Part shown: piece by piece, positions 1-64,000 of the stretch
Layout: the number at the start of each line of letters is the position of its first letter
How positions within the stretch are numbered: the stretch's first letter is position 1
Sequence record: MK817115.1
Source of the DNA: Escherichia phage vB_EcoM_phAPEC6
Strand: one strand, 5' to 3'
Length of the DNA stretch: 64,000 nucleotides
The notes under the pieces: model-generated
What the model saw: the letters and a program-made list of their open reading frames with translations, nothing else
What the model was told of the DNA's origin: nothing
Databases searched by the model: none
Program-made: the position numbers and the translations under genes

Positions 1-714
1 AATTGCTGATTGACCTTCGTACACAAATAATACGTCTGCATCATCATATAGATAATCACCGATGCATAGATTTTGTGGGAGCAAATGCTCAATCAAGCTT
101 TTGGAAATGTAATGATACAAACGACGACCAACTTGTTCGGATTGAATATTAGTATTGGTTAAGTTGCTGTATACTTCCCAAAAATTGATTTCCAAATGGT
201 GTTGACCAATGTGAATCAAATCACTATCACCAATAACAATATCATGGCGATAATCTTGTACCTCGACACCATAACTTAGTGCTTTGATACGCATGTTGAT
301 ATCACGAGTTACCAGTACTGATTCTGTTGCTAAAGCTACCAGAATGATTTTATCATCAGGTACTGTGCTTTTGAGAAGGGTTTGAACTTTCTCTTCTGAA
401 CCTTTAGTACGAATTAGTGCTTCAGCTTCTTCGTTTGTAATAACAAACAATTTGCTATCAGGATTCATATTGGTATGAACATCAGCAATATTAACACCAG
501 TACTACTAATCTCATCATGTGATGCATCTGCAATAATTGCTTCAATGTTACGAATAGCAACACGAGCATCGCGTGAAACATCTACATTACGACTCTTAAT
601 TGAATCCAATTCTTCCAGTACTGTAAATGGTAGAATGATTGCAGCACCATCAAAAGCAATAGATGCATTAGGGTCAGATAGTAGTACGTTTGTGTCAATT
701 GTATATTTTTTCAT
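1..714 (-). CDS. PIN-domain N-terminus of a PhoH-like (YlaK/PhoH2-type) protein; 3' end truncated by window edge
   Basis: Own translation from ATG at 714: MKKYTIDTNVLLSDPNASIAFDGAAIILPFTVLEELD...; frame open to position 1; not in ORF track because truncated. Confidence 0.55.
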   Translation of the reverse strand, partial: MKKYTIDTNVLLSDPNASIAFDGAAIILPFTVLEELDSIKSRNVDVSRDARVAIRNIEAIIADASHDEISSTGVNIADVHTNMNPDSKLFVITNEEAEALIRTKGSEEKVQTLLKSTVPDDKIILVALATESVLVTRDINMRIKALSYGVEVQDYRHDIVIGDSDLIHIGQHHLEINFWEVYSNLTNTNIQSEQVGRRLYHYISKSLIEHLLPQNLCIGDYLYDDADVLFVYEGQSAI

Positions 715-774
715 AAAACATCCTTGAGTTATGAGTACATCCTTGTACTCGACTAATGTTATTGACTCGGATTA

Positions 775-1077
775 TTACATATTTGGTTCGTATTCAACAT
801 AGCAACGTGAACCTCGAACCTTTTCTTCCCAGCACTCCTGGTAAACAAGTTGACCAATTGAAACTGGTTCTCTTGATAGTCCATTACGTACTTCACCATT
901 TTGGGTTTTATACATAAATGAACATTTGGACTCGCTACATTGTCCTAAACTAACAACTTCTGCGGTATTGTAGTGAATGTTGGTACGCTTAGTGTTCTCG
1001 TGATACTGTCCGAACCAAAGAACTCCTGCACCTAACAGAACAGTACAAATAAGACTTTTGATGTGTGTTTGAATCAT
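775..1077 (-). CDS. small membrane-anchored protein (N-terminal hydrophobic segment)
   Basis: ORF track; ATGA overlap with upstream gene stop at 1074. Confidence 0.5.
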   Translation of the reverse strand: MIQTHIKSLICTVLLGAGVLWFGQYHENTKRTNIHYNTAEVVSLGQCSESKCSFMYKTQNGEVRNGLSREPVSIGQLVYQECWEEKVRGSRCYVEYEPNM

Positions 1078-1394
1078 AATGAGTTAAATCCATTGTTTAA
1101 GTATGTTTCAATATTAATTTTACCAACAGGATTACTACTGTGAACAAAGTACTCAAACGGTTCTTTAATATTATTATCAAACATATAATCAATAAGAAAC
1201 TTAGCAAAAGAATATCCAGTCTTTTCGTCTTCGCTCACATCACCCAAGTCATGGTCGAATGATACAAATGCTGGAATTCCATTTTCAATAACATATTCAC
1301 ATGCACTTTTAAAGTCACGACATACCACCATATCTTGGTTTGGATAATATAGATTTGCATCACGAATATCATCCAAAAACATTGAGTAAGACAT
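1074..1394 (-). CDS. hypothetical protein, possible receiver (REC)-like domain
   Basis: MFLDDIRD...VSFDHDLG...VHSSNPVG pattern resembles receiver-like domains seen with RNA-repair genes; weak by-eye call. Confidence 0.3.
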   Translation of the reverse strand: MSYSMFLDDIRDANLYYPNQDMVVCRDFKSACEYVIENGIPAFVSFDHDLGDVSEDEKTGYSFAKFLIDYMFDNNIKEPFEYFVHSSNPVGKINIETYLNNGFNSL

Positions 1395-1403
1395 GTTAAA
1401 CTC

Positions 1404-1955
1404 CTATAGATAACTAATTAGTAAGTTTTCTTTTTGAACCAGATACTCCAATTCTTGTCTTGCTGTACCGATGAAGTTCTGTGTCATAAGATTATTATAT
1501 CCCGCTTCTCGATTTTGTCCCTTAGAATAACGAGAAATATGACATAAATTTACACCAGCAACTTCTGCACTTGCATGTTTAGCATTAGTGTATCCATCTC
1601 TAATGTGTTTCAACTCGTCATAGGTTACTTCATAGCTAAAACTGTGACTGTTTGCACCTGGGTAAATTTCAAAAGTTTTGAGTGGTCGAAGATGGGAAAC
1701 AAAAATATTGTAATCCATTTCTTCTTGAACTTCACGACGCAACGCATCTTCTAGTGAGATATCAGTACTTTCTACGGTTCCACCACATCCACCAAGAAGA
1801 CCATCCCATCGTAATTGCAGTAATACTAAATTTACTTCTGGTATATCATTCAACTCATAGTTTTTGTAAGGGTTGCATTTTCTTGCAAAGAAATAACAAA
1901 ATACAAAATTTGCACGTGTGCCATATTCACCAAAGGGAACTTCTTTAACACTCAT
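1404..1955 (-). CDS. Nudix hydrolase
   Basis: Nudix box GGCGGTVESTDISLEDALRREVQEEMD (Gx5Ex7REUxEExGU pattern); ATGA overlap with Sir2 stop. Confidence 0.6.
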   Translation of the reverse strand: MSVKEVPFGEYGTRANFVFCYFFARKCNPYKNYELNDIPEVNLVLLQLRWDGLLGGCGGTVESTDISLEDALRREVQEEMDYNIFVSHLRPLKTFEIYPGANSHSFSYEVTYDELKHIRDGYTNAKHASAEVAGVNLCHISRYSKGQNREAGYNNLMTQNFIGTARQELEYLVQKENLLISYL

Positions 1956-2710
1956 TTCATACGTTCCTTAATTATAGTCTCTAGATGCGGTATTGCTTTG
2001 GTTGCTGGCTTGATAACTTTTTCATTAAACAAAAAATCATTATCATTTTTACGAATGTTAACATTAACACTATAACATGGTAATGCTGCTGCTAATCTCG
2101 ACCATACCAGTACTGTATCGCTACTACCAATTACAATAACTGTATCATTTTCATTAAGAGATTTCAACACATTATTTCGTTCTTCGTAAATTGGTAAGCG
2201 AATACCATCAACATAACGATGATATTCTCCAATCATTACTACATTTGGTTTAGCAAAAACATCATGTTTTGGTATGTATGGTTCGTATCCGCAGTTAATA
2301 ACATTATAATCATCGGAATTGATACTATAATTTTCAATAACTTCGCACAAGTTTCCATGAAGTTTAAGCTCATGACCACCAATACGAGTATAAAGATCGT
2401 CCATGTTAGAAGTCATATGAAGGAAGCAATCACCATATTGATCTTCTAACGATTTTATAAAATAATGCATTGCATTCGGTTCGCATTGTCCCAATTTTAC
2501 ACGTAATGTATTATAGAAAGAATGAACAACATGATATTTTGTAGTTAAACTAGCAATGTTACATACATCATTAATTTTAAATGTATCCCACAAACCATCA
2601 TCAAATCGAAAAGGTTCCATACCACTTTCAACAGAAAGTCCTGCACCTGATATAATCAGTAATCGCTTTTTACCTTCATTGCTTATAAATTTTTCTGATA
2701 TCATATTCAA
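1952..2710 (-). CDS. Sir2-family protein (NAD-dependent deacylase / NADase-like)
   Basis: ISGAGLSVESGMEPFRFDDGLWD matches sirtuin GAGIS..SGIPTFR motif; LHGNLCE matches catalytic HG region. Confidence 0.6.
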   Translation of the reverse strand: MNMISEKFISNEGKKRLLIISGAGLSVESGMEPFRFDDGLWDTFKINDVCNIASLTTKYHVVHSFYNTLRVKLGQCEPNAMHYFIKSLEDQYGDCFLHMTSNMDDLYTRIGGHELKLHGNLCEVIENYSINSDDYNVINCGYEPYIPKHDVFAKPNVVMIGEYHRYVDGIRLPIYEERNNVLKSLNENDTVIVIGSSDTVLVWSRLAAALPCYSVNVNIRKNDNDFLFNEKVIKPATKAIPHLETIIKERMK

Positions 2711-2907
2711 TCCTTATAAAAAACAATTAAATATATTGATAATAACAGAATGATTCCAATATGATAGGCATACATAAAATTATTATCTTTGTGATAACCA
2801 TTGGATTTCAAGTCCCTATATAAGCATTTAGCATTGTTATAAATTACAACAATAGAAAAAACTATAAAAAAACTCAAAACCCATTCATAAATTGTGTATG
2901 CCATCAT
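2707..2907 (-). CDS. small membrane protein
   Basis: Two hydrophobic segments; overlaps upstream stop. Confidence 0.45.
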   Translation of the reverse strand: MMAYTIYEWVLSFFIVFSIVVIYNNAKCLYRDLKSNGYHKDNNFMYAYHIGIILLLSIYLIVFYKD

Positions 2908-2934
2908 CTATTCTCTCTTATAATATTAGTACTT

Positions 2935-3528
2935 TTAATATTTTAAAACATCAAACTCTTCGCTTACGCTTGTTACATTATCACTAACAATTTTAAAAAT
3001 TGATTTGATACGTTCGTGTAGTGGTTTTTTAGATTCGTTCTCAACTTCAATATATGCTTGCATTGCTGCAATTGCATGATATGTCCCACTACCTACTGCG
3101 GTAATTCTTGTTTTAGGTTGTAGTACTGAAAAGTCTTCTTGAACTTCATAGATTGTATGATTGTGGAGAATGATAAATTGTCCACCTCCTACATCTTGTG
3201 ATGCATCTCGTGCACCCCATTCTTCTTTAAACATTTGACGAATAATTGGAATAACTTTAAGAACCAAATATTGTGAAAATGTTTGACTAGCATCTTGTTC
3301 AGGTAAATTAAGGTTATAATTTAACAACTGACCCATACGAAATGATGTAGTATAACCCAATGCCATTACTTCTTTAGTTCTAGTTAGTCCATCATCATGT
3401 AACTTGATAAATTCTTTCTCGAATACCTTTGGCTCAGTTTGAACAGTTTTTGTAAATCCATTGCTTCCTAACTTATCCCCAGCAATAAAAGAACTTACTC
3501 CGTCAGTGTGTGCAATAATACAGGTCAT
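2935..3528 (-). CDS. HslV/proteasome-beta-like Ntn-hydrolase peptidase
   Basis: After Met, TCIIAHTDGVSSFIAGD (N-terminal Thr nucleophile) and AVGSGTYHAIAAMQAY vs HslV AIGSGGPYAQAAARA; start set at ATG 3528 (track start 3597 is over-extended); ATGA overlap with 3525..3785. Confidence 0.6.
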   Translation of the reverse strand: MTCIIAHTDGVSSFIAGDKLGSNGFTKTVQTEPKVFEKEFIKLHDDGLTRTKEVMALGYTTSFRMGQLLNYNLNLPEQDASQTFSQYLVLKVIPIIRQMFKEEWGARDASQDVGGGQFIILHNHTIYEVQEDFSVLQPKTRITAVGSGTYHAIAAMQAYIEVENESKKPLHERIKSIFKIVSDNVTSVSEEFDVLKY

Positions 3529-3785
3529 AAAATAGCTCCAATTGCAAATAATGTTGTGTATAAGATATAAATTAGTGCTCCTAACAACATTAGGCACACC
3601 AAGTATGAAGTTGATAGTACATAATAAATTATTGCTTCGAATTTTGAATTGAACTTCATTGTAGTTGAATCAATAAAGCCATTACGATAATCTTTGTAAA
3701 TGAAAACTGTTAGAAAAATAACTGTAGCATACATTACTACAGTAGCATAAAAAATAATAGATGTCAAGTTTTGGATGTTTGTCAT
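3525..3785 (-). CDS. small integral membrane protein
   Basis: Hydrophobic throughout; ORF track. Confidence 0.5.
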   Translation of the reverse strand: MTNIQNLTSIIFYATVVMYATVIFLTVFIYKDYRNGFIDSTTMKFNSKFEAIIYYVLSTSYLVCLMLLGALIYILYTTLFAIGAIL

Positions 3786-3855
3786 AGTTATATAATCTCA
3801 ATATAATTAATAACAAAGGAAGTACATCATAATCATCCTGTTATTTTAATTATTT

Positions 3856-4464
3856 TTATTGTTTGACTGAACCGTAAAAAACCAGTTCTGGTTTTGTTAA
3901 TATTACAACATCTTCACCACGAGAACGACTAACTCTAAATAGAACTTCTGGTGGGATTCCATTTGCTGCATATAGTGAAAAAAGGAAACCTACCTTTGTT
4001 GCCATTTCTTCGGTAAAAGTTGATAACTGTCTTACAGACACAAATGAATTATCACCATCAGTAACATTACTTTTAATCGAAATGTTATGAAGACCCAGTA
4101 CTGAGCGATTTGTCATATATCGCTTTTCGGGAGATACACTAAAGAATACCACAGTACATGCTGAATTGCAATACCTAGAAACAATTAAATTTATCCCATT
4201 GTCTCTAACAAAGTTTGCCATTCGAATACCTGCATCAAAATCACCACCAGGAGATGTAATTGTGATGGTATCATAGTGTTCTTTATCATACAACTCTATC
4301 ATACGCTTGAGTGACCCATCTGTAATATCTGATATGAAATATACATTTCGGGTTTCAGGATTATACTTTATCACATTTTTACTTTCAATACCAGCACTGG
4401 CTGGAAAATTTATTAACAATAGAAACATTGCTGCTTGTATCACTTCAAGCCATAGTCTTTTCAT
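3856..4464 (-). CDS. secreted Clp-protease-fold (S14/S49-like) protein
   Basis: Signal-peptide-like MKRLWLEVIQAAMFLLLINFPASAG; TSPGGDFDAGIRMANFV...CNSACTVVFF resembles ClpP SPGG/AASMG region; track start 4479 is a TTG, ATG at 4464 has a GAGGA RBS. Confidence 0.45.
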   Translation of the reverse strand: MKRLWLEVIQAAMFLLLINFPASAGIESKNVIKYNPETRNVYFISDITDGSLKRMIELYDKEHYDTITITSPGGDFDAGIRMANFVRDNGINLIVSRYCNSACTVVFFSVSPEKRYMTNRSVLGLHNISIKSNVTDGDNSFVSVRQLSTFTEEMATKVGFLFSLYAANGIPPEVLFRVSRSRGEDVVILTKPELVFYGSVKQ

Positions 4465-4499
4465 ATAACAAGTCCTCAATTTTGTTTAGGAAGATATAA

Positions 4500-4528
4500 A
4501 TAATATAGTACTTAAACACTTAAGTCAA
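4500..4528 (-). promoter_or_regulatory. sigma70-like promoter (-35 TTGACT, 17-nt spacer, -10 TATTAT) upstream of 3856..4464
   Basis: Minus-strand reading of 4500-4528. Confidence 0.35.
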
Positions 4529-4689
4529 ACTTTTTCTGTACTTAACTCAAATTTTTAAAAATAAAACTTAAGGTGTACAGTTTATAACAGATCATATCAT
4601 ACCACTGATGTTTTGTCAACTAGTTCATGGTGCATCTGATGTAAAAAACAAATATATTTCATACTTATATTTAAAAAAGGAAATAAAAT

Positions 4690-5067
4690 ATGAAAGCTAT
4701 CGCAGCACAAGGTAAACTACCATTCAATATCGGCGGGTTTTGTGTAACCGCAGCTAATATAAACGGTGAATTGAAATATAACTTGAACATCTTTAATCAA
4801 CGTTCTAGTTGTGTTTACGATCTCATTGATACTGATTTTAATGTTTATCGTTTTGTAACTATCACTAGTTATGATAAAGATAAAATTAGATTAGATGCAT
4901 CTAAAACAGCATTGGAAATTGCACCAACTCTAGCCAAAAATACTTTTTGTATTAAGATTGACGATAGTGCATTTGCTGAATCATTCCAGTTTCATAAAAT
5001 TAAATTGAGTACTGGGGCGATGAAATATCACCCTTGGGATTTGTATTATTGCAACCTCCCAGGTTAA
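4690..5067 (+). CDS. hypothetical protein (only convincing plus-strand gene)
   Basis: Strong RBS AAAAAAGGAAATAAAAT-ATG; ends at bidirectional terminator. Confidence 0.6.
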   Translation: MKAIAAQGKLPFNIGGFCVTAANINGELKYNLNIFNQRSSCVYDLIDTDFNVYRFVTITSYDKDKIRLDASKTALEIAPTLAKNTFCIKIDDSAFAESFQFHKIKLSTGAMKYHPWDLYYCNLPG

Positions 5068-5097
5068 CAAAAAAGGAGCCTTGTGGCTCCTTTTTTT
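5068..5097. terminator. bidirectional rho-independent terminator between convergent genes
   Basis: AAAAAAGGAGCC-TTGT-GGCTCCTTTTTTT: GC stem flanked by A-run and T-run. Confidence 0.7.
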
Positions 5098-5353
5098 ATT
5101 CTACAGTATTAAGCTTCTGACAAATCATATCAGCTTCTACTCGGTCTTTATAATAAATGGTAAATCCAAATCTACTTGTTACCCTTTTCTCACTACGGTG
5201 TATACAGTTTACAATATAGTACTTATTATTTTGTGCAGAAAAACGAACTTCATAATTTCGAAAAGAAGTATTAGGTTCATCCATAGCAACTATATATAAC
5301 ATAAAAATAAAAAACACTGTTATTAGAAAAGCAATAATAATTATTACTGTCAT
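5096..5353 (-). CDS. small membrane-anchored protein
   Basis: N-terminal TM helix MTVIIIIAFLITVFFIFMLYIVA. Confidence 0.5.
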   Translation of the reverse strand: MTVIIIIAFLITVFFIFMLYIVAMDEPNTSFRNYEVRFSAQNNKYYIVNCIHRSEKRVTSRFGFTIYYKDRVEADMICQKLNTVE

Positions 5354-5829
5354 TTATCAAGACCCTTATCATAAATGCAATTAACAATAATTCCAGCATC
5401 TTCCAGTACTTTAATAGCTTCTGGTGGTGTACGAGGATAATTTTTGAGATAAATTACACGTGAAATCCCACTACCTGCGATCAACTTAGAACAAGTATAA
5501 CATGGTTGTAGTGTTGTGTAAAGAGTAGCACCTTGACGTTCAGTAGGAGAACTATAGAGTAAAGCGTTCATTTCAGCATGGATTTCATGAATATTACTCC
5601 ACTCATGATGTTCATGCTTTGCTTCATCACTAACCCAGTCTTGAAAACGTCCATCATTGACTAAGTGTTGATTCACATCACAACAATTTGGTTGTTTTGA
5701 TGGAGTACCATTGTATCCAGTACTCAATACTCGGTTATTTTTAACAATAACACAACCAACTTTTTGTGAAATACATTTACTTTCCTCAGCAACTACTTCT
5801 GCTATCTTCAACCAAGTCGTATGTTTCAT
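5350..5829 (-). CDS. cd: dCMP deaminase
   Basis: HAEMNAL and PCYTCSKLI zinc motifs; N-terminus MKHTTWLKIAEVVAEESKC aligns with T4 Cd MKASTVLQIAYLVSQESKC; track start 5841 probably 4 codons too long. Confidence 0.85.
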   Translation of the reverse strand: MKHTTWLKIAEVVAEESKCISQKVGCVIVKNNRVLSTGYNGTPSKQPNCCDVNQHLVNDGRFQDWVSDEAKHEHHEWSNIHEIHAEMNALLYSSPTERQGATLYTTLQPCYTCSKLIAGSGISRVIYLKNYPRTPPEAIKVLEDAGIIVNCIYDKGLDK

Positions 5830-6310
5830 TATAAGCTCCAATACTTAACAATGCGTTTTTACACAAATCATGAATTTTCATAACTCGAATATAGTTTAAC
5901 ACATCTGTTTCATTAATTTCAAATGGTTTATCTGCATATGTGGACCACGTTTGATTTAATTCAATAACAAATGTAATTTTATCTGTATCCATAATATTAT
6001 CACAAAATCTACGAAAATCTTGCTCTTCATCGGAAAGTCTGAAATTTAAATCATTTTTTAAACCATTAACTGTGAAGCAAATACCAGTACTGTAACCGAT
6101 GCAAATATCTTCAATATCATATAATCCATAAATTAATTTAGAGATAAACGTGCTATATTTGTTTCTATGATAATAGTTTAATATTTCTTGTTTAATATTA
6201 ATTTCAATATCAGTAGTTTTTTGTAATGTAAGTTTAATTAATTCTAATGTCTTGATTATGTTATCTAACCAGATATTAGTATCATCTATACTTAGGTGTG
6301 TGTATTTCAT
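5786..6310 (-). CDS. hypothetical protein
   Basis: ORF track; tight packing. Confidence 0.45.
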   Translation of the reverse strand: MKYTHLSIDDTNIWLDNIIKTLELIKLTLQKTTDIEINIKQEILNYYHRNKYSTFISKLIYGLYDIEDICIGYSTGICFTVNGLKNDLNFRLSDEEQDFRRFCDNIMDTDKITFVIELNQTWSTYADKPFEINETDVLNYIRVMKIHDLCKNALLSIGAYNETYDLVEDSRSSC

Positions 6311-6836
6311 TATGTCCCTCTAGATTCCAATCATCAACGAGTTTAGAACAAACTTCCATATGATTATAGTACTTTTCATCCAATACATACGGTTTATTAT
6401 GATATTGTCGTACATCAGTGAATATATCATAATTTCTATATATGAATGACATATTTTTATGCATTAATTCTATAGTTTTCCAAATTTTCTCAATATCATA
6501 TAGAATTGTTTCTAATGACAAACCTGTTAACTTGGAAATTCTTTCAACTTTAAACCCTGATAACATCATAGTACTGTTGTGTTTAGTTAAGTAACTATAT
6601 CCAATAGAACTATGTATTAACTCAATACTATCAGTGTATGTGATTGTTTTTAGAAATGATTTTATATTTCTATTAAACCAATACCACTTTTTGTTTTTAT
6701 TATAACAACTATACCATTTCTTCAATATATCAATTGCTTCAGAATTAATTTTTAAAGCAAATTCATCAATTAAAAACATATGATGGTAAAAAATATCACT
6801 TTGTTCTTCAGTTAAATTATATTGCTGCATATTCAC
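6282..6836 (-). CDS. hypothetical protein
   Basis: ORF track. Confidence 0.45.
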   Translation of the reverse strand: MNMQQYNLTEEQSDIFYHHMFLIDEFALKINSEAIDILKKWYSCYNKNKKWYWFNRNIKSFLKTITYTDSIELIHSSIGYSYLTKHNSTMMLSGFKVERISKLTGLSLETILYDIEKIWKTIELMHKNMSFIYRNYDIFTDVRQYHNKPYVLDEKYYNHMEVCSKLVDDWNLEGHNEIHTPKYR

Positions 6837-6915
6837 CTACCCTAGTAACAATGATTCCTTGGGTATTTAGCTCATATAGATCAAAATATGATCAATGGAA
6901 AATTGATATACAGCA

Positions 6916-6946
6916 ATAAAAATAGGAATCCCATGATAGGATTCCT
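6916..6946 (-). terminator. rho-independent terminator downstream of 6957..7403
   Basis: AGGAATC-CCATGATAG-GATTCCT hairpin followed by T-run on minus strand. Confidence 0.5.
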
Positions 6947-6956
6947 TTTCACAATA

Positions 6957-7403
6957 TTATTTTTGATATGGGGTGTACTGATATTTTTCACAATCAGCGA
7001 CAGTTAGAACACCTTCATCATAACCATATTGAAGTACAAGGTCAAATGCTTTATCAACCATAGCAACAACATCTTTATAACGAACAATCTTATGAGATTG
7101 ATTCTCAACTGCTTTCATAATCCCCATTAGCAACCAGCGACCTTCATCGGTGTGTAATTTAGCAAAGCGTGGACGCTTTGTCGCTGCCATAATATCAGTC
7201 CATTCAGCTTTAAAAATGTGTGGACGTTTTGGAATATCATATAGTGTAGTAGGGAAAGTTACATTATTTTTCTTCATTGCTTCTGCTTGTGCTGCACGAT
7301 AGCCCTGACGATATAATGGATGCTGCATTTTTAGCTGTTCAGCACTTAGAACTACTTTTGCTTTGTATGCGTCATAACCATCTTTATATTGTGCATTGGA
7401 CAT
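6957..7403 (-). CDS. hypothetical protein
   Basis: ORF track. Confidence 0.5.
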   Translation of the reverse strand: MSNAQYKDGYDAYKAKVVLSAEQLKMQHPLYRQGYRAAQAEAMKKNNVTFPTTLYDIPKRPHIFKAEWTDIMAATKRPRFAKLHTDEGRWLLMGIMKAVENQSHKIVRYKDVVAMVDKAFDLVLQYGYDEGVLTVADCEKYQYTPYQK

Positions 7404-7404
7404 A

Positions 7405-7722
7405 TTATTCTTTTACCTCATCAGTTTGAATGTATTTTTTGTCAGAGAATGTACCGTGTTCTTTACGCACAGCTTCTGCATGTTGAACCGCATCAACTGG
7501 ATTAATGTTCTTTTTAATTAGTACTTCCTTCATTAATTCAAGTACAATTGCAAAACCATTCAGCACACGCTCAGATTCATCTACATTTTTTAATTCAAGT
7601 GCTACTGCACTAATTTGATCGAACGCAACATTAATAAAATCGGAATCTTCTAATACATTTGCAACTTCAGTATTATTACGCACTAGTACTTTCATATAAT
7701 CTCCACAAAGATGATGCCCCAT
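7405..7722 (-). CDS. hypothetical protein
   Basis: ORF track; directly upstream of clpP in transcription order. Confidence 0.5.
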   Translation of the reverse strand: MGHHLCGDYMKVLVRNNTEVANVLEDSDFINVAFDQISAVALELKNVDESERVLNGFAIVLELMKEVLIKKNINPVDAVQHAEAVRKEHGTFSDKKYIQTDEVKE

Positions 7723-7743
7723 ATTGAGGCATCAAAATCTATC

Positions 7744-8439
7744 TTACACCCACTCTTCCACGCCACCGCGACGCTTAACTAAGTACTTGCCTTCTTCGTT
7801 ACGTGGTCCAAGAATAATACCATCAATGAAACCATGTTCACCATATTCAAGAGCTTCTTCTGCATTTAACCACAAATCACGGTCAGCATCTTTAAGTAGT
7901 TGTTCGTGTGTTACACCAACTGCTTCTGCAATTTCTTTAGTCAATAGAGTGTTTAGGGCATCAGAATGTTTAAGTGAAATCTTCTGGTCAGTAATTAGAC
8001 CTTGTGTACCAGAACTTACTTGGTGACACATGAAATAAGAACGCTTACCACCTAAACGGAAACCTTTAGTACCAATTACAGATTGTGTATAGCAACCCAT
8101 TGATGCTGCATAGCCCATTACTACAGTGCGAATTGGAGAAATACAAGACTTAGCAACATCTGCAATACCCAAACCTGCGTGTACTGAACCACCCGGTGAA
8201 CTAATGTAGAATGTAATAGGGGAATCACCTTGTGAGTCTAACCATACCAATTGTTGTTTGATGATATGTGCCATTTGATCATTGAAATCAGTATCAAGGA
8301 AAATGATACGGTCTTGCATCATACGAGATGCTAGATCATATGTACGTTCTGAACCATTAACTTTCTCAACTACGTAAGGAATAGAAATGTTACGTACTTC
8401 GCCATTAGCATAACCACCAAACATGAATTGTTCAACCAT
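7744..8439 (-). CDS. clpP: ATP-dependent Clp protease proteolytic subunit ClpP
   Basis: YISSPGGSVHAG, MGYAASMG (Ser), MCHQV (His), DRDLWLNAEEALEYG (Asp) align with E. coli ClpP INSPGG / GQAASMG / MIHQP / DRDRFLSAPEAVEYG. Confidence 0.9.
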   Translation of the reverse strand: MVEQFMFGGYANGEVRNISIPYVVEKVNGSERTYDLASRMMQDRIIFLDTDFNDQMAHIIKQQLVWLDSQGDSPITFYISSPGGSVHAGLGIADVAKSCISPIRTVVMGYAASMGCYTQSVIGTKGFRLGGKRSYFMCHQVSSGTQGLITDQKISLKHSDALNTLLTKEIAEAVGVTHEQLLKDADRDLWLNAEEALEYGEHGFIDGIILGPRNEEGKYLVKRRGGVEEWV

Positions 8440-8473
8440 TATTAATTTCCTCTATTATTTCGTTGTTGTGAGT

Positions 8474-8502
8474 ATTATATCACTAAGATTTAAAATGTCC
8501 AA
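8474..8502 (-). promoter_or_regulatory. sigma70-like promoter for clpP (-35 TTGGAC, 17-nt spacer, -10 TATAAT)
   Basis: Minus-strand reading; -10 at 8474-8479, -35 at 8497-8502, RBS GAGGAAA before ATG 8439. Confidence 0.45.
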
Positions 8503-8503
8503 A

Positions 8504-8944
8504 CTATTTTACTGGAATATTTGAAAAGAAATCAGTCATCCAATACGCCGTCTCTTTGTTGAATAATACTGGATCAAACTTAAGTAACTCAACATGACTT
8601 GTATCATACACGCTTGTATCGGTAATGTCAAACAAAGTTTTAGTACTGAATAGTGGATTACTCACTAGAAAGTAGTAATCAGCAGTAGTGCTAATGTCAT
8701 CATAAAACACACCGTCATACCATCCATCATCATATACATAAACAGAATCGTCATGAAGATAGTAAACTTCTATATGTAAACTCAAGTTCTTCATGGTTTC
8801 AATCATTTTTGCCGTATGAGGATTTAACTTATTGACATTTTCAAACACATAAGAGTGTTTTTTATTCATATCAACAAATGAAAATATTCGTACTGAACGT
8901 ATATTCATATTACTCCAAATAAACAAGTGAATTAATGAAATCAT
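8504..8944 (-). CDS. hypothetical protein
   Basis: ORF track. Confidence 0.45.
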   Translation of the reverse strand: MISLIHLFIWSNMNIRSVRIFSFVDMNKKHSYVFENVNKLNPHTAKMIETMKNLSLHIEVYYLHDDSVYVYDDGWYDGVFYDDISTTADYYFLVSNPLFSTKTLFDITDTSVYDTSHVELLKFDPVLFNKETAYWMTDFFSNIPVK

Positions 8945-9293
8945 ATTTCAATTTATCATCAACATAATTCAAATCAACTTTAATCATCGGAGCATGGGAA
9001 CGTATAGACAGTGTTTCCATAAAGTACTGATTAAGTTTGTATGTATGGAAAAGATGAATATCTCGTTTCAACACCACCATTACTTCCCCGAACAGATCAC
9101 AGAGTTCAACTTCAGTGTTAGTTGGGTCAAACCCATAACGATTCTTTAATGTACGTGGTTCTTTATTTCGATAATAATGCACAGCTTTATTACTATTCAC
9201 TAACAAGTGATGATATGCATTACTATAAACTGAGCAAATAACTCGGCTTGGATAATTGGTATATTCTGGTAGTTCAAAATAAATTAATGACAC
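8910..9293 (-). CDS. hypothetical protein
   Basis: ORF track. Confidence 0.45.
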   Translation of the reverse strand: MSLIYFELPEYTNYPSRVICSVYSNAYHHLLVNSNKAVHYYRNKEPRTLKNRYGFDPTNTEVELCDLFGEVMVVLKRDIHLFHTYKLNQYFMETLSIRSHAPMIKVDLNYVDDKLKYDFINSLVYLE

Positions 9294-9305
9294 AATATCC
9301 TCTCA

Positions 9306-10097
9306 TTAAATTTCAAATACAAATTTAGGATTGTAATCAAAATTCTCACAAGCTCCACTGTATGATTCATAGCCTCGTGGATTACAAATGATACGTGTCT
9401 TACCAATGTGGTAGTCAAAACTACTATGAACATGACCATGAATCCAAACATCAGCACCCAAATCTTCAATGTACTGATCCATATCGGAACAGTAACAACC
9501 ATTCAGTGAATCATTTTTATATTTTGGTGAAACACTTTGATAACTTGGTGCGTGATGGGTAACCACGATTACCTTGAAATCATTATCATGCATAAAGCGA
9601 ACTGTGTCAATAGAATTTTTGATAAATTGTTTATCTTTGTGATGCATAAACTCAGTATCATCTGGTGTCAGTTTCTTACGCCAAGGCTCTGATGTTGTTC
9701 CATGACGGATATGTTTGTAATCGTTCATCTTCAGACGAGCATCAAACTTCGTCAAAGAATTACCTTTATCGAAGTCTGTCCACAGAGTACTACCAACAAG
9801 CAGTACTCCATCCAGCCATACAAATTTGTTTTGCAAAAAGATGAAATTAGGAATCTCATCTTGCATATCGGACAGTACTTTATGCGTTTTGTGGATATTG
9901 GAACCATAATATTCATGATTGCCAGGAACCAGTACTACATTCTTAAACTGCTTACATAGTGATTCTATACCAGTACGGTAACGACTGCGTTTAACTTCAT
10001 CGAAGTCCCCAGCAATAATCAGTACTGTATCACTGTAATCACCACTATGGAGGTAATCAGTACCACCGTGTACGTCAGACGTTACAACAAATTTCAT
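9306..10097 (-). CDS. calcineurin-like metallophosphoesterase
   Basis: Motifs DVHGG, GDFDE, GNHEY, GHVH. Confidence 0.7.
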   Translation of the reverse strand: MKFVVTSDVHGGTDYLHSGDYSDTVLIIAGDFDEVKRSRYRTGIESLCKQFKNVVLVPGNHEYYGSNIHKTHKVLSDMQDEIPNFIFLQNKFVWLDGVLLVGSTLWTDFDKGNSLTKFDARLKMNDYKHIRHGTTSEPWRKKLTPDDTEFMHHKDKQFIKNSIDTVRFMHDNDFKVIVVTHHAPSYQSVSPKYKNDSLNGCYCSDMDQYIEDLGADVWIHGHVHSSFDYHIGKTRIICNPRGYESYSGACENFDYNPKFVFEI

Positions 10098-10116
10098 AAT
10101 TACCTCCTATAAGTGT

Positions 10117-11535
10117 TTAGCCAAGTGATTCAATGATACTGTTTGAGAACACCTCAACAGCACTATCACGAATTTCTAAAATACGAGTATAGTCGTCACA
10201 AGTGTTTTTGTCAAATCTAAATTCAATAAACACTGGTAAGAACAGTGATGGCTCACCAGTACGCTTGTCGAATACAATGTCATTACACTCAACTGTAACC
10301 ACTTTACCAATAAGTTCTTGCATTCTTTCCCAAATGGTTTTAAATGTCCATTCAGCATCTTTCTCTTTGATACCAGTACCCACATTAACTTTCAATGAAC
10401 CACAAGCACTTTCCAGTTGTAAAGAACCTAGGCTTCCTTTACGTTTACCTTCACCTTCATTGAAACCAACAATACGCAAGTCTAGTTGCATTTTCAATTT
10501 CATTTTCAACTGCTTCGGAGAAGTGTGAGATTTCCAGATACCATCTTCACATTTCAGTACTGAACCCTCTTCACCTTCGTTCATTAGTTCACTATTGTAC
10601 TCAAATGCTTCTTTGATGTTTAGAACTTTACGGAATCCAACCATACGAACAAAATCACTATTGAGTTCGTTAATTGCATCTACTAAGATCTCGCGACGTT
10701 CTTTACGTTTTACATCCCATACACCTTCACAAAATGCATCATATGGAACAACATCCCATAGAACGAATACAGTACGCATTGCTTCATTCTGACTGATGCT
10801 ATCTTTACCAGCTTTCTGAATTATACCGTTGCCAGTAGTGCGTGGGAGAATGGTTTCCCCATCATTGTCCAGTACTACACCTTCCCCCATAAAGACCACA
10901 CCACTACTAAAACGTTCATCTTTACTTTGGATGATGTGAGCAAGACCTGCCATCTCACCATCACGACAACCCAGGAAGTCGTATAGTTTACCATTACGGG
11001 ATGTAGAAGTTAATGAACCATTAATAACAACGTGGTTCAAGTACTGACCATCCATTTTCACTTCTGATATAGCGTAACCATAATCTTTGAAGTTGATGTT
11101 CTTTGCAGTCTTTTTGTCAATCAAAGAACAACGCATATATGGTTCGTCTTTAATAAAGCCTTTACCAAATACATCATTGCAGTTCTTTTCTTGAATACCA
11201 CAATCAAGGTTTTTAGTAAGCATTTTACGGAGAACTTCCTGATCATCTTCAGATACAGAACCCAGTACTGAAGCAATGAAATCACGCCCCGCATTTCCTG
11301 TCACATCACGCTTGTAAATGCATTCTAGCTTATCAATTGCTTCATCTAACGTCATATGTTGATATACGTCATCAGCGGCAGGGAGCTTCTTATAGCCACT
11401 AACGATAGAAGGGTCTAGAGTATATTTCAGTACTTTTTGTAAAGTTACATTATCTTTATTTTGTTCAAGAATAGCTTTTTTGCCTAGTGTACTGCTAGTA
11501 TTTTTAATGCTTTCAAGAATTGCTAAAATGCTCAT
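10117..11535 (-). CDS. ATP-dependent DNA ligase (T4 gp30-like)
   Basis: EVKMDGQ (KxDG adenylation motif); N-terminus MSILAILESIKNTSSTLGKKAILEQNKDN aligns with T4 ligase MILKILNEIASIGSTKQKQAILEKNKDN. Confidence 0.9.
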   Translation of the reverse strand: MSILAILESIKNTSSTLGKKAILEQNKDNVTLQKVLKYTLDPSIVSGYKKLPAADDVYQHMTLDEAIDKLECIYKRDVTGNAGRDFIASVLGSVSEDDQEVLRKMLTKNLDCGIQEKNCNDVFGKGFIKDEPYMRCSLIDKKTAKNINFKDYGYAISEVKMDGQYLNHVVINGSLTSTSRNGKLYDFLGCRDGEMAGLAHIIQSKDERFSSGVVFMGEGVVLDNDGETILPRTTGNGIIQKAGKDSISQNEAMRTVFVLWDVVPYDAFCEGVWDVKRKERREILVDAINELNSDFVRMVGFRKVLNIKEAFEYNSELMNEGEEGSVLKCEDGIWKSHTSPKQLKMKLKMQLDLRIVGFNEGEGKRKGSLGSLQLESACGSLKVNVGTGIKEKDAEWTFKTIWERMQELIGKVVTVECNDIVFDKRTGEPSLFLPVFIEFRFDKNTCDDYTRILEIRDSAVEVFSNSIIESLG

Positions 11536-11546
11536 TGTATATTCCT

Positions 11547-12749
11547 TTATAGATAATACTTTCCAATATAAAGTGGATTACTAATTGATAGTTGAACGTG
11601 ACACGGCTTATCTTGGTAGTAACGAGAACTTGATGTTTTGCGTTCATTTGGTGGGAAGAATGGGGAACGATAGCCATTCCATGTACTAAATGATGAGTGT
11701 TCATTAATATCAACATCCATTACCATAATCCCATTATCATCAATTTGAACTGGATATGCACTAAAGCGTTCAAATTTATCATTATAATGGATATTATAAT
11801 CTCCACTACGCCCATAATAACTACGCGTTGTATTATTACTTACACCAAAAAATACGCGATATGTTTGTTCATTATCTTTAGTCATAAATGGTACGTTCTC
11901 GTTGAAACGTCCATTATTCATAAGATCATCAACATTTATTTCTTCATATTTAATTTTTAGGTCTTTTGCTTTAAATGATTTATTGTGTACCAGTACTGGA
12001 ATGTTAGATTCACCTAATGGGTTATGTCTGTTTGTTCTATAGCTTTGCCAAAAATCATTAGCAAGTTTAATTTCTTCATCTGCCGTAGTCTTCTTATTCA
12101 AGAGTGCACGAGGTTCCAGATTGTAATTATCCAAACGTTGATTCAATGCATAAGTTCCACGAGTACTGTTGAAAAGTAAATGATAAACAGAACTTTTGTC
12201 GGGGTATGCAAATTCTTTAGTTTTCTTTATACAAATTGCATGAACTTTACCGCAGTAATAGTAATCTTCTTTGAGATAAGTGAAACCATCACCAACTTTA
12301 AGACCTGCTACAGTTTCTTTTTGTTGTTCTTTTTTATTTTCTTTTTCAACTAACTTAGCAAACGTTTTTGTTTTACCATTAATTAATTCTAAGTTATTGT
12401 TGAAAAACATTGGGTCTACAAAAACACCTTTGATTATATCGTTATTGATAATTAAATCATTCATGTTTTTGGCACTAATCATAAATTCAAATCCTTCTGG
12501 GTGACGGATCGTGAAATATGTTTCTCGTGCATGAGTTGTTAATTTATCAACTACACAAAATCCCGTAGTTGGAACGTTGTCAATATATAACGATGGAAGA
12601 TTGTTCTTCTTTGCCCAGTACTCTGCTCTCTCTTTCTTTGTTTCAAACGCTTTTGTATGTGATTTTGTTGCATCGATAATAAAACCATCAACTTGGTTGT
12701 GGTTTACATAGGAACGTGCAACAAATAACTTCTCTGGAAAATCCATCAA
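11547..12749 (-). CDS. hypothetical protein (400 aa)
   Basis: ORF track; no recognised motif. Confidence 0.5.
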   Translation of the reverse strand: MMDFPEKLFVARSYVNHNQVDGFIIDATKSHTKAFETKKERAEYWAKKNNLPSLYIDNVPTTGFCVVDKLTTHARETYFTIRHPEGFEFMISAKNMNDLIINNDIIKGVFVDPMFFNNNLELINGKTKTFAKLVEKENKKEQQKETVAGLKVGDGFTYLKEDYYYCGKVHAICIKKTKEFAYPDKSSVYHLLFNSTRGTYALNQRLDNYNLEPRALLNKKTTADEEIKLANDFWQSYRTNRHNPLGESNIPVLVHNKSFKAKDLKIKYEEINVDDLMNNGRFNENVPFMTKDNEQTYRVFFGVSNNTTRSYYGRSGDYNIHYNDKFERFSAYPVQIDDNGIMVMDVDINEHSSFSTWNGYRSPFFPPNERKTSSSRYYQDKPCHVQLSISNPLYIGKYYL

Positions 12750-13165
12750 ATAGTCCTCATTGTGCTGATTGCTTTTAATGTGTCAAACAATGCACCATAT
12801 TTTACTTGCATTAGTTGATCACCAGCAGGAAGATTCATACGCATAACAGCCATGTCTTCAATCATTTCAGACGTACACAGTACTGCTACACAGGTAATAG
12901 CATCATTCAATCCAGCTTCATTGAATTTGGCAAACGGAACTTTTCCCTGTTTGCTAAGGTTGTTATAATAAGAATTTAACTTATCATGTCCACCAGCATT
13001 TAGTACTACAATAGTTTCGTGTTCATAGTACCATTCATCAATAATAGTACTGAAAGCAGTACCTTCATATTCTTTAATTAGTTTAACACCAGCATGGAAT
13101 GCTTGAATACCAGCTTGGACACCTTGGCAGTACATATTAGTTAAACAATACAATTTCATTTCCAT
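12746..13165 (-). CDS. hypothetical protein
   Basis: ORF track; ATGA-type coupling. Confidence 0.5.
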   Translation of the reverse strand: MEMKLYCLTNMYCQGVQAGIQAFHAGVKLIKEYEGTAFSTIIDEWYYEHETIVVLNAGGHDKLNSYYNNLSKQGKVPFAKFNEAGLNDAITCVAVLCTSEMIEDMAVMRMNLPAGDQLMQVKYGALFDTLKAISTMRTI

Positions 13166-13383
13166 ACCTCTTGTTTTTCTACGTAGCCTTTCCCATCACA
13201 GTGTGGACAAGCATAAAAGCTGCGGTAATCTTCTGACGGTACTTGTTGTGTTCCATTACATGTAGGACATACTTTACGTGCACCCGAAATAATACGTTCA
13301 TGGTGTTCAGCTTGTTTAGCTGAATCAAAAATACGACCATCTTCAGTTTGGTATTTTTCTACCATAACTTGAATTACTTTCAT
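13156..13383 (-). CDS. small zinc-ribbon protein
   Basis: CPTCNG ... CPHCDG two CxxC pairs. Confidence 0.5.
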   Translation of the reverse strand: MKVIQVMVEKYQTEDGRIFDSAKQAEHHERIISGARKVCPTCNGTQQVPSEDYRSFYACPHCDGKGYVEKQEVWK

Positions 13384-13393
13384 TTCTATTTCC

Positions 13394-13663
13394 TTATAAA
13401 AATGTTAAATCTTCAGTACTTAATTGTGATAATTTACCATCATATTCAATTTCAACATATACATTTTGGTCATAAACAGCAACTACACGTTTAATAACTC
13501 CAATCTTCACGACATTCTTTTTGTAGTTGAACTCAACTGAACAACCAATAAGTTTATTTGATAGAATCTCACGTATTTGATTAGCATGGTCTTTTAGGAT
13601 AGAATTAATAGATTTTTTCATAATATATCTATCATTCAAATATTTTTTAACTACATCATGCAT
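13394..13663 (-). CDS. small helix+beta family protein (family C)
   Basis: N-terminal helix then LIGCSVEF...VVKIGVIKRV beta-rich pattern shared with other family C members. Confidence 0.45.
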   Translation of the reverse strand: MHDVVKKYLNDRYIMKKSINSILKDHANQIREILSNKLIGCSVEFNYKKNVVKIGVIKRVVAVYDQNVYVEIEYDGKLSQLSTEDLTFL

Positions 13664-13668
13664 AATTA

Positions 13669-14427
13669 TTACCTTTTGAAACGATTGAATGAGTACTCAT
13701 CTTTTTCTTTACGTAAGTATCTCATTCCACCACTTTGTGGAGTAGCGAGAGTTAAGTCACCCGTCAAGAACTGACTATCAATCCAAATGCGATTACCGTA
13801 AATTAGTGGATCTGTAACTGCTGTATGTCCACTAAAGACACAATGCACTCCATCTAACTTAGGTGCATAATATGTATTATTAGTTCTACAATAATCGAAT
13901 GTTTTTCTATCCCACAAGCACTTATCAATTATATCAGCACTAAGTGATTTTGTCCCATTAACAAATCGTTCCCATGTTGTATATTCCAACGGAACTCCAG
14001 CATGAACTAACCCAATCTTCAATCCTCGGTGATTGATTTGGATAATCATAGGGAGATCCTTTAAGTACTGACGAAAGAATTGAATGCCTGTTCCTCCAAC
14101 TTCATCAAGGAATTTATCACCACCATTACTTATCCAACAATGATACCAATCTCGAAGTGTTTCCGAATCAACGCACATCATCTCATGATTACCCGCAATC
14201 ATGTAACGATTTTCTCCGAACAAAAATTCAAAAAGGAGCTTTGAATTTTGTTCTCCACGGTCGATAATATCACCTACACTGAAAACATAATCATTGTGTG
14301 TAATACCAAATTCTTTCACTGTAGCATCCCATAGTTTACCATTACCATGCAAATCACCTACAATGTATAAATCTTTATCATCAGGTACGGTTACTTCTAA
14401 GAAGTGTTTCATTATTACTCCAACCAT
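13669..14427 (-). CDS. PPP-family Ser/Thr protein phosphatase (metallophosphatase)
   Basis: GDLHG, GDIIDRG, GNHE motifs. Confidence 0.75.
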   Translation of the reverse strand: MVGVIMKHFLEVTVPDDKDLYIVGDLHGNGKLWDATVKEFGITHNDYVFSVGDIIDRGEQNSKLLFEFLFGENRYMIAGNHEMMCVDSETLRDWYHCWISNGGDKFLDEVGGTGIQFFRQYLKDLPMIIQINHRGLKIGLVHAGVPLEYTTWERFVNGTKSLSADIIDKCLWDRKTFDYCRTNNTYYAPKLDGVHCVFSGHTAVTDPLIYGNRIWIDSQFLTGDLTLATPQSGGMRYLRKEKDEYSFNRFKR

Positions 14428-14666
14428 ATAATATTAGTGTGTTTAGTAACTTGTGTTCCAGCAAAAGAACCATCTTTAAGATAAGTATTAATTTTAAAAC
14501 GCCATTCACCACCACTAATATACATATCAGTAATAATATACTTTCCATACCCTCTGGAGTTTATTAATCGTACTTCTTGACCAATATATTTTGGCTTCAG
14601 ATCATTTATAAAATCATCAGCCAAAGACATAAGATATCGCAGATGTGATAAGTCAGTGTTGAACAT
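14415..14666 (-). CDS. small helix+beta family protein (family C)
   Basis: DLKPKYIGQEVRLIN motif. Confidence 0.5.
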   Translation of the reverse strand: MFNTDLSHLRYLMSLADDFINDLKPKYIGQEVRLINSRGYGKYIITDMYISGGEWRFKINTYLKDGSFAGTQVTKHTNIIWLE

Positions 14667-14881
14667 TATTTCTTTCTCTTATATTTGTTAATAATATCTT
14701 GGGTAAGTGAAATAAAAATATATACTAATGTTACAGGCCAAATAATAGCCATCAGTGCTGCTGTTTGGAGATTCATGATAATCATGATTTCATCTTTAAA
14801 ACAACCCCAATTGAGTACTAGAAAGTTGGTTATAAATGTAACAAATGCTACAAATCCATATATTGCAAAAAATGTTATCAT
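14666..14881 (-). CDS. small membrane protein (2 TM)
   Basis: Hydrophobic segments; ORF track. Confidence 0.5.
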   Translation of the reverse strand: MITFFAIYGFVAFVTFITNFLVLNWGCFKDEIMIIMNLQTAALMAIIWPVTLVYIFISLTQDIINKYKRKK

Positions 14882-14883
14882 AA

Positions 14884-15213
14884 TTATTCCTCATCATCCA
14901 CTAAAACAAGATAATCCAAACTCAACTCGGTATCTATGTAACAATCACAATTCAAGTACTCAATTTCAGCACCTATAGTTCTCCCATTCTTAAATATCTC
15001 AATGATTTTCATTCTAGTATTGGGATTAATGTGTTCAATGTCGTATTCGTATTCAGGGTCAATATACTCACTTGTCATACGTTTGATGTATTGTTCCGAA
15101 TATCGTACAGTTTTACCTATAAGATCATTACTCAACGTCTGATAAAAATCATCTTGAATTTTGAATAATGACCTATAAAAAATATTATGTTGAATTAGTG
15201 GTTTCATTGACAT
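14884..15213 (-). CDS. small helix+beta family protein (family C)
   Basis: SNDLIGKTVRYSEQ motif. Confidence 0.5.
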   Translation of the reverse strand: MSMKPLIQHNIFYRSLFKIQDDFYQTLSNDLIGKTVRYSEQYIKRMTSEYIDPEYEYDIEHINPNTRMKIIEIFKNGRTIGAEIEYLNCDCYIDTELSLDYLVLVDDEE

Positions 15214-15830
15214 TAATCACAACTTCCAGACGATGAACTTGAATCAGAACTAGAGCTATCATAGGAACAAGAATCAGAGGAAGAACTGCTGTGACGGCTA
15301 TAATCACTGTAATCATCATTGTTGTAGATTGGTGATGTTACGATTGCTGCTGCGGTCGCTGCCGTTGCAATTTGTGCAGTATGGTCATGAACATCTAGTT
15401 TTGGTTCATCCTTAGATTTACCTTTGTTCTTACCTTTAGTGTAACGAGCTTTCTTTGCAGTTTTAGTATTTTTCTGTACTTTAGGAGCTTTTGGTTTCAC
15501 ATCTTCAACTACTGGAACTACATTCACTACAACTTTAGGATCAGTTTCTTCAAGTGTATTATACACTTTAACTTGCATTTGAACTTCAACTTCTTTAACT
15601 TCTGGAATAACTGTTTCTGGTGCTGGAGTGATTTTATCAAGTTCTTTAGTAATAAAGAAGCTTGTATTTTTCTCACCTAGCATAACAAGAAGACCAATGG
15701 CAATCACTGGACTTAGTACTGTACCAAGTACTACATAACCTAGAACACTTCTGTTATAGTTATATGCAAGCATACCAGAAATAATAATACCGATTACATA
15801 TGCACTGCTAAGAATAATTGGGGTTAACAT
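15213..15830 (-). CDS. membrane protein with Lys-rich and Ser/Asp/Cys-rich low-complexity tail
   Basis: N-terminal TM helices, then KVQKNTKTAKKARYTKGKNKGKSK and SSSSSDSCSYDSSSSDSSSSSGSCD. Confidence 0.5.
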   Translation of the reverse strand: MLTPIILSSAYVIGIIISGMLAYNYNRSVLGYVVLGTVLSPVIAIGLLVMLGEKNTSFFITKELDKITPAPETVIPEVKEVEVQMQVKVYNTLEETDPKVVVNVVPVVEDVKPKAPKVQKNTKTAKKARYTKGKNKGKSKDEPKLDVHDHTAQIATAATAAAIVTSPIYNNDDYSDYSRHSSSSSDSCSYDSSSSDSSSSSGSCD

Positions 15831-16134
15831 ATTCTACTCCTTTGTATATAAATTTACTAACTTCTTCGATGTATAAAGACAACCCTGAACGTTCATTTAG
15901 AACTAACCAAGCACCAAAACCACATCGAATCTCGGATATACGAAACTCTTCTACACTATAAATTGAATACGCGTTAAATGGACATATTTCATCAGATATA
16001 CTTACCACATAGTTATTATTAATTGAATCTAACACCTGGGTATTGTATAAATTATTAGTACTGAAAATCTGCATTAACGAGCTAGAAAGCATCTCGGTTG
16101 TCTTTTCTAATATTGTTAAAAACGAACCATTCAC
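15808..16134 (-). CDS. hypothetical protein
   Basis: ORF track. Confidence 0.45.
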   Translation of the reverse strand: MNGSFLTILEKTTEMLSSSLMQIFSTNNLYNTQVLDSINNNYVVSISDEICPFNAYSIYSVEEFRISEIRCGFGAWLVLNERSGLSLYIEEVSKFIYKGVEYVNPNYS

Positions 16135-16191
16135 TTCAACTTCTCCCTATTGGTGATGTAATCAAATTATATCACCGAATTCTGATACGTC

Positions 16192-16497
16192 TCATGATAT
16201 TCGCATTTCATCTATATATAATGAACATGATTCAGAATTATCGTCTAAACTTAAACCTAAATCGACCATCAAACCGCAATGCGTTCCCCAGAATTTCTTT
16301 ATGTATAGTTTTTTGCTACTATTACCTAAATCATAAACATATTCATTTTTAAATATACTTTTTAATTCTTCACATATACATTTTATTATCTTCATTACTT
16401 GATTATGATATTCGTATGGTATTCCATCAAGTTCGTTAATTATTAATGCAAAACCATTATCATAGTACTTAAGTTTATTGAATGTTTGTATATCCAT
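16192..16497 (-). CDS. hypothetical protein
   Basis: ORF track. Confidence 0.45.
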   Translation of the reverse strand: MDIQTFNKLKYYDNGFALIINELDGIPYEYHNQVMKIIKCICEELKSIFKNEYVYDLGNSSKKLYIKKFWGTHCGLMVDLGLSLDDNSESCSLYIDEMRIS

Positions 16498-16794
16498 TTA
16501 ATATATAATCTCACTAGCTTCTATTGTGTAGACACCATCATCAGTCATTAATCTTACTGCAACTTTAATATTACTAGACATTCGTGTAACTATCAATCCA
16601 ATAATTATACCATTCTTTAAAGTACCATTATGGTATCTAACTTTTACTTCAGTTTTATTATCAATTAAGTATCTTCTAATTATGTGTATTTCATTTCTGA
16701 ATAATTCTAAAAAAGCTTCACTATTTTCTTTATCTGACCCGTCTGAACACCAGTACAATAAATTTACTTGTTCAAATAATTTTTTTATATTCAT
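16498..16794 (-). CDS. hypothetical protein (family C-like)
   Basis: ORF track; helix then beta-rich C-terminus. Confidence 0.4.
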   Translation of the reverse strand: MNIKKLFEQVNLLYWCSDGSDKENSEAFLELFRNEIHIIRRYLIDNKTEVKVRYHNGTLKNGIIIGLIVTRMSSNIKVAVRLMTDDGVYTIEASEIIY

Positions 16795-17150
16795 AAAAAT
16801 CTCACAGATTTAATATTACTGGTTACATGATTTACCCAAGTGTTATCGAACTTGTAAACAATTGTATTAAGTGATTTATGAAAATTAACCTCGCACACTA
16901 AAGCCTTGGAACCATTGATTGTACAGACCGTGGATGGTAAGTTGTTTGCTAATATCTCTTTTTCATCTAAACATAGTGAACTAATACAATCATAATAGAG
17001 AGGTTCAAGAACTTTTTCAGTACTGAGAAAGTCAAAAGAAAGATCATCTATTAGTTTTATGTAATCGAATAAATTATGATAATATTCATTCATTGTAGAT
17101 CCTTTTAAATTTAGCATTATTAGAATATGTATATGAATGACCAAAATCAT
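16791..17150 (-). CDS. hypothetical protein
   Basis: ORF track. Confidence 0.45.
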   Translation of the reverse strand: MILVIHIHILIMLNLKGSTMNEYYHNLFDYIKLIDDLSFDFLSTEKVLEPLYYDCISSLCLDEKEILANNLPSTVCTINGSKALVCEVNFHKSLNTIVYKFDNTWVNHVTSNIKSVRFL

Positions 17151-17337
17151 TTACACCATGTACATTTAGTACACCGTCACTGAAATAAATTCGATCAATA
17201 GTGAGTTCACGTTTATAATCCCAATCATCATACCAGCACAGAACACGAATGCCTTTGTACTTTGTAGTTAAATCATTTTCTAATATAGTCAAGTAATCAA
17301 TATGACTTTTGAATATCTCTAAGTCCTGCTCAAACAT
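17086..17337 (-). CDS. small helix+beta family protein (family C)
   Basis: DLTTKYKGIRVLCW motif. Confidence 0.5.
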   Translation of the reverse strand: MFEQDLEIFKSHIDYLTILENDLTTKYKGIRVLCWYDDWDYKRELTIDRIYFSDGVLNVHGVNDFGHSYTYSNNAKFKRIYNE

Positions 17338-17597
17338 TATTGTTCCTCGTATAATTCTATATCATCAACTCCAACTTGGCGAATTGCAGTACTTCTGATG
17401 AATGTATTTTTTTCAAACAAACATACTGTTAAACGTATTTCACACTTCAATGCACTGTAATAAATCATATCAATAACACCATATGTTTCATACATTTCTA
17501 CGTATACATTTCGACCTAAGTACTTTTCTTCTAAATCAGTAATTAGACTATTGATAAGATTACCTATCTGTGTTATATCTGTGTGAAATTTATCCAT
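17337..17597 (-). CDS. small helix+beta family protein (family C)
   Basis: DLEEKYLGRNVYVE motif. Confidence 0.5.
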   Translation of the reverse strand: MDKFHTDITQIGNLINSLITDLEEKYLGRNVYVEMYETYGVIDMIYYSALKCEIRLTVCLFEKNTFIRSTAIRQVGVDDIELYEEQ

Positions 17598-17773
17598 TAT
17601 AATAAACCTCTCACATAAAACATTGATGAAAATAGATAATCATCAGTACTTGTGTTTAGATGTTTAGAAAAGCTATATTTTTTATGTTTTTTTTCGTATA
17701 AAGACAATCTATAGAACATTTCTATATTTTCTAAGTATTCTTTTTGTAATAACATCTGTGTTTTTACATTCAT
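17597..17773 (-). CDS. small hypothetical protein (MNVKTQ...)
   Basis: ATG at 17773 with AAGGA RBS; track start 17842 would run through the pnk terminator. Confidence 0.4.
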   Translation of the reverse strand: MNVKTQMLLQKEYLENIEMFYRLSLYEKKHKKYSFSKHLNTSTDDYLFSSMFYVRGLL

Positions 17774-17785
17774 TATAATATTCCT

Positions 17786-17818
17786 TAAAAGAAAAAGGGA
17801 CCAACATATGATCCCTTT
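17786..17818 (-). terminator. rho-independent terminator downstream of pnk
   Basis: AAAGGGA-(11-nt loop)-TCCCTTT then TTCTTTT on minus strand. Confidence 0.55.
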
Positions 17819-17822
17819 TGTA

Positions 17823-18755
17823 TTAGAAATTTCCTTCTGCAACTTGAAAAACTTTCAAGCCAAGTAGCTTACGCCACATGAATACGACTTGTGTTCGGTC
17901 ATCATATACCTTTTTAACATCGTAATGATCAACCACATTTTTCATGTACAGGTCGAATTTTACAACATCATCAGGACGTTTATCATCGATATCTCGCATA
18001 AACAATGCATCGTAAGGAACACCCCAATTCTTAAGCCACTGTTCGGTATCCGCACGACACCCTTCAGTACGCCCACTCATGACGATAATCTTGCGTTTAT
18101 GAAAAACTGCTTCAGCGATAATAGACAAAATAACTTCTTCATCAGGTGTATCCTGAAGAACAGTACTTTCATCGTAAGGATTACGACCCCATTTATGAGC
18201 AAGAGTTCCATCGATATCAACGATGATAGCAGCTTCGCGTGAATTACCATAGTAACCAATGTGTAATGCTTTACTATAATAGTACGTATCTGCCATTTTG
18301 TCAATGATATCATCTGGTACTGAACGCTCACGCTGGAGGTTATATTTCTTACAAAGTTTTACGAACTCTTTAATCTTAAAGAATTCATGAACATCTGCAC
18401 CACGGTCTTCATTAGGTACAAAATCATCATAGAAGTTCTTTTCTTTGTAATCATAACCATTATCTGTAGCCCATACTTTCCAGAGATTACGGAAATGTGG
18501 TTTAAGGTTTGTATCGGATACTATGATGTTCCAACCATTCTCTGCTGCTGAATTTGCTGCACTGAACTGTAAATTATCTACGTACTGCTCATTAGCATCG
18601 TTGAATTTGTAAGCATCATGTGACCCAGCCATAGATTCACGAATATCATCACGGTTGATGTTGATAGTCTTGGATTTGGCTTTTTTAATCTCTTGCACTG
18701 CCCATGTAGTTTTACCACACCCAGGCAATCCAACTGTTAGTGTGATAGTTGGCAT
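17823..18755 (-). CDS. pseT: polynucleotide 5'-kinase / 3'-phosphatase (T4 Pnk-like)
   Basis: Walker A GLPGCGKTT; phosphatase DIDGTLA; C-terminus DDRTQVVFMWRKLLGLKVFQVAEGNF aligns with T4 Pnk [25 protein letters not shown]. Confidence 0.9.
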   Translation of the reverse strand: MPTITLTVGLPGCGKTTWAVQEIKKAKSKTININRDDIRESMAGSHDAYKFNDANEQYVDNLQFSAANSAAENGWNIIVSDTNLKPHFRNLWKVWATDNGYDYKEKNFYDDFVPNEDRGADVHEFFKIKEFVKLCKKYNLQRERSVPDDIIDKMADTYYYSKALHIGYYGNSREAAIIVDIDGTLAHKWGRNPYDESTVLQDTPDEEVILSIIAEAVFHKRKIIVMSGRTEGCRADTEQWLKNWGVPYDALFMRDIDDKRPDDVVKFDLYMKNVVDHYDVKKVYDDRTQVVFMWRKLLGLKVFQVAEGNF

Positions 18756-18758
18756 CCT

Positions 18759-19088
18759 TTAATCCTCTAAAAATTTAACATGCTCTATATTATGATAGGT
18801 GAGCCATTCCTGTGGTGTTCCCTTTCGTATTAAAACACCAATATACGCAATACCATTAATTAGACCATTACTATCAGTATTCACATCAACTTTCACAATC
18901 TCGGAATCGTACCAGTGTTTAAATGTGTAATCCCAACATCTGACTTTCTTCCCAATAAGATTGCTCTTGTATTTGTCAATCATTTCATCGACGATAGTTT
19001 GTACTGAATTTTTAATTTCAGCTTCTACTGACTTTATATATAGTAAATTACTTTGTGCATTGTTTATCATTATATTTCCCAACTCCAA
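18759..19088 (-). CDS. small helix+beta family protein (family C)
   Basis: DKYKSNLIGKKVRCWD motif. Confidence 0.5.
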   Translation of the reverse strand: MELGNIMINNAQSNLLYIKSVEAEIKNSVQTIVDEMIDKYKSNLIGKKVRCWDYTFKHWYDSEIVKVDVNTDSNGLINGIAYIGVLIRKGTPQEWLTYHNIEHVKFLED

Positions 19089-19284
19089 ATCGCTTGGAGA
19101 TTTTCACAAGTACAGATTCATCACAACGAATACTAGCAGTATCATTGGATGAACTGTACTTTAATGGGGTCCACTGTAATTGAGATTCTTCTAGGAACTT
19201 GATACATCTGAAATAATCTTTCAAGGAAAGAAATTTAACTACTGACATATCCTGAACAATACTATGCTGAACTTCAACTTTCAT
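19048..19284 (-). CDS. hypothetical protein
   Basis: ORF track. Confidence 0.4.
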   Translation of the reverse strand: MKVEVQHSIVQDMSVVKFLSLKDYFRCIKFLEESQLQWTPLKYSSSNDTASIRCDESVLVKISKRFGVGKYNDKQCTK

Positions 19285-19293
19285 ATGAACTCC

Positions 19294-19551
19294 TTATAGT
19301 GGGTCAAATTTATTTTCACGTTTCGATGTATAGCGAGTTACATCATGTATTCTCGGCTTAACACCTTTTGGTTTCCTTTTCTTCTTGTATTCAGTACTAC
19401 TACATCCGAAGGTATTCTCGATTCGTTTCTTACTTATCTTCACACCTTTCATTGAGCGTTTGTGCTGTAATTCATCGATTTCTTCTTGTATTTTCCTGAA
19501 CTCAGTCGGAGAAAGGGAACCGTCATTTTTATACTTAGGTTTAGCCATCAC
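19294..19551 (-). CDS. small basic protein
   Basis: Lys/Arg-rich; ORF track. Confidence 0.45.
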   Translation of the reverse strand: MMAKPKYKNDGSLSPTEFRKIQEEIDELQHKRSMKGVKISKKRIENTFGCSSTEYKKKRKPKGVKPRIHDVTRYTSKRENKFDPL

Positions 19552-19578
19552 TTCTCCTTGTGCTTAGGCTAGATAGTA

Positions 19579-20721
19579 CTAAAAATCCTTTAGTACAATT
19601 TTCATGTATTTTATAAGAGTCTCTTTGTAATCAACTTTCTTATTGTTATACATTGCAAAGGCCAAGCCCTGACGATTCAGTTCATTAGTTAAACACTCCT
19701 GAACCTTCATTGCGAATTCCTTTCGCTCCAAGTGCTTGTGTTCCTTGACGAAGCTTTCTACTTCATCTTGTAATGCATTATAGCACGAAAATACCAATTG
19801 TTCCATTCTTAATATCTTTTGCATAGCATATTCATCAGTACTGAACAATTGTTTTAAATCATCACTTGAACCATTTAATACTGCTTCATATAAATGAGAA
19901 TCAATAATAATACTATCTTTTGTAAGATGTAATGAACTGTACCAGTCAGTCTTTATTTTACACATTGTCCCATTATTTAGGATGCACACAAAACCCTCAA
20001 TATCAAGCATTTTATGAACTTCCTCCACGCTTTCACGGAAGGTATTTCGTACCGGAAAAGTGTGATGAATATCTTTTCCAGTCATATTAGTACTGTACTG
20101 TGCAAGACATGGAAACTTATCACGTAGTGCTTTACCACATAGCAACTCACCACTCACACGATGACGAACGTTCAGTACAAACAGTTGTTCTACCTGATAT
20201 GGTAATACAATTCGGTACTCTGGGCTTGTATACTCCATATTAACTGTGTAACCTAAACGTTCCGCTTCGTCGATGTACTGATACAAATTCTGGTTCTCGT
20301 TAATAAGTCGAGTACTGTTAATCGCATGGTCAGAATACAATGCAGTATGTGATTTACAACGAATCTCACCATCATTATCACGGTAAGTACTGATAATCGA
20401 ACCATCCAACTTAGGCATCACTACCGCAATGTCATCGCATGTGGTGTTAGCAGGGAACATTGTAGCAGGATTCTCGTAAGCATTGAAGAACTTTTTCATT
20501 GTACGTGCTGCACAACGTATCATTTCACCTTCTTCATCAATTTCCCACATAGAGCCACGGGTTTCCAACGCATTTGGTTGCATGAAATCAGTGTATGATG
20601 CTAGACGATAACTGAATACACGATACGTGCCACCAGCAGGACTTTTATGATCCACATAAAAGAATGCATCGTTTGTATTACATAAGTGCATTAAATCTTC
20701 ATATATTTGCAAAAGGGTCAT
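19579..20721 (-). CDS. rnlA: RNA ligase 1 (T4 Rnl1/gp63-like)
   Basis: TYRVFSYRLASYTDF and MPKLDGS (KxDG) align with T4 Rnl1 TYRIFSYNYASYSDW / TKEDGS; similar length. Confidence 0.9.
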   Translation of the reverse strand: MTLLQIYEDLMHLCNTNDAFFYVDHKSPAGGTYRVFSYRLASYTDFMQPNALETRGSMWEIDEEGEMIRCAARTMKKFFNAYENPATMFPANTTCDDIAVVMPKLDGSIISTYRDNDGEIRCKSHTALYSDHAINSTRLINENQNLYQYIDEAERLGYTVNMEYTSPEYRIVLPYQVEQLFVLNVRHRVSGELLCGKALRDKFPCLAQYSTNMTGKDIHHTFPVRNTFRESVEEVHKMLDIEGFVCILNNGTMCKIKTDWYSSLHLTKDSIIIDSHLYEAVLNGSSDDLKQLFSTDEYAMQKILRMEQLVFSCYNALQDEVESFVKEHKHLERKEFAMKVQECLTNELNRQGLAFAMYNNKKVDYKETLIKYMKIVLKDF

Positions 20722-21026
20722 TTTATTACCTCTATATCTACATCAGTTCCATAATATGATATTAATCCATCATCAGATTCACACTGAATAGACAACTCAG
20801 ATTCATAGTATGTTACTTTATTCACTGTTAGTACTTGTTCTTCAATTACTCCAGAAAAATAATTCATCTCACGTACACGAACTTTAGTTCCTTTAGGTAG
20901 TTCATCTGAGATTTTTCGAACAAGATCATAAGCAGCCTGTTCAAGTGTGTACAGTAATTGTAATCTATCTTGAATATTCATATTATTTCCACCAACTGGT
21001 ATCACGTCCATTAGACAAAGATTCAT
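20718..21026 (-). CDS. small helix+beta family protein (family C-like)
   Basis: ISDELPKGTKVRVRE motif. Confidence 0.45.
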   Translation of the reverse strand: MNLCLMDVIPVGGNNMNIQDRLQLLYTLEQAAYDLVRKISDELPKGTKVRVREMNYFSGVIEEQVLTVNKVTYYESELSIQCESDDGLISYYGTDVDIEVIK

Positions 21027-21672
21027 TGTACTGATGCCTAAAATTAGTTTTTGGATTATTGTTCATAGTACTAATAAAATCAAATTTAACATTCTCTTGA
21101 ATATATTTTTTAACACTATCTTTAAATTTAATAGTACTGAAGTCTAAATCTAGATGTTCATACAATACCGGATGACAAAACTCATGTGTACGCAACGCTG
21201 GCATGGTATCCTTAATGTATTGCACAGTGTTAATCATTGCATTGTATTCCGGCATAGCACGCATCATCATTAGCTGAAAGTGTTCTTCCTCTGACATTGA
21301 CTCATCCAAATCAATAACGACTTCATCATTTTTAGAGTCATAAACTTTAATGGTACTCTTGGTTGGATCAAGCATAGCCCACTCTGGATACAGGCATGTT
21401 TTCCAAAAAGGATTATTGCACTGAAACATACTAATGAGATTTTGATCTTTATCAAAAATAGCAAATCCAAGATCCGAACTTGGTTGTACTTCACATACAC
21501 AAATATCGTAAGACGAGTCTTCAGTACTGAGTGAACCAACTACATTTGATATATGTGAATATGGAGTTTCTCTTGACTCCAACTGAAATGTACTTTCAAT
21601 TCGATTGATTTGTGGATGTAATGTAATTACACCCCTTAGTACATATAAAATTCTATCTAAATCTTTAATCAA
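20983..21672 (-). CDS. hypothetical protein, divergent EE-FQ family member
   Basis: SEEEHFQLMMM. Confidence 0.45.
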   Translation of the reverse strand: MIKDLDRILYVLRGVITLHPQINRIESTFQLESRETPYSHISNVVGSLSTEDSSYDICVCEVQPSSDLGFAIFDKDQNLISMFQCNNPFWKTCLYPEWAMLDPTKSTIKVYDSKNDEVVIDLDESMSEEEHFQLMMMRAMPEYNAMINTVQYIKDTMPALRTHEFCHPVLYEHLDLDFSTIKFKDSVKKYIQENVKFDFISTMNNNPKTNFRHQYNESLSNGRDTSWWK

Positions 21673-22247
21673 AATTCTATCCCCGTATCAGTTAATTTCG
21701 TTCCGTCCATGTACTTAACAGTTATTTCAATGCGTCGATCAGTACTCAATTTTTGAAGATCATTGTAGTACAATTTAAATTCTTCAAAGAACTCAAGTGG
21801 TGGAATATCGTATAAAGTACTAATCTGGAAGTGCTCAGGTAATCCAAATTCCAATATATCAATCTTAGGCATAAGTCCATCGGCTGCTGCACCTTCTGGA
21901 GTACTGCTATCTGCTACATAAAACATAGAATTACCATGACGCTGGATAACGAATATGCAATCATCTTCACTTACATAAATCATATTTCCAAGGTATGGAT
22001 CGTTATCACACCAATTATCATGGACGAGTTGTTCAACTTGAAGTAAATCTTTTATAATTCCCTGACCACTATCGTCAACTAGAATATGTAAACCAGAACA
22101 ATCTTTGCTCAACCAGCGGTATCTTGCATCACATCCTGATTCCATAAATGGATATTTTGAAAAATCCATATCAGTACCATTATAAAACCAATCGTACCAC
22201 TCATTACGCATACTAATCAGCTTAGTACTTAATTCTAATACATTCAT
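21669..22247 (-). CDS. EE-FQ family paralogue (dispersed copy)
   Basis: LPEHFQISTLYDIP. Confidence 0.5.
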   Translation of the reverse strand: MNVLELSTKLISMRNEWYDWFYNGTDMDFSKYPFMESGCDARYRWLSKDCSGLHILVDDSGQGIIKDLLQVEQLVHDNWCDNDPYLGNMIYVSEDDCIFVIQRHGNSMFYVADSSTPEGAAADGLMPKIDILEFGLPEHFQISTLYDIPPLEFFEEFKLYYNDLQKLSTDRRIEITVKYMDGTKLTDTGIEF

Positions 22248-22254
22248 TTTAGTT

Positions 22255-22557
22255 TTATCCTCTTAATTTAATAGTACTGGCTGGATATTCTACAAAAGTA
22301 TTATCTGGTAATCCTATACAGTAATAAGGTAAATACCCCATCTTTATATTAATACCAATTAAAATTCCTGTTTTATATGAAGTATTAATTCCATAGTAAT
22401 CGTCTATATCAACAGCAAGTCCATATAATGATATGTTACAATCCTTGATGTATCGGTCAAACATTTTATACATTGATGGATATAAAGTTCCATTGGATTG
22501 TCTCACCAAATCAGCCAACATTTTGATAGTACTGTTAATTAAATCTATACTGAACAT
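22255..22557 (-). CDS. hypothetical protein
   Basis: ORF track. Confidence 0.45.
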   Translation of the reverse strand: MFSIDLINSTIKMLADLVRQSNGTLYPSMYKMFDRYIKDCNISLYGLAVDIDDYYGINTSYKTGILIGINIKMGYLPYYCIGLPDNTFVEYPASTIKLRG

Positions 22558-22570
22558 CTTTGTACCTGCG

Positions 22571-22594
22571 AAAAAAGACCAGCAAACGCTGGCC
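22571..22594 (-). terminator. rho-independent terminator downstream of 22602..22883
   Basis: GGCCAGC-GTTT-GCTGGTC then TTTTTT on minus strand. Confidence 0.5.
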
Positions 22595-22601
22595 TAAGAA
22601 T

Positions 22602-22883
22602 TTAAATTATTTCATAAAGACAATATACACCATCAACGCCAGCATCAGGAAAATCAACATAGAAATTCACACTAACAGTGTCGTAATCTATATCAGTGAT
22701 TCGTCCGGTTTTACCTACACTTTTTACAAATATATCAGACCCAAGATACACAAACTCGAACTCGTCAGCATACTCTTTTATGATATCTGCGAACCTACAA
22801 CCACACCTAGGTTCTGTGTTAATAATTTCAAGATATAATGTAATATATTGTTCGTATGTCCATGTGTGTAGATAAAAATCCAT
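22602..22883 (-). CDS. hypothetical protein
   Basis: ORF track. Confidence 0.45.
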   Translation of the reverse strand: MDFYLHTWTYEQYITLYLEIINTEPRCGCRFADIIKEYADEFEFVYLGSDIFVKSVGKTGRITDIDYDTVSVNFYVDFPDAGVDGVYCLYEII

Positions 22884-22893
22884 AGAAGTTTCC

Positions 22894-23631
22894 TTAGAAA
22901 TATATCATACCCATCAATTCAGAATCGGCGGGGCGAGTATAACCTTGCTTCTTAACTTTAAAATAGAATGATTCATGCTCTTCTAAATTATAACGTTTTT
23001 TCAAGCAACGAGTGTATGTCTGACAATTTGGGTGAACCCATTCATAAATGTGAATGCCATTTTCGTCATAACCATTTATACTACAACGATTTCCTTCATG
23101 CTTCATAAAGTTTTTACTTTTTTCAGTAAATTCTTTCACTGTAGTTGTATATGGAGATTTGTATTCAAAAGGAACTTCAGTCATACGAAAATAATAGTAT
23201 TCTTCGTCTTCATCATATCCCAAGAGCACTGTGTTAGTTTCACGTACATTGTAATGATTCTTACTTTTTAATTCATTTTCGTATATATCTTTCAGTACTT
23301 CTGCAAAAACTTCATCGCTTGATGCATTAGGATTAGATACACCTGATACTCGGCGTTCAATAATAAAATCAGTGAATTTGCGGTCTTCGGCAATATCTTC
23401 GTTCATATAAAGACTAACAAACTTATCCTTATATGTCTTTACACTATATTGCTTACTTTGTACTTCACTATAAACATCTGCTAACATATTCTCCTGACCA
23501 CACTGCACACCACTTACAGAATAAGCACATGCATGTTCAGCCATTACTGATGTTAACATTTGGAAATTTGCCATGTTTAATTCATTCGCCATCTCTGTAG
23601 CGAAACGGATACGGTCAAGCATTTCACACAC
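22894..23631 (-). CDS. hypothetical protein
   Basis: ORF track. Confidence 0.5.
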   Translation of the reverse strand: MCEMLDRIRFATEMANELNMANFQMLTSVMAEHACAYSVSGVQCGQENMLADVYSEVQSKQYSVKTYKDKFVSLYMNEDIAEDRKFTDFIIERRVSGVSNPNASSDEVFAEVLKDIYENELKSKNHYNVRETNTVLLGYDEDEEYYYFRMTEVPFEYKSPYTTTVKEFTEKSKNFMKHEGNRCSINGYDENGIHIYEWVHPNCQTYTRCLKKRYNLEEHESFYFKVKKQGYTRPADSELMGMIYF

Positions 23632-23662
23632 TCCTTGTGTTAATTATTGTTCCTTACCCATT

Positions 23663-23690
23663 ATTATATCATGAATTAGACTATTGTCCC
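23663..23690 (-). promoter_or_regulatory. candidate promoter with extended -10 (TGATATAAT)
   Basis: Minus-strand reading of 23663-23671; weak -35 GGGACA. Confidence 0.3.
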
Positions 23691-23959
23691 TGTTTATAGC
23701 AATAAAGATTCTCTAATTTAAAATCTACTAGATCACATTCAGAACGTACTCGATTCTTGTTCCAGAATAAAATACGAATCCTTTCATAATCACGATAAAC
23801 ACTAATAATGCTTCTGTGCTTGGATTTGTAGTACTCCTGTACTATCCCCAGATACACAGTCCTCAATAAAGACTTAGTTGGATATGGCATATTCTGTGCT
23901 GACGTGATATCGTAAATCATCTTCATTGTTTCAGCAACAAGTACTTCATTTGTTCTCAT
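23681..23959 (-). CDS. hypothetical protein (MRTNEV...)
   Basis: ATG at 23959; track start 23977 lies inside the upstream small ORF. Confidence 0.45.
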   Translation of the reverse strand: MRTNEVLVAETMKMIYDITSAQNMPYPTKSLLRTVYLGIVQEYYKSKHRSIISVYRDYERIRILFWNKNRVRSECDLVDFKLENLYCYKQGQ

Positions 23960-24122
23960 TGTAATCCTTACATACACTATGTAAAGTAAATCCTAATCCA
24001 ACACCGACAAATGGAAATAGTAAATTGATATACCAAGTATTAATTGTTGAAAGGAAACAAATCCCACATACTGTCAGTACTGCCAATGAAAAAAGACTCC
24101 AGATAAAAAATACTGTTCTCAT
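23946..24122 (-). CDS. unlisted small hydrophobic membrane protein (58 aa)
   Basis: Own translation MRTVFFIWSLFSLAVLTVCGICFLSTINTWYINLLFPFVGVGLGFTLHSVCKDYNENK; ATGA overlap with stop of 24119..24409. Confidence 0.4.
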   Translation of the reverse strand: MRTVFFIWSLFSLAVLTVCGICFLSTINTWYINLLFPFVGVGLGFTLHSVCKDYNENK

Positions 24123-24409
24123 AAAAATGTTACCTCATCAAATGAAAAGTTTAAGTACGTTGTTGAATCTTGGTCTAAACTATGAATAGTAATATGACCA
24201 TTGAAATAAAAAGAAACATCAACTATTTGAAGTTTTGGGTATTTTCTAGTACTGAAATACCTTCCTACTACTAAGTCAGAAAACATATTTCTGTATTCTT
24301 GTGTTACGTTTTTGTATAGGTTATGTAGAGCACTTTCTTGTGAATCGAAAGTAATGGAATAATCTTTCACCAATATAGCATATGTTTTCTGCATTAAAAT
24401 GATATTCAT
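24119..24409 (-). CDS. small helix+beta family protein (family C)
   Basis: FSDLVVGRYFS motif. Confidence 0.5.
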   Translation of the reverse strand: MNIILMQKTYAILVKDYSITFDSQESALHNLYKNVTQEYRNMFSDLVVGRYFSTRKYPKLQIVDVSFYFNGHITIHSLDQDSTTYLNFSFDEVTFL

Positions 24410-24669
24410 AAATCTCCTAATATCTCAAAAATTATTGATATTGGGTATACTGGGTTATCAGATGAAGTAACACATACTATTAGTACGTTTTTTCCAGGTG
24501 CTACATCCTTTACCGTGAAATTAATATTATTAAGAATCAGTGATTTACCAATATAATGCTCTTTCAATAATTCAACAAAATAATCCAGTACTGGATTATC
24601 TGCACTATATGATAACTCAGTACTTGATATCATTTTATATGTATGAACTATTAGTTCAGCTTTAGTCAT
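24406..24669 (-). CDS. small helix+beta family protein (family C)
   Basis: LKEHYIGKSLILNN; start set at ATG 24669 (MTKAEL) to avoid a 131-nt overlap. Confidence 0.45.
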   Translation of the reverse strand: MTKAELIVHTYKMISSTELSYSADNPVLDYFVELLKEHYIGKSLILNNINFTVKDVAPGKNVLIVCVTSSDNPVYPISIIFEILGDL

Positions 24670-24862
24670 GAACACGCTCACAATTAAGGCAATAAATGCA
24701 CTCAATGTCAGGTCGCCATGATTTATCAAAATCTTTGTGCTGTTCTTCGGTGTATTCTGCATCATCATTAATAGGGAAGAAATCACCAGCACCAGTCGCC
24801 CAGTCTGAATCTAAACGGAAACGAGCTAATTGAGTACTGTTACAATATGGACATTTATTCAA
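24662..24862 (-). CDS. small zinc-ribbon protein
   Basis: CPYCNS ... CIYCLNC. Confidence 0.45.
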   Translation of the reverse strand: MNKCPYCNSTQLARFRLDSDWATGAGDFFPINDDAEYTEEQHKDFDKSWRPDIECIYCLNCERVHD

Positions 24863-25139
24863 AATTTATTCCTTCTAACTGATATACGTTTAATGAAAAT
24901 GACCCATTATTATTATCGCATCTGAAACACAGTGTTAAAGAACCATTAAAACTAACAACATCAGTACATATACATTTTTCACCATTGGATATGATAGATT
25001 TTCCTATATATAAATCTCTTACTATAGTACGGTAATGTTGCCATAAAAAATAATACACACTTTCATAGTACTCATCTTTTACATATGACAAGTATAAGAA
25101 TTTATAAAATACTTGTATTTCCTTTAAGTTGTTTTTCAT
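24855..25139 (-). CDS. small helix+beta family protein (family C, DIQFTYK subgroup)
   Basis: LKEIQVFYKFLYLSY ... DLYIGKSII. Confidence 0.5.
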   Translation of the reverse strand: MKNNLKEIQVFYKFLYLSYVKDEYYESVYYFLWQHYRTIVRDLYIGKSIISNGEKCICTDVVSFNGSLTLCFRCDNNNGSFSLNVYQLEGINFE

Positions 25140-25413
25140 TCTCCAACTCCAGTAAATTTACACCAATCCAATCAACATCACTATCAGTACTTAATTCCAA
25201 TCGTAGCTTACCGCTATGACTAACAATATCGCGGAATTTGTATATTTTATTATCACGAACTATACACAAATCATGGTAATATTCATGTAATTCATCCAAA
25301 AACTTTATCCATACCGAACGATAGATTTCACCGTAGAGATATTCTCCAGCATCAACCGTAGCGTATTGGATATACAAAAATTTGTATGTGAATTGTATAT
25401 CATTTAATAACAT
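25102..25413 (-). CDS. small helix+beta family protein (family C, DIQFTYK subgroup)
   Basis: MLLNDIQFTYKFLYIQY. Confidence 0.5.
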   Translation of the reverse strand: MLLNDIQFTYKFLYIQYATVDAGEYLYGEIYRSVWIKFLDELHEYYHDLCIVRDNKIYKFRDIVSHSGKLRLELSTDSDVDWIGVNLLELENEKQLKGNTSIL

Positions 25414-25423
25414 ATGTAACCTC

Positions 25424-25735
25424 TTATAAATTCACCAACTTCACAACTTTAATCTCGATAAATCCCCTATCGGTTATTTCAAGAAATTCAACATGGATAA
25501 TCCCATTGTATGATTTAACTCCAGAGAACTCGAATATATCATTTCCGTCGATAAAAGTACTGTAATTCTTTTTTATATATTCACCTACTGAATCTAAGTA
25601 CTCAATATATAAATCAATAAATGGTTGTTCTTTGTATGGGTTATGTGAACCTATTTTGTTACTAACAAGGTATACATCATACAAATCATATAGGATCTTA
25701 TAAGTGAATTGTATATCATTTAAATTTAATCCCAA
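25424..25735 (-). CDS. small helix+beta family protein (family C, DIQFTYK subgroup)
   Basis: LNDIQFTYKILYDLY. Confidence 0.5.
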   Translation of the reverse strand: MGLNLNDIQFTYKILYDLYDVYLVSNKIGSHNPYKEQPFIDLYIEYLDSVGEYIKKNYSTFIDGNDIFEFSGVKSYNGIIHVEFLEITDRGFIEIKVVKLVNL

Positions 25736-25992
25736 GGGAATATCTCCAACGGAATACTGGTAAATCCAAAATCAGTGTAGTACTGAACCTCAACTTTACC
25801 ATCACGTCTAATGATTATATCAGAAAATTCTGCATGGTCATCACCAATAATAACAGTACTGAATTTTTTTTTAATCTTACCACGAATTGTATGAATCATT
25901 TCAGTGCATGTGTCTTCTAGACTAGGGCTATCATTGTCGTGTGCTAAATCTCGAATAATCTTGTATGTTAGTAGGAAATCTTTATAATTCAT
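25726..25992 (-). CDS. small helix+beta family protein (family C, DIQFTYK subgroup)
   Basis: MNYKDFLLTYKIIRDL. Confidence 0.5.
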   Translation of the reverse strand: MNYKDFLLTYKIIRDLAHDNDSPSLEDTCTEMIHTIRGKIKKKFSTVIIGDDHAEFSDIIIRRDGKVEVQYYTDFGFTSIPLEIFPWD

Positions 25993-26264
25993 ATGTCCAC
26001 CAAATCTATACTATATCTTTCATTAGTATTACTATCTATAAATGATAGTACTAATTTACCACCAAAACTATTAACTTGTTCTATCTTCTGTTTTTTACCA
26101 CGAATGATTATCTCACTATTAACAAAATATTCACGTATCATTATTAAGTGATTAATCCAGATAGTATGAGTGAATGTGTTTTCTCGTATTGTATTGAGAT
26201 ATCTTCCATTGTGATGTAAATCAAACAAAACACTGTATGTATATTGTAGAACTTTATAATTCAT
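25989..26264 (-). CDS. small helix+beta family protein (family C, DIQFTYK subgroup)
   Basis: MNYKVLQYTYSVLFDL. Confidence 0.5.
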   Translation of the reverse strand: MNYKVLQYTYSVLFDLHHNGRYLNTIRENTFTHTIWINHLIMIREYFVNSEIIIRGKKQKIEQVNSFGGKLVLSFIDSNTNERYSIDLVDI

Positions 26265-26275
26265 ATATCCCCTTA

Positions 26276-26304
26276 CAAAAATAGCCCGAACTTATGTCGG
26301 GCTA
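26276..26304 (-). terminator. rho-independent terminator downstream of 26311..26997
   Basis: TAGCCCGA-CATAAGT-TCGGGCTA then TTTTTG on minus strand. Confidence 0.55.
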
Positions 26305-26310
26305 TGTACA

Positions 26311-26997
26311 TTATTCATCGTCGTCATCGTCATCTAGATCGATATAGATACTATCATCACCATCATCAAAGTACTCCACAATAACTCCTGGAATATTAAG
26401 AGCAGTAAACATTGCATCATATTTCTCATCAGATGGAATCAAAACAAATTCATCAATGTTTTGAACTTCTGGCATTTTATCTTCGGGGATACCCATATCA
26501 ACAAGTGACTGAATAATCTTTTCTTTGAATTCTAAAAACTTCTCTTCAGATTCAAAATCCATAATAAGCTGTGCAACATATCCTTCATCGTTACCGAATG
26601 AAATTGACATTTGTGCATCAGTACCGACATAGCACCAAACACGTTTACCTGTGTGCTGCTCAATAAAGTTTTGAATCTGTAACACAATGTCATGGCGAGA
26701 ACTGTTAGCAATGTTGTTAAGATTTTCTACACCAGCATTAATTCCAGTACTGTCATTTGTTTCTTCAAATTCACCATAATCACCCAATACATACTGTACA
26801 CCTTCATGATGTAATGCATATGCATAGTCAAGGTCAGCGAGTGAATCGCACTTTCCACGGATCGGACGTAGGGAAAGACCTAAGCGAAGATAACGGAAGT
26901 ATGTATTAGTATTTGTATTTGTCAACGTAATGCTCCTTAACAATATAAAAGTAGTTGCTGTTATTGTCAAAAAAGATAACCATCCCTTTATAGACAT
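26311..26997 (-). CDS. acidic protein with poly-Asp C-terminus
   Basis: Ends YIDLDDDDDDE; likely true start is TTG at 26925 (AGGAG RBS 7 nt upstream), since the first 24 codons overlap 26906..27205. Confidence 0.45.
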   Translation of the reverse strand: MSIKGWLSFLTITATTFILLRSITLTNTNTNTYFRYLRLGLSLRPIRGKCDSLADLDYAYALHHEGVQYVLGDYGEFEETNDSTGINAGVENLNNIANSSRHDIVLQIQNFIEQHTGKRVWCYVGTDAQMSISFGNDEGYVAQLIMDFESEEKFLEFKEKIIQSLVDMGIPEDKMPEVQNIDEFVLIPSDEKYDAMFTALNIPGVIVEYFDDGDDSIYIDLDDDDDDE

Positions 26998-27205
26998 TTA
27001 CACCAATTTTGATTTCACATATGTTATTTGATTTACTCGCTTCAGTCAATAACATTTTGTGCTCTTTACTGAAAGTGTGGAACAGTGGTTTGACATGCCA
27101 CATTTCGATACCATCCAGTACTGAAAATTTTTCACTAAATTTAATCATTGATTCTTGTAAAAAATATCCTGTAAGATTTATTTCATCACACATGCAAGTT
27201 TCCAA
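26906..27205 (-). CDS. hypothetical protein
   Basis: ORF track. Confidence 0.4.
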   Translation of the reverse strand: METCMCDEINLTGYFLQESMIKFSEKFSVLDGIEMWHVKPLFHTFSKEHKMLLTEASKSNNICEIKIGVNVYKGMVIFFDNNSNYFYIVKEHYVDKYKY

Positions 27206-27479
27206 GAAAATTAATCACATCTGCATGTGATAATGTATCATTACCTTCTAGTACATTAATGATAAACGGCACTTGGCGATATAGTTCAGCCAGGAATTGT
27301 ACCTCATCAGATGTGTAAGAATATCCCATAGGAACAACCTGTGCAGTCCAGTTTCCTAGAGTTTTGTTAGCAATAATTGCAACTACAGTATTACCTTTGT
27401 ATTCAACATGGATGGAACGAAATCCTGATTGCTCATTTTGATCCCAAAGTACTGGATTGGTTTTGAACAGTACTGACAT
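27186..27479 (-). CDS. hypothetical protein
   Basis: ORF track. Confidence 0.45.
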   Translation of the reverse strand: MSVLFKTNPVLWDQNEQSGFRSIHVEYKGNTVVAIIANKTLGNWTAQVVPMGYSYTSDEVQFLAELYRQVPFIINVLEGNDTLSHADVINFLGNLHV

Positions 27480-27481
27480 AA

Positions 27482-28015
27482 TTATTTCCTCATGTATTTT
27501 ATAACGTCTTCAAATAATTGTATTTTTAAGTCCTCGTCATTTCCAGGTAAAAACTCACGAAAACTATCAAAATCTTCATTTTTTGCGAAGTTACGCATTT
27601 GTGTTGAGCTATATTGACTTACATTACGGTCAATACCTGCCTGAATTGCTTTTATACTACAAAAATTATACAACTTACCATTGTACATGTCAAGAGTTTT
27701 TTGAAAAGAATCAATACGGTCAGAACCACAAATGAAAAGAACATCTAAGTACTTTCCATCCAGTTCTCTCATTATATCAAATAGATTGTCTTCTGTGTAG
27801 ATGTTCTCTTGCACTGAAGGATAGAATCCCTCTGTATAATACATTTTTAGTTCAGGTGGGAGTGGGTTTTTTATATTGTCAGTACTGGTGCTTAGATATA
27901 TTTTTAAATCAGCATTGTACTGTTCTTGTAATGTTTTGGCCTTTTCAAAAACTAAACCATGTCCACGATGTACAGGATTAATACGACCAAACGTTAATAC
28001 ACATGTTTCTTTCAT
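27482..28015 (-). CDS. cytidylyltransferase-like nucleotidyltransferase (NMN/NaMN adenylyltransferase-like)
   Basis: FGRINPVHRGH (HxGH) and SQYSSTQMR (ISSTxxR-like) motifs. Confidence 0.5.
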   Translation of the reverse strand: MKETCVLTFGRINPVHRGHGLVFEKAKTLQEQYNADLKIYLSTSTDNIKNPLPPELKMYYTEGFYPSVQENIYTEDNLFDIMRELDGKYLDVLFICGSDRIDSFQKTLDMYNGKLYNFCSIKAIQAGIDRNVSQYSSTQMRNFAKNEDFDSFREFLPGNDEDLKIQLFEDVIKYMRK

Positions 28016-28533
28016 AAATTCTTCATCACCAACCCAAGAGATTTAAGATAATTGATTTTAGCAGTGGTTAAGTACTTATCCAGTACTATCAGACACGAAG
28101 GAAATGGTGCTGAATCTGTTTTCTTATCGGGTTCTTCTGGTATACCAAATCGTAATCTTCCCTTAATAAAACAAATACAATCACATATTTTAGCAGCATA
28201 ATCCTGAAAAGCAATTGTGTCGGTTCTTGAGGGTACAAGAATAACTACAGTTGCCCCGTTATTATATGCATCTACTGCTTTAGATAACCAAGTTTTCAAG
28301 TCACTGTATGGTGGATTCAACCAAACTATATTATTTCCCCAATCCTGTGATAGTGAATCATCTTCTGGAGTGAAAAAATTATCACACAATGCAGTCTCAT
28401 CAACACAAGCAGCATCAAGTGTAAATCCCCATAACTCATCCAAATCTTCAAAGAAATCTTTGGGAGTTGTCCAGTTATCTTTTCCAGTACTGAAATGTAC
28501 TGAATGTTTTTTCGAAGCATCCTTCTTCGACAT
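28012..28533 (-). CDS. phage Dam-family DNA N6-adenine methyltransferase
   Basis: WTTP, FTLDAA, WLNPPYS, LVPSRTDT, GRLRF motifs. Confidence 0.75.
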   Translation of the reverse strand: MSKKDASKKHSVHFSTGKDNWTTPKDFFEDLDELWGFTLDAACVDETALCDNFFTPEDDSLSQDWGNNIVWLNPPYSDLKTWLSKAVDAYNNGATVVILVPSRTDTIAFQDYAAKICDCICFIKGRLRFGIPEEPDKKTDSAPFPSCLIVLDKYLTTAKINYLKSLGLVMKNL

Positions 28534-28549
28534 TATATAATTCCTTTTG

Positions 28550-29170
28550 TTAGAGACAGTTGTGTACTATCTTATCAAAAGTACTACTGTCAATGTTATA
28601 TTCATATAAAAATTTAAAATGTGAACCGTAACGCATCATCAGATTAAACTCTTCTTCAGTATTGAACTTGTAATCATGAATAGTCTCAGGGGTACATTTT
28701 AAACCCAAGAACTCTATAATTTCAGATGTTACATCATATCCTGAATTGAAGTATTTAACCCAAACACATTTTCCTTGTGGGTTGTATTTTCTATATTCTC
28801 CTTCTAGTTCTCCTTTAATAATATGAGCCTTAACACTTATTGAATTATTACTATATCTTTCTTCAAAATAATTACCATACTGGGCTTTTGATATTGTTGG
28901 TTTTTGAGTAGGAAGTAATTTAACTGAAGTCACTTCAATTCCATTTTGTAATTCCTTTATATAAGAAATGCATCCTTTTTCTTTAATAACCACATATCCA
29001 GTAAAGATATCTTCGTCTTGTGATTGATTAATGCAATCATCAAAATTCAAAGTTTTATAAGTAACAGTTTTTTCTTTTCTAATAAATGCCATCATTATTC
29101 CTATGGAAACATCAATGAATATACGTGACGTTGATTGCATCAACATCAGTAGAATTATCATGCTACGCAT
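28550..29170 (-). CDS. hypothetical protein (possible MORN-like repeats)
   Basis: ORF track; GYVVIKEKG / GEYRKYNPQGKCVWVKYFNSGY; N-terminus probably over-extended. Confidence 0.4.
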   Translation of the reverse strand: MRSMIILLMLMQSTSRIFIDVSIGIMMAFIRKEKTVTYKTLNFDDCINQSQDEDIFTGYVVIKEKGCISYIKELQNGIEVTSVKLLPTQKPTISKAQYGNYFEERYSNNSISVKAHIIKGELEGEYRKYNPQGKCVWVKYFNSGYDVTSEIIEFLGLKCTPETIHDYKFNTEEEFNLMMRYGSHFKFLYEYNIDSSTFDKIVHNCL

Positions 29171-29708
29171 GTCTAATTCTACAAGTACTATTTTCTTTTA
29201 ATTAATATTGACGGGGTTTGCTTGAGCATATTTCATCCCCCCGCAGGGGAAAGAACAAAAAAATTTGACGCTGGTGGCCTTCACATAGTTCATATCACGA
29301 ATTCTCTTACGAGACGAAAGCGGGTTGCTCTGTTTCTCTCTATCGCGGTTCTTGTAGCAACGGTCGTCGGTCTTAAACATCCCGACACATAATACAAATA
29401 CCATATGACCAGTACTTGTATTTGATTTCACAAAATTTGGACGCAACTATATTGTATAATTCCGACCGCATATTTCTTATGAAATCTCCCTTAGATAATT
29501 GGTAAGGTGCGATCCTTATATGTCTATCGAGGAACTCTCTTTATCCTATTGGAGTTCTTTATACAGCCGCATTGCCGTGAGTGGTTCAAACTATGCCATC
29601 ATCTAACGGGTTTCATCTGCTGTTCGTACTGAAAGGACTACTCATCTACCCTCTACATTTTCGAGTGGATTAGGCTTTTAATCATTTCCTTATGGGAACC
29701 TTTCAGGA
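29171..29708. other. GC-rich non-coding island; candidate structured RNA or regulatory region
   Basis: Hand-counted about 41-50% GC in an otherwise AT-rich window (roughly 35% GC on a 60-nt sample); no convincing ORF; 8-bp inverted repeat CTGAAAGG (29629-29636) / CCTTTCAG (29699-29706). Confidence 0.3.
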
Positions 29709-29745
29709 TTAAAAAAAGGTGACTAACATATTATGTTGTCACCTT
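29709..29745 (-). terminator. rho-independent terminator downstream of 29774..30628
   Basis: AAGGTGAC-(AACAT-ATT-ATGTT)-GTCACCTT hairpin followed by TTTTTTT on minus strand. Confidence 0.65.
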
Positions 29746-29773
29746 ATATTATATCATTAACTTATCATTTGTC

Positions 29774-30628
29774 TCAGTTATATTCGGTTTTTTCTGTGAA
29801 ATTTGTTAGTATATCAACACTAAAACTTCGAATAACCTCAATCCTGCTTGGCATGAAACGATGTTTATTTTTAATATACAACTCATCATCTTCAATAAAA
29901 GACGTAAAAATAAATGTCATATCTTCACGTGGAATTTGTAAAATATCACACATTTCATTTGCCGATGCTACTGGTGAATCGTTGTAGTACTGAGAGTATG
30001 CACTAGATTGGCGACCGATTATAATAGAATTTCTGATTAGAAAATTACTACAGTACTGAAAATCTTTGTAGTACTTTTCAATAATGTACGGCATAAGTGC
30101 TTCTTTCACGTCTTCATAACCATTAGTACTATCAATTGCTATACAGTAATCTTCACGTTCTTTTTTCTCATGATGGTAATCATAAACATACTCAAAGAAT
30201 GAATTTTTATTTAATGAATCATTTAAACCAACTGACCCACTATAGTATGATTTTCTATCATTCATTCGATCATCTGGGCATGATGCATACATAGAAGTGT
30301 CATGTGATGATGTACCAATATAAATTTTCTTAGTAATATGATTATACGCTATGTAATCATAATCTTGAACTCCAGTCAGCATTAACTGGAACATTAAATC
30401 ATCAGGAACATCAATTAACGGGTACTCAAACTTCGAATATCTACTGCGGCAGAAGTTCTTTTCAAATGCTCGGTATGCGATAAAATCTTTTAGATTTTTA
30501 CAAGATTCATGCTCATGAGCACTACTGCTACGTACATTGACATTAGTCGATGTGCAATATCCATCCGAATCTTCGGTGAAGTTACCAGCATAATCCTTAT
30601 TGTAGTCAACGATTAGATAAAGTTTCAT
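29774..30628 (-). CDS. hypothetical protein
   Basis: Start set at ATG 30628 (MKLYLIV); track start 30661 would run through the upstream terminator. Confidence 0.5.
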   Translation of the reverse strand: MKLYLIVDYNKDYAGNFTEDSDGYCTSTNVNVRSSSAHEHESCKNLKDFIAYRAFEKNFCRSRYSKFEYPLIDVPDDLMFQLMLTGVQDYDYIAYNHITKKIYIGTSSHDTSMYASCPDDRMNDRKSYYSGSVGLNDSLNKNSFFEYVYDYHHEKKEREDYCIAIDSTNGYEDVKEALMPYIIEKYYKDFQYCSNFLIRNSIIIGRQSSAYSQYYNDSPVASANEMCDILQIPREDMTFIFTSFIEDDELYIKNKHRFMPSRIEVIRSFSVDILTNFTEKTEYN

Positions 30629-30640
30629 ACATCTCCAGAC

Positions 30641-30673
30641 AAAAAAAGGACGAGATAACAAATCCCGTCCTTT
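30641..30673 (-). terminator. rho-independent terminator downstream of 30680..30985
   Basis: AAAGGACG-(12-nt loop)-CGTCCTTT followed by TTTTTTT on minus strand. Confidence 0.6.
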
Positions 30674-30679
30674 GGTTTA

Positions 30680-30985
30680 TTAGTGACTTGCCCAGCAGTA
30701 AACAGGACGTAGATTTTCCATTGGATTTACTTCAGGCTTCAGTACTGTTACACGTACTTCATATGGAGTTCCATCTGCATGATGGAATGTTTCATAATGA
30801 ATACTTTCAATAAATGTTTCGTATTCTTCTTGTGAACGTGAACGTACTGCTGATGAATATTTCTTCTTAGAATCTGCTTTAAGTGTAACACTGACTAGTT
30901 CTGATTCCTCACCTTCTTCAAGTTTGTTGAAATCGAACTCTGGTACACCTTCAAACATATCAAATTTCATTCCATTGTCTTCCAT
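30680..30985 (-). CDS. small acidic protein
   Basis: ORF track; Glu/Asp-rich. Confidence 0.5.
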   Translation of the reverse strand: MEDNGMKFDMFEGVPEFDFNKLEEGEESELVSVTLKADSKKKYSSAVRSRSQEEYETFIESIHYETFHHADGTPYEVRVTVLKPEVNPMENLRPVYCWASH

Positions 30986-31034
30986 TTTTAAATTCCTTTT
31001 ATATAATGTTAATTAGATATTTTTAATAAGCAGA

Positions 31035-31421
31035 TTAGATTGTGTCATACTGTAGTGTTCCGTGACGGAATTTTTCAAGTCGTGCTAGAACTTCTTTTCG
31101 TTCAACAATTTCTGGAACATCTTCTTGTAGTTGATCACAAACTTCAACAATGAAGTCCCAATCACTCTCACAACTTTGTCGTACCGCCTCAATTGTTTTC
31201 CAATCAGTACTGATATCACCATCAGCATTTTGATATACAGGCCAAACTTTTCCATAATCAGCAATGGATTTGTCATTTAGAATACGAATGGCATTGAAAA
31301 TCTGACCAGTACTGAAGTGTTTTGTATTCTTCATATCTTCTAAACAGCATAGCTTTGGCTCACCTTTTACTTCAATGAGTAAAACACCACCAATTGCTTT
31401 TAGGACTGAACTTGTATTCAT
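31035..31421 (-). CDS. hypothetical protein
   Basis: ORF track. Confidence 0.5.
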   Translation of the reverse strand: MNTSSVLKAIGGVLLIEVKGEPKLCCLEDMKNTKHFSTGQIFNAIRILNDKSIADYGKVWPVYQNADGDISTDWKTIEAVRQSCESDWDFIVEVCDQLQEDVPEIVERKEVLARLEKFRHGTLQYDTI

Positions 31422-31436
31422 CTATATCTCCGTTAT

Positions 31437-31481
31437 CAAAAAAAGATGTGAACATTATATCACAAGAATCTAATATGTTCA
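31437..31481 (-). terminator. rho-independent terminator downstream of 31493..31786
   Basis: TGTGAACAT ... ATGTTCACA inverted repeat followed by TTTTTTT on minus strand. Confidence 0.5.
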
Positions 31482-31492
31482 CATTATTTTCA

Positions 31493-31786
31493 TTAGATTT
31501 TAATAATATTGTACCAGTTATCAAAATCCTCAATTGCTAGAATGAACATATTTTCATCATTGAAATCTAAAATATGTTCATTGTATAGGTAACTAATGTA
31601 CTTGTTTTTGCATAGTCTAGCATTCATTAGTAACATTTCTACTGCACGTTCATAAGAACAAGGAACAAGGTATAACTTAGTACCATCTTGGTGAATAATT
31701 TCCTCAGCACCATGTGGTATAAAACGTTCTGCTGTATGTGGAATATACGGCTTAGTTTTAAAAATAATTTTGAATTTAGTATCCAT
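31493..31786 (-). CDS. hypothetical protein
   Basis: ORF track. Confidence 0.45.
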   Translation of the reverse strand: MDTKFKIIFKTKPYIPHTAERFIPHGAEEIIHQDGTKLYLVPCSYERAVEMLLMNARLCKNKYISYLYNEHILDFNDENMFILAIEDFDNWYNIIKI

Positions 31787-31802
31787 ACCAAATCCTCCAG
31801 AT

Positions 31803-32657
31803 TTATAATGTTTCTTTTATGTTATGTAACATAGTATTAACTATGCACATCTTACCACCTAACTTGTAGTAATATTCTAACTTATTAATAATATTACTTT
31901 TTAATATATCAAATATTTGATATTCATTTGGATCGAAACTAAGTTCGAATTGGAATGTATATAAATTGTTAAAGAGGTGAACTAATGATGCATCTGGTGA
32001 TTCCATTGTAACTGTATATTTTTCACGATAACCAGTACTAATCACTACTTCGGATATATCACCTTTCATGTATATGTCAATATTGTACATCATTGGTCTG
32101 CCTGTGGCAATATCTTTCATGCGAAAGAATGCAGTACTACGATATACAATGCCTTCTGAAACCTGTTCTTGTATAGTGATATTTGAAACTTCACTCTCTT
32201 GGAATTTGGACTCGAATGAATGAGTGTAATTTGTTTTTTCATTATCTGTGTGCATAGTACATGTGTATTTTCCAAAATCATCTCTAGATGTATATGATTT
32301 ATCACTGCTAGTTTTATAGAACGAAACACCATTAATATGTTGTTCTTTATACATCATCGTGTCATGGGATTTGTAGTATGAACAATTAGGTGTTGAAAGA
32401 GATTCAAACTTGTTCACGTCATGACAGTAAGAAATAGAAGAATCGCTATACATTACTACATCACGAATTGCAACTTCTTTTGTAAAACCTTTTTTGACGG
32501 AAATTTGAAAGTCATTGTATGGGAAGATTGTATATCCATCGTATGCATCTGATGTACTGATACCAAATGGTGTAGTAGAATTCAGAAATTCGTTGATATG
32601 TTCAAGTACTGAATACTTTTTAAAATTAAGAAAATCTGAAATATCTAACATATACAA
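31803..32657 (-). CDS. hypothetical protein
   Basis: ORF track. Confidence 0.5.
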   Translation of the reverse strand: MYMLDISDFLNFKKYSVLEHINEFLNSTTPFGISTSDAYDGYTIFPYNDFQISVKKGFTKEVAIRDVVMYSDSSISYCHDVNKFESLSTPNCSYYKSHDTMMYKEQHINGVSFYKTSSDKSYTSRDDFGKYTCTMHTDNEKTNYTHSFESKFQESEVSNITIQEQVSEGIVYRSTAFFRMKDIATGRPMMYNIDIYMKGDISEVVISTGYREKYTVTMESPDASLVHLFNNLYTFQFELSFDPNEYQIFDILKSNIINKLEYYYKLGGKMCIVNTMLHNIKETL

Positions 32658-32674
32658 TCCTCATAAATTTAGAC

Positions 32675-32703
32675 AAAAAATTAGTCGAGAATAAATCTCG
32701 ACT
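32675..32703 (-). terminator. terminator-like hairpin with T-run
   Basis: AGTCGAGA-TTTAT-TCTCGACT then AATTTTTTG on minus strand. Confidence 0.4.
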
Positions 32704-32812
32704 TGTGTTTTACTTTACCATTTTTCATTTCTTTTTTACGATCCACATGTGTGTGAGGCTTGTTAAACTCATTCATGTGTTTCTGTACGAAATTGTTTAC
32801 TTTCTTAGCCAT
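32681..32812 (-). CDS. unlisted small basic protein (43 aa)
   Basis: Own translation MAKKVNNFVQKHMNEFNKPHTHVDRKKEMKNGKVKHKSRFILD; GGAG RBS 6 nt upstream. Confidence 0.35.
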   Translation of the reverse strand: MAKKVNNFVQKHMNEFNKPHTHVDRKKEMKNGKVKHKSRFILD

Positions 32813-32814
32813 AC

Positions 32815-33288
32815 TTACTCCAAACTGGGATCTTTAACTGTTAGACTTTCTATGTCACTCGCATAAAGAACTACATTGGATTGATTTTCAGACACTTTAA
32901 AGTCGTGATAACTGTCTTTGACGATAAAATTATCTAATATAAACCCTTTACTACAGCACATCATAATTTTATCATCTTTGATTGTGTAGGTGTTTTTCTT
33001 TTTACGTACTTCAGATTGTGGCGTAATACTATCGTTATTACGAATAACACAATCAATATATTGTTCATTTGTACTCATAGGCATACCCATGATAAACGAG
33101 TTTTCAGTACTGATTGTTAGTATAAAAACGTTAGTATTTGGGTTGTGAAAAAAATCATGCATTGTCTTGCTACACAAAAATAGACATTGAATAATGTCCT
33201 TCACATTAAACATTATATCATGAACTTTGAATGCGTCCAACTCTAAAATGTCATCAATTTTCCCATTTTCAACAGTTTTAATCTCCAT
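32815..33288 (-). CDS. hypothetical protein
   Basis: ORF track. Confidence 0.5.
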   Translation of the reverse strand: MEIKTVENGKIDDILELDAFKVHDIMFNVKDIIQCLFLCSKTMHDFFHNPNTNVFILTISTENSFIMGMPMSTNEQYIDCVIRNNDSITPQSEVRKKKNTYTIKDDKIMMCCSKGFILDNFIVKDSYHDFKVSENQSNVVLYASDIESLTVKDPSLE

Positions 33289-33330
33289 GATCTATCCTTG
33301 ATCTTCTAATGCACTCCATGTGCGTTTTTA

Positions 33331-33828
33331 TTAAGTCACTGCATTATACTTCTCTATAGCATTAGTAATATTTAATATAGCTTCAGGAACCATTTCTTTA
33401 TTGTATTCACGTTTTAAATTTTCCATTTTCTTAATAATTTCCAAGAAAAATGGCAAAATGCATGAAGTATCTGTGAAATTACATGAGTACAAAGTACTCA
33501 TTTGAAATAATTCACCTGAATCAATATTAAGAGATTTGTATTCCTTAACAATGTTTTCGTTTGTATTGAAAATATGAAATACTGTTCCCATGTGATGAAG
33601 ATATACACCATTCTCATTTTGAATATTGCATGGTGTGATTACAATAGCAGTGTTGTCAATATTATTTACTATTGATAAACGTAGACTATGTAAACCTAAA
33701 ATAACAGTACAATCACTTGAACTGCTTTGAATTTGGTCAGCAGTTTGTGTAACACTTGTAATATTTTCCCCATCAAGACAACTCTTGATTTTATCAAATG
33801 AATTTTTCATTGATTTAGTTAGATACAT
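33331..33828 (-). CDS. EE-FQ family paralogue
   Basis: SGELFQMSTLYS. Confidence 0.5.
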   Translation of the reverse strand: MYLTKSMKNSFDKIKSCLDGENITSVTQTADQIQSSSSDCTVILGLHSLRLSIVNNIDNTAIVITPCNIQNENGVYLHHMGTVFHIFNTNENIVKEYKSLNIDSGELFQMSTLYSCNFTDTSCILPFFLEIIKKMENLKREYNKEMVPEAILNITNAIEKYNAVT

Positions 33829-34232
33829 TTATGAACACCTTCGAAATATTTGATTAATGATTTTATCTTATCGCTACTAATGCCATGTAAGTCAACACCT
33901 AAACACTCGTATTGAAAAAAATCAATATCCTCAAGCGTGTTTAGATCAATTTCCACCTTATCATGACCCAACGAATTCATAATAACGTTTTTATCATTAA
34001 TTGTCAAGAAAGTTTTTTTATCTGAACCTAAAAAGATTTTTACGTGTTTTTTTGGCATTACATCATAAGATAAAGATTGTGAACCATAAATGTATATGCC
34101 TTCCATTGAACCAATATCTATAAAATATAGACGAATCCCTTTGTGGTATTTTGACTCCTTAGTGATCGCCTCTATTAGTTCATCTGTGGTTGTTAACCTT
34201 GTTTCTTTCTTCTCTAAATTGCTCAAATGCAT
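33819..34232 (-). CDS. hypothetical protein
   Basis: ORF track. Confidence 0.45.
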   Translation of the reverse strand: MHLSNLEKKETRLTTTDELIEAITKESKYHKGIRLYFIDIGSMEGIYIYGSQSLSYDVMPKKHVKIFLGSDKKTFLTINDKNVIMNSLGHDKVEIDLNTLEDIDFFQYECLGVDLHGISSDKIKSLIKYFEGVHKCI

Positions 34233-34653
34233 AAAATAATACCTTGATCATTTGTAATGTTTCTGACATTACATCAGCAGAAAATTGAACATCAGTGTAT
34301 TTTACCATAGTACTTTGAGTAAAGAAAGTAGCTTCAATATCATCAAGGTCAAATGGTTCATCAAATAAATTAGTACTGAACATATCAGTTTTTTTCTTAT
34401 AAGTCAACATAAACTTAGCACTGTATCTCAATACAATTTCATCTTTACTTACTAAAATTCGTGCAATGTTCTGTCTACCCAGTGTTGTAATGTTAACATT
34501 AAACGTATTCTTTCGTGCCTCAACAATATCAACGAAATAACCATCACCTTGGTAAACGTTATGACGAACTTCTAATCCTTGTTGAACTGTATTGAACAGT
34601 GCGTCCTGGATAAAATAATTTGCAGTATCGATGTTTCCTAAAATATCTAACAT
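34180..34653 (-). CDS. hypothetical protein, divergent EE-FQ-like
   Basis: DIEATFFTQSTMVKY. Confidence 0.45.
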   Translation of the reverse strand: MLDILGNIDTANYFIQDALFNTVQQGLEVRHNVYQGDGYFVDIVEARKNTFNVNITTLGRQNIARILVSKDEIVLRYSAKFMLTYKKKTDMFSTNLFDEPFDLDDIEATFFTQSTMVKYTDVQFSADVMSETLQMIKVLFYAFEQFREERNKVNNHR

Positions 34654-35183
34654 AACTTCTCCTTTATAGCTGTCATATTTAGAAGAAATTCAGTAAGCAA
34701 TTCCTCCGTAACATGCTCTGTATACCAGAATATCACAATATCTTTTGAAAGTCGTGTATTCATAAAAATATCTACTAACTCTTTGTAGTACTCTAGCGTT
34801 TCGAGATTTGTGAGAATTAACGAGTACTGAAAGAGTAATTCTTCAGTTAGATTAAATTCTGGATAAAGTAAATCATTGAACTCATGTGATGCAGTTTGAA
34901 CTTGAATTCGGTCAAAGTTATTGGTTATACAACCGGAATAAATATTTCGGTGCAACTCTCTGTACAACGCAGCATAATCTATGAATTTTGCTTTAGGGTT
35001 AAAATCAAGAACACTTTCACCTTTATATGACAATCGGTGGAACGCCGAGAACATAGTCACTTCCCACGGTTGCCTAATATCTAGCTCAGTGATATCAATA
35101 TTATTGGACAGAAGAACCGTAAAAATCTCACCAATCTTTAATAGTAATTTTGTACGTGCCAGTGCTACCATCGGGTCAGTCAT
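34647..35183 (-). CDS. EE-FQ family paralogue
   Basis: TEELLFQYSLIL. Confidence 0.55.
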   Translation of the reverse strand: MTDPMVALARTKLLLKIGEIFTVLLSNNIDITELDIRQPWEVTMFSAFHRLSYKGESVLDFNPKAKFIDYAALYRELHRNIYSGCITNNFDRIQVQTASHEFNDLLYPEFNLTEELLFQYSLILTNLETLEYYKELVDIFMNTRLSKDIVIFWYTEHVTEELLTEFLLNMTAIKEKLC

Positions 35184-35596
35184 TATACACCTTCATATTC
35201 ATCAAGAAAATCTTCGATAATCATTTCAGCTTCATCCATATGCATAGCATCAACTTCAATGATGCGAACTTTAGATGCATCCCAAATCATATAACTAGGA
35301 ACATTATCAGGCTCGTAGTCATTTTTGTACTGAACAGCATCGTAACCTTTCGAAATACAATGTTCAATTAGTGCACGCCACTCATCATCACTACCTAAAT
35401 CTTCACACAGAAGCACGTTATCAACATCAACTTCTAAGGTATGCAAGTATACTGTACATGCGTCTACTACGTTCAGTGGGCTTCTCAGCTTGCGTAAGGC
35501 AGCTTCCAAAGCACTGTGTTTGCCTCCCATATGAAGTCCACCATACGGGATATAAAAGTTATCAATTTTTACAGTACTCGCATGATACAGTTTCAT
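35183..35596 (-). CDS. hypothetical protein
   Basis: ORF track. Confidence 0.45.
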   Translation of the reverse strand: MKLYHASTVKIDNFYIPYGGLHMGGKHSALEAALRKLRSPLNVVDACTVYLHTLEVDVDNVLLCEDLGSDDEWRALIEHCISKGYDAVQYKNDYEPDNVPSYMIWDASKVRIIEVDAMHMDEAEMIIEDFLDEYEGV

Positions 35597-35605
35597 ATTT
35601 CATTC

Positions 35606-36190
35606 CTATTTCAGTACTTTAGTCAATGCTTTCACAGCGGTTTCGAGTTGAGCATAGTCGTTAATTGTAAGGTAATGAATACCATGTGCATTCATTTCAG
35701 CATCTATTTTATTATATAAATCAAACATGTCAAGGATATGATTGTATGCATATGAAGTATTTGAAACACACAATTCTTGGAACAAACGTTCTTCCAAGTC
35801 ATTCACAACTTCTCCATGAATATCAAGTACTACACCATCTTTGTAAGTGTAGTACTCTTCACTCCACTCTTCAGAAAGTCGGAACAGTAACGGATTCCCG
35901 CCGAACACTTCCATGTCATAGGAATTTATCTCACTAAGTAGTGTTTCACCTGGTTCTGGTGTGAAGTCAAAATATGCGAGTGTTGTACCATCATAGTCCT
36001 TGAGTGATATACCAGTATGATTTAAGGTTACTTCACCATAATTATTATTCTTGAACTTGATTTTGATATTAATCTCAATGTATTTTATTGTCTCATCATC
36101 ACTGAAATTGTAATCAATTTTATACTTTTTCCAAAGAAGTTTGATATCTTTGAAGTACTTTAATTTACTTTCAATTTCTTTAAAGTCCAT
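35606..36190 (-). CDS. EE-FQ family paralogue (divergent)
   Basis: EERLFQELCVS. Confidence 0.5.
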   Translation of the reverse strand: MDFKEIESKLKYFKDIKLLWKKYKIDYNFSDDETIKYIEINIKIKFKNNNYGEVTLNHTGISLKDYDGTTLAYFDFTPEPGETLLSEINSYDMEVFGGNPLLFRLSEEWSEEYYTYKDGVVLDIHGEVVNDLEERLFQELCVSNTSYAYNHILDMFDLYNKIDAEMNAHGIHYLTINDYAQLETAVKALTKVLK

Positions 36191-36782
36191 CTGGAACCAC
36201 CATTTCTTGAATGTGCTTACATTTTATATTTGCCATATTGGTATGTAATATAATGCTGTGTTTACGCAATGATTTTACTTTGTAGCACTCATTGAGTACC
36301 GAAATAATTCCCCATAACTCTTCTACACTAATAGTGATAGGTTCACTTGTACTCAGTTGCATCAGTGCTGCTTGAACATCATCTTTGTTATTAATAGTGA
36401 ACTGGATTCCTCTTTTGAGAATTTTAGTTTTTGGATTGTACTCAGCTAATACATCACCTTCTGGATAACCCTCATGAAGTAATAATGTTGTTTCAAAATC
36501 ACCGCAGTTGAAGTTAATTTCATCATAATCAGGTACACAAATGTTCCCTTCCCCGTACTCATTAGGTTCAGATTCTAGTGTTAAAATACGCTGAGTCTCA
36601 TTGCTCAGGATGATAGAATCATTCCAGTACTGGGTAGTGAATGCTCTACGTTTCTTTTGAAAGCACATACTCGACATTGACCCATACTTCTTGTATATGG
36701 ACTTCTTGAACTCAATAGCAGCAGGAGCCACCTTGATAACTTCACGAATTAAGTCAATAGCTTCTTGATAACTTTTTCTCAT
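36180..36782 (-). CDS. hypothetical protein
   Basis: ORF track. Confidence 0.45.
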   Translation of the reverse strand: MRKSYQEAIDLIREVIKVAPAAIEFKKSIYKKYGSMSSMCFQKKRRAFTTQYWNDSIILSNETQRILTLESEPNEYGEGNICVPDYDEINFNCGDFETTLLLHEGYPEGDVLAEYNPKTKILKRGIQFTINNKDDVQAALMQLSTSEPITISVEELWGIISVLNECYKVKSLRKHSIILHTNMANIKCKHIQEMVVPDGL

Positions 36783-37330
36783 TTATCGTATCCATATAAA
36801 ATATGATCTAGTGTACTTTGGACTTCTTCATGAAAGAATGAAGGGTAAACTTGTATTAATTTATCTTTAAGTTCAAGGGAATGGCATAGTTCTAATGTTT
36901 TGTAACAATCCTCGTACTGTGCCAGATCATGTAATGTACTTAACTGAAAATGTTGTTCTTCGGAGTACAATAAATCATAAACCATATTATCGGATAAAAG
37001 ATTAGATTTGATTGAAGGATCAAGTACTGTCTGGTGGTGACCAACCCAAAAGATAGCTTTTGAGTTAATGTTATTACAACCCCATCCTTTCCCCATCTTT
37101 TGGTGAATAGCAAATACACAGGAATCATACAAATTAATGCTCAGACGTTCTTCGTCTGCATGGATAGTTACACCATCAATAGATAGTGTATATTTGAAAT
37201 CCATAGCCCCCTCACTTCGTGCACGAGAACTAAAGACCAGATATCGATGAATTATGGTATTGATTTTATCTGTCCATCCATCAACACATTTGGATGCACA
37301 TAATGTAAAAAGATCATGATTGTAGTTCAT
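36779..37330 (-). CDS. EE-FQ family paralogue
   Basis: EEQHFQLSTLHD. Confidence 0.55.
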   Translation of the reverse strand: MNYNHDLFTLCASKCVDGWTDKINTIIHRYLVFSSRARSEGAMDFKYTLSIDGVTIHADEERLSINLYDSCVFAIHQKMGKGWGCNNINSKAIFWVGHHQTVLDPSIKSNLLSDNMVYDLLYSEEQHFQLSTLHDLAQYEDCYKTLELCHSLELKDKLIQVYPSFFHEEVQSTLDHILYGYDK

Positions 37331-37360
37331 AAAATTCTCCTTTAGGACAATGTATCATAC

Positions 37361-37386
37361 AAAAATACCAGAGTCAACCCCTGGTA
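37361..37386 (-). terminator. rho-independent terminator downstream of 37392..37973
   Basis: TACCAG-(9-nt loop)-CTGGTA then TTTTTG on minus strand. Confidence 0.4.
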
Positions 37387-37391
37387 CGAAT

Positions 37392-37973
37392 TTAATCCAT
37401 CATAAGTGGGATAATTGCCCATATCTTTTTCATAATCATATCTTCAGTAAAAACAAATGTTTTAGGAGCAGTATATGATATTGACACACCAAATGGAAGT
37501 TTGATTGCATCATCAATTATATTATGAATATCAAACCATGTTTTAACATAATCATACGGTGGAAGTTCATGAATTGTACTTAACTGAAAGTAATTCTCTT
37601 CACCAAAATCACTATATTCAATTTCACAAATTTTAGTGAATTGATGATTCCATTTAGATATAATACTATTTTTATTATTGTACATAGTAGTTCTATGCAT
37701 AAAACCATTTTTGCTAGTATGATTTGATATTACGTTTTCTTCAATGTCAGTATCTATTTTAAAATTCATATCAAAGTTGTAGTACGGACTTGACGATTCT
37801 TTGAATTTTAAATGTAAATTGCGATTGTTATTAATTTCAATTTCAATACAAAACACATCTGAATCAAAACGATTAAACTTGTAATCGTTATCTTCCGGTA
37901 GATTCTGTATTTTTTTCATAATACTAAGCATAGGGTGTACTACACTTTTAATAAAATCATTTGTTATTTTCAT
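37392..37973 (-). CDS. EE-FQ family paralogue
   Basis: EENYFQLSTIHE. Confidence 0.55.
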   Translation of the reverse strand: MKITNDFIKSVVHPMLSIMKKIQNLPEDNDYKFNRFDSDVFCIEIEINNNRNLHLKFKESSSPYYNFDMNFKIDTDIEENVISNHTSKNGFMHRTTMYNNKNSIISKWNHQFTKICEIEYSDFGEENYFQLSTIHELPPYDYVKTWFDIHNIIDDAIKLPFGVSISYTAPKTFVFTEDMIMKKIWAIIPLMMD

Positions 37974-38466
37974 AGTATTCCTTTAGAACTTTATATGATT
38001 CAACAATACTATCTTGTGTATAATTTGAACTATATACAACAGCACTTGTTTTAGTTGACCATAGATATGACATAAAGGTTATAACACTACTACATGGACT
38101 TAATGTATTGTTTTGAAATTCAATTTCTTCAATGTTATCAGTACTGGTATAGATGAATTGGAAAGTACCCATTGATTTATTGGACAGCGATACTATAGTA
38201 GAATCCGTACCAGGACTATACATGAATGTCTCATTACTAATTGAACTATCATTAGTATATGATGGTTTGGGAATATAAATCAAACGCATGATATCGCGTT
38301 CAAGACCTGACTTATTACTTTCCACCAAAGAAATCATATCTATATTTGATATATGTTCAACACTGACATGGAACTTTTTGTCGAGAATCACATCTCCATG
38401 AGAATTTTTATATGAAGACAAAATCTCATACATCTCAACTAATTCGCGTGCATTTAATAAACTCAT
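37957..38466 (-). CDS. EE-FQ family paralogue (divergent)
   Basis: EEIEFQNNTLS. Confidence 0.5.
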   Translation of the reverse strand: MSLLNARELVEMYEILSSYKNSHGDVILDKKFHVSVEHISNIDMISLVESNKSGLERDIMRLIYIPKPSYTNDSSISNETFMYSPGTDSTIVSLSNKSMGTFQFIYTSTDNIEEIEFQNNTLSPCSSVITFMSYLWSTKTSAVVYSSNYTQDSIVESYKVLKEYYENNK

Positions 38467-38891
38467 GTTTTGTCTCTTAATGAAAGAATATCCTTAGTAT
38501 AAACTGAAACAGAAATATGATTATATTTCATCATTAATTTATACACATAAGAAGCTAGTACTAAATCGTAAATTAATTTAGTATTATACAGTACTTGGTA
38601 TTGTAACGCAAGTGAATCAATATCATCTTTACTTTCAATATCCAGAAATGTACCGAAAAATGTAGTACCGTAGAGATGAAAAGTGGAATTAATGCAATCA
38701 ATGCATTCATTGTCCAATAGAGTAGATGCTGATGCCCTCGGTGAATCCCAAATAGTCACTGCGTGTATGCCCTCAACGAACAAATCTATCCATATTTTGT
38801 GTCGTTGTCTTTTTTTTGTTTTATAATTTTCTGGATTTGAAAGTGTAGTTTCAATTATATCCCATATGTACAAACAATCATCTCTTGTCAT
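38463..38891 (-). CDS. hypothetical protein
   Basis: ORF track. Confidence 0.45.
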   Translation of the reverse strand: MTRDDCLYIWDIIETTLSNPENYKTKKRQRHKIWIDLFVEGIHAVTIWDSPRASASTLLDNECIDCINSTFHLYGTTFFGTFLDIESKDDIDSLALQYQVLYNTKLIYDLVLASYVYKLMMKYNHISVSVYTKDILSLRDKT

Positions 38892-39469
38892 TGTAGCACC
38901 TTATCCATTGCTGCATTTAATGCTTTTAAACGATCAACATTCAAAGTATTGAAGATGTACGTTCCTAAAATGTGGAAATCGAATTGGTTCTTTTTGTATG
39001 TATGATAAATTAAACTACAAAAAACAACAGTACTAAGAACCTCTTCAGGTATAACAGTGCTCATCTGGAACAGTTCTTCTTCAACTGTACTTGAATCTGG
39101 ATTGATAGCTTTTAACACATACTCTTCATCACCGAATAGTACTTTAATATTATATAAAACACCAATAGTACTAATATGGAATGGGTGATGTGAAAAACTT
39201 CCATCATCCTTAATTTGTATATCGGTTCTAATCTCACACTCTTCATTACTTTTACTTTTATTTTTTACAATACAAATATTTCTGGCCCCAGAAATAGTAA
39301 GAATACCGTGGTCGTAATATTCATTTGACCAACATTTAGATGAAATTGATACATCACGGATGAGATATTGTTTTTCAATTTCTTTCGCACTACCAACAAT
39401 TGATAGCATTTTTTTACTGATATCATATAATAACTGATGGCGTTCTGTCATATAACTATAAGCGTTCAT
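38888..39469 (-). CDS. EE-FQ family paralogue
   Basis: EEELFQMSTVI. Confidence 0.55.
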   Translation of the reverse strand: MNAYSYMTERHQLLYDISKKMLSIVGSAKEIEKQYLIRDVSISSKCWSNEYYDHGILTISGARNICIVKNKSKSNEECEIRTDIQIKDDGSFSHHPFHISTIGVLYNIKVLFGDEEYVLKAINPDSSTVEEELFQMSTVIPEEVLSTVVFCSLIYHTYKKNQFDFHILGTYIFNTLNVDRLKALNAAMDKVLQ

Positions 39470-40040
39470 ATTTTTCCTTAACAGATTCTATATTTTGAAG
39501 TAGTGTATTCAGAACATCAGTCTTGCAATTGATAAAATCATTGTACATAACTAGTTCACCACAATCAAGAATTTTTGCAGTATCGTAACAAAGCATTAAG
39601 TACTCGAATTCTTTGTAATTGTCCAACAAGGATTTCTGGAAAATGAATGCATCTCGAATATCTTCACTTTGGTCTAATTCTGGTGGAACATCCAACCCAA
39701 TAAATCCATCATCTTCACTGAAATTAGATTCTACAATTTTATTCATTTTTTCATGTAATGCATTCGCAAATACCATATTAGAAGAAATAGAACCAATACG
39801 TTCACGATTTCTGGATGTGCGAATGTACATAGTAATCGTATCCCATGAACTTTTAATTTTTTTAGAAAATTCATAAGTTTTATATACATCCAACTGAACT
39901 GATCCAAAACGATGTTTGGATTTGTTTTCAATTTTCAGTCGATAATCATCAAATTCAACAATTTCTGTAATGTCATGAATCTCTGAAAGTTCTGCAATGT
40001 CATGCATGAGTCTCAAAATTTTAGTTCTGATATGGTTCAT
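39456..40040 (-). CDS. EE-FQ family paralogue
   Basis: RDAFIFQKSLLD. Confidence 0.5.
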   Translation of the reverse strand: MNHIRTKILRLMHDIAELSEIHDITEIVEFDDYRLKIENKSKHRFGSVQLDVYKTYEFSKKIKSSWDTITMYIRTSRNRERIGSISSNMVFANALHEKMNKIVESNFSEDDGFIGLDVPPELDQSEDIRDAFIFQKSLLDNYKEFEYLMLCYDTAKILDCGELVMYNDFINCKTDVLNTLLQNIESVKEKYERL

Positions 40041-40615
40041 TGTGCATCCTCGAATTTAACAGGTACATGTTCATTAATGAAATTCTTAAGAGCCTGTACT
40101 AAATCCTCTAATTCTTTTGTACTGTATTTTAAAATAGTTTTAAAGTGAATCAAATCTTTTCTTTCCATGATCTTTGGAATTTTATATGCTAACTCTAAAC
40201 AGCGTACAGTACTGGCATCATACAAAAGGTTTGCGTTGAACATTAGAACATTGTATTCATCAGATGAAATTTTATAATTATATGTATCAATCACTTCATG
40301 TGTGTATAAATTCTTATACACAATTTTATTCTCACTGAAGTTTGAGCAAACACACAGATGATCGTTGTAAAATGAAGAACGATAATCTTGTTTACGTTGT
40401 ACATCTGCTATGATTTGTAATACTGTATATTTTTCTTCAGAATCCAACTCAATGTTAGCATAACTGCTCGCAGTTTCAGATACAAGGATATTGATGTTAT
40501 ATTTCTCATTAACTTTAATGTACTGGCGTGAGCCAGTATCAGGAATGAACTTAAAACAATGCTTCAGAAGTAATGTGACTTCTTTAATTAATTCAGTACT
40601 CATAGATTCCTCCAA
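40037..40615 (-). CDS. hypothetical protein
   Basis: ORF track. Confidence 0.45.
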   Translation of the reverse strand: MEESMSTELIKEVTLLLKHCFKFIPDTGSRQYIKVNEKYNINILVSETASSYANIELDSEEKYTVLQIIADVQRKQDYRSSFYNDHLCVCSNFSENKIVYKNLYTHEVIDTYNYKISSDEYNVLMFNANLLYDASTVRCLELAYKIPKIMERKDLIHFKTILKYSTKELEDLVQALKNFINEHVPVKFEDAQ

Positions 40616-40669
40616 CTCTAGTTAAAATCAAGTATAACACACCTGAATGCTCTTGTAAAGCCATAAACA

Positions 40670-40690
40670 CAAAAAGACCCATACGGGTCT
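40670..40690 (-). terminator. rho-independent terminator directly after 40691..41257
   Basis: AGACCC-ATAC-GGGTCT with flanking A-run and T-run. Confidence 0.55.
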
Positions 40691-41257
40691 TTATTTTGGT
40701 AAAACACTGTCAATGTACGCTAGAACCTCATCTCGAAGGTACGTTCCATCTATAGTTAGGTAATAGTTCATGGGAATATCACTCCCAACCTTCTCATAAA
40801 TTTTCATACATGATATCACATCTTCATCACAAATGGTACTCAATTGAAAAAGAACTTCATCGGTTAACGGTACGATATCATGTTTAGATAGGGGATTTGT
40901 ATTTTCATTCAACACAATATTAATCAAGTTAGGAGTATTCTTTGACGAAATATAACGATGCTTACTACGAATTACCATTCTCGATAGTGAAATACTGGAA
41001 CTCCATCTTGGATCAACATCTTCATATGATAACGATATTAACATCTCGTGAAAATCTTGAAATTTCATTGACGCATAATATGTTTTATCCTCACCGTACA
41101 TACCAAATGATTTAAATTCAATATCCCCCACTTTGTATGTATCGACATCATTATTTGAGAACTTTATTAAACTATTAATTAGTCTAATTAGAATATCATC
41201 TTTATCCATTCTTAAATAACTCCAAGTGCATGTCGTATAAATCTCTGAAGTCTTCAT
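40691..41257 (-). CDS. EE-FQ family paralogue
   Basis: DEVLFQLSTICD. Confidence 0.55.
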   Translation of the reverse strand: MKTSEIYTTCTWSYLRMDKDDILIRLINSLIKFSNNDVDTYKVGDIEFKSFGMYGEDKTYYASMKFQDFHEMLISLSYEDVDPRWSSSISLSRMVIRSKHRYISSKNTPNLINIVLNENTNPLSKHDIVPLTDEVLFQLSTICDEDVISCMKIYEKVGSDIPMNYYLTIDGTYLRDEVLAYIDSVLPK

Positions 41258-41765
41258 AGAAATCTTTTTCTACCAGAATATCCTTTAAACTAGGAAACTC
41301 TTCCATAATTTCTTCTATATCCGATTCTATGAAAAACCCTGATGGTTTATCGTAGTTTTGTAACAGATAACTGAAAGTAATAATGTAAAGAAGTTCATTA
41401 GGATTGTGAATTAAACTTAGCTGGAACATAGCTGATTCTAAATCGGATTCAGTACTAAGATCAACCCAACGTGAATTTCTATAATCAATTCGTACTTGAC
41501 TTGTATTTGGATTCCATGTGAAGCAATGTGTACCAATATGACCTATACAACCAACCCTTGTACTGTCTCCGGTATCAACACTGATATCAACAAATAGTTC
41601 AACACAGATATCGGATGATGTTACACGACCTTTTTTCAGAAATAAATCATTATCCTTACGAAATTGTTTGGATGAAAGAGTGTCAATGATGCACATCAAT
41701 GTTTTTGCAAATGCAACACAATGACGAAATTCAAGCCTATGAAATTGGTAATCATTGATATTCAT
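41202..41765 (-). CDS. EE-FQ family paralogue
   Basis: ESAMFQLSLIHN. Confidence 0.55.
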   Translation of the reverse strand: MNINDYQFHRLEFRHCVAFAKTLMCIIDTLSSKQFRKDNDLFLKKGRVTSSDICVELFVDISVDTGDSTRVGCIGHIGTHCFTWNPNTSQVRIDYRNSRWVDLSTESDLESAMFQLSLIHNPNELLYIITFSYLLQNYDKPSGFFIESDIEEIMEEFPSLKDILVEKDFYEDFRDLYDMHLELFKNG

Positions 41766-42304
41766 AATTCAACCCCCAATATTTTATCAGCAATTGATAT
41801 AACCTTATCATTGAATACATTACCAATCTCAATCCTTATATACATAGCAGGTGGAATCTTTCCTTGTAGTGAATAATATGTTTGTATACCTAAGTACTCA
41901 TTATCTGATAATGAAAATTTGATTCTCTCCATATCAATGTCTGTTACTGGTAAATCAATCATTTCATAATGGTAGTCAACGTTTTCAGTGTATATTTTAT
42001 CGAAGTAATTTGAATAATCACTACTAATATAGATGCTATCATCACGAATAATCACTTTATAATCAGAAGGTTCAAATTTATCTTTAGAAGAAAAGAATGC
42101 ATCATCTATCTTCTCTTCTCTTATACCGAATAACATTTTACCATCATATTTTACATCAAGAATACTACCTAGTATATTAATGGTACAATGCTCATCAATA
42201 TTATGACGTAAAGAACGAGTCTTGTATTTTGGGTTAATGAAAATTTTCATTAATTTTATACAAATGTCAGTAATGCATTTTACATTCTCATTTTCTATGT
42301 ACAT
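41762..42304 (-). CDS. hypothetical protein
   Basis: ORF track. Confidence 0.45.
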   Translation of the reverse strand: MYIENENVKCITDICIKLMKIFINPKYKTRSLRHNIDEHCTINILGSILDVKYDGKMLFGIREEKIDDAFFSSKDKFEPSDYKVIIRDDSIYISSDYSNYFDKIYTENVDYHYEMIDLPVTDIDMERIKFSLSDNEYLGIQTYYSLQGKIPPAMYIRIEIGNVFNDKVISIADKILGVEL

Positions 42305-42791
42305 TAAAAGCCCTCTTTAATTCTTTTACATTTTTAATGAATACTTTCATTGCAGAAATCTCAAAAGATAATGTATTAAATTTGCAGTACTTTTTAAAGT
42401 ACGACATTATGAATAACATTTTGAGTTCTTTTTCTGTATAAATTAAACTGTTTTGAAAGTAACTTTCTTCGGAAATGTCCGTAAGAAAAGAATAAAATGT
42501 ATTTTGCTTGTGCACAATTTTAATACTATCAGACCAAGATTTGTATGAAACGTAATCAGTACGTGCAAAATCATATAGTGAATTAGATGTATCTGTGTAT
42601 GTTTCCGAGAACACAATCTTATATATCTTATCTTGAATTCGAGAACATATGTACCTATGGTCATCTGTCTCACTGATTGCAATGTATCTATGGAGTAAAT
42701 CTTTATGAGCATTGATGAACTCAAACACTTCTAAACACTCCTTAGCGAACTTCATAGTTTCTCTGTACTTTCGGTTCATTAGTCTCTCCAA
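42288..42791 (-). CDS. EE-FQ family paralogue
   Basis: EESYFQNSLIYT. Confidence 0.55.
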   Translation of the reverse strand: MERLMNRKYRETMKFAKECLEVFEFINAHKDLLHRYIAISETDDHRYICSRIQDKIYKIVFSETYTDTSNSLYDFARTDYVSYKSWSDSIKIVHKQNTFYSFLTDISEESYFQNSLIYTEKELKMLFIMSYFKKYCKFNTLSFEISAMKVFIKNVKELKRAFNVHRK

Positions 42792-43192
42792 ACTTTACCA
42801 GGGAAGTGTTTCTCGTAGTACTCATCATCACTTAACATATAATCAGGAGTTTCTACTTCTATGGTTTTGAAGATTGTTTCTGGAATGTGTGTGACTTTAT
42901 TGGGTTGTACTTTATGTTCGCGTAAAACCTTCTGTATCGCTCCTAGACGTTGTAAATCGATACATGTAGGAAAGACTAAGCTGTACTGAAATAACTCATC
43001 AGGGGTCATTATAGACACATCTTTAGCTTGTTTGATTTGATAATTAGTACTAATGAATATATCAAATCCTTGTACAGCATTATAGCTTACATAGGTTGTT
43101 TTATTTTTGTCAATAGGAGCACTTAAACGATATCCATATATCCCGTGTTGGTCAACAAGACAGCGTTGCATAATTTTAATCATTTCTAACAT
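42779..43192 (-). CDS. EE-FQ family paralogue
   Basis: PDELFQYSLVF. Confidence 0.55.
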   Translation of the reverse strand: MLEMIKIMQRCLVDQHGIYGYRLSAPIDKNKTTYVSYNAVQGFDIFISTNYQIKQAKDVSIMTPDELFQYSLVFPTCIDLQRLGAIQKVLREHKVQPNKVTHIPETIFKTIEVETPDYMLSDDEYYEKHFPGKVWRD

Positions 43193-43538
43193 AATTTACC
43201 TCATATGTATTGTAACACCACGGTTTAACAATATCGATTTGTATATCATTTGCTTCATGAAAATGTTTAAGTACCTTCTGGTATTCCATTATTTCGTACA
43301 CATCTTCAGTACTTATAGTGCTCTCCTGAAATAATTCCTCTTCTGATAAAGTACTATAATCAGGGATTTTTATTTCTGAATATATATCATTTATCTTTCC
43401 ATTATATTGATAAATCTGGATATAAAATTGATTGTATTCTGGAATATAGGTTACATAATGGTTGTGGTTGATTACATATCTTGAAACAAAGTATTCAGTA
43501 CCATCAGTCATGTACTGAATTGTTGTCGTATTTTGCAT
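43176..43538 (-). CDS. EE-FQ family paralogue
   Basis: EEELFQESTIS. Confidence 0.55.
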   Translation of the reverse strand: MQNTTTIQYMTDGTEYFVSRYVINHNHYVTYIPEYNQFYIQIYQYNGKINDIYSEIKIPDYSTLSEEELFQESTISTEDVYEIMEYQKVLKHFHEANDIQIDIVKPWCYNTYEVNYVRND

Positions 43539-43998
43539 TCAAATAATCCACGCATTTATAGTATACTGCTAAATCTAAAAAGAATCGTTGTTTGTATTTG
43601 TAATGATGAAGTAGTGCACCATAAAATAACATAGCATTAAGTACTTTTGTATCATTAATCAATGATTTCTGAAAGTACATTTCCTCTGACATGAATACTA
43701 AATCATTATATGGAACTTGTACTGCTTCTCTAAATGTATCAATATTAATCTTCAAATCAGACCCAGGGCAATATGAAATGTATTCTGCTTTGTAATGAAA
43801 GTCATTATTATCAAAGTACTCCGCGTAGATTTGATTACCTCTACCATTAGTAAATGCTAGTCTTCCTTTAGATGAACTGAACTCATCGTATTGAAACATA
43901 CCACCAAAAGGTTTAGGACTTCTGAACTCCTTTGCAATGCGATAGATATTTTCTGCAAATTCTAAAACACCATCGTAATCATATTCTGTAGTAATCAT
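43504..43998 (-). CDS. EE-FQ family paralogue
   Basis: EEMYFQKSLIND. Confidence 0.55.
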   Translation of the reverse strand: MITTEYDYDGVLEFAENIYRIAKEFRSPKPFGGMFQYDEFSSSKGRLAFTNGRGNQIYAEYFDNNDFHYKAEYISYCPGSDLKINIDTFREAVQVPYNDLVFMSEEMYFQKSLINDTKVLNAMLFYGALLHHYKYKQRFFLDLAVYYKCVDYLNAKYDNNSVHD

Positions 43999-44471
43999 AA
44001 ACCATTTTTCTCCAGGTACTCAATAATACAATCGACATTGTTCAGGTCCAAGTAGAAATGATCACTATCGGAATTTAGTTCATTTTTAAGGGCTGTTAAA
44101 ATCACTGAACTGAAAACAATCCTCTCTGGATACACAGTACTGTACTGGAAGAACTCTTCTTCAGTGTTAATTACAATCGTATCAAATGCTTCATTTATAA
44201 GAAGATGATTGTAGTATTTGAAATTATCTGAACTTGGGAAATGGTATGAAATAAAATCACCACTTGGTACTTCATCAAGCACTCTAATACTACAAGTTGA
44301 TTCATCTGAGCTATAGAGTAACCCATCCATAAAGGAAAGATATCCATTTCGTTTAATAACTTTATTTTTATCAATTAAAAAATCTTCAGTAACATTCGCA
44401 AGGAATTTATAAACCCTGATAATGTCTTTTGCTATTTTTTGTGCATTGCTAAATGATAGGTCTTTGGACAT
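43995..44471 (-). CDS. EE-FQ family paralogue
   Basis: EEEFFQYSTVYP. Confidence 0.55.
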   Translation of the reverse strand: MSKDLSFSNAQKIAKDIIRVYKFLANVTEDFLIDKNKVIKRNGYLSFMDGLLYSSDESTCSIRVLDEVPSGDFISYHFPSSDNFKYYNHLLINEAFDTIVINTEEEFFQYSTVYPERIVFSSVILTALKNELNSDSDHFYLDLNNVDCIIEYLEKNGL

Positions 44472-44530
44472 TGTGTTATAACCCTTTACAATTAATATAA
44501 AGGGATTATATCACAAAAAATCGGTGGGTG

Positions 44531-45115
44531 TCAAGAGTGGTTGCGAAGTTCTACCATTTCTTCCCAAACTAATTGGTAATCTTCTAAGTCCAGATAGAAG
44601 TCTTCATTCCAGTGCTCATGAAAGTACTTATACATGAATAGAACTCCTAAATCGTATGCAGGAAACAATAATGATAGTTGAAAGTAGTATTCCTGATTTA
44701 AAACTATATCAATAAACTCTAATGTACGTATGCCACCTTTCGATGAACGTATCTCAATGTGTGAGGTATCCTTCATACTGTAACACATGAAACCACCTCT
44801 AAATTCTGGATCATATTCACATTCGAACTGCTCACTGTTGTTATAGAAATCTCTCCCACTTTCTTGATCTTTCGGTCTACGTACTGATACATGAATATTT
44901 TTATCACGGTACATTGAACGATTTAGTATTTTCAAACATTTGAACTTATCTTCTTTAATGAACTTGATAATATCAATTATATCTTGTGCTGTACTGATAG
45001 CTGATTCGAATGTATCCAACTTAAGATGATTATATTGGGTTCCAGAGTTCATTTTTTTATCTAACATATAAACCTCATAATTCATACATTTTTGATTTGA
45101 ACTGCATATGACCAC
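44531..45115 (-). CDS. EE-FQ family paralogue
   Basis: QEYYFQLSLLF. Confidence 0.55.
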   Translation of the reverse strand: MVICSSNQKCMNYEVYMLDKKMNSGTQYNHLKLDTFESAISTAQDIIDIIKFIKEDKFKCLKILNRSMYRDKNIHVSVRRPKDQESGRDFYNNSEQFECEYDPEFRGGFMCYSMKDTSHIEIRSSKGGIRTLEFIDIVLNQEYYFQLSLLFPAYDLGVLFMYKYFHEHWNEDFYLDLEDYQLVWEEMVELRNHS

Positions 45116-45416
45116 CTATTTCACATGGATAACAATTCATAATTTTGTTCAATAGAATCTGGTATTTTTTAATAACTTCTATATCAATTTTTATATTACT
45201 ATTAAAAACTAATGATTCTTGAAATAATTCCCCCTCGTCAAGTGAAGTAAAATCATTTATCTTCAAGGGTATATTGTTGCATCGCAAGGAGAATGTATTT
45301 TCATCACGAATTAAAGTATAGAAATCATTATGTTTTTTATTATAATCAAATTTAACAAGTAGTAGTTTAATATGAGTAGCGTACATTACTTTAACTAATT
45401 CAGATTCACGTCGCAT
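45075..45416 (-). CDS. EE-FQ family paralogue
   Basis: EGELFQESLVFN. Confidence 0.55.
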   Translation of the reverse strand: MRRESELVKVMYATHIKLLLVKFDYNKKHNDFYTLIRDENTFSLRCNNIPLKINDFTSLDEGELFQESLVFNSNIKIDIEVIKKYQILLNKIMNCYPCEIGGHMQFKSKMYEL

Positions 45417-45838
45417 ACAATACCTCTCTTATGATGCAAACATTCTTGCATAATGTGTTGTATTTTTCGTAACAGAAACACATCCAGTTCATTAAAAACA
45501 GTACTGTACTGGAACATCTCTTCTTCCCCGTACTCAGTTAAATCATCAATTTCATCTCTAGAAACAGCTACAATATTAAAACCACGTGTACTACAATAAC
45601 CCTTAGTAAGATAATATATGTACTTGTACTCTCCGTTGATATCTAAGAGATCTTGTGTGATACAGAAGCTTTTGGGTGACAGTTTATCATCAGGAACCAT
45701 ATGCCTTGCTTGTACATAGCAACGGATACCATCACCTATACTATATGTAATAACTTCAAATTCAATCTTCATAGGTGAATATAATCCTTTTATATTGCTC
45801 AGGTGCAGTACTGAAACGTTTGATTGGATAATTATCAA
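45395..45838 (-). CDS. EE-FQ family paralogue
   Basis: EEEMFQYSTVFN. Confidence 0.55.
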   Translation of the reverse strand: MIIIQSNVSVLHLSNIKGLYSPMKIEFEVITYSIGDGIRCYVQARHMVPDDKLSPKSFCITQDLLDINGEYKYIYYLTKGYCSTRGFNIVAVSRDEIDDLTEYGEEEMFQYSTVFNELDVFLLRKIQHIMQECLHHKRGIVCDVNLN

Positions 45839-46124
45839 AGATTCTTTTCATTTCTTTCTGGATTAAACATAAGAAATCAAAGTTACAATCGTACTTATTA
45901 TCCCATACTAAACTTTCTTGGAATAACTCATCCTCTTGCATTAGTGTAGTGTCAATTACATCTTCACGGACATAGCTATATACTTCATAGCTCTTGAAGC
46001 CATCTTCTGATAATTCTAATTCATATGCAGCCATATCAAACATATCATCATGGTTTGTCTTCAAAGATATTAAACAAGTAACTAATTTTTTAGTTGTATA
46101 GTATGTAATACTTAATGTGTTCAT
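45762..46124 (-). CDS. EE-FQ family paralogue
   Basis: EDELFQESLVWD. Confidence 0.55.
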   Translation of the reverse strand: MNTLSITYYTTKKLVTCLISLKTNHDDMFDMAAYELELSEDGFKSYEVYSYVREDVIDTTLMQEDELFQESLVWDNKYDCNFDFLCLIQKEMKRIFDNYPIKRFSTAPEQYKRIIFTYED

Positions 46125-46129
46125 TTGTT

Positions 46130-46732
46130 TTATACCTCAGTATATAGCTTACAATAGCTTTCATCGAAATTACAAACACTTCTCAAGTACTGACACAGGT
46201 CATTGAAAATATTTACATTTGATATATATACATTATCAAATTCTGTTCGTTGAAAGAATGTATACATAGAATTTGTAATATATCGCATTGCATCTTCACG
46301 TCCCATAGTTATATCATTTGTGAACATTGCATCTTCATCAGTACTGATGTGTTCTATTTTAAATGATTTCATAAATGGAATACTCTTTCCTAGGGCATAA
46401 CCATCACCATATGATGCTTCTACTGCACCTTTGGAATAAAGGAATTGATATAAGTCCGAATCACGATTATAAAAAGTACGACATACGGAGGAACATAATT
46501 TATTATCTATATGAAATAAAAATCTTTTAGCATTTTTGTCTAATACTATTCGCAATGCATCACTCTCTAGAAATATATCACCATCAAGCATAAATGAGAA
46601 CTGTACTAATGCTTTTTCTAAATCCGCTCGTTTGTGATAAATCATTTCCTGCATATATATAATATCATTTGCTAATTTCTTAAAAAACAAATGCACATCT
46701 GCACTACAACATTTATTTGCATTTATTGACAT
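46130..46732 (-). CDS. hypothetical protein, divergent EE-FQ-like
   Basis: DEDAMFTNDITMG. Confidence 0.45.
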   Translation of the reverse strand: MSINANKCCSADVHLFFKKLANDIIYMQEMIYHKRADLEKALVQFSFMLDGDIFLESDALRIVLDKNAKRFLFHIDNKLCSSVCRTFYNRDSDLYQFLYSKGAVEASYGDGYALGKSIPFMKSFKIEHISTDEDAMFTNDITMGREDAMRYITNSMYTFFQRTEFDNVYISNVNIFNDLCQYLRSVCNFDESYCKLYTEV

Positions 46733-47283
46733 AATAGTTCCTTATACATATGATGTACTTTACAAATCTCATTATAGTATTTCATATCAATGTCATTTGT
46801 ATTAAAAACGGAAACAGACAATACTGCTAACTTATCAATTAAGTAATTATTATCGGCGTACTGTTTTAACTTATTGAACATATAGATGCATTTTATACTT
46901 AATTCATCATGCAACACACTGTTCTGAAAAATATTCTCTTCAGTATTAGGAGATAAGTAATCTTCAATTATATACGATAAACTACTATCGCAATCTTTAT
47001 AGATTGAAATTGATGGATGTAATGTGTCATACATTACACTAAACAGATCACCGTCATATGTGGATATTAAACTATTATTGGAAACAGTAGGATGATAATA
47101 TTTCAGTACTGAAAACTTTGAACAATCAGTGCAGTAAAAATGATCCATCCCTCGACGACTTTCGTATGAGAATAGTTTACTTGTATATTCAATCCCTTTG
47201 GTGCGACGGATTGTTTCATGCATTTCTGCACATTGCATTAAAATTACCATACGTTCAAACGCAAGATCTAAATCATCGTACAT
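46723..47283 (-). CDS. EE-FQ family paralogue
   Basis: EENIFQNSVLHD. Confidence 0.55.
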   Translation of the reverse strand: MYDDLDLAFERMVILMQCAEMHETIRRTKGIEYTSKLFSYESRRGMDHFYCTDCSKFSVLKYYHPTVSNNSLISTYDGDLFSVMYDTLHPSISIYKDCDSSLSYIIEDYLSPNTEENIFQNSVLHDELSIKCIYMFNKLKQYADNNYLIDKLAVLSVSVFNTNDIDMKYYNEICKVHHMYKELLCQ

Positions 47284-47464
47284 AACGGATATCCTTCTTC
47301 AACGAATTAATATATTCCAAAATAACTTGTTCCTGATATTGGGTTCCCAAGTACATCAGTACTTTCAACTCTTTGAATTCAGTACTATATGAGTCTGTTT
47401 GCATCATTCTAGTAGAATATATATTGAATAGTTTAGCAATATCATCTTGGTCTATTATTTTCAT
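47273..47464 (-). CDS. LGT-QE family small protein (dispersed copy)
   Basis: LMYLGTQYQEQVILEYINSL. Confidence 0.5.
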   Translation of the reverse strand: MKIIDQDDIAKLFNIYSTRMMQTDSYSTEFKELKVLMYLGTQYQEQVILEYINSLKKDIRYVR

Positions 47465-47660
47465 TAACCCTCTTCTGTATTAGTTCCTGTAAGTGCTGAA
47501 TATAACCCTTCATTGCAACATCCTGTTTGTTAGAGCCAACGAAGAACAAGAGCTTAAAGTCATGGTAATCCATTTTTGGTTTAGTAGTGAACCATATGTC
47601 CCACACTGCACTCACAGTTCTCATGTATTCAATTCGATTAAATGTTTTTGAATACTTCAT
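47442..47660 (-). CDS. LGT-QE family small protein (divergent)
   Basis: LFFVGSNKQDVAMKGYIQHL. Confidence 0.45.
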   Translation of the reverse strand: MKYSKTFNRIEYMRTVSAVWDIWFTTKPKMDYHDFKLLFFVGSNKQDVAMKGYIQHLQELIQKRVNENNRPR

Positions 47661-48174
47661 CGATGTTCATTGCCAATAAGTTAATATACAAATTACTGTT
47701 AAATGCTATCTGCAATTCCATATAGAACTGAATGATTGCATAGTCAGGGTCAGTACACGATAGTTGAAAACACTGTTCGTCGAATGCATTGTAATTGTAC
47801 TTAGGGATGTGAATTTCACGCTTCAAATCAGGTTGCCCCCACTTCATCGCGTACACACCAATGTTATTGTTCTTTTTCCTTTTCTTAAATGTTAATTGTT
47901 GAATATTTCCTGCGTTATCCAGGAAAATAGAATTATTCGACACAGGTGCACCAATAGAAAACAATGATGTATCAATTACGTGTTTCTCACGTACATCACA
48001 CTTCTGAAATGCACCTGTACCCTGTAATACACGATGAAAATTGTACTTCTCATTAACAACAGTACTAGGATCAATTAAACCAGTACTGCATTTTTTGAGT
48101 ACTGGTACGATGATACGAATCTTTTTTGATAAATCTTGTAATGCATCAAAGTCATTGATGTTAACTTTCATCAC
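47638..48174 (-). CDS. EE-FQ family paralogue
   Basis: DEQCFQLSCTD. Confidence 0.5.
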   Translation of the reverse strand: MMKVNINDFDALQDLSKKIRIIVPVLKKCSTGLIDPSTVVNEKYNFHRVLQGTGAFQKCDVREKHVIDTSLFSIGAPVSNNSIFLDNAGNIQQLTFKKRKKNNNIGVYAMKWGQPDLKREIHIPKYNYNAFDEQCFQLSCTDPDYAIIQFYMELQIAFNSNLYINLLAMNIDEVFKNI

Positions 48175-48620
48175 TCAAATGTGGCCTCTTCAGTAGTAAC
48201 AAAATTGATTAGTGTATCCAGTTCAGCAGTGTCAAGATAAAATACATCCAGTACTGATTTCTGATATATTACACTGAATGTGCATAGATTGTCAAGCGTT
48301 CCTTGTTCATAAACAGTACTACCCTGGAAGTACCCTTCTTCAGTACTCAGGGATAAAATGTCTGAAATTTTAAAAGATTCTTCAGTCGCATGTCTTTCTA
48401 TATTAACTAAATGTCCGTTTCGGTTCAATGAAATATAATCGTATGCTAACTCAATTAGACTATAATTATCCGCATTAGTGTCAAATAAAGCGACAATTTT
48501 TCGTCTCAATCTCTCATCGTGATCATGGTTTTCATCAGCTAAGTATTCAGGATTTTCTTTGAAGAACTTAACAACTTTTAGAATATCATTTGCTTTCTTG
48601 ATTGCACTTTCGTAACTCAT
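48171..48620 (-). CDS. EE-FQ family paralogue
   Basis: EEGYFQGSTVYE; N-terminus MSYESAIKKANDIL. Confidence 0.55.
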   Translation of the reverse strand: MSYESAIKKANDILKVVKFFKENPEYLADENHDHDERLRRKIVALFDTNADNYSLIELAYDYISLNRNGHLVNIERHATEESFKISDILSLSTEEGYFQGSTVYEQGTLDNLCTFSVIYQKSVLDVFYLDTAELDTLINFVTTEEATFE

Positions 48621-48925
48621 AATAATTCAACCACTCCATCTCTAAAGTACATATAACTACCACCATTGGATACTGTGAATTCTATTGTCCCCAATAATAT
48701 ATTATATTTTTTTATTTCACATGTAGTACTTGTAGTGTAAGGCTCACCATCTCCTAAGTACATTGACATATGACATAGAACTTTTCTACCAGCATATTTC
48801 TCTTCAAACGATTGTTCAAAACTATGCATAATTTGATTTAAAGCTGAAATGTAATTAATAAAGTCAGGTATTTCTGTCAATGAATTATAAACCGTACAAA
48901 GTGAATCAAATTCATTTTTAGTCAT
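48617..48925 (-). CDS. small helix+beta family protein (family C)
   Basis: FEEKYAGRKVLCHM. Confidence 0.5.
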   Translation of the reverse strand: MTKNEFDSLCTVYNSLTEIPDFINYISALNQIMHSFEQSFEEKYAGRKVLCHMSMYLGDGEPYTTSTTCEIKKYNILLGTIEFTVSNGGSYMYFRDGVVELL

Positions 48926-49239
48926 TATATTTCTATCTCAATGTAATCCTGTGTGATTAAGTAATCCCAATGATACTTCACCTGCTTTTGTAATTCAATT
49001 AACGTAAAGAAGTTGATCGATTTATCCCATACGAGCGATTCCTGGAAAATAAATGATTCATGTTCATCGTAATAATCACACTCTAAAAAATCAGGTATAT
49101 ATTCACTATCGTGAATGTATTCAACAAACGAACTAGCTTGGCATTTCTTTACTACTAGTAATAATGAATTATCATGATCAAACAGATACAATAAACTAAT
49201 TTCACCAGGGACGTACTGAACACTGAATAAGTTTTTCAT
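48925..49239 (-). CDS. EE-FQ family paralogue
   Basis: ESFIFQESLVWD. Confidence 0.55.
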   Translation of the reverse strand: MKNLFSVQYVPGEISLLYLFDHDNSLLLVVKKCQASSFVEYIHDSEYIPDFLECDYYDEHESFIFQESLVWDKSINFFTLIELQKQVKYHWDYLITQDYIEIEI

Positions 49240-49688
49240 TCTATACCTTCTGGATCTTTACGAAGTTCTTCGAAATCCAAATAAAATCGAGGACAGTTAA
49301 CACTCTTTAAATACCACATAATAACTAATGCTTCAAGTACTTCATCATCGTAAACAGTACTGTTTTGGAAGTAATACTCTTCACTATCCCACGGACCATC
49401 CAGTACTTCATAATTCAAAATTAATGGTTTTTTGCGATTAATAAAACGAATGCTACCATTTTCAACATAACTAATAAATTCTGCATCTCTATTGTATTCA
49501 GAAAACGATATAGGACTATTGGAATTCAACCCAAGAATAACCCTTACACCAACGGAGTTATTATACATTTCATCTTTGTAGTAGTTGCCGTTCTCGGCTT
49601 TGTACACTTCTTTGAACTTTCCTGCCTTTATATCGTCAAAGTATCCATGTAGTTCTTTTGCTTTTTCAAGAGCACTTTGTAATGACAT
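49236..49688 (-). CDS. EE-FQ family paralogue (recent tandem duplicate 1 of 5)
   Basis: MSLQSALEKAKELH ... EEYYFQNSTVYD ... VIMWYLKS. Confidence 0.6.
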   Translation of the reverse strand: MSLQSALEKAKELHGYFDDIKAGKFKEVYKAENGNYYKDEMYNNSVGVRVILGLNSNSPISFSEYNRDAEFISYVENGSIRFINRKKPLILNYEVLDGPWDSEEYYFQNSTVYDDEVLEALVIMWYLKSVNCPRFYLDFEELRKDPEGIE

Positions 49689-50154
49689 TACCTTCTCCTA
49701 CAGTATTCTCTACATATTCATAATCAAAATAGAAACTACTGGAGTCAATACTTTTGAAATACCACATAATCACAATAACATCCAGTTCTTCTTCATTGTA
49801 CAACGTACTATTCTGGAAGTAATACTCTTCACTATCCCACGGACCTTCTAGTACTGAATAAGGAATGATAGTGTCATCAGCATCACTATCTGTGTTGTAG
49901 ATGGTAATATCTTCATTACGGCAATAACTAATGTACTGATTGTACATATGATATTCACAGTTATCACTGTCACCAGTATCAGTGTGCAGTACTAATGTTT
50001 CTGCACATATCTCGGACTCGTCATAATCGTCACGGTCTTTTACAAAAAATTCAGTATCAGATGTTTTATATACACCTGGAACTGAACCTTCTTGTACCAT
50101 AATCATATACTCATGAATCTTCTTTGCTTCTTTCAATGCACTTTGTAACGACAT
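49666..50154 (-). CDS. EE-FQ family paralogue (recent tandem duplicate 2 of 5)
   Basis: MSLQSALKEAKKIH ... EEYYFQNSTLYN. Confidence 0.6.
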   Translation of the reverse strand: MSLQSALKEAKKIHEYMIMVQEGSVPGVYKTSDTEFFVKDRDDYDESEICAETLVLHTDTGDSDNCEYHMYNQYISYCRNEDITIYNTDSDADDTIIPYSVLEGPWDSEEYYFQNSTLYNEEELDVIVIMWYFKSIDSSSFYFDYEYVENTVGEGNVITKCS

Positions 50155-50597
50155 TACAAATCCCCTGAACTTAAATATTCACATGCTCCCCAGTCAAGAA
50201 AGAATGGTTCAAAATTCAATTCCTTAAAGTACCACAACACAACCAAGGAATCAAGCATTTCTTGGTTAAAAATGAAACTCTGTTGGAAGTAATACTCTTC
50301 AGTACCCCACGGGCCATCAAGTACCCCGAAGTCAACAGGTGCATTTGATGTGTCAAACGTAATCTTAGTACCTGGAATATATACAAAAAAACTAGTATAT
50401 TGACTACATGAAGAGTACTGTATAGTATTGTCTTTATCCTGTCCCATAAGTAAAATATCATCAGAGTATGTCTTTATACCTGATAGATAATACTCATCAC
50501 CAAATGCACTTACTTTATCACCATAGAACCCACTTTTTATGTTATCGTGGAAGTGATGTATTCTGTGTGCTAGTTCAAGTGCACTTGCTAAACTCAT
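50154..50597 (-). CDS. EE-FQ family paralogue (recent tandem duplicate 3 of 5)
   Basis: MSLASALELAHRIH ... EEYYFQQSFIFN. Confidence 0.6.
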   Translation of the reverse strand: MSLASALELAHRIHHFHDNIKSGFYGDKVSAFGDEYYLSGIKTYSDDILLMGQDKDNTIQYSSCSQYTSFFVYIPGTKITFDTSNAPVDFGVLDGPWGTEEYYFQQSFIFNQEMLDSLVVLWYFKELNFEPFFLDWGACEYLSSGDL

Positions 50598-51064
50598 ATA
50601 TCCTCTTTAATAACTCGTAGTAGATCCAAGTCCAAATAGAAGCTAGGACAATCTGTATTATTAAAGTACCACAGAATGACAAGCTTGTCAAGTACATCTT
50701 CCTCGTAGATAGTATTCTGCTGGAAGTAGTACTCTTCACTTCCCCAGTCATTATCCAGTACTGAATACGGAAGATGTTTCTCTGCTGCACCAGATATAAT
50801 GTCAGAATCTTGTATTAAAATATCAGCATCACGACAGAAGTACATGTAATTATCTTCCAAATTAACATCACACCCATTGAGTGTTGTTTCAGAAGAATCT
50901 AAGTTTTCTTCATACATGTGAATGTACTCACTACTGTCATCGTATCTCATTCGACAATAAGATTTACCTTCCTTGAATAGATATCCATTGAGACAATTTG
51001 CTACAATTTCTTTGCTGCATAAATCAATTAACTTCGCAATCTCTAATGCTCTTTCTAAACTCAT
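50594..51064 (-). CDS. EE-FQ family paralogue (recent tandem duplicate 4 of 5)
   Basis: MSLERALEIAKLID ... EEYYFQQNTIYE. Confidence 0.6.
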   Translation of the reverse strand: MSLERALEIAKLIDLCSKEIVANCLNGYLFKEGKSYCRMRYDDSSEYIHMYEENLDSSETTLNGCDVNLEDNYMYFCRDADILIQDSDIISGAAEKHLPYSVLDNDWGSEEYYFQQNTIYEEDVLDKLVILWYFNNTDCPSFYLDLDLLRVIKEDI

Positions 51065-51065
51065 T

Positions 51066-51557
51066 TTAACCCCTGTTAATACCGTTATCTACAGTTTTCT
51101 TTACGTATTTGTAATCGAAATAGAAGTTCCCAGAACCAATACTTTTAAAGTACCACATAATTATAATAACATCAAGTACTTCATTATCGTATACAGTACT
51201 TTGTTGGAAGTAATACTCTTCACTATCCCACGGACCTTCCAGTACTTCACTCGGAATTATAATGTCATCGGAATCGCTATCAGTACTGTAGATGGTATCT
51301 GTATCATTAATATAGACCATGTACTCATTATGCATATTAATGAAGCATTCATAATCATTAGGGTCGGTATCCAGTACACACGTTTCTGTATCCAGTACGC
51401 ACGTTTCTGTATCTGAGCAGTCATTATAAAGGAGGTTATCCGGTACATAATATTGAGTACTTGTGTCTTTGAAAACACCGTAAACTGAACCTTCTTTTGC
51501 CATATTCATGTACTCATGAATCTTCTTTGCTTTTTCCAATGAACTCTGTAATGTCAT
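51066..51557 (-). CDS. EE-FQ family paralogue (recent tandem duplicate 5 of 5)
   Basis: MTLQSSLEKAKKIH ... EEYYFQQSTVYD; carries internal 7-aa duplication DTETCVL. Confidence 0.6.
   Translation of the reverse strand: MTLQSSLEKAKKIHEYMNMAKEGSVYGVFKDTSTQYYVPDNLLYNDCSDTETCVLDTETCVLDTDPNDYECFINMHNEYMVYINDTDTIYSTDSDSDDIIIPSEVLEGPWDSEEYYFQQSTVYDNEVLDVIIIMWYFKSIGSGNFYFDYKYVKKTVDNGINRG
51370..51411. repeat. 21-bp tandem direct repeat (2 units, 1 mismatch), in-frame within 51066..51557
   Basis: tccagtacacacgtttctgta / tccagtacgcacgtttctgta. Confidence 0.8.
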
Positions 51558-51566
51558 TTTATAATC

Positions 51567-51926
51567 TCATATATTGAAATAATAATTATTCGTTCTTGAT
51601 GGGGATGGATTAAATACGTTTTCTTTTTCAAATCTCTTCATTTCATTTTGCAAAGAAACCATTTCTTCAAATGTACAGGAGTACTTATTCTTATCAAACA
51701 CTAATGCAGCCTGAAATAGTTCACCATCGTCCAGTACTGTATAATCTATAAGACTCTCAGATTCATAGTCATAGTCGTCATGTGATACATGAATAAATTT
51801 AAAACAAGAATCTTTGTAATGCATATATAAACTCAACTCATGTTCCGAGTCGCCCTTAATAAGATTACAGCACAAGTCCCATCCTTTAGGTAACTTATAA
51901 TAGTACATAGAATAATCATATGTCAT
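51567..51926 (-). CDS. EE-FQ family paralogue (short subfamily)
   Basis: DDGELFQAALVFDKNKYSCTFEEM. Confidence 0.55.
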   Translation of the reverse strand: MTYDYSMYYYKLPKGWDLCCNLIKGDSEHELSLYMHYKDSCFKFIHVSHDDYDYESESLIDYTVLDDGELFQAALVFDKNKYSCTFEEMVSLQNEMKRFEKENVFNPSPSRTNNYYFNI

Positions 51927-52279
51927 TCTTGAATTCCTAAATTGAATTTGTATTCTTGATTAATACTTGCATTGGGTTTATGCAAAGCAGCATACTCTTT
52001 CATTTCATTTTGTATTGCAATAACTTCTTCAAATGTACACAAGTACTTCTTATCAAATACTAATGATTCTTGGAATAGTTCTGCGGTATCCATTAATGTA
52101 TAGTCCGGCATATCTTGGTGTGGATACTGTAATGAACTGTAATCAATGAATGTAAATTTACCCTGAGTGTAATGAATATACTCATTTGCACTGTGCATTA
52201 AATCACCTTTGTTTAAATTACAAAAGTACTGATAACTGTGCTTGAAAGTATGTACTGATATTAAAAAATCAAATTCCAT
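51923..52279 (-). CDS. EE-FQ family paralogue (short subfamily)
   Basis: DTAELFQESLVFDKKYLCTFEEV. Confidence 0.55.
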   Translation of the reverse strand: MEFDFLISVHTFKHSYQYFCNLNKGDLMHSANEYIHYTQGKFTFIDYSSLQYPHQDMPDYTLMDTAELFQESLVFDKKYLCTFEEVIAIQNEMKEYAALHKPNASINQEYKFNLGIQE

Positions 52280-52291
52280 CAGTACTCAACC
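52210..52291. repeat. 82-bp direct repeat, copy A (5' end of gene 51923..52279)
   Basis: Near-identical to 52729..52810 (2 mismatches by eye). Confidence 0.75.
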
Positions 52292-52650
52292 TCTACATAA
52301 ATAGATTCAGGAAACTTAGTCATATAATCTTCTGGATAGTTCTGCATTACTTTGATCATTTCTGCCTGTGTAGCACGGACGTATTCAATTGGTGCTCCTG
52401 GTAAATTCCAGACAGTACTTTCCTGAAAGAATTCCTCTTCTGACAGTACTGTCAGATTTACAAAATCATTACGGTAATTTTTTGAATCATCATATGTGAA
52501 GATTTTAAAAGACCCATTTTCATATAGTACAAGAACAAAATGGGAGAATTTTTGTAATGCACCACCAAGGCTTTCCACGACCGCATGATTCAGTGTACAG
52601 ATGACCTCTTTTTTCCTCATACCGAATTGAATTCTAATTTCTTTTTTCAT
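52279..52650 (-). CDS. EE-FQ family paralogue (short subfamily)
   Basis: SEEEFFQESTVWN. Confidence 0.55.
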   Translation of the reverse strand: MKKEIRIQFGMRKKEVICTLNHAVVESLGGALQKFSHFVLVLYENGSFKIFTYDDSKNYRNDFVNLTVLSEEEFFQESTVWNLPGAPIEYVRATQAEMIKVMQNYPEDYMTKFPESIYVEVEY

Positions 52651-52651
52651 A

Positions 52652-52808
52652 AAATCTCCTTCAGATTAGTACTGAATTTGTACAGAATATTAGAACTGTA
52701 TACAGCCTCTGTATCTGTATCCATAATCAAATCACCTTTGTTTAAATTACAAAAGTACTGATAACTGTGCTTAAAAGAATGTACTGATATTAAAAAATCA
52801 AATTCCAT
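52652..52808 (-). pseudogene. remnant ORF (52 aa): duplicated N-terminus of an EE-FQ short-subfamily gene
   Basis: Own translation MEFDFLISVHSFKHSYQYFCNLNKGDLIMDTDTEAVYSSNILYKFSTNLKEIL; first 27 aa almost identical to N-terminus of 51923..52279; overlaps neighbours at both ends. Confidence 0.5.
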
Positions 52809-52810
52809 CA
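52729..52810. repeat. 82-bp direct repeat, copy B
   Basis: aaatcacctttgtttaaattacaaaagtactgataactgtgctt...tcaaattccatca. Confidence 0.75.
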
Positions 52811-53185
52811 CTCTTCCCCTAGATTGAAATGATTACAAAAATCATCTTCACCAGTACTGCACCAGATATCTATACATTCCCTGTGAATACATTTAATTCT
52901 ACGCTGTAATTCAATCATCTCTTCTAATGTACAGATGTACTTCTTATCAAATACTAATGCCGCCTGAAACAGTGCAGCATCATCAAGTACTGTATAGTCC
53001 AACATCTCGGTTGCTTTACCCCTAAACCCAGTACTAAAATCCATCAAATAAAAGTCAGCATTCCAGTACTTTAAAATCTTGTCCCTAGCGTAGTTTAAAT
53101 CACCCTTGTATAAGTTAGAGTGCGTAACTAACTCACCAGTGTACATCCATGTCCTTGCACAAAATTCATTATATTTTATTTCCAT
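52808..53185 (-). CDS. EE-FQ family paralogue (short subfamily)
   Basis: DDAALFQAALVFDKKYICTLEEM; start set at MEIKYNEF (track start 53293 over-extended). Confidence 0.5.
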   Translation of the reverse strand: MEIKYNEFCARTWMYTGELVTHSNLYKGDLNYARDKILKYWNADFYLMDFSTGFRGKATEMLDYTVLDDAALFQAALVFDKKYICTLEEMIELQRRIKCIHRECIDIWCSTGEDDFCNHFNLGEE

Positions 53186-53381
53186 CTTAATCTCTACTAT
53201 AATTAATAAGGTAAACTCCAATATAAGGAGCACGTTGCGGGGGCGGGGTATTTTTTGTTTCAGGAAACATGAACTGTACTCTGAAAAACACAATATAAAA
53301 CTTTATATTAAACATATACCTTAGCATGTTTTTCAGCGGAAATTTTTTTGACCCCCTGCGGCCTGTCAAAACGAAACGTCT

Positions 53382-53606
53382 CTATTTATTCAGCCTAGAA
53401 ACCTTGATTTCTTCAATCCTTTTCATTGCACAAAGCCTTCGACTCGTCCTCTCGTATATATTCAATACTCGCTGTAATGCATTATCTGTATTATCTGCAA
53501 CTGCAATCTGAACCAAATATGTATCCTTCAAAATAGAATCCATCATGAATTCAAAACCTTTCACACTAAAGCAATATGCCACTTCCGGCTCTTCAAACGT
53601 AATCAT
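53382..53606 (-). CDS. hypothetical protein
   Basis: ORF track. Confidence 0.4.
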   Translation of the reverse strand: MITFEEPEVAYCFSVKGFEFMMDSILKDTYLVQIAVADNTDNALQRVLNIYERTSRRLCAMKRIEEIKVSRLNK

Positions 53607-53796
53607 AATTCCAATCCCCTATTCCCTCTAACCTTCTAAGATATCTTGCGTAAATTATTTCGAAATATCTGTGCAACGAAATTACGGATTGCTCATAATC
53701 ATCATTCCTGTACATTGTGCATGTCAGAAAATCATTTAACCCAAAATCTAAACTGCACTTGAACTTCTCCTTAGCAACATCTCTAAAATTATTCAT
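53593..53796 (-). CDS. hypothetical protein
   Basis: ORF track. Confidence 0.4.
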   Translation of the reverse strand: MNNFRDVAKEKFKCSLDFGLNDFLTCTMYRNDDYEQSVISLHRYFEIIYARYLRRLEGIGDWNYDYV

Positions 53797-53978
53797 AATA
53801 TGTCCTCTGTACAGCGTAGGTGTACTGTGAACTCAGCACCACTAATAGGTAATCTATATTGTAAGCACGATTTCCTCGTTGACTAGCACGGCTGGAATAA
53901 AGAATATTATCCACATATGTATTGAACTGATCTTCAAATAACTCTTTCATCAGCATTATACCATCACATAATCATACA

Positions 53979-54531
53979 TCATACATTAACAACTTTATCG
54001 ATGTAATCTTCTAACATATCAATATATCTGGTATTGGTTCTAACTAAAAGGTATGCAAATCCAGAGAACTCCTGTGTATAATGCTTTACAGCGTACATAC
54101 AACGAAGCTTATCATTGTCATACATTGTACTGTACTGAAACAAACTCTCGTCTGATAGCTCTAATAACGCTTGGGCTTCACTTCTCGTGAACTTCATAGG
54201 GTCATGTACTGCATCACAAAAACAAACCTGTGTCTCGCTATTGAAACCCTGTGATAGATATATACCTTCACACTCTGAACGCACCGATACTGCATTATAA
54301 CTATGTGTTGCCCCCATCATATCTGAACTCAAAACTAAAATCAACCCATTTTTATTTTTAATCAACAAATCTGACTTAAGGGATTTGATCTCCGTATGGG
54401 AAATATCACCAAATCTTCCTGGGACTTCAAACTTATCAACGTTGTATACAATCTTTTGTACTTGCTCTTTTAAACGCTTAATTGCACTTCTGTCTTTTTC
54501 TAATGTATCTAATAAACTCATTGAACTCATT
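53979..54531 (-). CDS. EE-FQ family paralogue
   Basis: DESLFQYSTMYD; start set at MSSMSLLDTLEK, matching the family N-terminus. Confidence 0.5.
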
Positions 54532-54540
54532 GTACTTTCC

Positions 54541-54882
54541 TTACATATTTGTACCGAACAAAACGGAACTGCGAACGTCATTGATCGACAATTCATGTAC
54601 ATATATATTTTGTCTGAACAAAGGAACTAATTGAACTAAACTTTGTTGCATAACAATATGCATATGTAAATTGTCATATGCCGTTTCGTATTGGAAACGT
54701 GCTGCTTCATCTTCTATGAAATTAGGAACTTGGACTGGATTTTCAAAATTTGTTCTTGAACTGAACTGCACATCATTATCCTGTACTTTAATACCATATG
54801 CATTATCATCATCATATACATCTAATTCAATTAAACTACCATCACTTTTTATGTTTACCACACAAACCGAAAATCGACTCAT
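54541..54882 (-). CDS. EE-FQ family paralogue
   Basis: EAARFQYETAYD. Confidence 0.5.
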   Translation of the reverse strand: MSRFSVCVVNIKSDGSLIELDVYDDDNAYGIKVQDNDVQFSSRTNFENPVQVPNFIEDEAARFQYETAYDNLHMHIVMQQSLVQLVPLFRQNIYVHELSINDVRSSVLFGTNM

Positions 54883-55394
54883 AAACCTATTTCCTCTAAA
54901 TCTTTGACAAATGTATCATAATCCGATAATGACAAAAATATGTCTGTACTGATGTTTTGACGTAATGTATTAAACAAATTATGTACCTGTAATAAATCAG
55001 GTGCATAAATCAGGGATTGCTGGAAATACGATTCTTCTGTATCTAATATATCCCTGCACTCAATTTCACGAACTCGTTGGTATATTGAATTTAATAATAC
55101 ATTTTCATCTTTGAGCATTGGAAGGTATCTGATGTACATGTGCTCCATCAACTCATCCTGGATTGAACCCCTGAACTGCAACACGTATTCAAAACACATC
55201 ACTACATCTTGTAGGTAATTGGCACTGTAATTATTGCTGTAAACAATCTTATGACTTCTGAACTCATCATCATTTCTGAACCAATCGTCACCCACTTTGG
55301 TGTACTTATGACTAAGCTTCCCATCCTCCAACGCTCGAATGAACTTCATAATGTTAATTGCAAAATCATATGAATGATGCTTGTGTTGATGCAT
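54879..55394 (-). CDS. EE-FQ family paralogue
   Basis: EESYFQQSLIYA. Confidence 0.55.
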   Translation of the reverse strand: MHQHKHHSYDFAINIMKFIRALEDGKLSHKYTKVGDDWFRNDDEFRSHKIVYSNNYSANYLQDVVMCFEYVLQFRGSIQDELMEHMYIRYLPMLKDENVLLNSIYQRVREIECRDILDTEESYFQQSLIYAPDLLQVHNLFNTLRQNISTDIFLSLSDYDTFVKDLEEIGL

Positions 55395-55402
55395 TTTTTA
55401 CC

Positions 55403-55597
55403 TCAATTCTGTCCGAAAAAATAACCAAAATGTTTAAAACAAGAAAGCATTACTATGTTCATCACTCTATCATCAAATTCATCTTGTGTTTCTGCACATA
55501 ATGTTTCACAGATATTCAAATGTAATAATTCAAGCTGGAAACTGTCGGTGAACCAATCAAACTTACGGTATTTTTGTTTAACATCAACTGTAAGCAT
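55403..55597 (-). CDS. small hypothetical protein
   Basis: ORF track. Confidence 0.4.
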   Translation of the reverse strand: MLTVDVKQKYRKFDWFTDSFQLELLHLNICETLCAETQDEFDDRVMNIVMLSCFKHFGYFFGQN

Positions 55598-55598
55598 A

Positions 55599-56222
55599 CT
55601 ATATATCCAACCCTTTTACAACATCTACGAAATGTTCAAACACTTCTTTTGAAAAATAACCACCTTCACAAAAAAGCATACTAAACGGTGGCAGCATGTC
55701 CGATAACTCTTTAGCTAAATTGATTTCTGCTCTTAACTCTTGAACATCAATGATATCATGTACTAACGATAATTGAAACATGAATGCATCTACATCTTCA
55801 TTCATTTCTGAATTGTAATATAACTCTTCAGGGAATTTGTCGGTTTCGTAATAATAAAAAACTTTATTGTTGAACACACCACTAATAGGAACATCATTTT
55901 CATCTTTCTTTGAAATGTTTGTTTCCCATGACTCTATATTATTAGGAACAAAAAAATCATAGGCTGATTTTGAACCCTGTACTGAATCCAACTTTATTCC
56001 ATAATATTCCGTATCCATGTATTTCTGCTGTAATGTAATACCACGTGTACTGACATTCACTTGGAATATATCATCTTTATCTGGAACACTAAATGGAATA
56101 CATAACACTGAATTCTCAGGGTATTTGGCAATGAATGCATCCAGCACTTTATTAAGCACCGGAATGGCAATTTTACTGTACTGCATCAAATCATACATTT
56201 TAATTCTGGTCATATCATTCAC
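55599..56222 (-). CDS. EE-FQ family paralogue
   Basis: DAFMFQLSLVHD. Confidence 0.55.
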   Translation of the reverse strand: MNDMTRIKMYDLMQYSKIAIPVLNKVLDAFIAKYPENSVLCIPFSVPDKDDIFQVNVSTRGITLQQKYMDTEYYGIKLDSVQGSKSAYDFFVPNNIESWETNISKKDENDVPISGVFNNKVFYYYETDKFPEELYYNSEMNEDVDAFMFQLSLVHDIIDVQELRAEINLAKELSDMLPPFSMLFCEGGYFSKEVFEHFVDVVKGLDI

Positions 56223-56742
56223 CTGTGTATGTTTTCACCCTTAGCGATTCAAAATCCCATACATCACTGATTGTACCATTGTGCCTGTAATCATAATATT
56301 CTACTAATACATTATACAATAACTTCAACGATACAAATTCATGATTCCACGGAGCTTTATTCTCATGAACACATTTGGTGATATAAGGTATAATATATAA
56401 ACTAAACAACACTAATGGTGAATGTATACATTGCATTTGAAAATATTCTTCTTCTTGCATACAATGCTCAGGAATAATCAATTCCGTATGTGACCCTAAG
56501 CTATACGAACCTGCTGTGTATTTTTTCGTATCACATGCGTACCATATTGTACTATCCGAAATAAATGGAATGATACCATTATTGTTTGCAATGTACATCA
56601 TATGGTAAGAGCGATTTGTCTTGTTAAATATCTCAATACTTTCGATATTACTACAAATCATGTATTCAATGCAATCAATAATCTTATCTTTAAATGCACC
56701 AATTTCATTGAATGTCATTGATTTCTGCACTTCACTGCTCAT
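56215..56742 (-). CDS. EE-FQ family paralogue
   Basis: EEEYFQMQCIHS. Confidence 0.55.
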   Translation of the reverse strand: MSSEVQKSMTFNEIGAFKDKIIDCIEYMICSNIESIEIFNKTNRSYHMMYIANNNGIIPFISDSTIWYACDTKKYTAGSYSLGSHTELIIPEHCMQEEEYFQMQCIHSPLVLFSLYIIPYITKCVHENKAPWNHEFVSLKLLYNVLVEYYDYRHNGTISDVWDFESLRVKTYTGE

Positions 56743-57281
56743 ATGTTCTCCTTAAAAAAATTCAAATACTCTTCATTGAAAGCATATGTATCATCTTTTT
56801 TGTTATGCACCACATAATCATAAAGAGCTATGAATGCAGGGATTATGATCTTACATGATTTATTATTGTATTTGTACTGCTCCAAATCAACGGTGTTCAA
56901 TTTAGCAATAAGCATAGCAGCAAAGATATCTTCATGGCGGTGTACTGTGCTGTACTGAAAATATTCATCCTCTCCAATATCGGGATGATATAACGGTATA
57001 ACCAAATTATTACGAATTGACATCTTATATTTTTGTAATGCAGCTAAATGTATGAACCACAATCTATCTTCATTGAAATATGGAAAAATAATTTTGTCTG
57101 TGCTAATAAAAATTTCTTCATTTCGATTATTTGTCACAAGAGGTGCATACATTTTAATTTTTGCAGATTTAATAATTAAATTAAAAATATAATGAATCTT
57201 ATGAACTGCACTTGATGCATCTTCGTATGTACTTGGGATTATGAAACTCACTATATGTTCTCCTTTAAAATGAATACACAT
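56739..57281 (-). CDS. EE-FQ family paralogue
   Basis: EDEYFQYSTVHR. Confidence 0.55.
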   Translation of the reverse strand: MCIHFKGEHIVSFIIPSTYEDASSAVHKIHYIFNLIIKSAKIKMYAPLVTNNRNEEIFISTDKIIFPYFNEDRLWFIHLAALQKYKMSIRNNLVIPLYHPDIGEDEYFQYSTVHRHEDIFAAMLIAKLNTVDLEQYKYNNKSCKIIIPAFIALYDYVVHNKKDDTYAFNEEYLNFFKENI

Positions 57282-57333
57282 GATAACAGCTTTGGTCTTC
57301 TATGTCAATACCAAAACGAAAAAAGCCCATATC

Positions 57334-57840
57334 TTACGATACAGGCGTTCTGGGCATGTTGATTTGAATTTCATTGTACAAATCATCAATATATAGACAT
57401 GAAAAAAATACACTATCTTGTACTATATTGTTGTGATAAAGCATTTTAAATACTACATAAAAAAATAAATCAATATCATCGTGGACTAAATTCTGCTGGA
57501 ACCACCACTCGTCTGTTAAATCTTGTGCATTAAAATCATCAGGAACTTCAATGAACGACATATCACAATCTTCTTTGTACTCAAACCACATGTCGTCATT
57601 CGGATAACGTTCATGCTTCTCTGGGTAACAATTGCTGGGATTAAATGTTAAAATATTAAACCCCGTAGAGCAACGTTCTTTATTTAAAAATGTATTATTC
57701 CATACCTGATATTTTTCACCAACATCAAGCTCTTCTGTTACTGATTTTATTGCACATAATGTACTGTATATTGTTTCTATCTTGTGAACATATTTAAATG
57801 CAGCATCTAAGCTGAACTCTAAATCATACATGTACTGCAT
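57334..57840 (-). CDS. EE-FQ family paralogue
   Basis: DEWWFQQNLVHD. Confidence 0.55.
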   Translation of the reverse strand: MQYMYDLEFSLDAAFKYVHKIETIYSTLCAIKSVTEELDVGEKYQVWNNTFLNKERCSTGFNILTFNPSNCYPEKHERYPNDDMWFEYKEDCDMSFIEVPDDFNAQDLTDEWWFQQNLVHDDIDLFFYVVFKMLYHNNIVQDSVFFSCLYIDDLYNEIQINMPRTPVS

Positions 57841-58160
57841 AAAATTACCTCAACTAAAGCAAGGACTGTATTGAATTCCACTATACTTGTAATTCCTTGA
57901 AGGTACATATACTTTGCTACTACATATTTCTGTACTAAATTATAATTATTAAATTCCTCAAAATTGTAATTTAGAACAAAATCTGTACTCAAAAATATCT
58001 TATGCATCTCTAATGCACTTTGATAATACGCGTACAACTCACTGATATCAATACTGGTTAAATTATATTGTTCATATCTATGATACGGGATGGCTTCAAT
58101 TTCAATACTATAAAACCATTCTCTTAACTTATTAATATCAAATGTATTATTCAGCTTCAT
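57819..58160 (-). CDS. hypothetical protein
   Basis: ORF track. Confidence 0.45.
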   Translation of the reverse strand: MKLNNTFDINKLREWFYSIEIEAIPYHRYEQYNLTSIDISELYAYYQSALEMHKIFLSTDFVLNYNFEEFNNYNLVQKYVVAKYMYLQGITSIVEFNTVLALVEVILCSTCMI

Positions 58161-58713
58161 AACTCAATACCTCCATTAAACACTCATACACACCATCAAT
58201 CGCATAAGCACAAAAATTGAAATTAATTTTGTGATTCTTGTGTAATGGACTATTGTGTACTGTACTCATTATGACATTATAAAATAACAAACGCACTGGT
58301 ACAAGCATTGAACCTTGGAAAAATTCTTCCTCTGATTTATATGTATTGTACTCTATTGTTTTGTTCGTTTCTTTATCATATGTTACCATTACTAATGGGG
58401 CATTTTTATTATACCATGCGTACTCTAAATCATTCTTTCCAATAACAGCACCAGGTGCGAAATCCAAAAGACCAATAACACTACGGGAATTTGGGGTATC
58501 AGGTGTATTGAATCGTTTATCAAAATGACTCGTGCACGCAATATATGTATTGTACTTCGATGGAATAATACCAATACATTTGTGGAAATGACGCTTGTGA
58601 TATTTCTGGGCATTATATAAGGCTGCAACAATACAAGCTAACTTTTGTCCCATAAGGATTGCATTAGCGTAGGTGTACTGAATTTCATTGCTGGTACGGT
58701 ACTTCGAGGTCAT
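58147..58713 (-). CDS. EE-FQ family paralogue
   Basis: EEEFFQGSMLVP. Confidence 0.55.
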   Translation of the reverse strand: MTSKYRTSNEIQYTYANAILMGQKLACIVAALYNAQKYHKRHFHKCIGIIPSKYNTYIACTSHFDKRFNTPDTPNSRSVIGLLDFAPGAVIGKNDLEYAWYNKNAPLVMVTYDKETNKTIEYNTYKSEEEFFQGSMLVPVRLLFYNVIMSTVHNSPLHKNHKINFNFCAYAIDGVYECLMEVLSYEAE

Positions 58714-58996
58714 AATATTTCCTTTGCCATATCATGGGCTTAAAATCAATAACAGCTTTCTGTATCTTTTTTAATAATAAGACATCATAACCACCCGTGT
58801 CAATCACTAATTGCTGTTGGAACAATTCTTCATCGGATAATGTATTGAAATCTACAAAATAATCTGTAACTATCGAATCATTTAAATGTGCCATGTACCA
58901 ACCTGAACTTCTTGAATAAATCAAATTCCACCCATCGTCATCATCTTCTAATTCAACATAAATCATATCTGGGGTATACATCATTTTATACTTCAT
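58685..58996 (-). CDS. EE-FQ family paralogue
   Basis: DEELFQQQLVID. Confidence 0.55.
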   Translation of the reverse strand: MKYKMMYTPDMIYVELEDDDDGWNLIYSRSSGWYMAHLNDSIVTDYFVDFNTLSDEELFQQQLVIDTGGYDVLLLKKIQKAVIDFKPMIWQRKYYDLEVPYQQ

Positions 58997-59534
58997 AACT
59001 ATATCCTTGCATTAATAAATCATAAACTACATGGACTAAATTTAATTGAATATAAAATTTTAAACCTTTAATTAATGGATTCAAATGCATTGTACTGAAT
59101 AACATTAGATACATCATCTCATGCGGTTTTGTGATTAATGATTTTTGAAATACTTCAGCTTCATCATAAGGGTCTATGAACTGAAATTTGTCTTCATCAT
59201 AATTTGTATTGGAATGCTGATATATAAAATAATCATCATTGGTATTGTACCACAAATATCCTTCGAATCCTGTACTAACATCTTTGGTCAATGGGGATGC
59301 TGATACTGGATTTGAACTGATTAATGCACCTACATCAACAATCCCCGTTGTATCATATTCGATTTCAACATCAATATCAATGTATTTCCTTGCGATATCC
59401 GCGTTTATGGACAAATATAAACTACCACCTGTCCTCTGACTCAGGATTCCATCTATATGCGATATAGGATGGTTGTTATTGAGGATAAGCATTATTGTAC
59501 TTATCTTGTGTGCTAATAACTCTATCTCATTCAT
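58986..59534 (-). CDS. EE-FQ family paralogue
   Basis: EAEVFQKSLITK. Confidence 0.55.
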   Translation of the reverse strand: MNEIELLAHKISTIMLILNNNHPISHIDGILSQRTGGSLYLSINADIARKYIDIDVEIEYDTTGIVDVGALISSNPVSASPLTKDVSTGFEGYLWYNTNDDYFIYQHSNTNYDEDKFQFIDPYDEAEVFQKSLITKPHEMMYLMLFSTMHLNPLIKGLKFYIQLNLVHVVYDLLMQGYSYEV

Positions 59535-59734
59535 AATTTACCTATCGATGGATACCTAGGATTTGTAGGATGTAAAATCCTGTCCTGTACTGAAAGGTGC
59601 TCAAATGTAATTAAACTCAAATAATAATCGTAATTATCAATACCACCCTTCAAATGTATATTGTAATACATCTTAATACTATCTAATAATGAATCCTGTA
59701 ATGCATTTAATGTTATCGTATTAATCTTTTGCAT
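59531..59734 (-). CDS. small hypothetical protein
   Basis: ORF track. Confidence 0.4.
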   Translation of the reverse strand: MQKINTITLNALQDSLLDSIKMYYNIHLKGGIDNYDYYLSLITFEHLSVQDRILHPTNPRYPSIGKL

Positions 59735-59882
59735 TAATGTTCTTCTCTTAAAAATCGTTTGATAGCATAATCTAAATAAAATTCATAACACATGCTATCT
59801 CTGTTCTTTATCCATATTTTGTAATCGGATTTTATATTACGCAACAAATAATTTGTATTAATTGTGTAATAATCTAATCGCC

Positions 59883-60275
59883 CTAATCTTTCCATTTAAT
59901 AGGATACTCCTTTCCTTGTACTATATATGACAAAATCCATCCGTAATGAATAGGATGATTTTTGTCTGAATCAGGAATAAAATATAAAGCTGTACTTGGA
60001 TTATGACTGAATAAATCTTTATTGTCAAATGTAAAATGTGATAATATAATTTTCCTTGCACTTGGACGAATAACATTCTTAACACTGAACTCTGAACCTT
60101 TGTATTTCTCCGATAATTCAAATAATGCATCTGTAATTAAATCACTGATCTCTTGGATTACAAAATTCTGATAAAATGCATTAATCTCTTTTAACTCTGT
60201 ATACAATTCACTTCTGGTATTCAAAAGAAATATTACTTTTTTAAGATCCTGAACTATTTCTGGATTCATATTCAT
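59883..60275 (-). CDS. hypothetical protein
   Basis: ORF track. Confidence 0.45.
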   Translation of the reverse strand: MNMNPEIVQDLKKVIFLLNTRSELYTELKEINAFYQNFVIQEISDLITDALFELSEKYKGSEFSVKNVIRPSARKIILSHFTFDNKDLFSHNPSTALYFIPDSDKNHPIHYGWILSYIVQGKEYPIKWKD

Positions 60276-60507
60276 TTATCTCATTCTGTATCTTAAGCAT
60301 CAAAATTTGCATATTAATTTTTTGTACAAGGTGCTTGATAAATTTCTGTGCCATTTCTTCTTGTTCTTTTGTACCAAGATAAAATAACAGATTAAATTCT
60401 GATAATCGCAAAGAAAAATCTTCATCACCACCCTTTAAACAAAAATCCCTGTACTTTGTAGCGTACAAATATTGGTTTACCTTTTTATAATACCCTGTGT
60501 TTTGCAT
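60241..60507 (-). CDS. LGT-QE family small protein (dispersed copy)
   Basis: LLFYLGTKEQEEMAQKFIKHL. Confidence 0.5.
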   Translation of the reverse strand: MQNTGYYKKVNQYLYATKYRDFCLKGGDEDFSLRLSEFNLLFYLGTKEQEEMAQKFIKHLVQKINMQILMLKIQNEINEYESRNSSGS

Positions 60508-60695
60508 ACTATCTCCGTTCGCAACGAATTTATATAATAATGAACAAATTGTTCTTGTGAACGTGTTCCAAGAAAAATAAACATATCAAACTCTGTTGTT
60601 TTTAAATTCAATGCATCTTTTGTAAAATTCCTGTTGAATTCCCTGTACTTTTGGGTCTTCCATTCTTGATTAATTGTCTTGTATATCGATTTCAA
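60477..60695 (-). CDS. LGT-QE family small protein (dispersed copy)
   Basis: FIFLGTRSQEQFVHYYINSL. Confidence 0.5.
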   Translation of the reverse strand: MKSIYKTINQEWKTQKYREFNRNFTKDALNLKTTEFDMFIFLGTRSQEQFVHYYINSLRTEIVCKTQGIIKR

Positions 60696-60996
60696 TGATT
60701 CTCCCTGATGTACCTTGTATTAGCTTATCATACATATCGAGCATCACTTTTTGAATACTAATTAGTACTGGCATCGTGCAAATATCAATGTCGTATACTA
60801 AGCTGTACTGGAATAATTCATCTTCCTGCATTTGTACTAAATTAGGTAAAGGATAATTGTCTGCCTCTTCATCCTGGTACTTGAAATGCATAACACCATC
60901 CTTTTTGTACAAAAGAATGTCAATATCACCTAACTCATCAGCATAACCAAAAATACATATACTCGATGTTTTTGCTATATTAAATTTCATCTCCAC
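60670..60996 (-). CDS. EE-FQ family paralogue
   Basis: EDELFQYSLVYD. Confidence 0.55.
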   Translation of the reverse strand: MEMKFNIAKTSSICIFGYADELGDIDILLYKKDGVMHFKYQDEEADNYPLPNLVQMQEDELFQYSLVYDIDICTMPVLISIQKVMLDMYDKLIQGTSGRIIEIDIQDN

Positions 60997-61232
60997 CTCT
61001 CTCCGTCAGCACAAGAGTACTGGTACGTTGTCGTTAGGGTAGGGACCATGTTTGTAATGGGCATGTTGTTAACAATAACCGTAACAGGCATAAGAATCGT
61101 CTCTACTCTACTCTGTCCTGTCCTTGTGCAATTCATCTTCTGCATTTCATCTGAATCCATGAAATACAATACAAATGGTGCAATCCCAAGAACAATACAC
61201 AAGACGATAAGGAAATTTAAAAAATTTAACAT
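60987..61232 (-). CDS. small membrane protein
   Basis: N-terminal TM segment MLNFLNFLIVLCIVLGIAPFVLYF. Confidence 0.45.
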   Translation of the reverse strand: MLNFLNFLIVLCIVLGIAPFVLYFMDSDEMQKMNCTRTGQSRVETILMPVTVIVNNMPITNMVPTLTTTYQYSCADGERWR

Positions 61233-61291
61233 AATTTTTACCCTATGATTAACGTTAGTGTACTATATCAGTAATGAAAAGTACTGTCAAG

Positions 61292-61696
61292 CTAGTATTG
61301 CACTGTTCTAATGAAAGTACCTTTACTCATGGATTTAAGCTTATGAACCTCTTCCTGCATACCCTTAATTAACCCTAAAGGTATAGGTAAATCATGTACT
61401 AAGCTGTACTGAAAGTATTCTTCTTCAGATAAAGTACTAACATCTGGAACGCCAATTTTAGTTATATAATCTTGATGTGTTGACCAATAAATTATATCTT
61501 CAGTACTATTGTACTCCCCATATACTGAACAATATTGATGAATATCTTTCCTGTACCCTTGAGCAATAAAGAACTTATCTAATGCATTACCAGCATTAAT
61601 AGAATTTACTTCGATTGTCACAGTACTTGAGCTTGTATAACTCTTAATATTATCAGTACTCTTAATACTCAACGATGTGTTCTTCATAATCACCAT
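61292..61696 (-). CDS. EE-FQ family paralogue
   Basis: EEEYFQYSLVHD. Confidence 0.55.
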   Translation of the reverse strand: MVIMKNTSLSIKSTDNIKSYTSSSTVTIEVNSINAGNALDKFFIAQGYRKDIHQYCSVYGEYNSTEDIIYWSTHQDYITKIGVPDVSTLSEEEYFQYSLVHDLPIPLGLIKGMQEEVHKLKSMSKGTFIRTVQY

Positions 61697-62006
61697 TAGG
61701 CTCCTGTTTAGATTCTTTCATTAGTACTATCATCTTATGTACTAATGGCATAGGAAACTCTAAATCCCATACTAATGATTCCTGAAAGTATTCCTCTGGT
61801 GATAAAGTACTTAAATCTTTAATATCAACGTGCTTGTATATTTTATTTTCGTAATTAACAAATGATATATATAAATCACTAACATAAGAATCATAGGTAA
61901 TTGTGAATGGTTTACCCTTGTAATCCATTACATCTCTACATAGACTACTTTTGATATATGTATGTTCAAATGATTTATATACCTTGAGTTGTATATTAGT
62001 TTTCAT
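61662..62006 (-). CDS. EE-FQ family paralogue
   Basis: PEEYFQESLVWD. Confidence 0.55.
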   Translation of the reverse strand: MKTNIQLKVYKSFEHTYIKSSLCRDVMDYKGKPFTITYDSYVSDLYISFVNYENKIYKHVDIKDLSTLSPEEYFQESLVWDLEFPMPLVHKMIVLMKESKQEPNGDYEEHIVEY

Positions 62007-62256
62007 ATTTCTCTTTATTAGCTTGTTTGGTTTTATAGTGAATTAAATCTATTAATGTAATCAAGTACAACGTCAAATAGTACTCTTGTTGATCTGTACC
62101 TAATGATACAAAGAACTTGTGCTCATAGATTAAAACCTGTTTCTCTTCAAATGGACATTTAATCCTCTGTATAGGCTTAAGTAAATGATAGTACTTATTA
62201 AATCTATGATACATTTCTAGTTCTGTCAGTACTTTCATATTAAACACATACTCCAT
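61996..62256 (-). CDS. LGT-QE family small protein (array copy)
   Basis: FFVSLGTDQQEYYLTLYL. Confidence 0.5.
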   Translation of the reverse strand: MEYVFNMKVLTELEMYHRFNKYYHLLKPIQRIKCPFEEKQVLIYEHKFFVSLGTDQQEYYLTLYLITLIDLIHYKTKQANKEKYEN

Positions 62257-62461
62257 TAGCAGTAGCAGTACTTAAAGCACTCAAATACCTCTGTACGGCT
62301 TGCTCTTGATGATCTGTACCTAAAAGTATATACACCCATAATTCATTGTAGTGTACATCTTCTGTATAAGGGTTGTTGTAACTTTTTGATAATATAGCAT
62401 CAAATTCAGATGCATAATCCCTTGTGAACTTAAACATATCTTGTTGTGTTATGATTCTCAT
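62240..62461 (-). CDS. LGT-QE family small protein (array copy)
   Basis: YILLGTDHQEQAVQRYLSAL. Confidence 0.55.
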   Translation of the reverse strand: MRIITQQDMFKFTRDYASEFDAILSKSYNNPYTEDVHYNELWVYILLGTDHQEQAVQRYLSALSTATANGVCV

Positions 62462-62673
62462 AACTTTTCCTGTATAAGCTTCTTAAGTATTTCTATGTGT
62501 GAATTAACAGTTCTTTCTTGATGCTGTGTTCCTAAGAGTGTCAGTACTATCATCTCTGAACGCAAAAGATTTTTTTCAAGTTCACTTATATCAGTTCTTG
62601 AATCAAGTGCCATATATTTGTGATTATTCTTCCTGAATAGTGCCAAGTACTCTTGATTTGATATTTCCTTCAT
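62458..62673 (-). CDS. LGT-QE family small protein (array copy)
   Basis: LTLLGTQHQERTVNSHIEIL. Confidence 0.55.
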   Translation of the reverse strand: MKEISNQEYLALFRKNNHKYMALDSRTDISELEKNLLRSEMIVLTLLGTQHQERTVNSHIEILKKLIQEKL

Positions 62674-62900
62674 AGTTTATTCCTGATGCCATTTAAAAGT
62701 GCTCTAATATGCTCATTGACAAATCGCTCTTGGGAATCTGTTCCTAGAGTGAGTAGCAATCTTAAATCTGAACTTTTGATGTGATATTCTAAATCATTCT
62801 TTGATTCTTGCATCAGTTTCTTAAAGGATGAGAAGTTTGCAGCCATTAGTTCAATGTATTCTGCTGTTCCTAGGGGTTTGTGTGTGTGCTGTCTGTGCAT
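62670..62900 (-). CDS. LGT-QE family small protein (array copy)
   Basis: LLTLGTDSQERFVNEHIRAL. Confidence 0.55.
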   Translation of the reverse strand: MHRQHTHKPLGTAEYIELMAANFSSFKKLMQESKNDLEYHIKSSDLRLLLTLGTDSQERFVNEHIRALLNGIRNKL

Positions 62901-63112
62901 TTTAATTGTATTACCCTTTTGAGTGTATTAATGTAATTATACACATTGGCTTCTTGATAGTTTGTTCCTAGAGTAGCTTGAACGTAGATTTCATTTAACT
63001 TAATAATTTTATCAGAATCTGGAAGTTTTGATGTGTTAATGGCAAATAACTTCGAAAACAGTCCATTTATGATTGTTAGGTATTCTACTTCGGTAATGAT
63101 TCGCATTTGCAT
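62870..63112 (-). CDS. LGT-QE family small protein (array copy)
   Basis: VQATLGTNYQEANVYNYINTL. Confidence 0.55.
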   Translation of the reverse strand: MQMRIITEVEYLTIINGLFSKLFAINTSKLPDSDKIIKLNEIYVQATLGTNYQEANVYNYINTLKRVIQLKCTDSTHTNP

Positions 63113-63324
63113 TGGATAAACCTTTTTAGTTCATTGATGTAATCATTAATATTGCATTCTTGATAGTTAGTCCCTAGTGTAGCTTGAACATAGATTTCAC
63201 TTACTAGAATACTTATTTCATCATCTGGTAATTTCATGCTTTTTGTTATAAACAGCTTTAGAATTAAACTACTTAATAGTTGGTTGTATTCTGTGGGTGA
63301 AATGATTTTCATTTGCATTTGCAT
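63085..63324 (-). CDS. LGT-QE family small protein (array copy)
   Basis: VQATLGTNYQECNINDYINEL. Confidence 0.55.
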   Translation of the reverse strand: MQMQMKIISPTEYNQLLSSLILKLFITKSMKLPDDEISILVSEIYVQATLGTNYQECNINDYINELKRFIQCKCESLPK

Positions 63325-63530
63325 TTTCTCAGTACTGATTCTTTAAGTTCATTAATGTAGCACTCTACATATTCTTCTTGTAGGTTTGTTCCGATATGTA
63401 ACAGTACTCTTAAATCTGCTCTCAGTACTTCTTTATCATCTTCATCTATATCAGACAGTGTTATGTTTAAGAATTTACTTGAACTCTCTATAAGTAATAT
63501 TACTGAATCACCTTTGCTTAAAATTTTCAT
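63309..63530 (-). CDS. LGT-QE family small protein (array copy)
   Basis: LLHIGTNLQEEYVECYINEL. Confidence 0.55.
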   Translation of the reverse strand: MKILSKGDSVILLIESSSKFLNITLSDIDEDDKEVLRADLRVLLHIGTNLQEEYVECYINELKESVLRKCKCK

Positions 63531-63738
63531 AATCTCTTTTTGCTTTCCTCGCCAAAAGGTACATATACGATTCTTCGTATTGTGCTTGGTAGTTTGTGTT
63601 TAAGAGTCGAAACAACTTCTGTTCTGCTAGAACGAGTTGCTTATCTTCATAACAACGATAGCGTATCAACTTTTTGTATTCGATGTTGATTACATCCATT
63701 ACTATAAGCCCATGTTCATCATCTGTCAAGTGTTTCAT
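63508..63738 (-). CDS. LGT-QE family small protein (array copy, divergent)
   Basis: FRLLNTNYQAQYEESYMYLL. Confidence 0.5.
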   Translation of the reverse strand: MKHLTDDEHGLIVMDVINIEYKKLIRYRCYEDKQLVLAEQKLFRLLNTNYQAQYEESYMYLLARKAKRDYENFKQR

Positions 63739-63977
63739 GCATTTTTTCTTTTTCTTATATGTTTAGTTAAAAGGTATATTAGTTTTCTATTGTATTCTTC
63801 CTGATAGTTTGTTCCTAATAGTGCAAGAAGTTTTGCTTCAACTAAAGCTAATTGACGTTCTTCAAATGTGTGTTCCAGTATGTACTTGGGGTTTGATTTT
63901 TTAGCGTAAGCACTATTAGTCTTCATTACAATCTTATGATATTCATTAGCAGTTAGGATTTTTAAATACTTGATCAT
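63735..63977 (-). CDS. LGT-QE family small protein (array copy)
   Basis: LALLGTNYQEEYNRKLIYLL. Confidence 0.55.
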   Translation of the reverse strand: MIKYLKILTANEYHKIVMKTNSAYAKKSNPKYILEHTFEERQLALVEAKLLALLGTNYQEEYNRKLIYLLTKHIRKRKNA

Positions 63978-64000
63978 GTATCTTTTCCTTTATAGAGAAT

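What the first reader, a model, noticed from the sequence alone, without database searches (positions are those of the whole stretch)
29171..29708. 540-bp GC-rich non-coding island between two gene blocks: candidate structured RNA
This is the longest gene-free stretch in the window and lies immediately downstream (in transcription order) of a strong terminator at 29709..29745. Hand counts give about 41-50% GC, well above the surroundings. The only listed ORF here (29198..29446) is atypical of the other genes and I saw no start context for it. The region contains an 8-bp inverted repeat enclosing about 62 nt and short GC hairpins such as CCCCCCGCAGGGG. I found no tRNA T-loop or D-loop signatures on either strand, so if it is an RNA it is not a canonical tRNA.
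Basis: partly seen in the sequence, partly recalled or inferred. Interest (0 to 1): 0.6.

Follow-up and report, generated by a model that had tools for sequence, protein, structure and literature searches.

The report
New large structured phage RNA gene
The "empty" gap in this jumbo-phage genome is a gene for a roughly 600-nucleotide, intricately folded non-coding RNA of a previously undescribed family, present in 2-5 copies per jumbo phage examined (four in this one) and in one copy in small bacterial defence islands, which may help explain how such islands exploit giant phages.

Summary
The window comes from Escherichia phage 121Q, a Rak2-like jumbo phage. Positions 29171-29708 lie inside a gap of about 680 nt that holds no conserved ORF. 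The gap encodes, on the minus strand, a structured RNA of at least 480 nt and probably about 600 nt.

- **Conservation:** The gap is more conserved than its flanking genes (about 96% against about 85% identity).
- **Structure:** Across 33-49 diverged copies, 95-97% of predicted pairs are kept, against about 40% in slid controls. 56-61 pairs show compensatory changes. Three pseudoknot-type helices covary. G-U pairs outnumber A-C pairs 211 to 17, which fixes the strand.
- **Promoter:** Nearly every copy has its own promoter (TGrrAyr, spacer, TGnTATAAT; 79 of 89 copies). In 121Q the same promoter class precedes replication genes.
- **Copies:** 121Q has four co-oriented paralogues. Other Rak2-like phages have 2-5.
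- **Islands:** Full-length homologues also sit in small Enterobacterales islands that carry an integrase, a cI-like repressor, a Ner-like regulator and defence cargo. These islands share no protein with the phages.
- **Known families:** No Rfam family, tRNA or tmRNA matches, and I found no published description.

The function is unknown. I favour a folded RNA acting as part of a ribonucleoprotein that is recognised by a phage-lineage-specific factor. The main rival is a cis-acting origin or mobilisation RNA that satellite-like islands exploit.

The parts
29748..29776 (-). Promoter of the RNA: -35-like TGAGACA (29776-29770) and extended -10 TGATATAAT (29756-29748).
   Evidence: The consensus scan scores 10 of 12 with a TG extension. 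The same architecture lies upstream of 79 of 89 distinct copies, against a shuffled mean of 2.0. This promoter class occurs 18 times on the coding strand of 121Q and never on the other strand. It precedes the primase, exonuclease, topoisomerase II and sigma factor genes and RNA copies A, B and D. It matches the 'TGAAACG' divergent RpoD-like promoter described for phage CBB (PMC5259590).
29711..29745 (-). Terminator-like hairpin plus U7, lying between the promoter and the RNA leader. This arrangement is specific to B-type copies.
   Evidence: Fold. The hairpin is conserved with compensatory changes in the orthologous copies of other genera (alignment A1). Its role (terminator for gene 415, attenuator, or 5' stem) is not resolved.
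29686..29708 (-). Leader: AAUCCUGAAAGG followed by a small hairpin UUCC-CAUAA-GGAA. CUGAAAGG (29706-29699) is the 5' strand of a pseudoknot-type helix.
   Evidence: It pairs with CCUUUCAG at 29636-29629. The helix is at least 7 bp in 23 of 33 copies, at a constant position, with 12 distinct helix sequence pairs of 6 bp or more.
29203..29681 (-). Conserved core of the RNA (479 nt), about 18 helices. It includes the invariant blocks CACGGCAAUGCGGC (29579-29566), UAAGGGAG (29493-29486) and GAAACAGAGCAACCCGC (29336-29320).
   Evidence: nhmmer gives a full-length hit with E=1e-124. See alignments A2 and A3, the consensus fold and the pair counts.
29289..29409 (-). Pseudoknot 1: hairpin loop GUCAUAU (29409-29403) pairs with AUAUGAA (29295-29289).
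   Evidence: Seven pairs, all with changes on both sides. 99.6% of cells are paired, and 99.7% on the 49-sequence set.
29324..29361 (-). Pseudoknot 2: GUUGC (29361-29357) pairs with GCAAC (29328-29324), which lies in the loop of hairpin 29340-29316.
   Evidence: Found by a covariation scan. 100% of cells are paired and 3 pairs carry double changes on 49 sequences.
29208..29270 (-). 3' module: CGUCAA motif 1 (29270-29265), a U-run, the G-rich hairpin CCCCUGCGGGGGG (29249-29237), and CGUCAA motif 2 (29213-29208).
   Evidence: The two motifs change in concert: CGUCAA/CGUCAA in 20 copies, CGUCAG/CGUCAG in 20, mixed in 3, and CUUCAA/CUUCAA in RaK2. Among the phage copies I could assign to a genome, all copies share the variant. 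The hairpin arms show C-G to U-G changes.
29126..29182 (-). 3' hairpins GUAGAAUUAGACAUGC-GUA-GCAUGAUAAUUCUAC (29182-29149) and (UGAU)GUUGAU-GCA-AUCAAC(GUCA) (29148-29126; core 29144-29130). These probably form the 3' domain of the RNA.
   Evidence: Fold z-score -3.6. The homologous terminal hairpin (AAAUUC, stem, loop, stem) covaries in other phage and island copies, including an A.G to G.A swap and U.G pairs. No consistent terminator follows.
29084..29102 (-). Probable true ribosome-binding site (AGGAA) and start codon (ATG at 29092) of the downstream gene 121Q_416. This marks the 3' limit of the non-coding region.
   Evidence: The orthologue alignment begins at residue 36 of the long ORF.

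Best explanation
**Shown.** The gap is a gene for a large, highly structured non-coding RNA. It is transcribed from the minus strand by its own promoter, which belongs to the same class that precedes the phage's replication genes. The RNA belongs to a new family that I could detect only in two settings. One is Rak2-like jumbo phages, with 2-5 diverged, co-oriented paralogues per genome. The other is small islands of Enterobacterales carrying an integrase, a cI-like repressor, a Ner-like regulator and defence cargo, with one copy each.

**Inferred mechanism (about 40% likely).** The RNA works as a folded molecule, not as a message or a leader. It has a conserved multi-pseudoknot core with many invariant unpaired bases, which points to a scaffold or catalytic-like core of a ribonucleoprotein. 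A phage-lineage-specific factor probably recognises the two concertedly evolving A(U/C)C..CGUCA(G/A) motifs. The RNA is made alongside the DNA-replication genes. Under this reading, the islands carry a copy under the same promoter type so that they tap into, or titrate, that factor when such a phage infects.

**Not known.** The biochemical activity, the 5' and 3' ends, and whether the RNA forms oligomers are all undetermined.
For: - Source: the window is phage 121Q, and the gap is unannotated.
- Conservation: relatives that are 87-88% identical over 2151 nt are about 96% identical over the 538 nt, so the flanks are about 85% identical.
- Reach: homologues at about 70% identity occur in every Rak2-like genus examined.
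- Structure: 97.2% of cells are paired against 37-44% in slid controls. 56 of 81 pairs show double changes, and none of 500 shuffles reached the observed values. On 49 non-redundant copies the figures are 95.4% paired and 61 of 83 pairs.
- Pseudoknots: three pseudoknot-type helices covary.
- Strand: 211 G-U cells against 17 A-C cells.
- Promoter: 79 of 89 copies have one, against a shuffled mean of 2.0. The class is shared with replication genes (PMC5259590).
- Coding: there is no conserved ORF.
- Copy number: four copies in 121Q, found by scanning the whole genome. Paralogue types are shared across genera.
- Orientation independent of neighbours: copy D is antisense to its neighbouring genes, and island copies converge on the cI-like gene. 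This argues against a leader function.
- Islands: full-length copies, for example E=7e-122 in E. coli LR-29-1. They share no backbone protein with the phages.
- Recognition motifs: the CGUCAR motifs vary in concert, and within a phage genome all assignable copies carry the same variant.
Against: - I have no transcript data for any member, so the TSS, the 3' end and RNA stability are inferred.
- In the window copy, a terminator-like hairpin lies between the promoter and the leader.
- About half of the paralogues have a second hairpin plus U-run inside the element.
- Only 33 of 88 copies have a terminator-like site within 450 nt downstream. A stable trans-acting RNA would be expected to have a defined end.
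- No candidate partner protein was identified.
- The concerted motif changes could reflect gene conversion between paralogues rather than a trans factor.
- The only thing the islands share with the phages is this element. That fits a cis-acting role at least as naturally as a trans-acting one.
Confidence: 0.85

Rival explanations
1. The element is a cis-acting origin or mobilisation module. The promoter plus its structured transcript would act as a primer or R-loop-forming RNA (compare T4 oriF/oriG and ColE1 RNA II) at each of the phage's several replication origins. Islands with an integrase but no replication genes would carry one copy so that the T4-like replisome of an infecting Rak2-like phage replicates them. 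Headful packaging would then load the resulting concatemers, making the islands satellites of jumbo phages.
For: - Every genome examined has 2-5 dispersed copies, all in the same orientation.
- The promoter class is the one found in front of the primase, exonuclease and topoisomerase genes (PMC5259590).
- There is no consistent 3' terminator.
- Short direct repeats (CGUCAR twice, and ACGAAGUGA-type loops) lie in the 3' part and change in concert, with all assignable copies in a phage genome sharing the variant, as protein-binding iterons would.
- The islands share only this element with the phages. They have an integrase, a repressor and defence cargo, but no replication or packaging genes.
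- Satellites of jumbo phages with exactly this gene-poor make-up have been shown experimentally in Pseudomonas, with the mechanism still unknown (PMC12595487, PMC12772148).
- From my own knowledge: plasmids carrying a T4 origin are replicated and packaged by T4 (Kreuzer and Alberts, 1980s).
Against: - Known T4 origins need no elaborate RNA fold. Here three pseudoknots, about 20 helices and 211 G-U pairs are conserved along almost the whole length. That implies a folded RNA, not a hybrid with DNA.
- The element is richer in GC than the genome, and no AT-rich unwinding element is evident.
- Helper dependence of the islands is untested.
- The Pseudomonas islands are a different family, and the RNA-seq-defined ncRNAs of Pseudomonas phage PA5oct, the only Pseudomonas jumbo-phage regions I could test, are unrelated to this RNA.
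Confidence: 0.28
2. The RNA self-assembles into a large RNA-only architecture, like the ROOL and GOLLD cages. The paralogue-specific pseudoknot sequences would then act as intermolecular contacts.
For: - The size is about 600 nt, the fold is ornate, and the RNA is associated with phages and mobile elements.
- Each paralogue has its own matched sequence for pseudoknot 1 (UCAUAU, UUGCAU, UCGAAU and UUGUAU in 121Q). This would keep co-expressed paralogues from cross-pairing.
- ROOL, GOLLD and OLE form homo-oligomers (PMC12286853).
Against: - The RNA shows no sequence or structure similarity to those families.
- Covariation cannot tell intramolecular from intermolecular pairing.
- Nothing here tests oligomerisation.
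Confidence: 0.12
3. The region is a cis-regulatory leader or attenuator for the downstream operon (121Q_416, dam methylase, cytidylyltransferase).
For: In the window copy there is no terminator between the RNA and gene 416. A promoter-proximal terminator-like hairpin is also present.
Against: - Other paralogues have unrelated neighbours.
- Copy D lies antisense to both of its neighbours.
- Island copies converge on the cI-like gene.
- A size of 480-600 nt with three pseudoknots is far beyond known leaders.
Confidence: 0.04
4. The region is a decayed or unusual protein-coding gene, an intron, or another selfish insert with no RNA function of its own.
For: An 82-aa ORF is present. HNH endonuclease genes occur elsewhere in the genome.
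Against: - The ORF is not conserved, and indels break the reading frame.
- No intron, ribozyme or other Rfam model matches.
- The element is intergenic in every genome and is under stronger constraint than its flanking genes.
Confidence: 0.01

Closest known systems
ROOL and GOLLD (large ornate RNAs of phages and prophages; Rfam families; cryo-EM structures in PMC12286853)
   Same: These are non-coding RNAs of about 0.6-0.8 kb with many helices and pseudoknots. They are carried by phages and mobile elements, their function is unknown, and they were found by comparative genomics.
   Different: - They show no detectable sequence or structure similarity to this RNA.
- The hosts differ: Enterobacterales jumbo phages here, against Firmicutes, rumen and lake sources there.
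- This RNA has 2-5 diverged paralogues per genome, each with its own replication-class promoter.
- One copy sits in the backbone of islands carrying an integrase, a cI-like repressor and a Ner-like regulator.
- Oligomerisation has not been tested for this RNA.
ColE1 RNA II and the T4 oriF/oriG origin transcripts
   Same: A dedicated promoter drives a long non-coding transcript with no defined terminator. T4 has several origins per genome, and T4 origin promoters belong to the middle, replication-linked class. RNA II is about 550 nt long and must fold correctly to work.
   Different: No homology is detectable, no RNase H or origin site was identified, and no antisense regulator was seen. The fold here is far more elaborate and more conserved than in those systems. 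Origin activity has not been tested.
Jumbo-phage satellites (I55-family islands and phage JPTI55 in Pseudomonas; PMC12595487)
   Same: These are integrase-bearing islands with variable anti-phage cargo and no recognisable replication, packaging or transfer genes. They are associated with jumbo phages.
   Different: The islands here belong to a different family. They are about 8-12 kb against 20-70 kb, use serine or tyrosine integrases at other sites (ppdD, next to ffs, next to thiM), and have a cI-like/Ner-like switch. Helper dependence is not shown for them. That work reported no shared RNA element.
phi29 prohead RNA (pRNA)
   Same: It is a phage-encoded structured RNA whose loop-loop pairing covaries, and it acts as part of a DNA-handling machine.
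   Different: pRNA is 120-174 nt and single-copy, and its Rfam model does not match here. No link to packaging was shown for this RNA.

Membership tests
Any Rfam 15 family (including GOLLD, ROOL, OLE, HEARO, RNase P, tmRNA, group I/II introns, pRNA, 6S) | A match to the family's covariance model at or above its gathering score. | tested here: not met
   No gathering-level hit was found in the 64-kb window. The best hit inside the RNA itself has E=3.1 and is an unrelated snoRNA model; the overall best in the scanned stretch (E=0.5) lies on the upstream hairpin. Nothing was found inside the element in 11 paralogue loci.
tRNA / tmRNA | A cloverleaf or tRNA-like domain detectable by ARAGORN. | tested here: not met
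   No genes were found in the window.
Structured non-coding RNA gene (generic) | Base pairs are kept through compensatory changes, beyond what controls that preserve relatedness show. | tested here: met
   97.2% of cells are paired against 37-44% in slid controls. 56 pairs show double changes against 16-26. None of 500 shuffles reached the observed values. The result was replicated on 49 sequences.
Structured non-coding RNA gene (generic) | An own promoter and a defined strand. | tested here: met
   A promoter motif lies upstream of 79 of 89 copies, against a shuffled mean of 2.0. G-U cells outnumber A-C cells 211 to 17.
Structured non-coding RNA gene (generic) | A stable transcript with defined ends is observed. 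| not testable with these tools
   No RNA-seq data exist for any Rak2-like phage in the sources I could search. The ncRNAs of PA5oct are unrelated.
Protein-coding gene | An ORF conserved in frame across homologues. | tested here: not met
   The longest ORFs are 31-89 aa and fall on different strands and positions. Indels that break the frame are visible in alignment A2.
'TGAAACG' divergent RpoD-like promoter class of Rak2-like phages (PMC5259590) | A -35 element like TGAAACG in place of TTGACA, about 16-17 nt upstream of TATAAT. | tested here: met
   The window copy reads TGAGACA-N13-TGATATAAT. The family-wide -35 variants are TGAAACA/G, TGGGACA and TGAAATG. The class is restricted to one strand in 121Q.
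T4-type or ColE1-type replication origin | Origin activity, meaning initiation of DNA synthesis from the transcript, together with an adjacent unwinding element. | not testable with these tools
   Only indirect features are available: several co-oriented copies, the promoter class, and the lack of a terminator. No AT-rich element is evident.
Phage satellite (applied to the islands that carry the RNA) | An integrase and a repressor switch, with no full set of virion genes. | tested here: met
   Serine or tyrosine integrases, an S24 cI-like repressor and a Ner-like HTH_35 protein are present. The cargo includes KwaB, DarT and GajB-like proteins, and no structural genes appear in the 8-15 kb seen.
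Phage satellite (applied to the islands that carry the RNA) | Helper-dependent induction, replication and packaging. | not testable with these tools
   This needs infection experiments.
Intrinsic terminator (hairpin 29745-29711) | A GC-containing stem followed directly by a U-run. | tested here: met
   The stem has 13 pairs followed by U7. Whether it actually terminates transcription has not been tested.

The most novel reading that the evidence does not exclude
The element is the molecular handle by which minimalist defence islands parasitise Rak2-like jumbo phages. It would be a structured, promoter-driven origin or mobilisation RNA that the phage uses at its own 2-5 loci. A small island with an integrase and a cI-like/Ner-like switch would copy it so that the infecting phage replicates and packages the island. 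That would be the first mechanism proposed for jumbo-phage satellites, and a new type of replication origin defined by an RNA with three pseudoknot-type helices.
Probability: 0.25. Interest if true: 0.92.

Novelty: new variant of a known kind. Interest (0 to 1): 0.8.

Why it matters
Large, intricately folded non-coding RNAs are rare, and each new class has revealed unexpected biochemistry. This one is unusual in four ways:

- It is more conserved than the genes around it.
- It has been kept as 2-5 old paralogues in every Rak2-like jumbo phage examined.
- Its promoter is the type that sits in front of the phage's replication genes.
- It is the only thing these phages share with a family of small defence islands in Escherichia, Enterobacter, Serratia, Silvania and Buttiauxella.

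Satellites of jumbo phages were shown experimentally only in 2025. How elements with an integrase and no replication or packaging genes get copied and packaged remains an open question. This RNA is a concrete, testable candidate for the answer, in phages and hosts that are easy to handle genetically.

Tried and rejected
- **Known RNA family:** Rfam at permissive thresholds on the window copy and on 11 paralogue loci gave only chance-level hits. ARAGORN found nothing.
- **Second copy in the window:** there is none. The other three 121Q copies lie outside it.
- **Homology to PA5oct ncRNAs:** nhmmer gave only E=1.3 and E=17 against the four RNA-seq-defined ncRNAs of the related Pseudomonas phage PA5oct. 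A covariance model of the core found nothing. Those four ncRNAs are also not paralogues of each other.
- **Pattern hits in smaller contigs:** 28 viral-contig loci and 25 of the 32 genome-contig loci matched by the DNA patterns have no nhmmer or covariance-model support, so I treat them as chance.
- **A small peptide starting at GGGGGGAUGAAA:** rejected, because orthologues shift the frame.
- **A shared partner protein:** the only protein hit between islands and phages is an ADP-ribosylglycohydrolase. In the island locus it is the host's yegU-type gene next to thiM, so the match is incidental.
- **Helix GAUGAG/CUCGUC closing the molecule:** only the invariant UGA/UCA part holds, so it can be neither supported nor rejected.
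- **Intrinsic terminators as the 3' end:** there is no consistent site.
- **Literature:** I found no description of this RNA in papers on 121Q, PBECO4, RaK2, GAP32 or CBB, in papers on large RNAs, or in the jumbo-phage review.

Full report
**Where the window comes from.** The 538 bases are 100% identical to Escherichia phage 121Q (genus Asteriusvirus, a Rak2-like jumbo phage of 348.5 kb). They correspond to record positions 192810-193347 and are reverse-complemented in the window. The stretch is unannotated there and in most relatives. It lies between 121Q_415 and 121Q_416. The neighbouring genes are on the window's minus strand.

**Checking the observation.**
- GC content: the region is 40.0% GC against 32.5% for the window (sd 3.0). 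Only 8 of 1270 windows of the same size are higher.
- Gene-free stretch: it contains the longest stretch without an ORF of 40 aa or more. The real gap is about 680 nt, because the start of 121Q_416 is over-extended. The Serratia phage BF orthologue aligns only from residue 36, and a ribosome-binding site plus ATG sit at 29102-29092.
- Hairpin: the hairpin plus U7 at 29745-29711 folds as described.
- ORF: the 82-aa ORF is not conserved.
The 8-bp inverted repeat with 62 nt between its arms is CUGAAAGG with CCUUUCAG. CCCCCCGCAGGGG is the nearly invariant G-rich hairpin read on the other strand.

**Conservation.** Phages that are only 87-88% identical to the window over 2151 nt are about 96% identical over the 538 nt. 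The flanking genes are therefore about 85% identical, so the non-coding stretch evolves several times more slowly. BLASTN still finds it at about 70% identity in Mimasvirus (GAP32, CBB, XbC2) and Eneladusvirus (Serratia BF, Yersinia fHe-Yen9-04). It also finds it in Erwinia, Salmonella and Klebsiella jumbo phages, and weakly in RaK2. Each record has 2-6 matching places. Synteny of the window copy is kept across genera: cytidylyltransferase, dam methylase, a hypothetical gene, the gap, then another hypothetical gene.

**A multi-copy family.** A motif scan of viral contigs followed by nhmmer found full-length homologues of about 460 columns at several loci per genome. I fetched the whole 121Q genome. 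It has exactly four copies:
- Copy A at 90.3 kb, after a sigma-factor gene.
- Copy B at 193 kb, which is the window copy.
- Copy C at 247.5 kb.
- Copy D at 326.7 kb, between endonuclease VII and a baseplate gene, where both neighbours are on the other strand.

All four are on the same strand. In each of 12 genomes or large contigs, all 2-5 copies are co-oriented. The 121Q paralogues are 63-77% identical to each other, and paralogue types are shared across genera, so the duplications are old.

**It is a structured RNA.** I aligned 33 distinct copies (A2).
- RNAalifold predicts 75 pairs, 49 of them with compensatory changes.
- I added a 7-bp pseudoknot between a hairpin loop and a distal strand and counted pairs. 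97.2% of 2654 cells are standard pairs, against 37-44% when the 3' partners are slid by 1-3 columns.
- 56 of 81 pairs have changes on both sides (16-26 in the slid controls). The covariation score is 0.53 against 0.08. None of 500 shuffles reached the observed values.
- A second pseudoknot (GUUGC with GCAAC in a hairpin loop) emerged from a covariation scan.
- A third long-range helix pairs the leader with the loop of the P4 hairpin. It is at least 7 bp in 23 of 33 copies, with 12 distinct helix sequence pairs of 6 bp or more.
- On 49 copies that are less than 97% identical, including bacterial ones, 95.4% of cells pair, 61 of 83 pairs show double changes, and the two pseudoknots pair in 99.7% and 100% of cells.
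- G-U cells outnumber A-C cells 211 to 17, so the RNA is the window's minus strand.
- A terminal 3' hairpin beyond the core also covaries, including an A.G to G.A swap. The RNA therefore probably runs from about 29741 (or at least 29708) to about 29130.
- There is no conserved ORF.

**Transcription signals.** 79 of 89 distinct copies have TGrrAyr, 14-18 nt, then TAyAmT. 82 of 89 have an extended -10. These lie 36-108 nt upstream of the conserved CCUGAUCC; shuffled means are 2.0 and 2.4.
- In 121Q a strict version of this promoter occurs 18 times on the coding strand and never on the other (0.55 expected per strand). The sites lie in front of the primase, exonuclease, topoisomerase II and sigma-factor genes and of RNA copies A, B and D.
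- This is the divergent RpoD-like promoter with -35 TGAAACG that the CBB genome paper linked to DNA-synthesis genes.
- Two features remain unexplained. In B-type copies the terminator-like hairpin lies between this promoter and the leader. About half of the paralogues also have a hairpin plus U-run inside the element.
- Only 33 of 88 copies have a terminator-like site within 450 nt downstream.

**Beyond jumbo phages.** Motif scans of bacterial genomes and metagenomes, filtered with nhmmer, gave about 60 more homologues.
- Several lie in chromosomes of Enterobacter chinensis, Silvania hatchlandensis, Serratia and an Enterobacteriaceae isolate, and in Buttiauxella and Enterobacteriaceae metagenome-assembled genomes.
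- A full-length copy (E=7e-122) lies in E. coli LR-29-1, in a 10.7-kb island between ffs and ybaA. Only 2 of 5426 complete E. coli genomes have it.
- In most of these islands the context is a small island in this order: an integrase (a large serine recombinase or a tyrosine integrase, swapped between islands), the RNA, a convergent cI-like S24 repressor, a Ner-like regulator, a 286-aa membrane protein, an LprI-like protein, a small resolvase, and then variable defence cargo. The E. coli ffs-ybaA island differs, with no cI-like or Ner-like gene identified there.
- The cargo includes KwaB of Kiwa, DarT with an ADP-ribosylglycohydrolase, and a GajB-like helicase.
- One island interrupts ppdD.
- No backbone protein is shared with the phages. 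The RNA, with the same promoter type, is the only common element.

**What is known.** No Rfam 15 model matches, and there is no tRNA or tmRNA. I found no description in papers on these phages, on large RNAs or on jumbo phages. Pseudomonas phage PA5oct, a distant relative, has four ncRNAs defined by RNA-seq, but they are unrelated to this family and to each other. Satellites of jumbo phages were shown experimentally in 2025. The I55 islands of Pseudomonas carry an integrase and defence genes but nothing for replication or packaging, and the mechanism was left open.

**How it most likely works.** That this is an independently transcribed, structured RNA gene of a new family is well supported (about 0.85-0.9). 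The function is inferred.
- The many invariant unpaired bases, three pseudoknots and about 20 helices point to an RNA that acts through its fold.
- The two A(U/C)C..CGUCA(G/A) motifs change together, and where copies can be assigned to a phage genome they all carry the same variant. All three 121Q copies whose first motif could be read have CGUCAA at both sites, GAP32, CBB, Serratia BF and Yersinia copies have CGUCAG, and RaK2 has CUUCAA. This suggests a lineage-specific factor reads them, although gene conversion is an alternative.
- I therefore favour a ribonucleoprotein-type RNA made with the replication genes (about 40%).
- The main rival (about 25-30%) is that promoter plus transcript form a cis-acting origin or mobilisation module, which the islands copy so that the phage replicates and packages them. 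This fits the dispersed co-oriented copies, the promoter class, the missing terminators and the make-up of the islands. It fits poorly with so elaborate a fold.
- An RNA-only assembly like ROOL or GOLLD is possible but untested.
- A leader for gene 416 is unlikely, given copy D and the island copies.

**Verdict.** The feature is a new class of large structured RNA with an unexpected link between jumbo phages and satellite-like defence islands.

Noticed in passing
window 29084-29170 (minus strand): The start of 121Q_416 is annotated too far upstream (29161; the longest ORF starts at 29170). The orthologue aligns only from residue 36, and an AGGAA ribosome-binding site plus ATG sit at 29102-29092. 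The extra codons overlap the RNA's 3' hairpins.
   Followed up: yes
window 27482-28015 (minus strand): 121Q_418 is annotated 'ribonucleotide reductase A (NrdB)'. Its orthologues in GAP32, CBB, RaK2, Serratia BF and Kaldavass are called cytidylyltransferase. The protein carries an HxGH-type motif (PVHRGH) typical of nucleotidyltransferases, so the 121Q name is probably wrong.
   Followed up: partly
window about 19805, 16194 and 13957 (minus strand): Three further matches to the same strict promoter pattern (TGrrAyr, spacer, TGnTAyAmT) that drives the RNA. In the whole 121Q genome the pattern occurs 18 times on one strand and never on the other.
   Followed up: partly
window 29711-29745 (minus strand): In the window copy and its orthologues, a terminator-like hairpin plus U7 lies between the RNA's promoter and its leader, which the fold requires. 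How transcripts pass it is unexplained. It may act as an attenuator, or the TSS may lie inside the stem.
   Followed up: partly
window 25414-25725, 21430-21668, 8945-9283, 4469-4689: Other ORF-poor stretches of 220-340 nt in the window. I did not examine them for RNAs or regulatory elements.
   Followed up: no
L047 35195-37160 (121Q record 135194-137161): A stretch of about 2 kb with no annotated gene, inside a run of very small ORFs and outside the window. It has no homology to the RNA family.
   Followed up: no
L044 6897-7730; L031 3258-2416; L023 6582-7457; L017 1036-137: In Eneladusvirus/Mimasvirus-type genomes, one paralogue type of the RNA is followed closely (within about 120-500 nt) by an ADP-ribosylglycohydrolase gene. 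The only island-to-phage protein hit was to this family, but in the island locus it is the host's yegU-type gene.
   Followed up: partly
L085 3427-5525; L173 15753-26647: One RNA-bearing island is inserted inside the prepilin gene ppdD, next to hofB. The E. coli LR-29-1 island lies between ffs (SRP RNA) and ybaA. It also carries an IS3-disrupted integrase and a gene set with DUF4326, DUF488 and dual-OB domains.
   Followed up: partly
alignment A2, columns 295-330 and 455-495: A hairpin module (AAAUUUUG - UACAAUAUAG..CGUC - CAAAAUUU) sits at one of two different positions in the RNA, depending on the paralogue. 121Q copy C has it at both. It behaves like a movable peripheral element.
   Followed up: partly
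L052 1264-1499 and 14952-15402; L054 1066-1669; L053 1117-1735: The four ncRNAs of Pseudomonas phage PA5oct that were defined by RNA-seq are unrelated to this family and to each other. What they are remains open.
   Followed up: partly

Follow-up and report, generated by a model that had tools for sequence, protein, structure and literature searches.

Closest Described Systems

Terminal multigene families are found in African swine fever virus (MGF360/505) and in poxviruses (the Bcl-2-like and ankyrin families), and roles in host range or immune antagonism have been experimentally shown for them. Among large virulent phages, early "host-takeover" clusters near the genome ends include the pre-early genes of T5, the host-takeover module of SPO1 and the early genes of T4. 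In phage CBB, RpoD-like promoters are concentrated in a region of short hypothetical genes equivalent to the one described here, and the authors of that work suspected an early role in host takeover for these genes (PMC5259590). Hua et al. (PMC5646251) likewise remarked on a jumbo phage in which one small domain is greatly expanded in tandem; they gave no family definition, and their remark may concern an adjacent array of ~75-aa genes rather than the present family, whose domain is unrelated to zinc ribbons.

The locus considered here lies in a 64,000-nucleotide stretch of DNA (the window) whose source is a Rak2-like jumbo phage of E. coli, an Asteriusvirus with 99% identity to CRJP21, G17 and PBECO4. 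Like CBB_390-546 of phage CBB, it is a dense run of small same-strand genes of unknown function beside the terminal repeat, with host-type promoters and terminators, and its members were not detected in the virion proteome; the likening to early clusters extends to a timing that, for the array, is deduced. Those clusters (CBB, T5, SPO1, T4) mix unrelated small genes, whereas the ~45 genes of the array all belong to a single diverged family in which one motif is invariant. With the terminal families of eukaryotic viruses the array shares tandem diverged paralogues toward a genome end, one fold reused many times, copy number varying by lineage, and cassette gain and loss; those families belong to viruses of another host domain and have no homology to it, so that the likeness is one of analogy. 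We give about even probability to the reading that the array is a lineage-specific, early, non-virion multigene family constituting a repertoire of host-interaction effectors.

Layout of the Array and Family Membership

The minus strand carries 142 of the 149 non-overlapping ORFs of the window, and the array (Table 1) lies ~27-56 kb from the right end of a ~350 kb genome. The terminal repeat, fixed by the G17 record, is 20,668 bp long; the array starts ~6.4 kb inward of it, and its transcription leads away from the right genome end, toward same-strand nucleotide-metabolism and DNA-transaction genes directly downstream. As the first-pass annotation had supposed, the phage is a virulent one.

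Pairwise BLASTP alone recovered only small clusters of 8, 5 and 2 members, and an iterative HMM converged at 42 members among the window ORFs. In a leave-one-out HMM test, 36 genes of the minus strand, located from 37392 to 62006, scored 19-84 bits, against a maximum of 10-18 bits for shuffled and reversed decoys and non-members, and are regarded as firm members. A 20-column motif matrix, built solely from homologues outside the window and thresholded at the 99.9th percentile of 2,980 shuffles, matched 36/36 firm members and seven further ORFs (21669, 33331, 34647, 35606, 36779, 39456, 55599), with no match to the remaining window ORFs. Comparison by hhalign added nine ORFs (36779, 38463, 34647, 39456, 20983, 21669, 55599, 37957, 33331) with scores of 25.6-43.2, all above the maximum of 16.3 among 36 size-matched controls. 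The 36 firm, nine well-supported and three weak members (54541, 35606, 41762) give a total of 45-48, and the first-pass count of about 47 paralogues was therefore right. Firm members occupy ~58% of the 28.7 kb, or ~76% with probable members included (from ORF lengths); for 10 array ORFs of at least 95 aa, membership was undetectable in the hhalign comparison with the family.

These decoy-controlled tests (leave-one-out, external motif matrix, hhalign) confirm the earlier proposal of a paralogous family over a chance motif: the genes that score as members make up one real family. The dispersed copies noted at 20983..22247 are likewise supported as distant members by hhalign. The description of some neighbours as near-identical was wrong, since the closest pair is only 58% identical and the next 43%. 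The motifs given at first are real within a subfamily and do not extend to the whole family, as the strict regular expression occurs, as written, in only 4 ORFs and FYLD/FFLD in 9, of which 8 are firm members.

Table 1. Array, family members and regulatory features (LOO, leave-one-out HMM; motif, motif-matrix score).
Feature	Position	Strand	Scores and remarks
Tandem array of family	33331..62006	-	66 densely packed ORFs; overlaps at 51/65 junctions
Dispersed probable member, 229 aa	20983..21672	-	hhalign 28.8; enlarged HMM 16.1 bits; 11.7 kb outside array
Dispersed probable member, 192 aa, motif PEHFQISTLYD	21669..22247	-	hhalign 28.5; motif 9.8
Probable distant member	33331..33828	-	hhalign 25.6; motif 12.6; downstream edge of array
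Well-supported distant member	34647..35183	-	enlarged HMM 20.8 bits (decoy maximum 8.4); hhalign 34.7; motif 25.0
Weak candidate member	35606..36190	-	motif 7.4; phage A4 counterpart vs HMM 19.6 bits; hhalign not above controls
Well-supported distant member, motif SEEQHFQLSTLHD	36779..37330	-	hhalign 43.2, probability 93.6%; motif 30.5
Terminator-like hairpin	37365..37387	-	in 61-bp gap
Firm member, 193 aa, motif GEENYFQLSTIHE	37392..37973	-	LOO 21.6 bits; motif 31.2
Probable distant member	37957..38466	-	hhalign 26.4; phage A4 counterpart 16.1 bits
Well-supported distant member	38463..38891	-	hhalign 34.9, probability 86.6%; phage A4 counterpart vs family HMM 35.6 bits
Firm member, 193 aa	38888..39469	-	LOO 29.3 bits; motif 21.1
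Well-supported distant member	39456..40040	-	hhalign 33.0, probability 76.8%; motif 6.9
Terminator-like hairpin, then promoter-like site	40631..40692	-	hairpin 40692-40673; TTTACA-17-TATACT with TG, 40659-40631
Firm member, 188 aa	40691..41257	-	LOO 19.9 bits; motif 28.4
Firm member, 187 aa	41202..41765	-	LOO 30.3 bits
Weak candidate member	41762..42304	-	one line of support: A4 homologue (30% identity, 56% of length), HMM 27.9 bits
Firm member, 167 aa	42288..42791	-	LOO 40.0 bits
Firm member, 137 aa	42779..43192	-	LOO 28.0 bits
Firm member, short form, 120 aa	43176..43538	-	LOO 42.8 bits; AlphaFold-modelled
Firm member, 164 aa	43504..43998	-	LOO 35.1 bits
Firm member, 158 aa	43995..44471	-	LOO 40.0 bits; phrog_12674
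Perfect sigma-70 consensus	44505..44534	-	TTGACA-18-TATAAT, extended -10 TG; 12/12; 59-bp gap upstream of gene 43995-44471
Firm member, 194 aa	44531..45115	-	LOO 33.5 bits; phrog_28549
Firm member, short form, 113 aa	45075..45416	-	LOO 24.3 bits
Firm member, 147 aa	45395..45838	-	LOO 36.9 bits; no SP27 match
Firm member, short form, 120 aa	45762..46124	-	LOO 36.1 bits
Firm member, 186 aa	46723..47283	-	LOO 20.5 bits
Firm member, 149 aa	48171..48620	-	LOO 38.7 bits
Firm member, short form, 104 aa	48925..49239	-	LOO 19.3 bits
Firm member, 150 aa, motif SEEYYFQNSTVYD	49236..49688	-	LOO 67.0 bits; phrog_9317
Firm member, 162 aa	49666..50154	-	LOO 71.8 bits
Firm member, 147 aa	50154..50597	-	LOO 46.7 bits
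Firm member, 156 aa	50594..51064	-	LOO 51.5 bits
Firm member, 163 aa	51066..51557	-	LOO 84.1 bits; phAPEC6 gp442c (100% identity); modelled long form
Firm member, short form, 119 aa	51567..51926	-	LOO 36.7 bits
Firm member, short form, 118 aa	51923..52279	-	LOO 50.4 bits
Firm member, short form, 123 aa	52279..52650	-	LOO 33.8 bits; on 529-bp segment missing in SP27
Paralogue remnant	52651..52810	-	52726-52810 repeats the 5' end of gene 51923-52279 (85 nt, 96% identical); opens 52-codon ORF
Firm member	52808..53293	-	LOO 27.8 bits; true start probably internal (125 aa in G17 annotation)
Firm member, 207 aa	53979..54602	-	LOO 23.8 bits
Weak candidate member	54541..54882	-	enlarged HMM 14.9 bits; hhalign 17.6, borderline vs control maximum 16.3
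Firm member, 171 aa	54879..55394	-	LOO 20.2 bits
Well-supported distant member, motif DAFMFQLSLVHD	55599..56222	-	hhalign 26.9; motif 16.0
Firm member, 175 aa	56215..56742	-	LOO 27.5 bits; phrog_33775
Firm member, longest ORF 180 aa	56739..57281	-	LOO 22.1 bits; 170 aa in SP27 annotation
Terminator-like hairpin, then sigma-70-like promoter	57280..57346	-	hairpin 57346-57325; TTGACA-17-TATCAT with TG, 57308-57280; G17 annotates terminator at same spot
Firm member, 168 aa	57334..57840	-	LOO 26.8 bits
Firm member, 188 aa	58147..58713	-	LOO 26.6 bits
Firm member, short form, 103 aa	58685..58996	-	LOO 27.1 bits
Firm member, 182 aa	58986..59534	-	LOO 34.6 bits; phrog_19795
Firm member, short form, 108 aa	60670..60996	-	LOO 34.8 bits
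Sigma-70-like promoter	61262..61290	-	TTGACA-17-TATAGT with TG; 11/12; 59-bp gap upstream of 60987-61232
Firm member, 134 aa	61292..61696	-	LOO 38.9 bits
Firm member, short form, 114 aa	61662..62006	-	LOO 38.4 bits

Conserved Motif and Predicted Fold

The members are small (~100-207 aa), mostly acidic, soluble proteins, with a median pI of 5.0 and a pI below 6 in 86% of them, against 61% of the other window genes; the single transmembrane-like segment found among them is an artefact of a misplaced start codon. In an alignment of 209 sequences, F117 and Q118 never vary, and E113, E114 and S120 are conserved at 74-86%. The AlphaFold model of the long form 51066..51557 (pLDDT 90.3, pTM 0.84) confidently predicts an N-terminal helix followed by an antiparallel sheet and C-terminal helices, and that of the short form 43176..43538 a 5-strand sheet with 2 helices (pLDDT 70.8 overall, 87-97 in blocks 51-90).

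The designation of the family as uncharacterised was borne out, as searches of Pfam, NCBIfam and PDB sequences returned no match and the PHROG matches (9317, 12674, 28549, 38467, 33775, 19795, 13866, 38478, 37163) are all of unknown function. Each of these nine PHROGs comprises orthologues of one or a few members, with weak cross-hits joining some; PHROGs leaves them separate, whereas here they fall into one superfamily with ~45 paralogues per genome. Among 1.84 billion proteins the family forms 141 clusters at 50% identity. Structural matches were limited to uncharacterised proteins of RaK2, GAP32, Serratia BF, Yersinia fHe-Yen9 and an Erwinia phage, and comparison of sequence and fold revealed no resemblance to known anti-defence or takeover proteins.

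The conserved polar and acidic residues E113, E114, Q118 and S120 cluster in 8 positions, as they might if the members were small enzymes with Glu-Glu, Gln and Ser as catalytic site and paralogues differing in substrate specificity. We regard this as very unlikely, since only F and Q are invariant and 14-26% of sequences differ at the Glu and Ser positions, which is low conservation for catalytic residues; moreover, no enzyme family matched by sequence or fold, and both models place the motif in a packed helix that follows the sheet, as is typical of a structural core.

The order of elements in the long-form model is like that of p32/gC1qBP/MAM33 (PDB 7te3, 3qv0, 3jv1, 1yqf), a family whose proteins bind multiple ligands, and both families are acidic. 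According to Jiang and colleagues in 1999, p32 reportedly consists of an N-terminal helix, consecutive antiparallel strands and then C-terminal helices. Membership in the p32 family was rejected in favour of an architectural resemblance only, because there is no sequence-profile similarity (an empty Pfam scan and a blank PDB profile search) and unrelated sheet-plus-helix folds score equally (RNA polymerase beta lobe 6.0, polo-box 5.6).

Promoters and Timing

The best coding-strand sigma-70 matches (12/12, 11/12, 11/12 and 10/12, each carrying an extended -10 TG) lie in four of the nine intergenic gaps longer than 40 bp, two of them directly 3' of terminator-like hairpins. The total of sigma-70-like sites was not above that of shuffled sequence (116 vs 125 shuffled and 99 vs 116 shuffled), so that the case for promoters depends on where the few top-scoring sites lie. 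The published virion proteome of phAPEC6 lists no protein between gp347 and gp549, an interval that includes gp442c, although small proteins of low copy number are detected with limited sensitivity by virion mass spectrometry; members thus seem to be absent from virions, judging from this near-identical phage. By their promoters and genome position the array genes appear to be early, and the earlier placement in an "early region" gains indirect support from the sigma-70 sites in gaps, the suspected early region of CBB (PMC5259590) and the lack of virion detection.

Selection, Turnover and Proposed Role

Relative to 121Q, the family genes had a pooled dN/dS of 0.30 and a dS of 0.080; for neighbouring non-family genes the values were 0.10 and 0.022. 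The family genes are under purifying selection (dN/dS ~0.3), and no direct sign of positive selection was seen, most orthologues being 95-100% identical among close relatives and dN/dS well below 1. These values already oppose the notion that the array is mostly dispensable duplicated DNA, tolerated or required as extra genome length by a headful-packaging jumbo capsid, in the sense of the capsid-genome "ratchet" of Hua et al. 2017 (PMC5646251). That some relatives are without single members would agree with it, but all family reading frames are intact and tightly overlapped, paralogues diverged to ~15-20% identity still keep the invariant motif and the confidently predicted fold, and the family persists in several genera, so that this explanation is quite improbable.

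A comparison of copy number across related Rak2-like phages yielded 40 family matches in a colinear array of phage A4, 40 each in the syntenic stretches of SP27 and 121Q, 17 in Salmonella phage SE_PL, where the array is again syntenic, and a minimum of 33 within a 20-kb part of a metagenomic contig. Positional counterparts in A4 fall into two groups, 61-94% or 24-45% identical. HNH endonuclease genes adjoin the array in A4. In SP27, single cassettes are replaced or absent relative to the window, and exactly 529 bp, the repeat spacing, are missing at the locus of the paralogue remnant. Array gene order is nevertheless conserved across the genus.

Such cassette-like replacement within a conserved order, together with the HNH genes of A4, would suit modules directed at competing phages and not at the bacterium (for superinfection exclusion, or of a selfish addiction type); we give this very little credence, as no partner genes in toxin/antitoxin-like pairs and no membrane or nuclease signature were found. 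The invariant motif in 45 paralogues could equally mean one common function (a shared partner or catalytic site) as many targets. The members might serve the phage's own biology, as assembly chaperones or as adaptors of replication, transcription or DNA condensation, with FQ docking one common phage partner. The strictly invariant F-Q and conserved EE/S suggest a single shared interaction, and both the conserved array order and the position directly upstream of the nucleotide-metabolism and DNA-transaction genes fit this; yet near-identical phages differ in which single members they lack or have swapped (an unusual pattern for core machinery), copy number ranges from 17 to ~45 between genera, and no member was found in virions, which makes this account unlikely, if somewhat less so than the other alternatives.

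Under the preferred reading of a host-interaction repertoire, host sigma-70 RNA polymerase would transcribe the array soon after the right genome end enters the cell. The members would share one scaffold, with an N-terminal helix (in long forms), an antiparallel sheet and C-terminal helices, with Phe-Gln (invariant), Glu-Glu and Ser (conserved) on the first of these C-terminal helices; divergence in the N-terminal half and loops would let separate members bind separate host (or competitor) proteins, and phage lineages would lose individual cassettes or exchange them. The effector roles in view are host takeover, defence inhibition or the setting of host range, and a binding or effector role is suggested by analogy only. 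As its genes appear to be early, non-virion accessory ones, the family may represent a large candidate set of host-manipulation proteins. The term "undescribed system" was too strong for what is a multigene family and not a multi-component system.

For 42% of members the nearest paralogue is no more than two positions away, compared with 11% in permutations (maximum 32%, 2,000 permutations), and local tandem duplication in the ancestor of the Rak2-like jumbo phages probably gave rise to the family. The adjacent array of ~75-aa genes comprises 30 copies in G17.

Membership of the Family

All-versus-all BLASTP of the window ORFs (E below 1e-5) recovered merely small clusters of 8, 5 and 2 members, so that profiles were needed, and an iterative HMM seeded with the 8-member cluster converged on 42 ORFs. 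Because profile drift had to be guarded against, the profile was rebuilt 42 times, omitting one sequence each time, and scored against all ORFs together with reversed and shuffled decoys. In this leave-one-out procedure, 36 ORFs, referred to here as firm members, scored 19-84 bits, decoys and non-members reached 10-18 bits, and 6 of the 42 converged ORFs scored inside that decoy and non-member range. Once aligned, the firm members presented 12-60% identity to the reference, with F and Q as the sole invariant residues. Enlarging the profile with outside homologues lowered the decoy maximum to 8.4 bits, which was exceeded by 7 further window ORFs. A 20-column motif matrix, built solely from non-window homologues and with its threshold set at the 99.9th percentile of 2,980 shuffles, retained 36/36 firm members and 7 extra ORFs, and no other ORF of the window passed.

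Moreover, profile-profile comparison with hhalign placed 9 extra ORFs, named by their lower window coordinate (36779, 38463, 34647, 39456, 20983, 21669, 55599, 37957 and 33331), at scores of 25.6-43.2, with alignments covering most of the protein, against a maximum of 16.3 among 36 control ORFs of matched size taken from elsewhere in the window. The phage A4 homologues of 38463, 37957, 35606 and 41762 were found to match the family HMM themselves. By these profile comparisons, the family is estimated at 45-48 members, of which 36 are firm, 9 well supported and 3 weak, in agreement with the about 47 paralogues counted in the first-pass annotation; the dispersed copies that it had located at 20983..22247 were also recovered, both of them in the hhalign set above all 36 controls. 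Ten in-array ORFs of at least 95 aa (33819, 34180, 35183, 36180, 40037, 46130, 47638, 48617, 57819 and 59883) were inseparable from the controls by hhalign and were excluded from the count, and some of them may be very diverged members. Save for the two dispersed copies, the family HMM found no more members in the 44 kb preceding the array in window coordinates, and none in the 27 kb beyond it, terminal repeat included.

Other parts of the first-pass annotation had to be revised. The description of one array was sustained, but not that of a family filling nearly 29 kb, since firm members account for ~58% of the array interval, or ~76% with probable members added, and the ten sizeable ORFs are left unassigned. 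Near-identical neighbors were not observed, the closest pair being merely 58% identical. The proposed motif, taken as a strict regular expression, matched only 4 ORFs, while a looser [FYW][FYW]Q-x-[ST] pattern matched 19, all located at 37-62 kb, with no match before 37 kb. Similarity beyond this short motif was significant relative to decoys and controls in both the leave-one-out and hhalign comparisons, and the motif stood at homologous positions, F and Q falling in single columns of all alignments (A1, A2 and the 209-sequence alignment).

Protein Architecture

The consensus core of the family is [ST]-E-E-x-[YFLH]-F-Q-x-S-[TL]-[VIL]-[YHW]-[DN]. In the numbering of the long-form member 51066-51557, F117 and Q118 are invariant in 209/209 aligned sequences, and E113, E114 and S120 are 74-86% conserved in the same alignment. 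Two size classes were recognized, long forms of about 140-207 aa and short forms of about 103-125 aa that do not carry the N-terminal part. The proteins are acidic (median pI 5.0), with a pI below 6 in 86% of members versus 61% of other window ORFs, and no transmembrane-like segment was found among them, apart from one created by a wrong upstream start codon.

The AlphaFold2 model of the long form, obtained with the paralogue alignment, was confident (pLDDT 90.3, pTM 0.84) and comprised a helix at residues 3-22, six strands, and helices at 103-107, 113-119 (the motif), 125-139 and 149-157. The short-form model contained five strands and two helices, with pLDDT of 87-97 in blocks spanning 51-90 and 70.8 overall. 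In both predicted models, the motif belonged to the first of the long helices that follow the sheet.

A TEV/3C-type protease site (E-x-x-Y-x-Q then G/S) was also considered for the motif and rejected, as the position after Gln is variable (N, Q, E, Y, L, K, M, A, G). Ser is conserved two positions after Q, not immediately following it, and the likeness of EEYYFQNS to ENLYFQS is coincidental.

Comparison with Known Families

No match to a well-characterized domain emerged from Pfam, NCBIfam, PDB, PHROGs or Foldseek. Pfam gave zero matches at E up to 1 for the 10 members scanned, MAM33 included; NCBIfam held no family common to more than one member; and the PDB profile search returned no sequence below an E of 1.4 and no MAM33/p32/gC1qBP chain at E up to 10. 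PHROGs splits the members into at least 9 separate families, all labeled 'unknown function'. Against predicted viral structures, Foldseek matched only uncharacterized proteins, from 121Q, SP27, RaK2 (six entries with near-consecutive accessions), GAP32, Serratia BF, Yersinia fHe-Yen9-03/04 and an Erwinia phage. Known anti-defense proteins, including DNA mimics and anti-CRISPR proteins, showed no sequence or fold match to the family. The proposal that the members are small enzymes is considered improbable.

The p32 protein presents an N-terminal helix, an antiparallel sheet and two C-terminal helices, and forms a doughnut-shaped homotrimer. The order of structural elements in the family's predicted model and its acidity recall MAM33/p32/gC1qBP; however, the family does not match the defining sequence profile, and unrelated folds score equally, with 6.0 and 5.9 for the beta lobe of RNA polymerase and 5.6 for polo-box domains. 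Given the absent profile match and the indecisive fold evidence, membership is not claimed, and p32 is regarded as a resemblance.

In the literature, the RaK2 paper stated that paralogues make up about 10% of its proteins, and the CBB paper listed 22 paralogous ORFs; merely passing remarks were encountered, and no paper was found defining the family, motif, fold or extent. About 8% of a 350-kb phage genome is given over to one protein family without a name in any database. The superfamily is real and large, belongs to a known phage group and has gone essentially undescribed. It is of a familiar kind, that of lineage-specific accessory-gene expansions near a genome end, and what sets it apart is that it is large, carries an invariant motif and has no detectable relative. 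Existing resources scatter it over unrelated 'hypothetical' groups, and its recognition as one superfamily turns ~45 anonymous genes per genome into a single tractable question.

Genomic Setting

The window shares 98-99.9% identity with Escherichia phages vB_EcoM_CRJP21, G17, PBECO4, Sharanji and 121Q, which belong to the genus Asteriusvirus, Rak2-like jumbo myoviruses of ~350 kb. Its GC content is ~32%, GC skew is negative throughout, and the minus strand carries 142/149 non-overlapping ORFs; the very few plus-strand genes include one with a Sir2-annotated counterpart (see table). Within the array, genes overlap at 51/65 junctions. From the right genome end, along transcription, the order is the terminal repeat, with many small genes and terminators, then an array of ~30 genes, each about 75 aa long, followed by the main array and lastly by nucleotide-metabolism and DNA-transaction genes.

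The terminal repeat was reported as 20,668 bp in the Sharanji paper. Both copies are contained in the G17 record (1-20,668 = 350,150-370,817), their identity having been checked over 4 kb (1-4000 = 350,150-354,149 at 100%), and Sharanji 1-24000 corresponds to G17 334,373-358,372 with 100% identity over 24 kb. These two genomes place the repeat start ~4.5 kb past the window end. That the array straddles the terminal repeat was suggested by the Sharanji GenBank record, whose position 1 equals window 52696, in an intergenic gap, and is refuted by the G17 record. By G17 identity, the Sharanji repeat lies at about 15.8-36.4 kb of its record, and therefore the record start is arbitrary and marks no physical end.

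Features of the main array and its surroundings (window coordinates unless stated)
Feature	Coordinates	Strand	Remarks
Main array	33331-62006	-	
Sigma-70 match, TTGACA-18-TATAAT with TG	44534-44505	-	12/12; intergenic gap
Sigma-70 match, TTGACA-17-TATAGT with TG	61290-61262	-	Intergenic gap
Sigma-70 match, TTGACA-17-TATCAT with TG	57308-57280	-	Directly after hairpin and T-run 57346-57325
Sigma-70 match, TTTACA-17-TATACT with TG	40659-40631	-	After hairpin 40692-40673
85-nt direct repeat	52197-52281 and 52726-52810		96% identical, 529 bp apart; copies 5' end of gene 51923-52279
Truncated paralogue start	52651-52810		52-codon ORF, diverging after 28 codons
Plus-strand gene	4690-5067	+	CRJP21 counterpart annotated 'putative Sir2-like protein'
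Non-family genes with very divergent alleles	22602-22883, 29774-30661, 31803-32657		41% (SP27), 33% and 41% (A4)
Second tandem family	60241-64000 and beyond, plus 47442-47660		Genes of ~70-88 aa
Third paralogue cluster	24119-26264		Four to six adjacent genes of ~90-103 aa
Gene inside A4 array (470 aa)	33131-34543 (A4)		Annotated 'methyl-accepting chemotaxis protein'
HNH endonuclease genes in A4	43569-43946 and 45882-46190 (A4)		Just past the array's downstream edge

Evolution and Spread

The best paralogue of a member lay within two positions in 42% of cases, versus an expected 11% and never more than 32% in 2,000 permutations, which is a signature of local tandem duplication. Relative to 121Q, pooled dN/dS was 0.30 in family members, compared with 0.10 in non-family genes upstream, and dS was ~4x higher in the family (0.080 vs 0.022). 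On these substitution rates, the members are functional genes under purifying selection, and the possibility that the array is largely neutral duplicated DNA, which these selection data disfavor, is assigned a low probability.

Compared with SP27, most members were 95-100% identical and a handful just 64-80%, and firm members 45395 and 52279, as well as the unassigned in-array ORF 48617, were absent from that phage. At the 85-nt direct repeat, whose second copy starts the truncated ORF, SP27 lacks exactly 529 bp, which is consistent with recombination between paralogue starts. Phage A4, also an Asteriusvirus, displayed 40 HMM matches in conserved order, with counterparts either 61-94% or only 24-45% identical. 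Its chemotaxis-annotated and HNH genes have no counterparts at those window positions.

Salmonella phage SE_PL, from a different genus (RNA ligase 59% identical), carried 17 matches in a syntenic array of ~26 genes, and a 101-kb metagenomic contig carried 33 within 20 kb, preceded by the same sort of small-gene array. Searching 1.84 billion representative proteins with the profile returned 141 clusters at E <=1e-3, all single-domain and of 65-208 aa, and an indexed search of 5.8 billion clusters yielded just Asteriusvirus-type or 'E. coli'-labeled proteins and metagenome contigs. The family is present all across the Rak2-like group, in phages infecting E. coli, Salmonella, Klebsiella, Cronobacter, Serratia, Yersinia and Erwinia. 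Taken together, the selection, turnover and clade-distribution data indicate a family that is old and kept by selection, with variable copy number and exchange of cassettes. That such cassettes would serve phage-phage competition is given little weight. Very divergent alleles in near-identical relatives were also seen for three non-family genes outside the array, and so mosaic replacement is not exclusive to the family.

Expression Signals and Proposed Role

The four strongest coding-strand sigma-70 matches of the region, all with an extended -10, were located in intergenic gaps, two of them behind terminator-like hairpins; the total number of promoter-like matches was not above that of shuffled sequence, and the argument therefore rests on the position of the best sites. 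In the related phage CBB, RpoD-like promoters clustered in the corresponding stretch of short hypothetical genes, which the authors suspected to be early host-takeover genes (PMC5259590). A literature search found no Asteriusvirus transcriptome.

A virion or inner-body protein was considered and rejected, since the published phAPEC6 virion proteome (62 proteins, none between gp347 and gp549) does not include any member, an absence limited by mass-spectrometry sensitivity. The long-form member 51066-51557 is 100% identical to phAPEC6 gp442c. A phage-internal role, as adaptor or chaperone, is judged unlikely, if slightly less so than the enzymatic, neutral and competition readings.

In the best-supported reading, an early, cytoplasmic, non-structural multigene family on a common scaffold may constitute a repertoire of host-interaction effectors, which is given an even chance and not a higher one because timing and function were inferred. 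In such a repertoire, the invariant motif would maintain the fold or provide a common docking site, and the diverged parts of the proteins would confer differing specificities. Host-interaction effectors would represent a large and so far untapped supply of inhibitors directed at bacterial proteins or defense systems, as well as a possible determinant of the broad host range that makes these phages of interest for therapy; if the members are not effectors, the array is still a clear case of jumbo phage genome growth through tandem duplication. A more elaborate and doubtful version would see ~45 binders on one previously unrecognized, possibly p32/MAM33-like acidic scaffold, in which the invariant EE-x-x-FQ-x-S helix would maintain the fold or a common docking site, a different host factor or defense system would be neutralized by each positional paralogue, and cassette exchange between lineages would tune the Enterobacteriaceae host range. 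If true, no larger effector family built on a single fold would be known from a bacteriophage, and the array would be the equivalent, among bacterial viruses, of the terminal multigene families found in poxviruses and African swine fever virus.

Neighboring Paralogue Families

Two other groups of paralogues were observed in the window. The HMM of the second, separate tandem family found 12 copies in the window, including one that lies within the main array, and 30 in the part of G17 that separates this array from the terminal repeat. The genes of the third cluster matched one another with mutual E values of 1e-5 to 1e-7.

What the first reader, a model, noticed from the sequence alone, without database searches (positions are those of the whole stretch)
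49236..51557. Five near-identical tandem paralogues with overlapping junctions and a 21-bp in-frame repeat
Five consecutive EE-FQ genes share an N-terminus (MSLQSALEKAKELH-like) and core (VLDGPWDSEEYYFQNSTVYD...IMWYFKS) far more closely than other family members. Their junctions overlap by 1-23 nt. The last copy carries a perfect-but-one 21-bp tandem duplication (51370..51411) that duplicates the heptapeptide DTETCVL. This indicates ongoing duplication or slippage and a likely recombination hotspot.
Basis: seen in the sequence. Interest (0 to 1): 0.6.

Follow-up and report, generated by a model that had tools for sequence, protein, structure and literature searches.

The report
Old diverged five-gene phage paralogue block
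Five neighbouring genes of a giant E. coli phage are old, well-diverged relatives, not near-identical copies; they belong to a family of at least 41 small acidic proteins of unknown function, in a region that related phages reshuffle by recombination, so the finding is real but fairly ordinary.

Summary
The window is an Asteriusvirus jumbo coliphage, 99.6% identical to PBECO4. The five head-to-tail minus-strand genes, their shared N-terminus and core motif, and the in-frame 21-bp tandem duplication are all real.

"Near-identical" is wrong. The copies share 29-60% amino-acid identity and 47-71% codon-aligned nucleotide identity. They still form a true subfamily (PHROG 9317) within a family of at least 41 members in this window.

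In sibling genomes the copies group by position, not by genome. The duplications therefore predate the genus radiation and are not ongoing. All five are under purifying selection.

What is ongoing:
- Slippage at the 21-bp unit: two units here, one in JP4, UE-S1 and A4.
- Gene loss or replacement: copy 5 or copy 1 is missing in some relatives.
- Mosaic exchange between related phages: dS differs more than 10-fold between adjacent copies.

The proteins give a confident model with no convincing PDB match and no curated family. They are very acidic, were not found in a related virion proteome, and lie in a long block studded with sigma70-like promoters. I infer early, cytoplasmic host-takeover or anti-defence binding proteins. 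That function is untested.

The parts
49236..49688 (-). Copy 1 (150 aa, pI 4.66). It overlaps the downstream gene 48925-49239 by 4 nt.
   Evidence: ORF. PHROG 9317 at E 5e-60. It has two allelic types about 69% identical among siblings: the 150-aa type in this window, 121Q and UE-S1, and a 147-aa type in SP27, Ecwhy_1, fEgEco12 and ph0011. It is absent from phage A4.
49666..50154 (-). Copy 2 (162 aa, pI 4.05, net charge -26). It overlaps the copy 1 start by 23 nt.
   Evidence: The AlphaFold2 model has pLDDT 89.7 and pTM 0.84. It is the closest paralogue of copy 5, at 60% amino-acid and 71% nucleotide identity.
50154..50597 (-). Copy 3 (147 aa, pI 4.25). It shares 1 nt with the copy 2 start (TAATG).
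   Evidence: Its orthologue group is present in every genome examined except Turkey5, where correspondence is unclear.
50594..51064 (-). Copy 4 (156 aa, pI 4.10). It overlaps the copy 3 start by 4 nt (ATGA).
51066..51557 (-). Copy 5 (163 aa, pI 4.05). A 1-nt spacer separates it from copy 4.
   Evidence: In fEgEco12, WPEC5 and ph0011 it is replaced by a 61-aa ORF plus an extra short family member. In SD-1_S14 it is broken by a 43-bp deletion.
51370..51411 (-). Two 21-bp units (GATACAGAAACGTG[C/T]GTACTG) followed by a partial third (GATAC). They are in frame and encode DTETCVL twice.
   Evidence: TRF. The polymorphism among sibling genomes is shown. The site aligns with the lowest-confidence internal stretch of the copy 2 model (residues 41-50, mean pLDDT 64) just before strand 52-57. 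This is also where the paralogues differ most in length.
57280..57308 (-). Nearest upstream near-consensus sigma70-type promoter (TTGACA-17-TATCAT with TG). A terminator-like hairpin at 57325-57346 lies just before it.
   Evidence: No site scoring 11/12 or better lies between it and the five genes.
44505..44534 (-). Next downstream perfect sigma70-type promoter (TTGACA-18-TATAAT with TG).
   Evidence: Across the window there are 17 such sites on the minus strand and 3 on the plus strand.
52197..52281 (-). First copy of an 85-nt direct repeat (96% identical): the 5' end of gene 51923-52279.
52726..52810 (-). Second copy of the 85-nt direct repeat. The two copies bracket a 529-bp cassette (gene 52279-52650 plus a 54-aa remnant ORF) that is missing from SP27, Ecwhy_1, fEgEco12 and UE-S1.
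21669..62006 (-). Extent of the 41-member 'EE-x-FQ-x-S' family in the window. All members are on the minus strand, and 40 lie within 33331-62006.
   Evidence: Iterated HMM search of all window ORFs of 50 aa or more. Motif list.

Best explanation
The five genes are an old tandem subfamily (PHROG 9317) of a lineage-specific multigene family. The family has at least 41 members in this window and is known only from Rak2-like jumbo phages. It encodes small, strongly acidic, soluble proteins that were not detected in virions.

The genes sit head to tail on one strand. They have Shine-Dalgarno-like sequences and overlapping or abutting stop and start codons, and no strong promoter or terminator between them. 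They are therefore probably co-transcribed from a host-type (sigma70-like) promoter and translationally coupled (inferred).

The five arose by tandem duplication before the Asteriusvirus lineages split. They have since diverged under purifying selection. Present-day variation comes from three processes: (i) replication slippage between short direct repeats, which adds or removes the 21-bp unit in a tolerant loop of copy 5; (ii) loss, disruption or replacement of whole genes; and (iii) homologous exchange between co-infecting relatives, which makes the block mosaic.

Function is inferred, not shown. Each protein shares a conserved C-terminal helical core around the invariant F-Q motif, joined to a hypervariable N-terminal and beta-sheet half. 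I think they are early cytoplasmic binding proteins that neutralise or redirect different host targets, either host takeover or anti-defence, possibly by mimicking nucleic acid given their charge.
For: Shown:
- Phage identity and the annotated genes.
- Divergence levels among the five.
- The five fall into position-specific orthologue groups in an NJ tree of 10 genomes.
- Copy number is 5, 4 or 3.
- dN/dS is 0.05-0.7 in nearly all comparisons, and dS is strongly heterogeneous between adjacent copies; for SP27 it runs 0.74, 0.21, 0.07, 0.05, 0.02.
- Identity to siblings is patchy across the whole region.
- The 21-bp indel is polymorphic among siblings.
- There is a 43-bp deletion in SD-1_S14 and an 85-nt repeat-bounded cassette nearby.
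- Junction sequences carry GGAG- or AGGA-like motifs.
- Near-consensus promoters number 17 on the minus strand against 3 on the plus strand, with none inside the block.
- pI is 4.05-4.66 and net charge -10 to -26.
- An exhaustive profile search of 1.84 billion representatives found only 115 hits. The 20 sampled clusters that carry names are all Asteriusvirus or Klebsiella Rak2-like phages, or roughly 350-kb 'E. coli' contigs.
- Foldseek matches are restricted to uncharacterised proteins of 121Q, RaK2, GAP32, Serratia BF and Yersinia fHe-Yen9-04.
- The phAPEC6 virion proteome lists nothing between gp347 and gp549, the interval that holds the array; gp426c is a family member (PMC7247149).
- The array lies upstream of nucleotide-metabolism genes on the same strand.
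Against: - There are no expression data for any Asteriusvirus, so 'early' rests on promoter consensus and strand asymmetry only.
- There is no binding, toxicity or defence-evasion data. The functional reading rests on charge, size, diversification and context, which also fit many other roles.
- Whole-gene dN/dS shows purifying rather than positive selection, so an arms-race signature is not demonstrated.
- Mosaicism is not shown to be greater here than elsewhere in the genome. Only about 8 kb was compared.
Confidence: 0.65

Rival explanations
1. These are recent, near-identical tandem duplicates still being amplified, a 'genomic accordion' in which copy number changes under selection.
For: The genes are arranged in tandem and have related sequences. 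One 1,002-bp metagenome contig (L016) reads end-of-copy-3, then a copy 2/copy 5 hybrid, then copy 4. An unequal crossover in a shared 28-nt stretch would produce exactly this.
Against: Nucleotide identity among the copies is 47-71%, with third positions near saturation. There are five position-specific orthologue groups. None of the 15 genomes examined has more than five copies. The hybrid is a single contig at 1.3x coverage and may be an assembly chimera through the 28-nt repeat; the other six cluster members have the normal copy 5 N-terminus.
Confidence: 0.04
2. The proteins are DNA-mimic anti-restriction or anti-defence proteins, each paralogue inhibiting a different host nucleic-acid-binding defence. 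This is a specific form of the main explanation.
For: The five have extreme negative charge and are the most acidic members of the family (pI 4.05-4.66, up to -26 net). They are small, non-enzymatic, not detected in virions, and probably early. Presence or absence varies between sibling phages.
Against: There is no sequence or fold similarity to Ocr, ArdA or other solved mimics. Acidity is common among phage early proteins. There is no positive-selection signal.
Confidence: 0.15
3. The proteins are packaged internal or ejected proteins like the T4 IP proteins, with the shared N-terminal helix acting as a capsid-targeting sequence.
For: The five share a conserved roughly 15-residue N-terminus. 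T4 IP loci are also hypervariable (my own knowledge of the T4 literature).
Against: The phAPEC6 virion proteome of 62 proteins contains nothing from this part of the genome. The N-terminal helix is predicted at pLDDT 94-97 as part of the confidently modelled fold (pTM 0.84), not as a detachable leader. Short family members lack it altogether.
Confidence: 0.05
4. The family members are adaptors that share a common docking partner through the conserved EE-x-FQ-x-S helix and recruit different targets through the variable half. One candidate partner is the phage's own HslV-like peptidase or protease encoded in the same window.
For: F-Q is invariant and the surrounding motif is conserved in all family members, while the rest of the protein is hypervariable. 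HslV-family peptidase and protease genes are annotated about 45 kb away in the same strand block.
Against: The motif lies in a helix inside the confidently modelled region and may simply be a fold determinant. There is no co-variation or interaction evidence.
Confidence: 0.08
5. The ORFs are decaying or non-functional remnants.
For: One sibling carries a frameshifted copy 5, and others lack copy 5 or copy 1.
Against: dN/dS is well below 1 in nearly all comparisons. The reading frames are intact in about 30 genomes. The fold prediction is confident. The gene starts are coupled and carry ribosome-binding sites.
Confidence: 0.03

Closest known systems
Hyperplastic regions of T4-type phage genomes: clusters of small early ORFans that are shuffled between relatives (Comeau, Krisch and colleagues; cited from my own knowledge)
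   Same: Both are a long run of small, same-strand genes of unknown function, probably early, next to nucleotide-metabolism genes. Gene content and alleles differ between close relatives, with mosaic exchange and repeat-bounded cassettes.
   Different: Here most of the ORFs are paralogues of one family (41 members) rather than unrelated ORFans. The genes abut or overlap, so there are no promoter and stem-loop cassettes between them.
Lineage-specific multigene families of large DNA viruses, for example the roughly 35-copy zinc-ribbon expansion in Bacillus phage G (PMC7824862) and the roughly 10% paralogous genes reported for RaK2 (PMC3622015)
   Same: Both are tandem arrays of divergent paralogues confined to one viral lineage, with unknown function and presumed to act at the host interface.
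   Different: This family is not described in those papers as far as I could find. It has its own motif, and its model has no convincing PDB match.
Poxvirus-type gene 'accordions' (K3L amplification; my own knowledge)
   Same: Both involve tandem paralogues in a large DNA virus.
   Different: Accordions are near-identical copies whose number changes within populations. These copies are 47-71% identical, and their number is stable apart from losses.
p32/gC1qBP/MAM33 acidic proteins

Membership tests
PHROG 9317 (phage protein family of unknown function) | Full-length match to the family HMM | tested here: met
   All five match at E 3e-55 to 9e-66 over essentially the whole profile.
'EE-x-FQ-x-S' superfamily of Rak2-like jumbo phages (defined here) | Invariant F-Q preceded by acidic residues and followed by x-S-x-(V/I/L)-aromatic, plus a match to a profile of the window's members | tested here: met
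   Motif list, alignment, and 41 ORFs at E 3e-9 to 1e-29.
Any curated protein family (Pfam-A, NCBIfam) or solved structure by sequence | Score above the curated cut-off, or a significant E-value | tested here: not met
   There are no Pfam hits above cut-off, no NCBIfam hits, and no PDB sequence hits at E up to 10.
Gene accordion or recent tandem amplification | Near-identical copies | tested here: not met
   Nucleotide identity is 47-71% and amino-acid identity is 29-60%.
Gene accordion or recent tandem amplification | Copy number rises and falls among closely related isolates | tested here: not met
   Copy number is 5 in most genomes, and 4 or 3 through loss or replacement. It is never above 5 in the 15 genomes examined. 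One ambiguous hybrid contig exists.
T4-type hyperplastic region | Cluster of small early genes whose content varies among close relatives | tested here: met
   Gene presence or absence and allele swaps are seen. 'Early' is inferred only from promoters.
T4-type hyperplastic region | Promoter plus stem-loop cassettes between the genes that mediate shuffling | tested here: not met
   The genes overlap or abut. There is no strong promoter or terminator within 49236-51557.
T4-like internal (packaged) proteins | Presence in the virion | tested here: not met
   The published phAPEC6 virion proteome has no entry between gp347 and gp549 (PMC7247149). This evidence is indirect because it comes from a sibling phage.
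p32/MAM33 fold family | Significant structural or sequence similarity | tested here: inconclusive
DNA-mimic anti-restriction proteins (Ocr, ArdA) | Strong negative surface charge | tested here: met
   pI is 4.05-4.66 and net charge is -10 to -26. This measures overall charge only; the surface distribution was not examined.
DNA-mimic anti-restriction proteins (Ocr, ArdA) | Fold or sequence relationship to known mimics, and binding to restriction enzymes | tested here: not met

The most novel reading that the evidence does not exclude
The family of at least 41 members, including these five, is a previously unrecognised protein scaffold with no solved structural relative, used by Rak2-like jumbo phages as a diversified repertoire of host-targeting or anti-defence binders. 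The invariant EE-x-FQ-x-S helix would provide a common core or docking function, and the hypervariable half would set target specificity. The five highly acidic paralogues would then be nucleic-acid mimics aimed at different host defences.
Probability: 0.2. Interest if true: 0.65.

Novelty: new member of a known kind. Interest (0 to 1): 0.3.

Why it matters
Jumbo phages carry hundreds of genes of unknown function. About 7% of the roughly 550 genes annotated in PBECO4 and its close relatives appear to belong to one uncharacterised family whose model has no convincing PDB match. If its members prove to be host-takeover or anti-defence proteins, the family would be a rich source of new inhibitors of bacterial functions. 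It would also help explain host-range differences among therapeutic Asteriusvirus isolates, which differ in exactly these genes. The five-gene block itself is a tidy example of old duplication followed by slippage, loss and mosaic exchange, but it is not surprising.

Tried and rejected
1. Gene conversion among the five. Copies 1, 2 and 5 share an exact 32-35-nt match at the motif. Codon identity at identical residues inside the motif is only marginally above the rest of the gene (binomial P 0.006-0.43, uncorrected for ten tests). Amino-acid conservation plus codon bias explains the match.

3. Sequence homology outside phages. The k-mer search found 12 proteins and the exhaustive profile search found 115. 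All sampled hits are from Rak2-like jumbo phages.

4. Literature. The PBECO4, 121Q, phAPEC6, Sharanji, fEgEco12, CBB and RaK2 papers and the jumbo-phage comparative review give no description of this family. They contain only general remarks on paralogues.

5. TEV-protease-like site. The motif E-x-x-Y-F-Q-(x)-S resembles ENLYFQ(S/G), but it lies in a helix with pLDDT above 95. I treated this as coincidence.

6. RNA elements. There are no Rfam families and no tRNAs in the window.

7. The copy 2/copy 5 hybrid contig as proof of unequal crossover. It is a single low-coverage contig, so it is left unresolved. A4's native copy 5 carries a similar N-terminus, which further complicates the reading.
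Full report
**What the window is.** The 2.3-kb region matches 33 phage records. All are Escherichia or Salmonella jumbo myoviruses of the Asteriusvirus group, and the best match is PBECO4 at 99.6%. G+C is about 32%. Almost all genes lie on the minus strand.

**The observation.** Five consecutive minus-strand ORFs occupy 49236-51557, with lengths of 150, 162, 147, 156 and 163 aa. The same five genes are annotated as hypothetical proteins in PBECO4, JP4, 121Q, UE-S1, Ecwhy_1, SP27 and CRJP21.
- They share the N-terminus MSLQSALEKAK... and the core VL(D/E)GPWDSEEYYFQ...(I/V)(M/L)WYF(K/N).
- The internal junctions overlap by 23, 1 and 4 nt. The copy 5/copy 4 junction instead has a 1-nt spacer.
- Each start is preceded by a GGAG- or AGGA-like sequence, which is normal translational coupling.
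- TRF finds the 21-bp repeat at 51367-51413, with 2.2 copies at 96% identity. It encodes DTETCVL twice.

**How similar the five are.** They are not near-identical.
- Amino-acid identity is 29-40% for nine pairs and 58-60% for copy 2 versus copy 5.
- Codon-aligned nucleotide identity is 47-55%, and 71% for the 2/5 pair. Third positions are only 40-48% identical, and 61% for 2/5.
- They are still a genuine subfamily. Other pairs among 30 family ORFs average 20%. All ten within-five pairs are in the top 19 of 435. All five hit PHROG 9317 at E below 1e-54, while their neighbours hit other PHROGs.

**The wider family.** A motif scan found 30 ORFs with the EE-x-FQ-x-S motif, and an iterated HMM found 41. 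All are on the minus strand, and 40 lie between 33.3 and 62.0 kb. F-Q is invariant, and the N-terminal halves are hypervariable.
- An exhaustive HMMER profile search of 1.84 billion representative proteins returned only 115 hits, all 65-210 aa long.
- Twenty sampled clusters come from Asteriusvirus phages, from roughly 350-kb 'E. coli' contigs that are evidently such phages, or, for the weaker hits, from Klebsiella phages RaK2, K64-1, Muenster and KP13-7.
- tblastn with copy 2 finds 35 phage records, all Escherichia or Salmonella jumbo phages, with 3-6 places each.

**Age of the duplications.** I collected the subfamily members from 15 genomes with an HMM of the five. An NJ tree groups them by position into five orthologue groups, not by genome. 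The duplications therefore predate the divergence of these phages, and there is no concerted evolution.
- Copy number is 5 in the window, PBECO4, JP4, CRJP21, 121Q, UE-S1, SP27, Ecwhy_1 and SD-1_S14.
- It is 4 in fEgEco12, WPEC5 and ph0011, where copy 5 is replaced by a 61-aa ORF plus an extra short family member.
- It is 4 in A4, which lacks copy 1 and has a different gene order, and 3 in Turkey5.
- SD-1_S14 has a 43-bp frameshifting deletion in copy 5.

**Selection and mosaicism.** Against the window, dN/dS is 0.05-0.7 in nearly all comparisons, which indicates purifying selection. The single value above 1 is CRJP21 copy 3 at 1.45, and it rests on very few changes.
- dS to one sibling differs more than 10-fold between adjacent copies. 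For SP27 it runs 0.74, 0.21, 0.07, 0.05 and 0.02. For Ecwhy_1 it runs 0.70, 0.56, 0.12, 0.13 and 0.01.
- Copy 1 exists as two allelic types that are 69% identical.
- A 150-bp sliding comparison shows the same patchwork over the whole 46-54.5 kb stretch, not just the five genes.
- So recombination between related phages is frequent here, but it is a property of the array as a whole.

**The 21-bp repeat.** The window, PBECO4, 121Q, SP27, Ecwhy_1, CRJP21 and SD-1_S14 have two units. JP4, UE-S1 and A4 have one. The paralogous copy 2 also has one unit.
- The duplication therefore arose within the PBECO4/121Q group.
- JP4 is sister to two-unit SP27 for this gene, so it has most likely lost a unit again.
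- In single-unit genomes a 5-nt direct repeat (GATAC) sits 21 nt apart, a typical slippage substrate.
- The site aligns with the least confident internal stretch of the copy 2 model and with the most length-variable part of the paralogue alignment. An extra heptapeptide there is plausibly tolerated (inference).

**A truly recent duplication lies just outside the finding.** An 85-nt direct repeat, 96% identical, sits at 52197-52281 and 52726-52810. It duplicates the 5' end of gene 51923-52279. The two copies bracket a 529-bp cassette that SP27, Ecwhy_1, fEgEco12 and UE-S1 lack. This is the clearest local signature of repeat-mediated gain or loss.

**A possible unequal crossover.** One 1,002-bp metagenome contig (L016) reads end of copy 3, then a gene with the copy 2 start and the copy 5 body, then copy 4. 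The switch lies in a 28-nt stretch shared by copies 2 and 5. This is what a duplication by unequal crossover would give. However, it is a single contig at 1.3x coverage, the other cluster members have normal N-termini, and A4's own copy 5 has a similar N-terminus. It may be an assembly chimera, and I leave it open.

**What the proteins are.**
- There are no Pfam or NCBIfam matches and no PDB sequence matches.
- AlphaFold2 with the 33-sequence family alignment gives a confident model of copy 2 (pLDDT 89.7, pTM 0.84). It has an N-terminal helix, seven short strands, three helices that include the FQ motif, a final strand and a final helix.
- Foldseek against viral models finds only uncharacterised proteins of 121Q, RaK2, Serratia BF, GAP32 and Yersinia fHe-Yen9-04.
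- The five are the most acidic family members, with pI 4.05-4.66 and net charge down to -26.

**Context.** Near-consensus sigma70 promoters (11/12 or better) number 17 on the minus strand against 3 on the plus strand. None lies inside the block; the nearest are at 57308-57280 upstream and 44534-44505 downstream. The array lies upstream, on the same strand, of PhoH, Nudix, Sir2, dCMP deaminase, DNA ligase, polynucleotide kinase and RNA ligase genes. The phAPEC6 virion proteome of 62 proteins contains nothing between gp347 and gp549, the interval that holds the array (PMC7247149). I therefore infer proteins that are transcribed by the host polymerase, probably early, and that are soluble and absent from virions.

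**Verdict.** The sequence features are real, but the title claim of near-identity and the inference of ongoing gene duplication are wrong. The block is an old, selectively maintained subfamily within a large lineage-specific family. It sits in a region that evolves by slippage, gene loss or replacement, and mosaic exchange. Function is unknown. My best guess, at low confidence, is diversified host-takeover or anti-defence binders, possibly nucleic-acid mimics. I found no paper describing the family. The genes are already deposited as hypothetical proteins and clustered in PHROGs.

Noticed in passing
window 52197-52281 and 52726-52810: An 85-nt direct repeat, 96% identical, duplicates the 5' end of gene 51923-52279. 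It brackets a 529-bp cassette (gene 52279-52650 plus a 54-aa remnant ORF at 52647-52811) that is absent from SP27, Ecwhy_1, fEgEco12 and UE-S1.
   Followed up: yes
window 21669-62006, minus strand: An iterated HMM finds 41 paralogues of one family with an invariant F-Q motif. That is roughly 7% of the phage's genes, packed mostly into about 29 kb.
   Followed up: partly
L016 (ENA ERZ1755840 NODE_6370, 1-1002): The contig reads end of copy 3, then a copy 2/copy 5 hybrid gene, then copy 4, with the switch in a 28-nt stretch shared by copies 2 and 5. It is either a rare unequal-crossover duplication or an assembly chimera. It is a single contig at 1.3x coverage.
   Followed up: partly
whole window: There are 17 near-consensus sigma70-type promoters (11/12 or better) on the minus strand and only 3 on the plus strand. 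This suggests real host-polymerase promoters spaced along the gene block.
   Followed up: partly
L004 (Salmonella phage SD-1_S14) about 4923-4926, equivalent to window about 51240-51285: A 43-bp deletion frameshifts copy 5 in this isolate only. It is either a pseudogene or a sequencing error.
   Followed up: partly
window 48171-48620 (motif EEGYFQGS) and all family members: The family motif E-x-x-(Y/F)-F-Q-x-S resembles the TEV protease recognition site ENLYFQ(S/G). It lies in a confidently predicted helix, so this is probably coincidence.
   Followed up: partly
L012 (phage A4) 2791-6302: In A4 the homologues of the two genes that follow copy 1 in the window lie upstream of copy 5 instead. A 56-aa ORF related to the fEgEco12 61-aa ORF precedes copy 5. 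Gene order within the array has been rearranged.
   Followed up: partly
window 50973-51416 and 49585-51851 region, plus strand: Long antisense ORFs (147 aa and 88 aa) overlap the five genes. I found no evidence that they code for protein, and the selection pattern fits the minus-strand frames.
   Followed up: no
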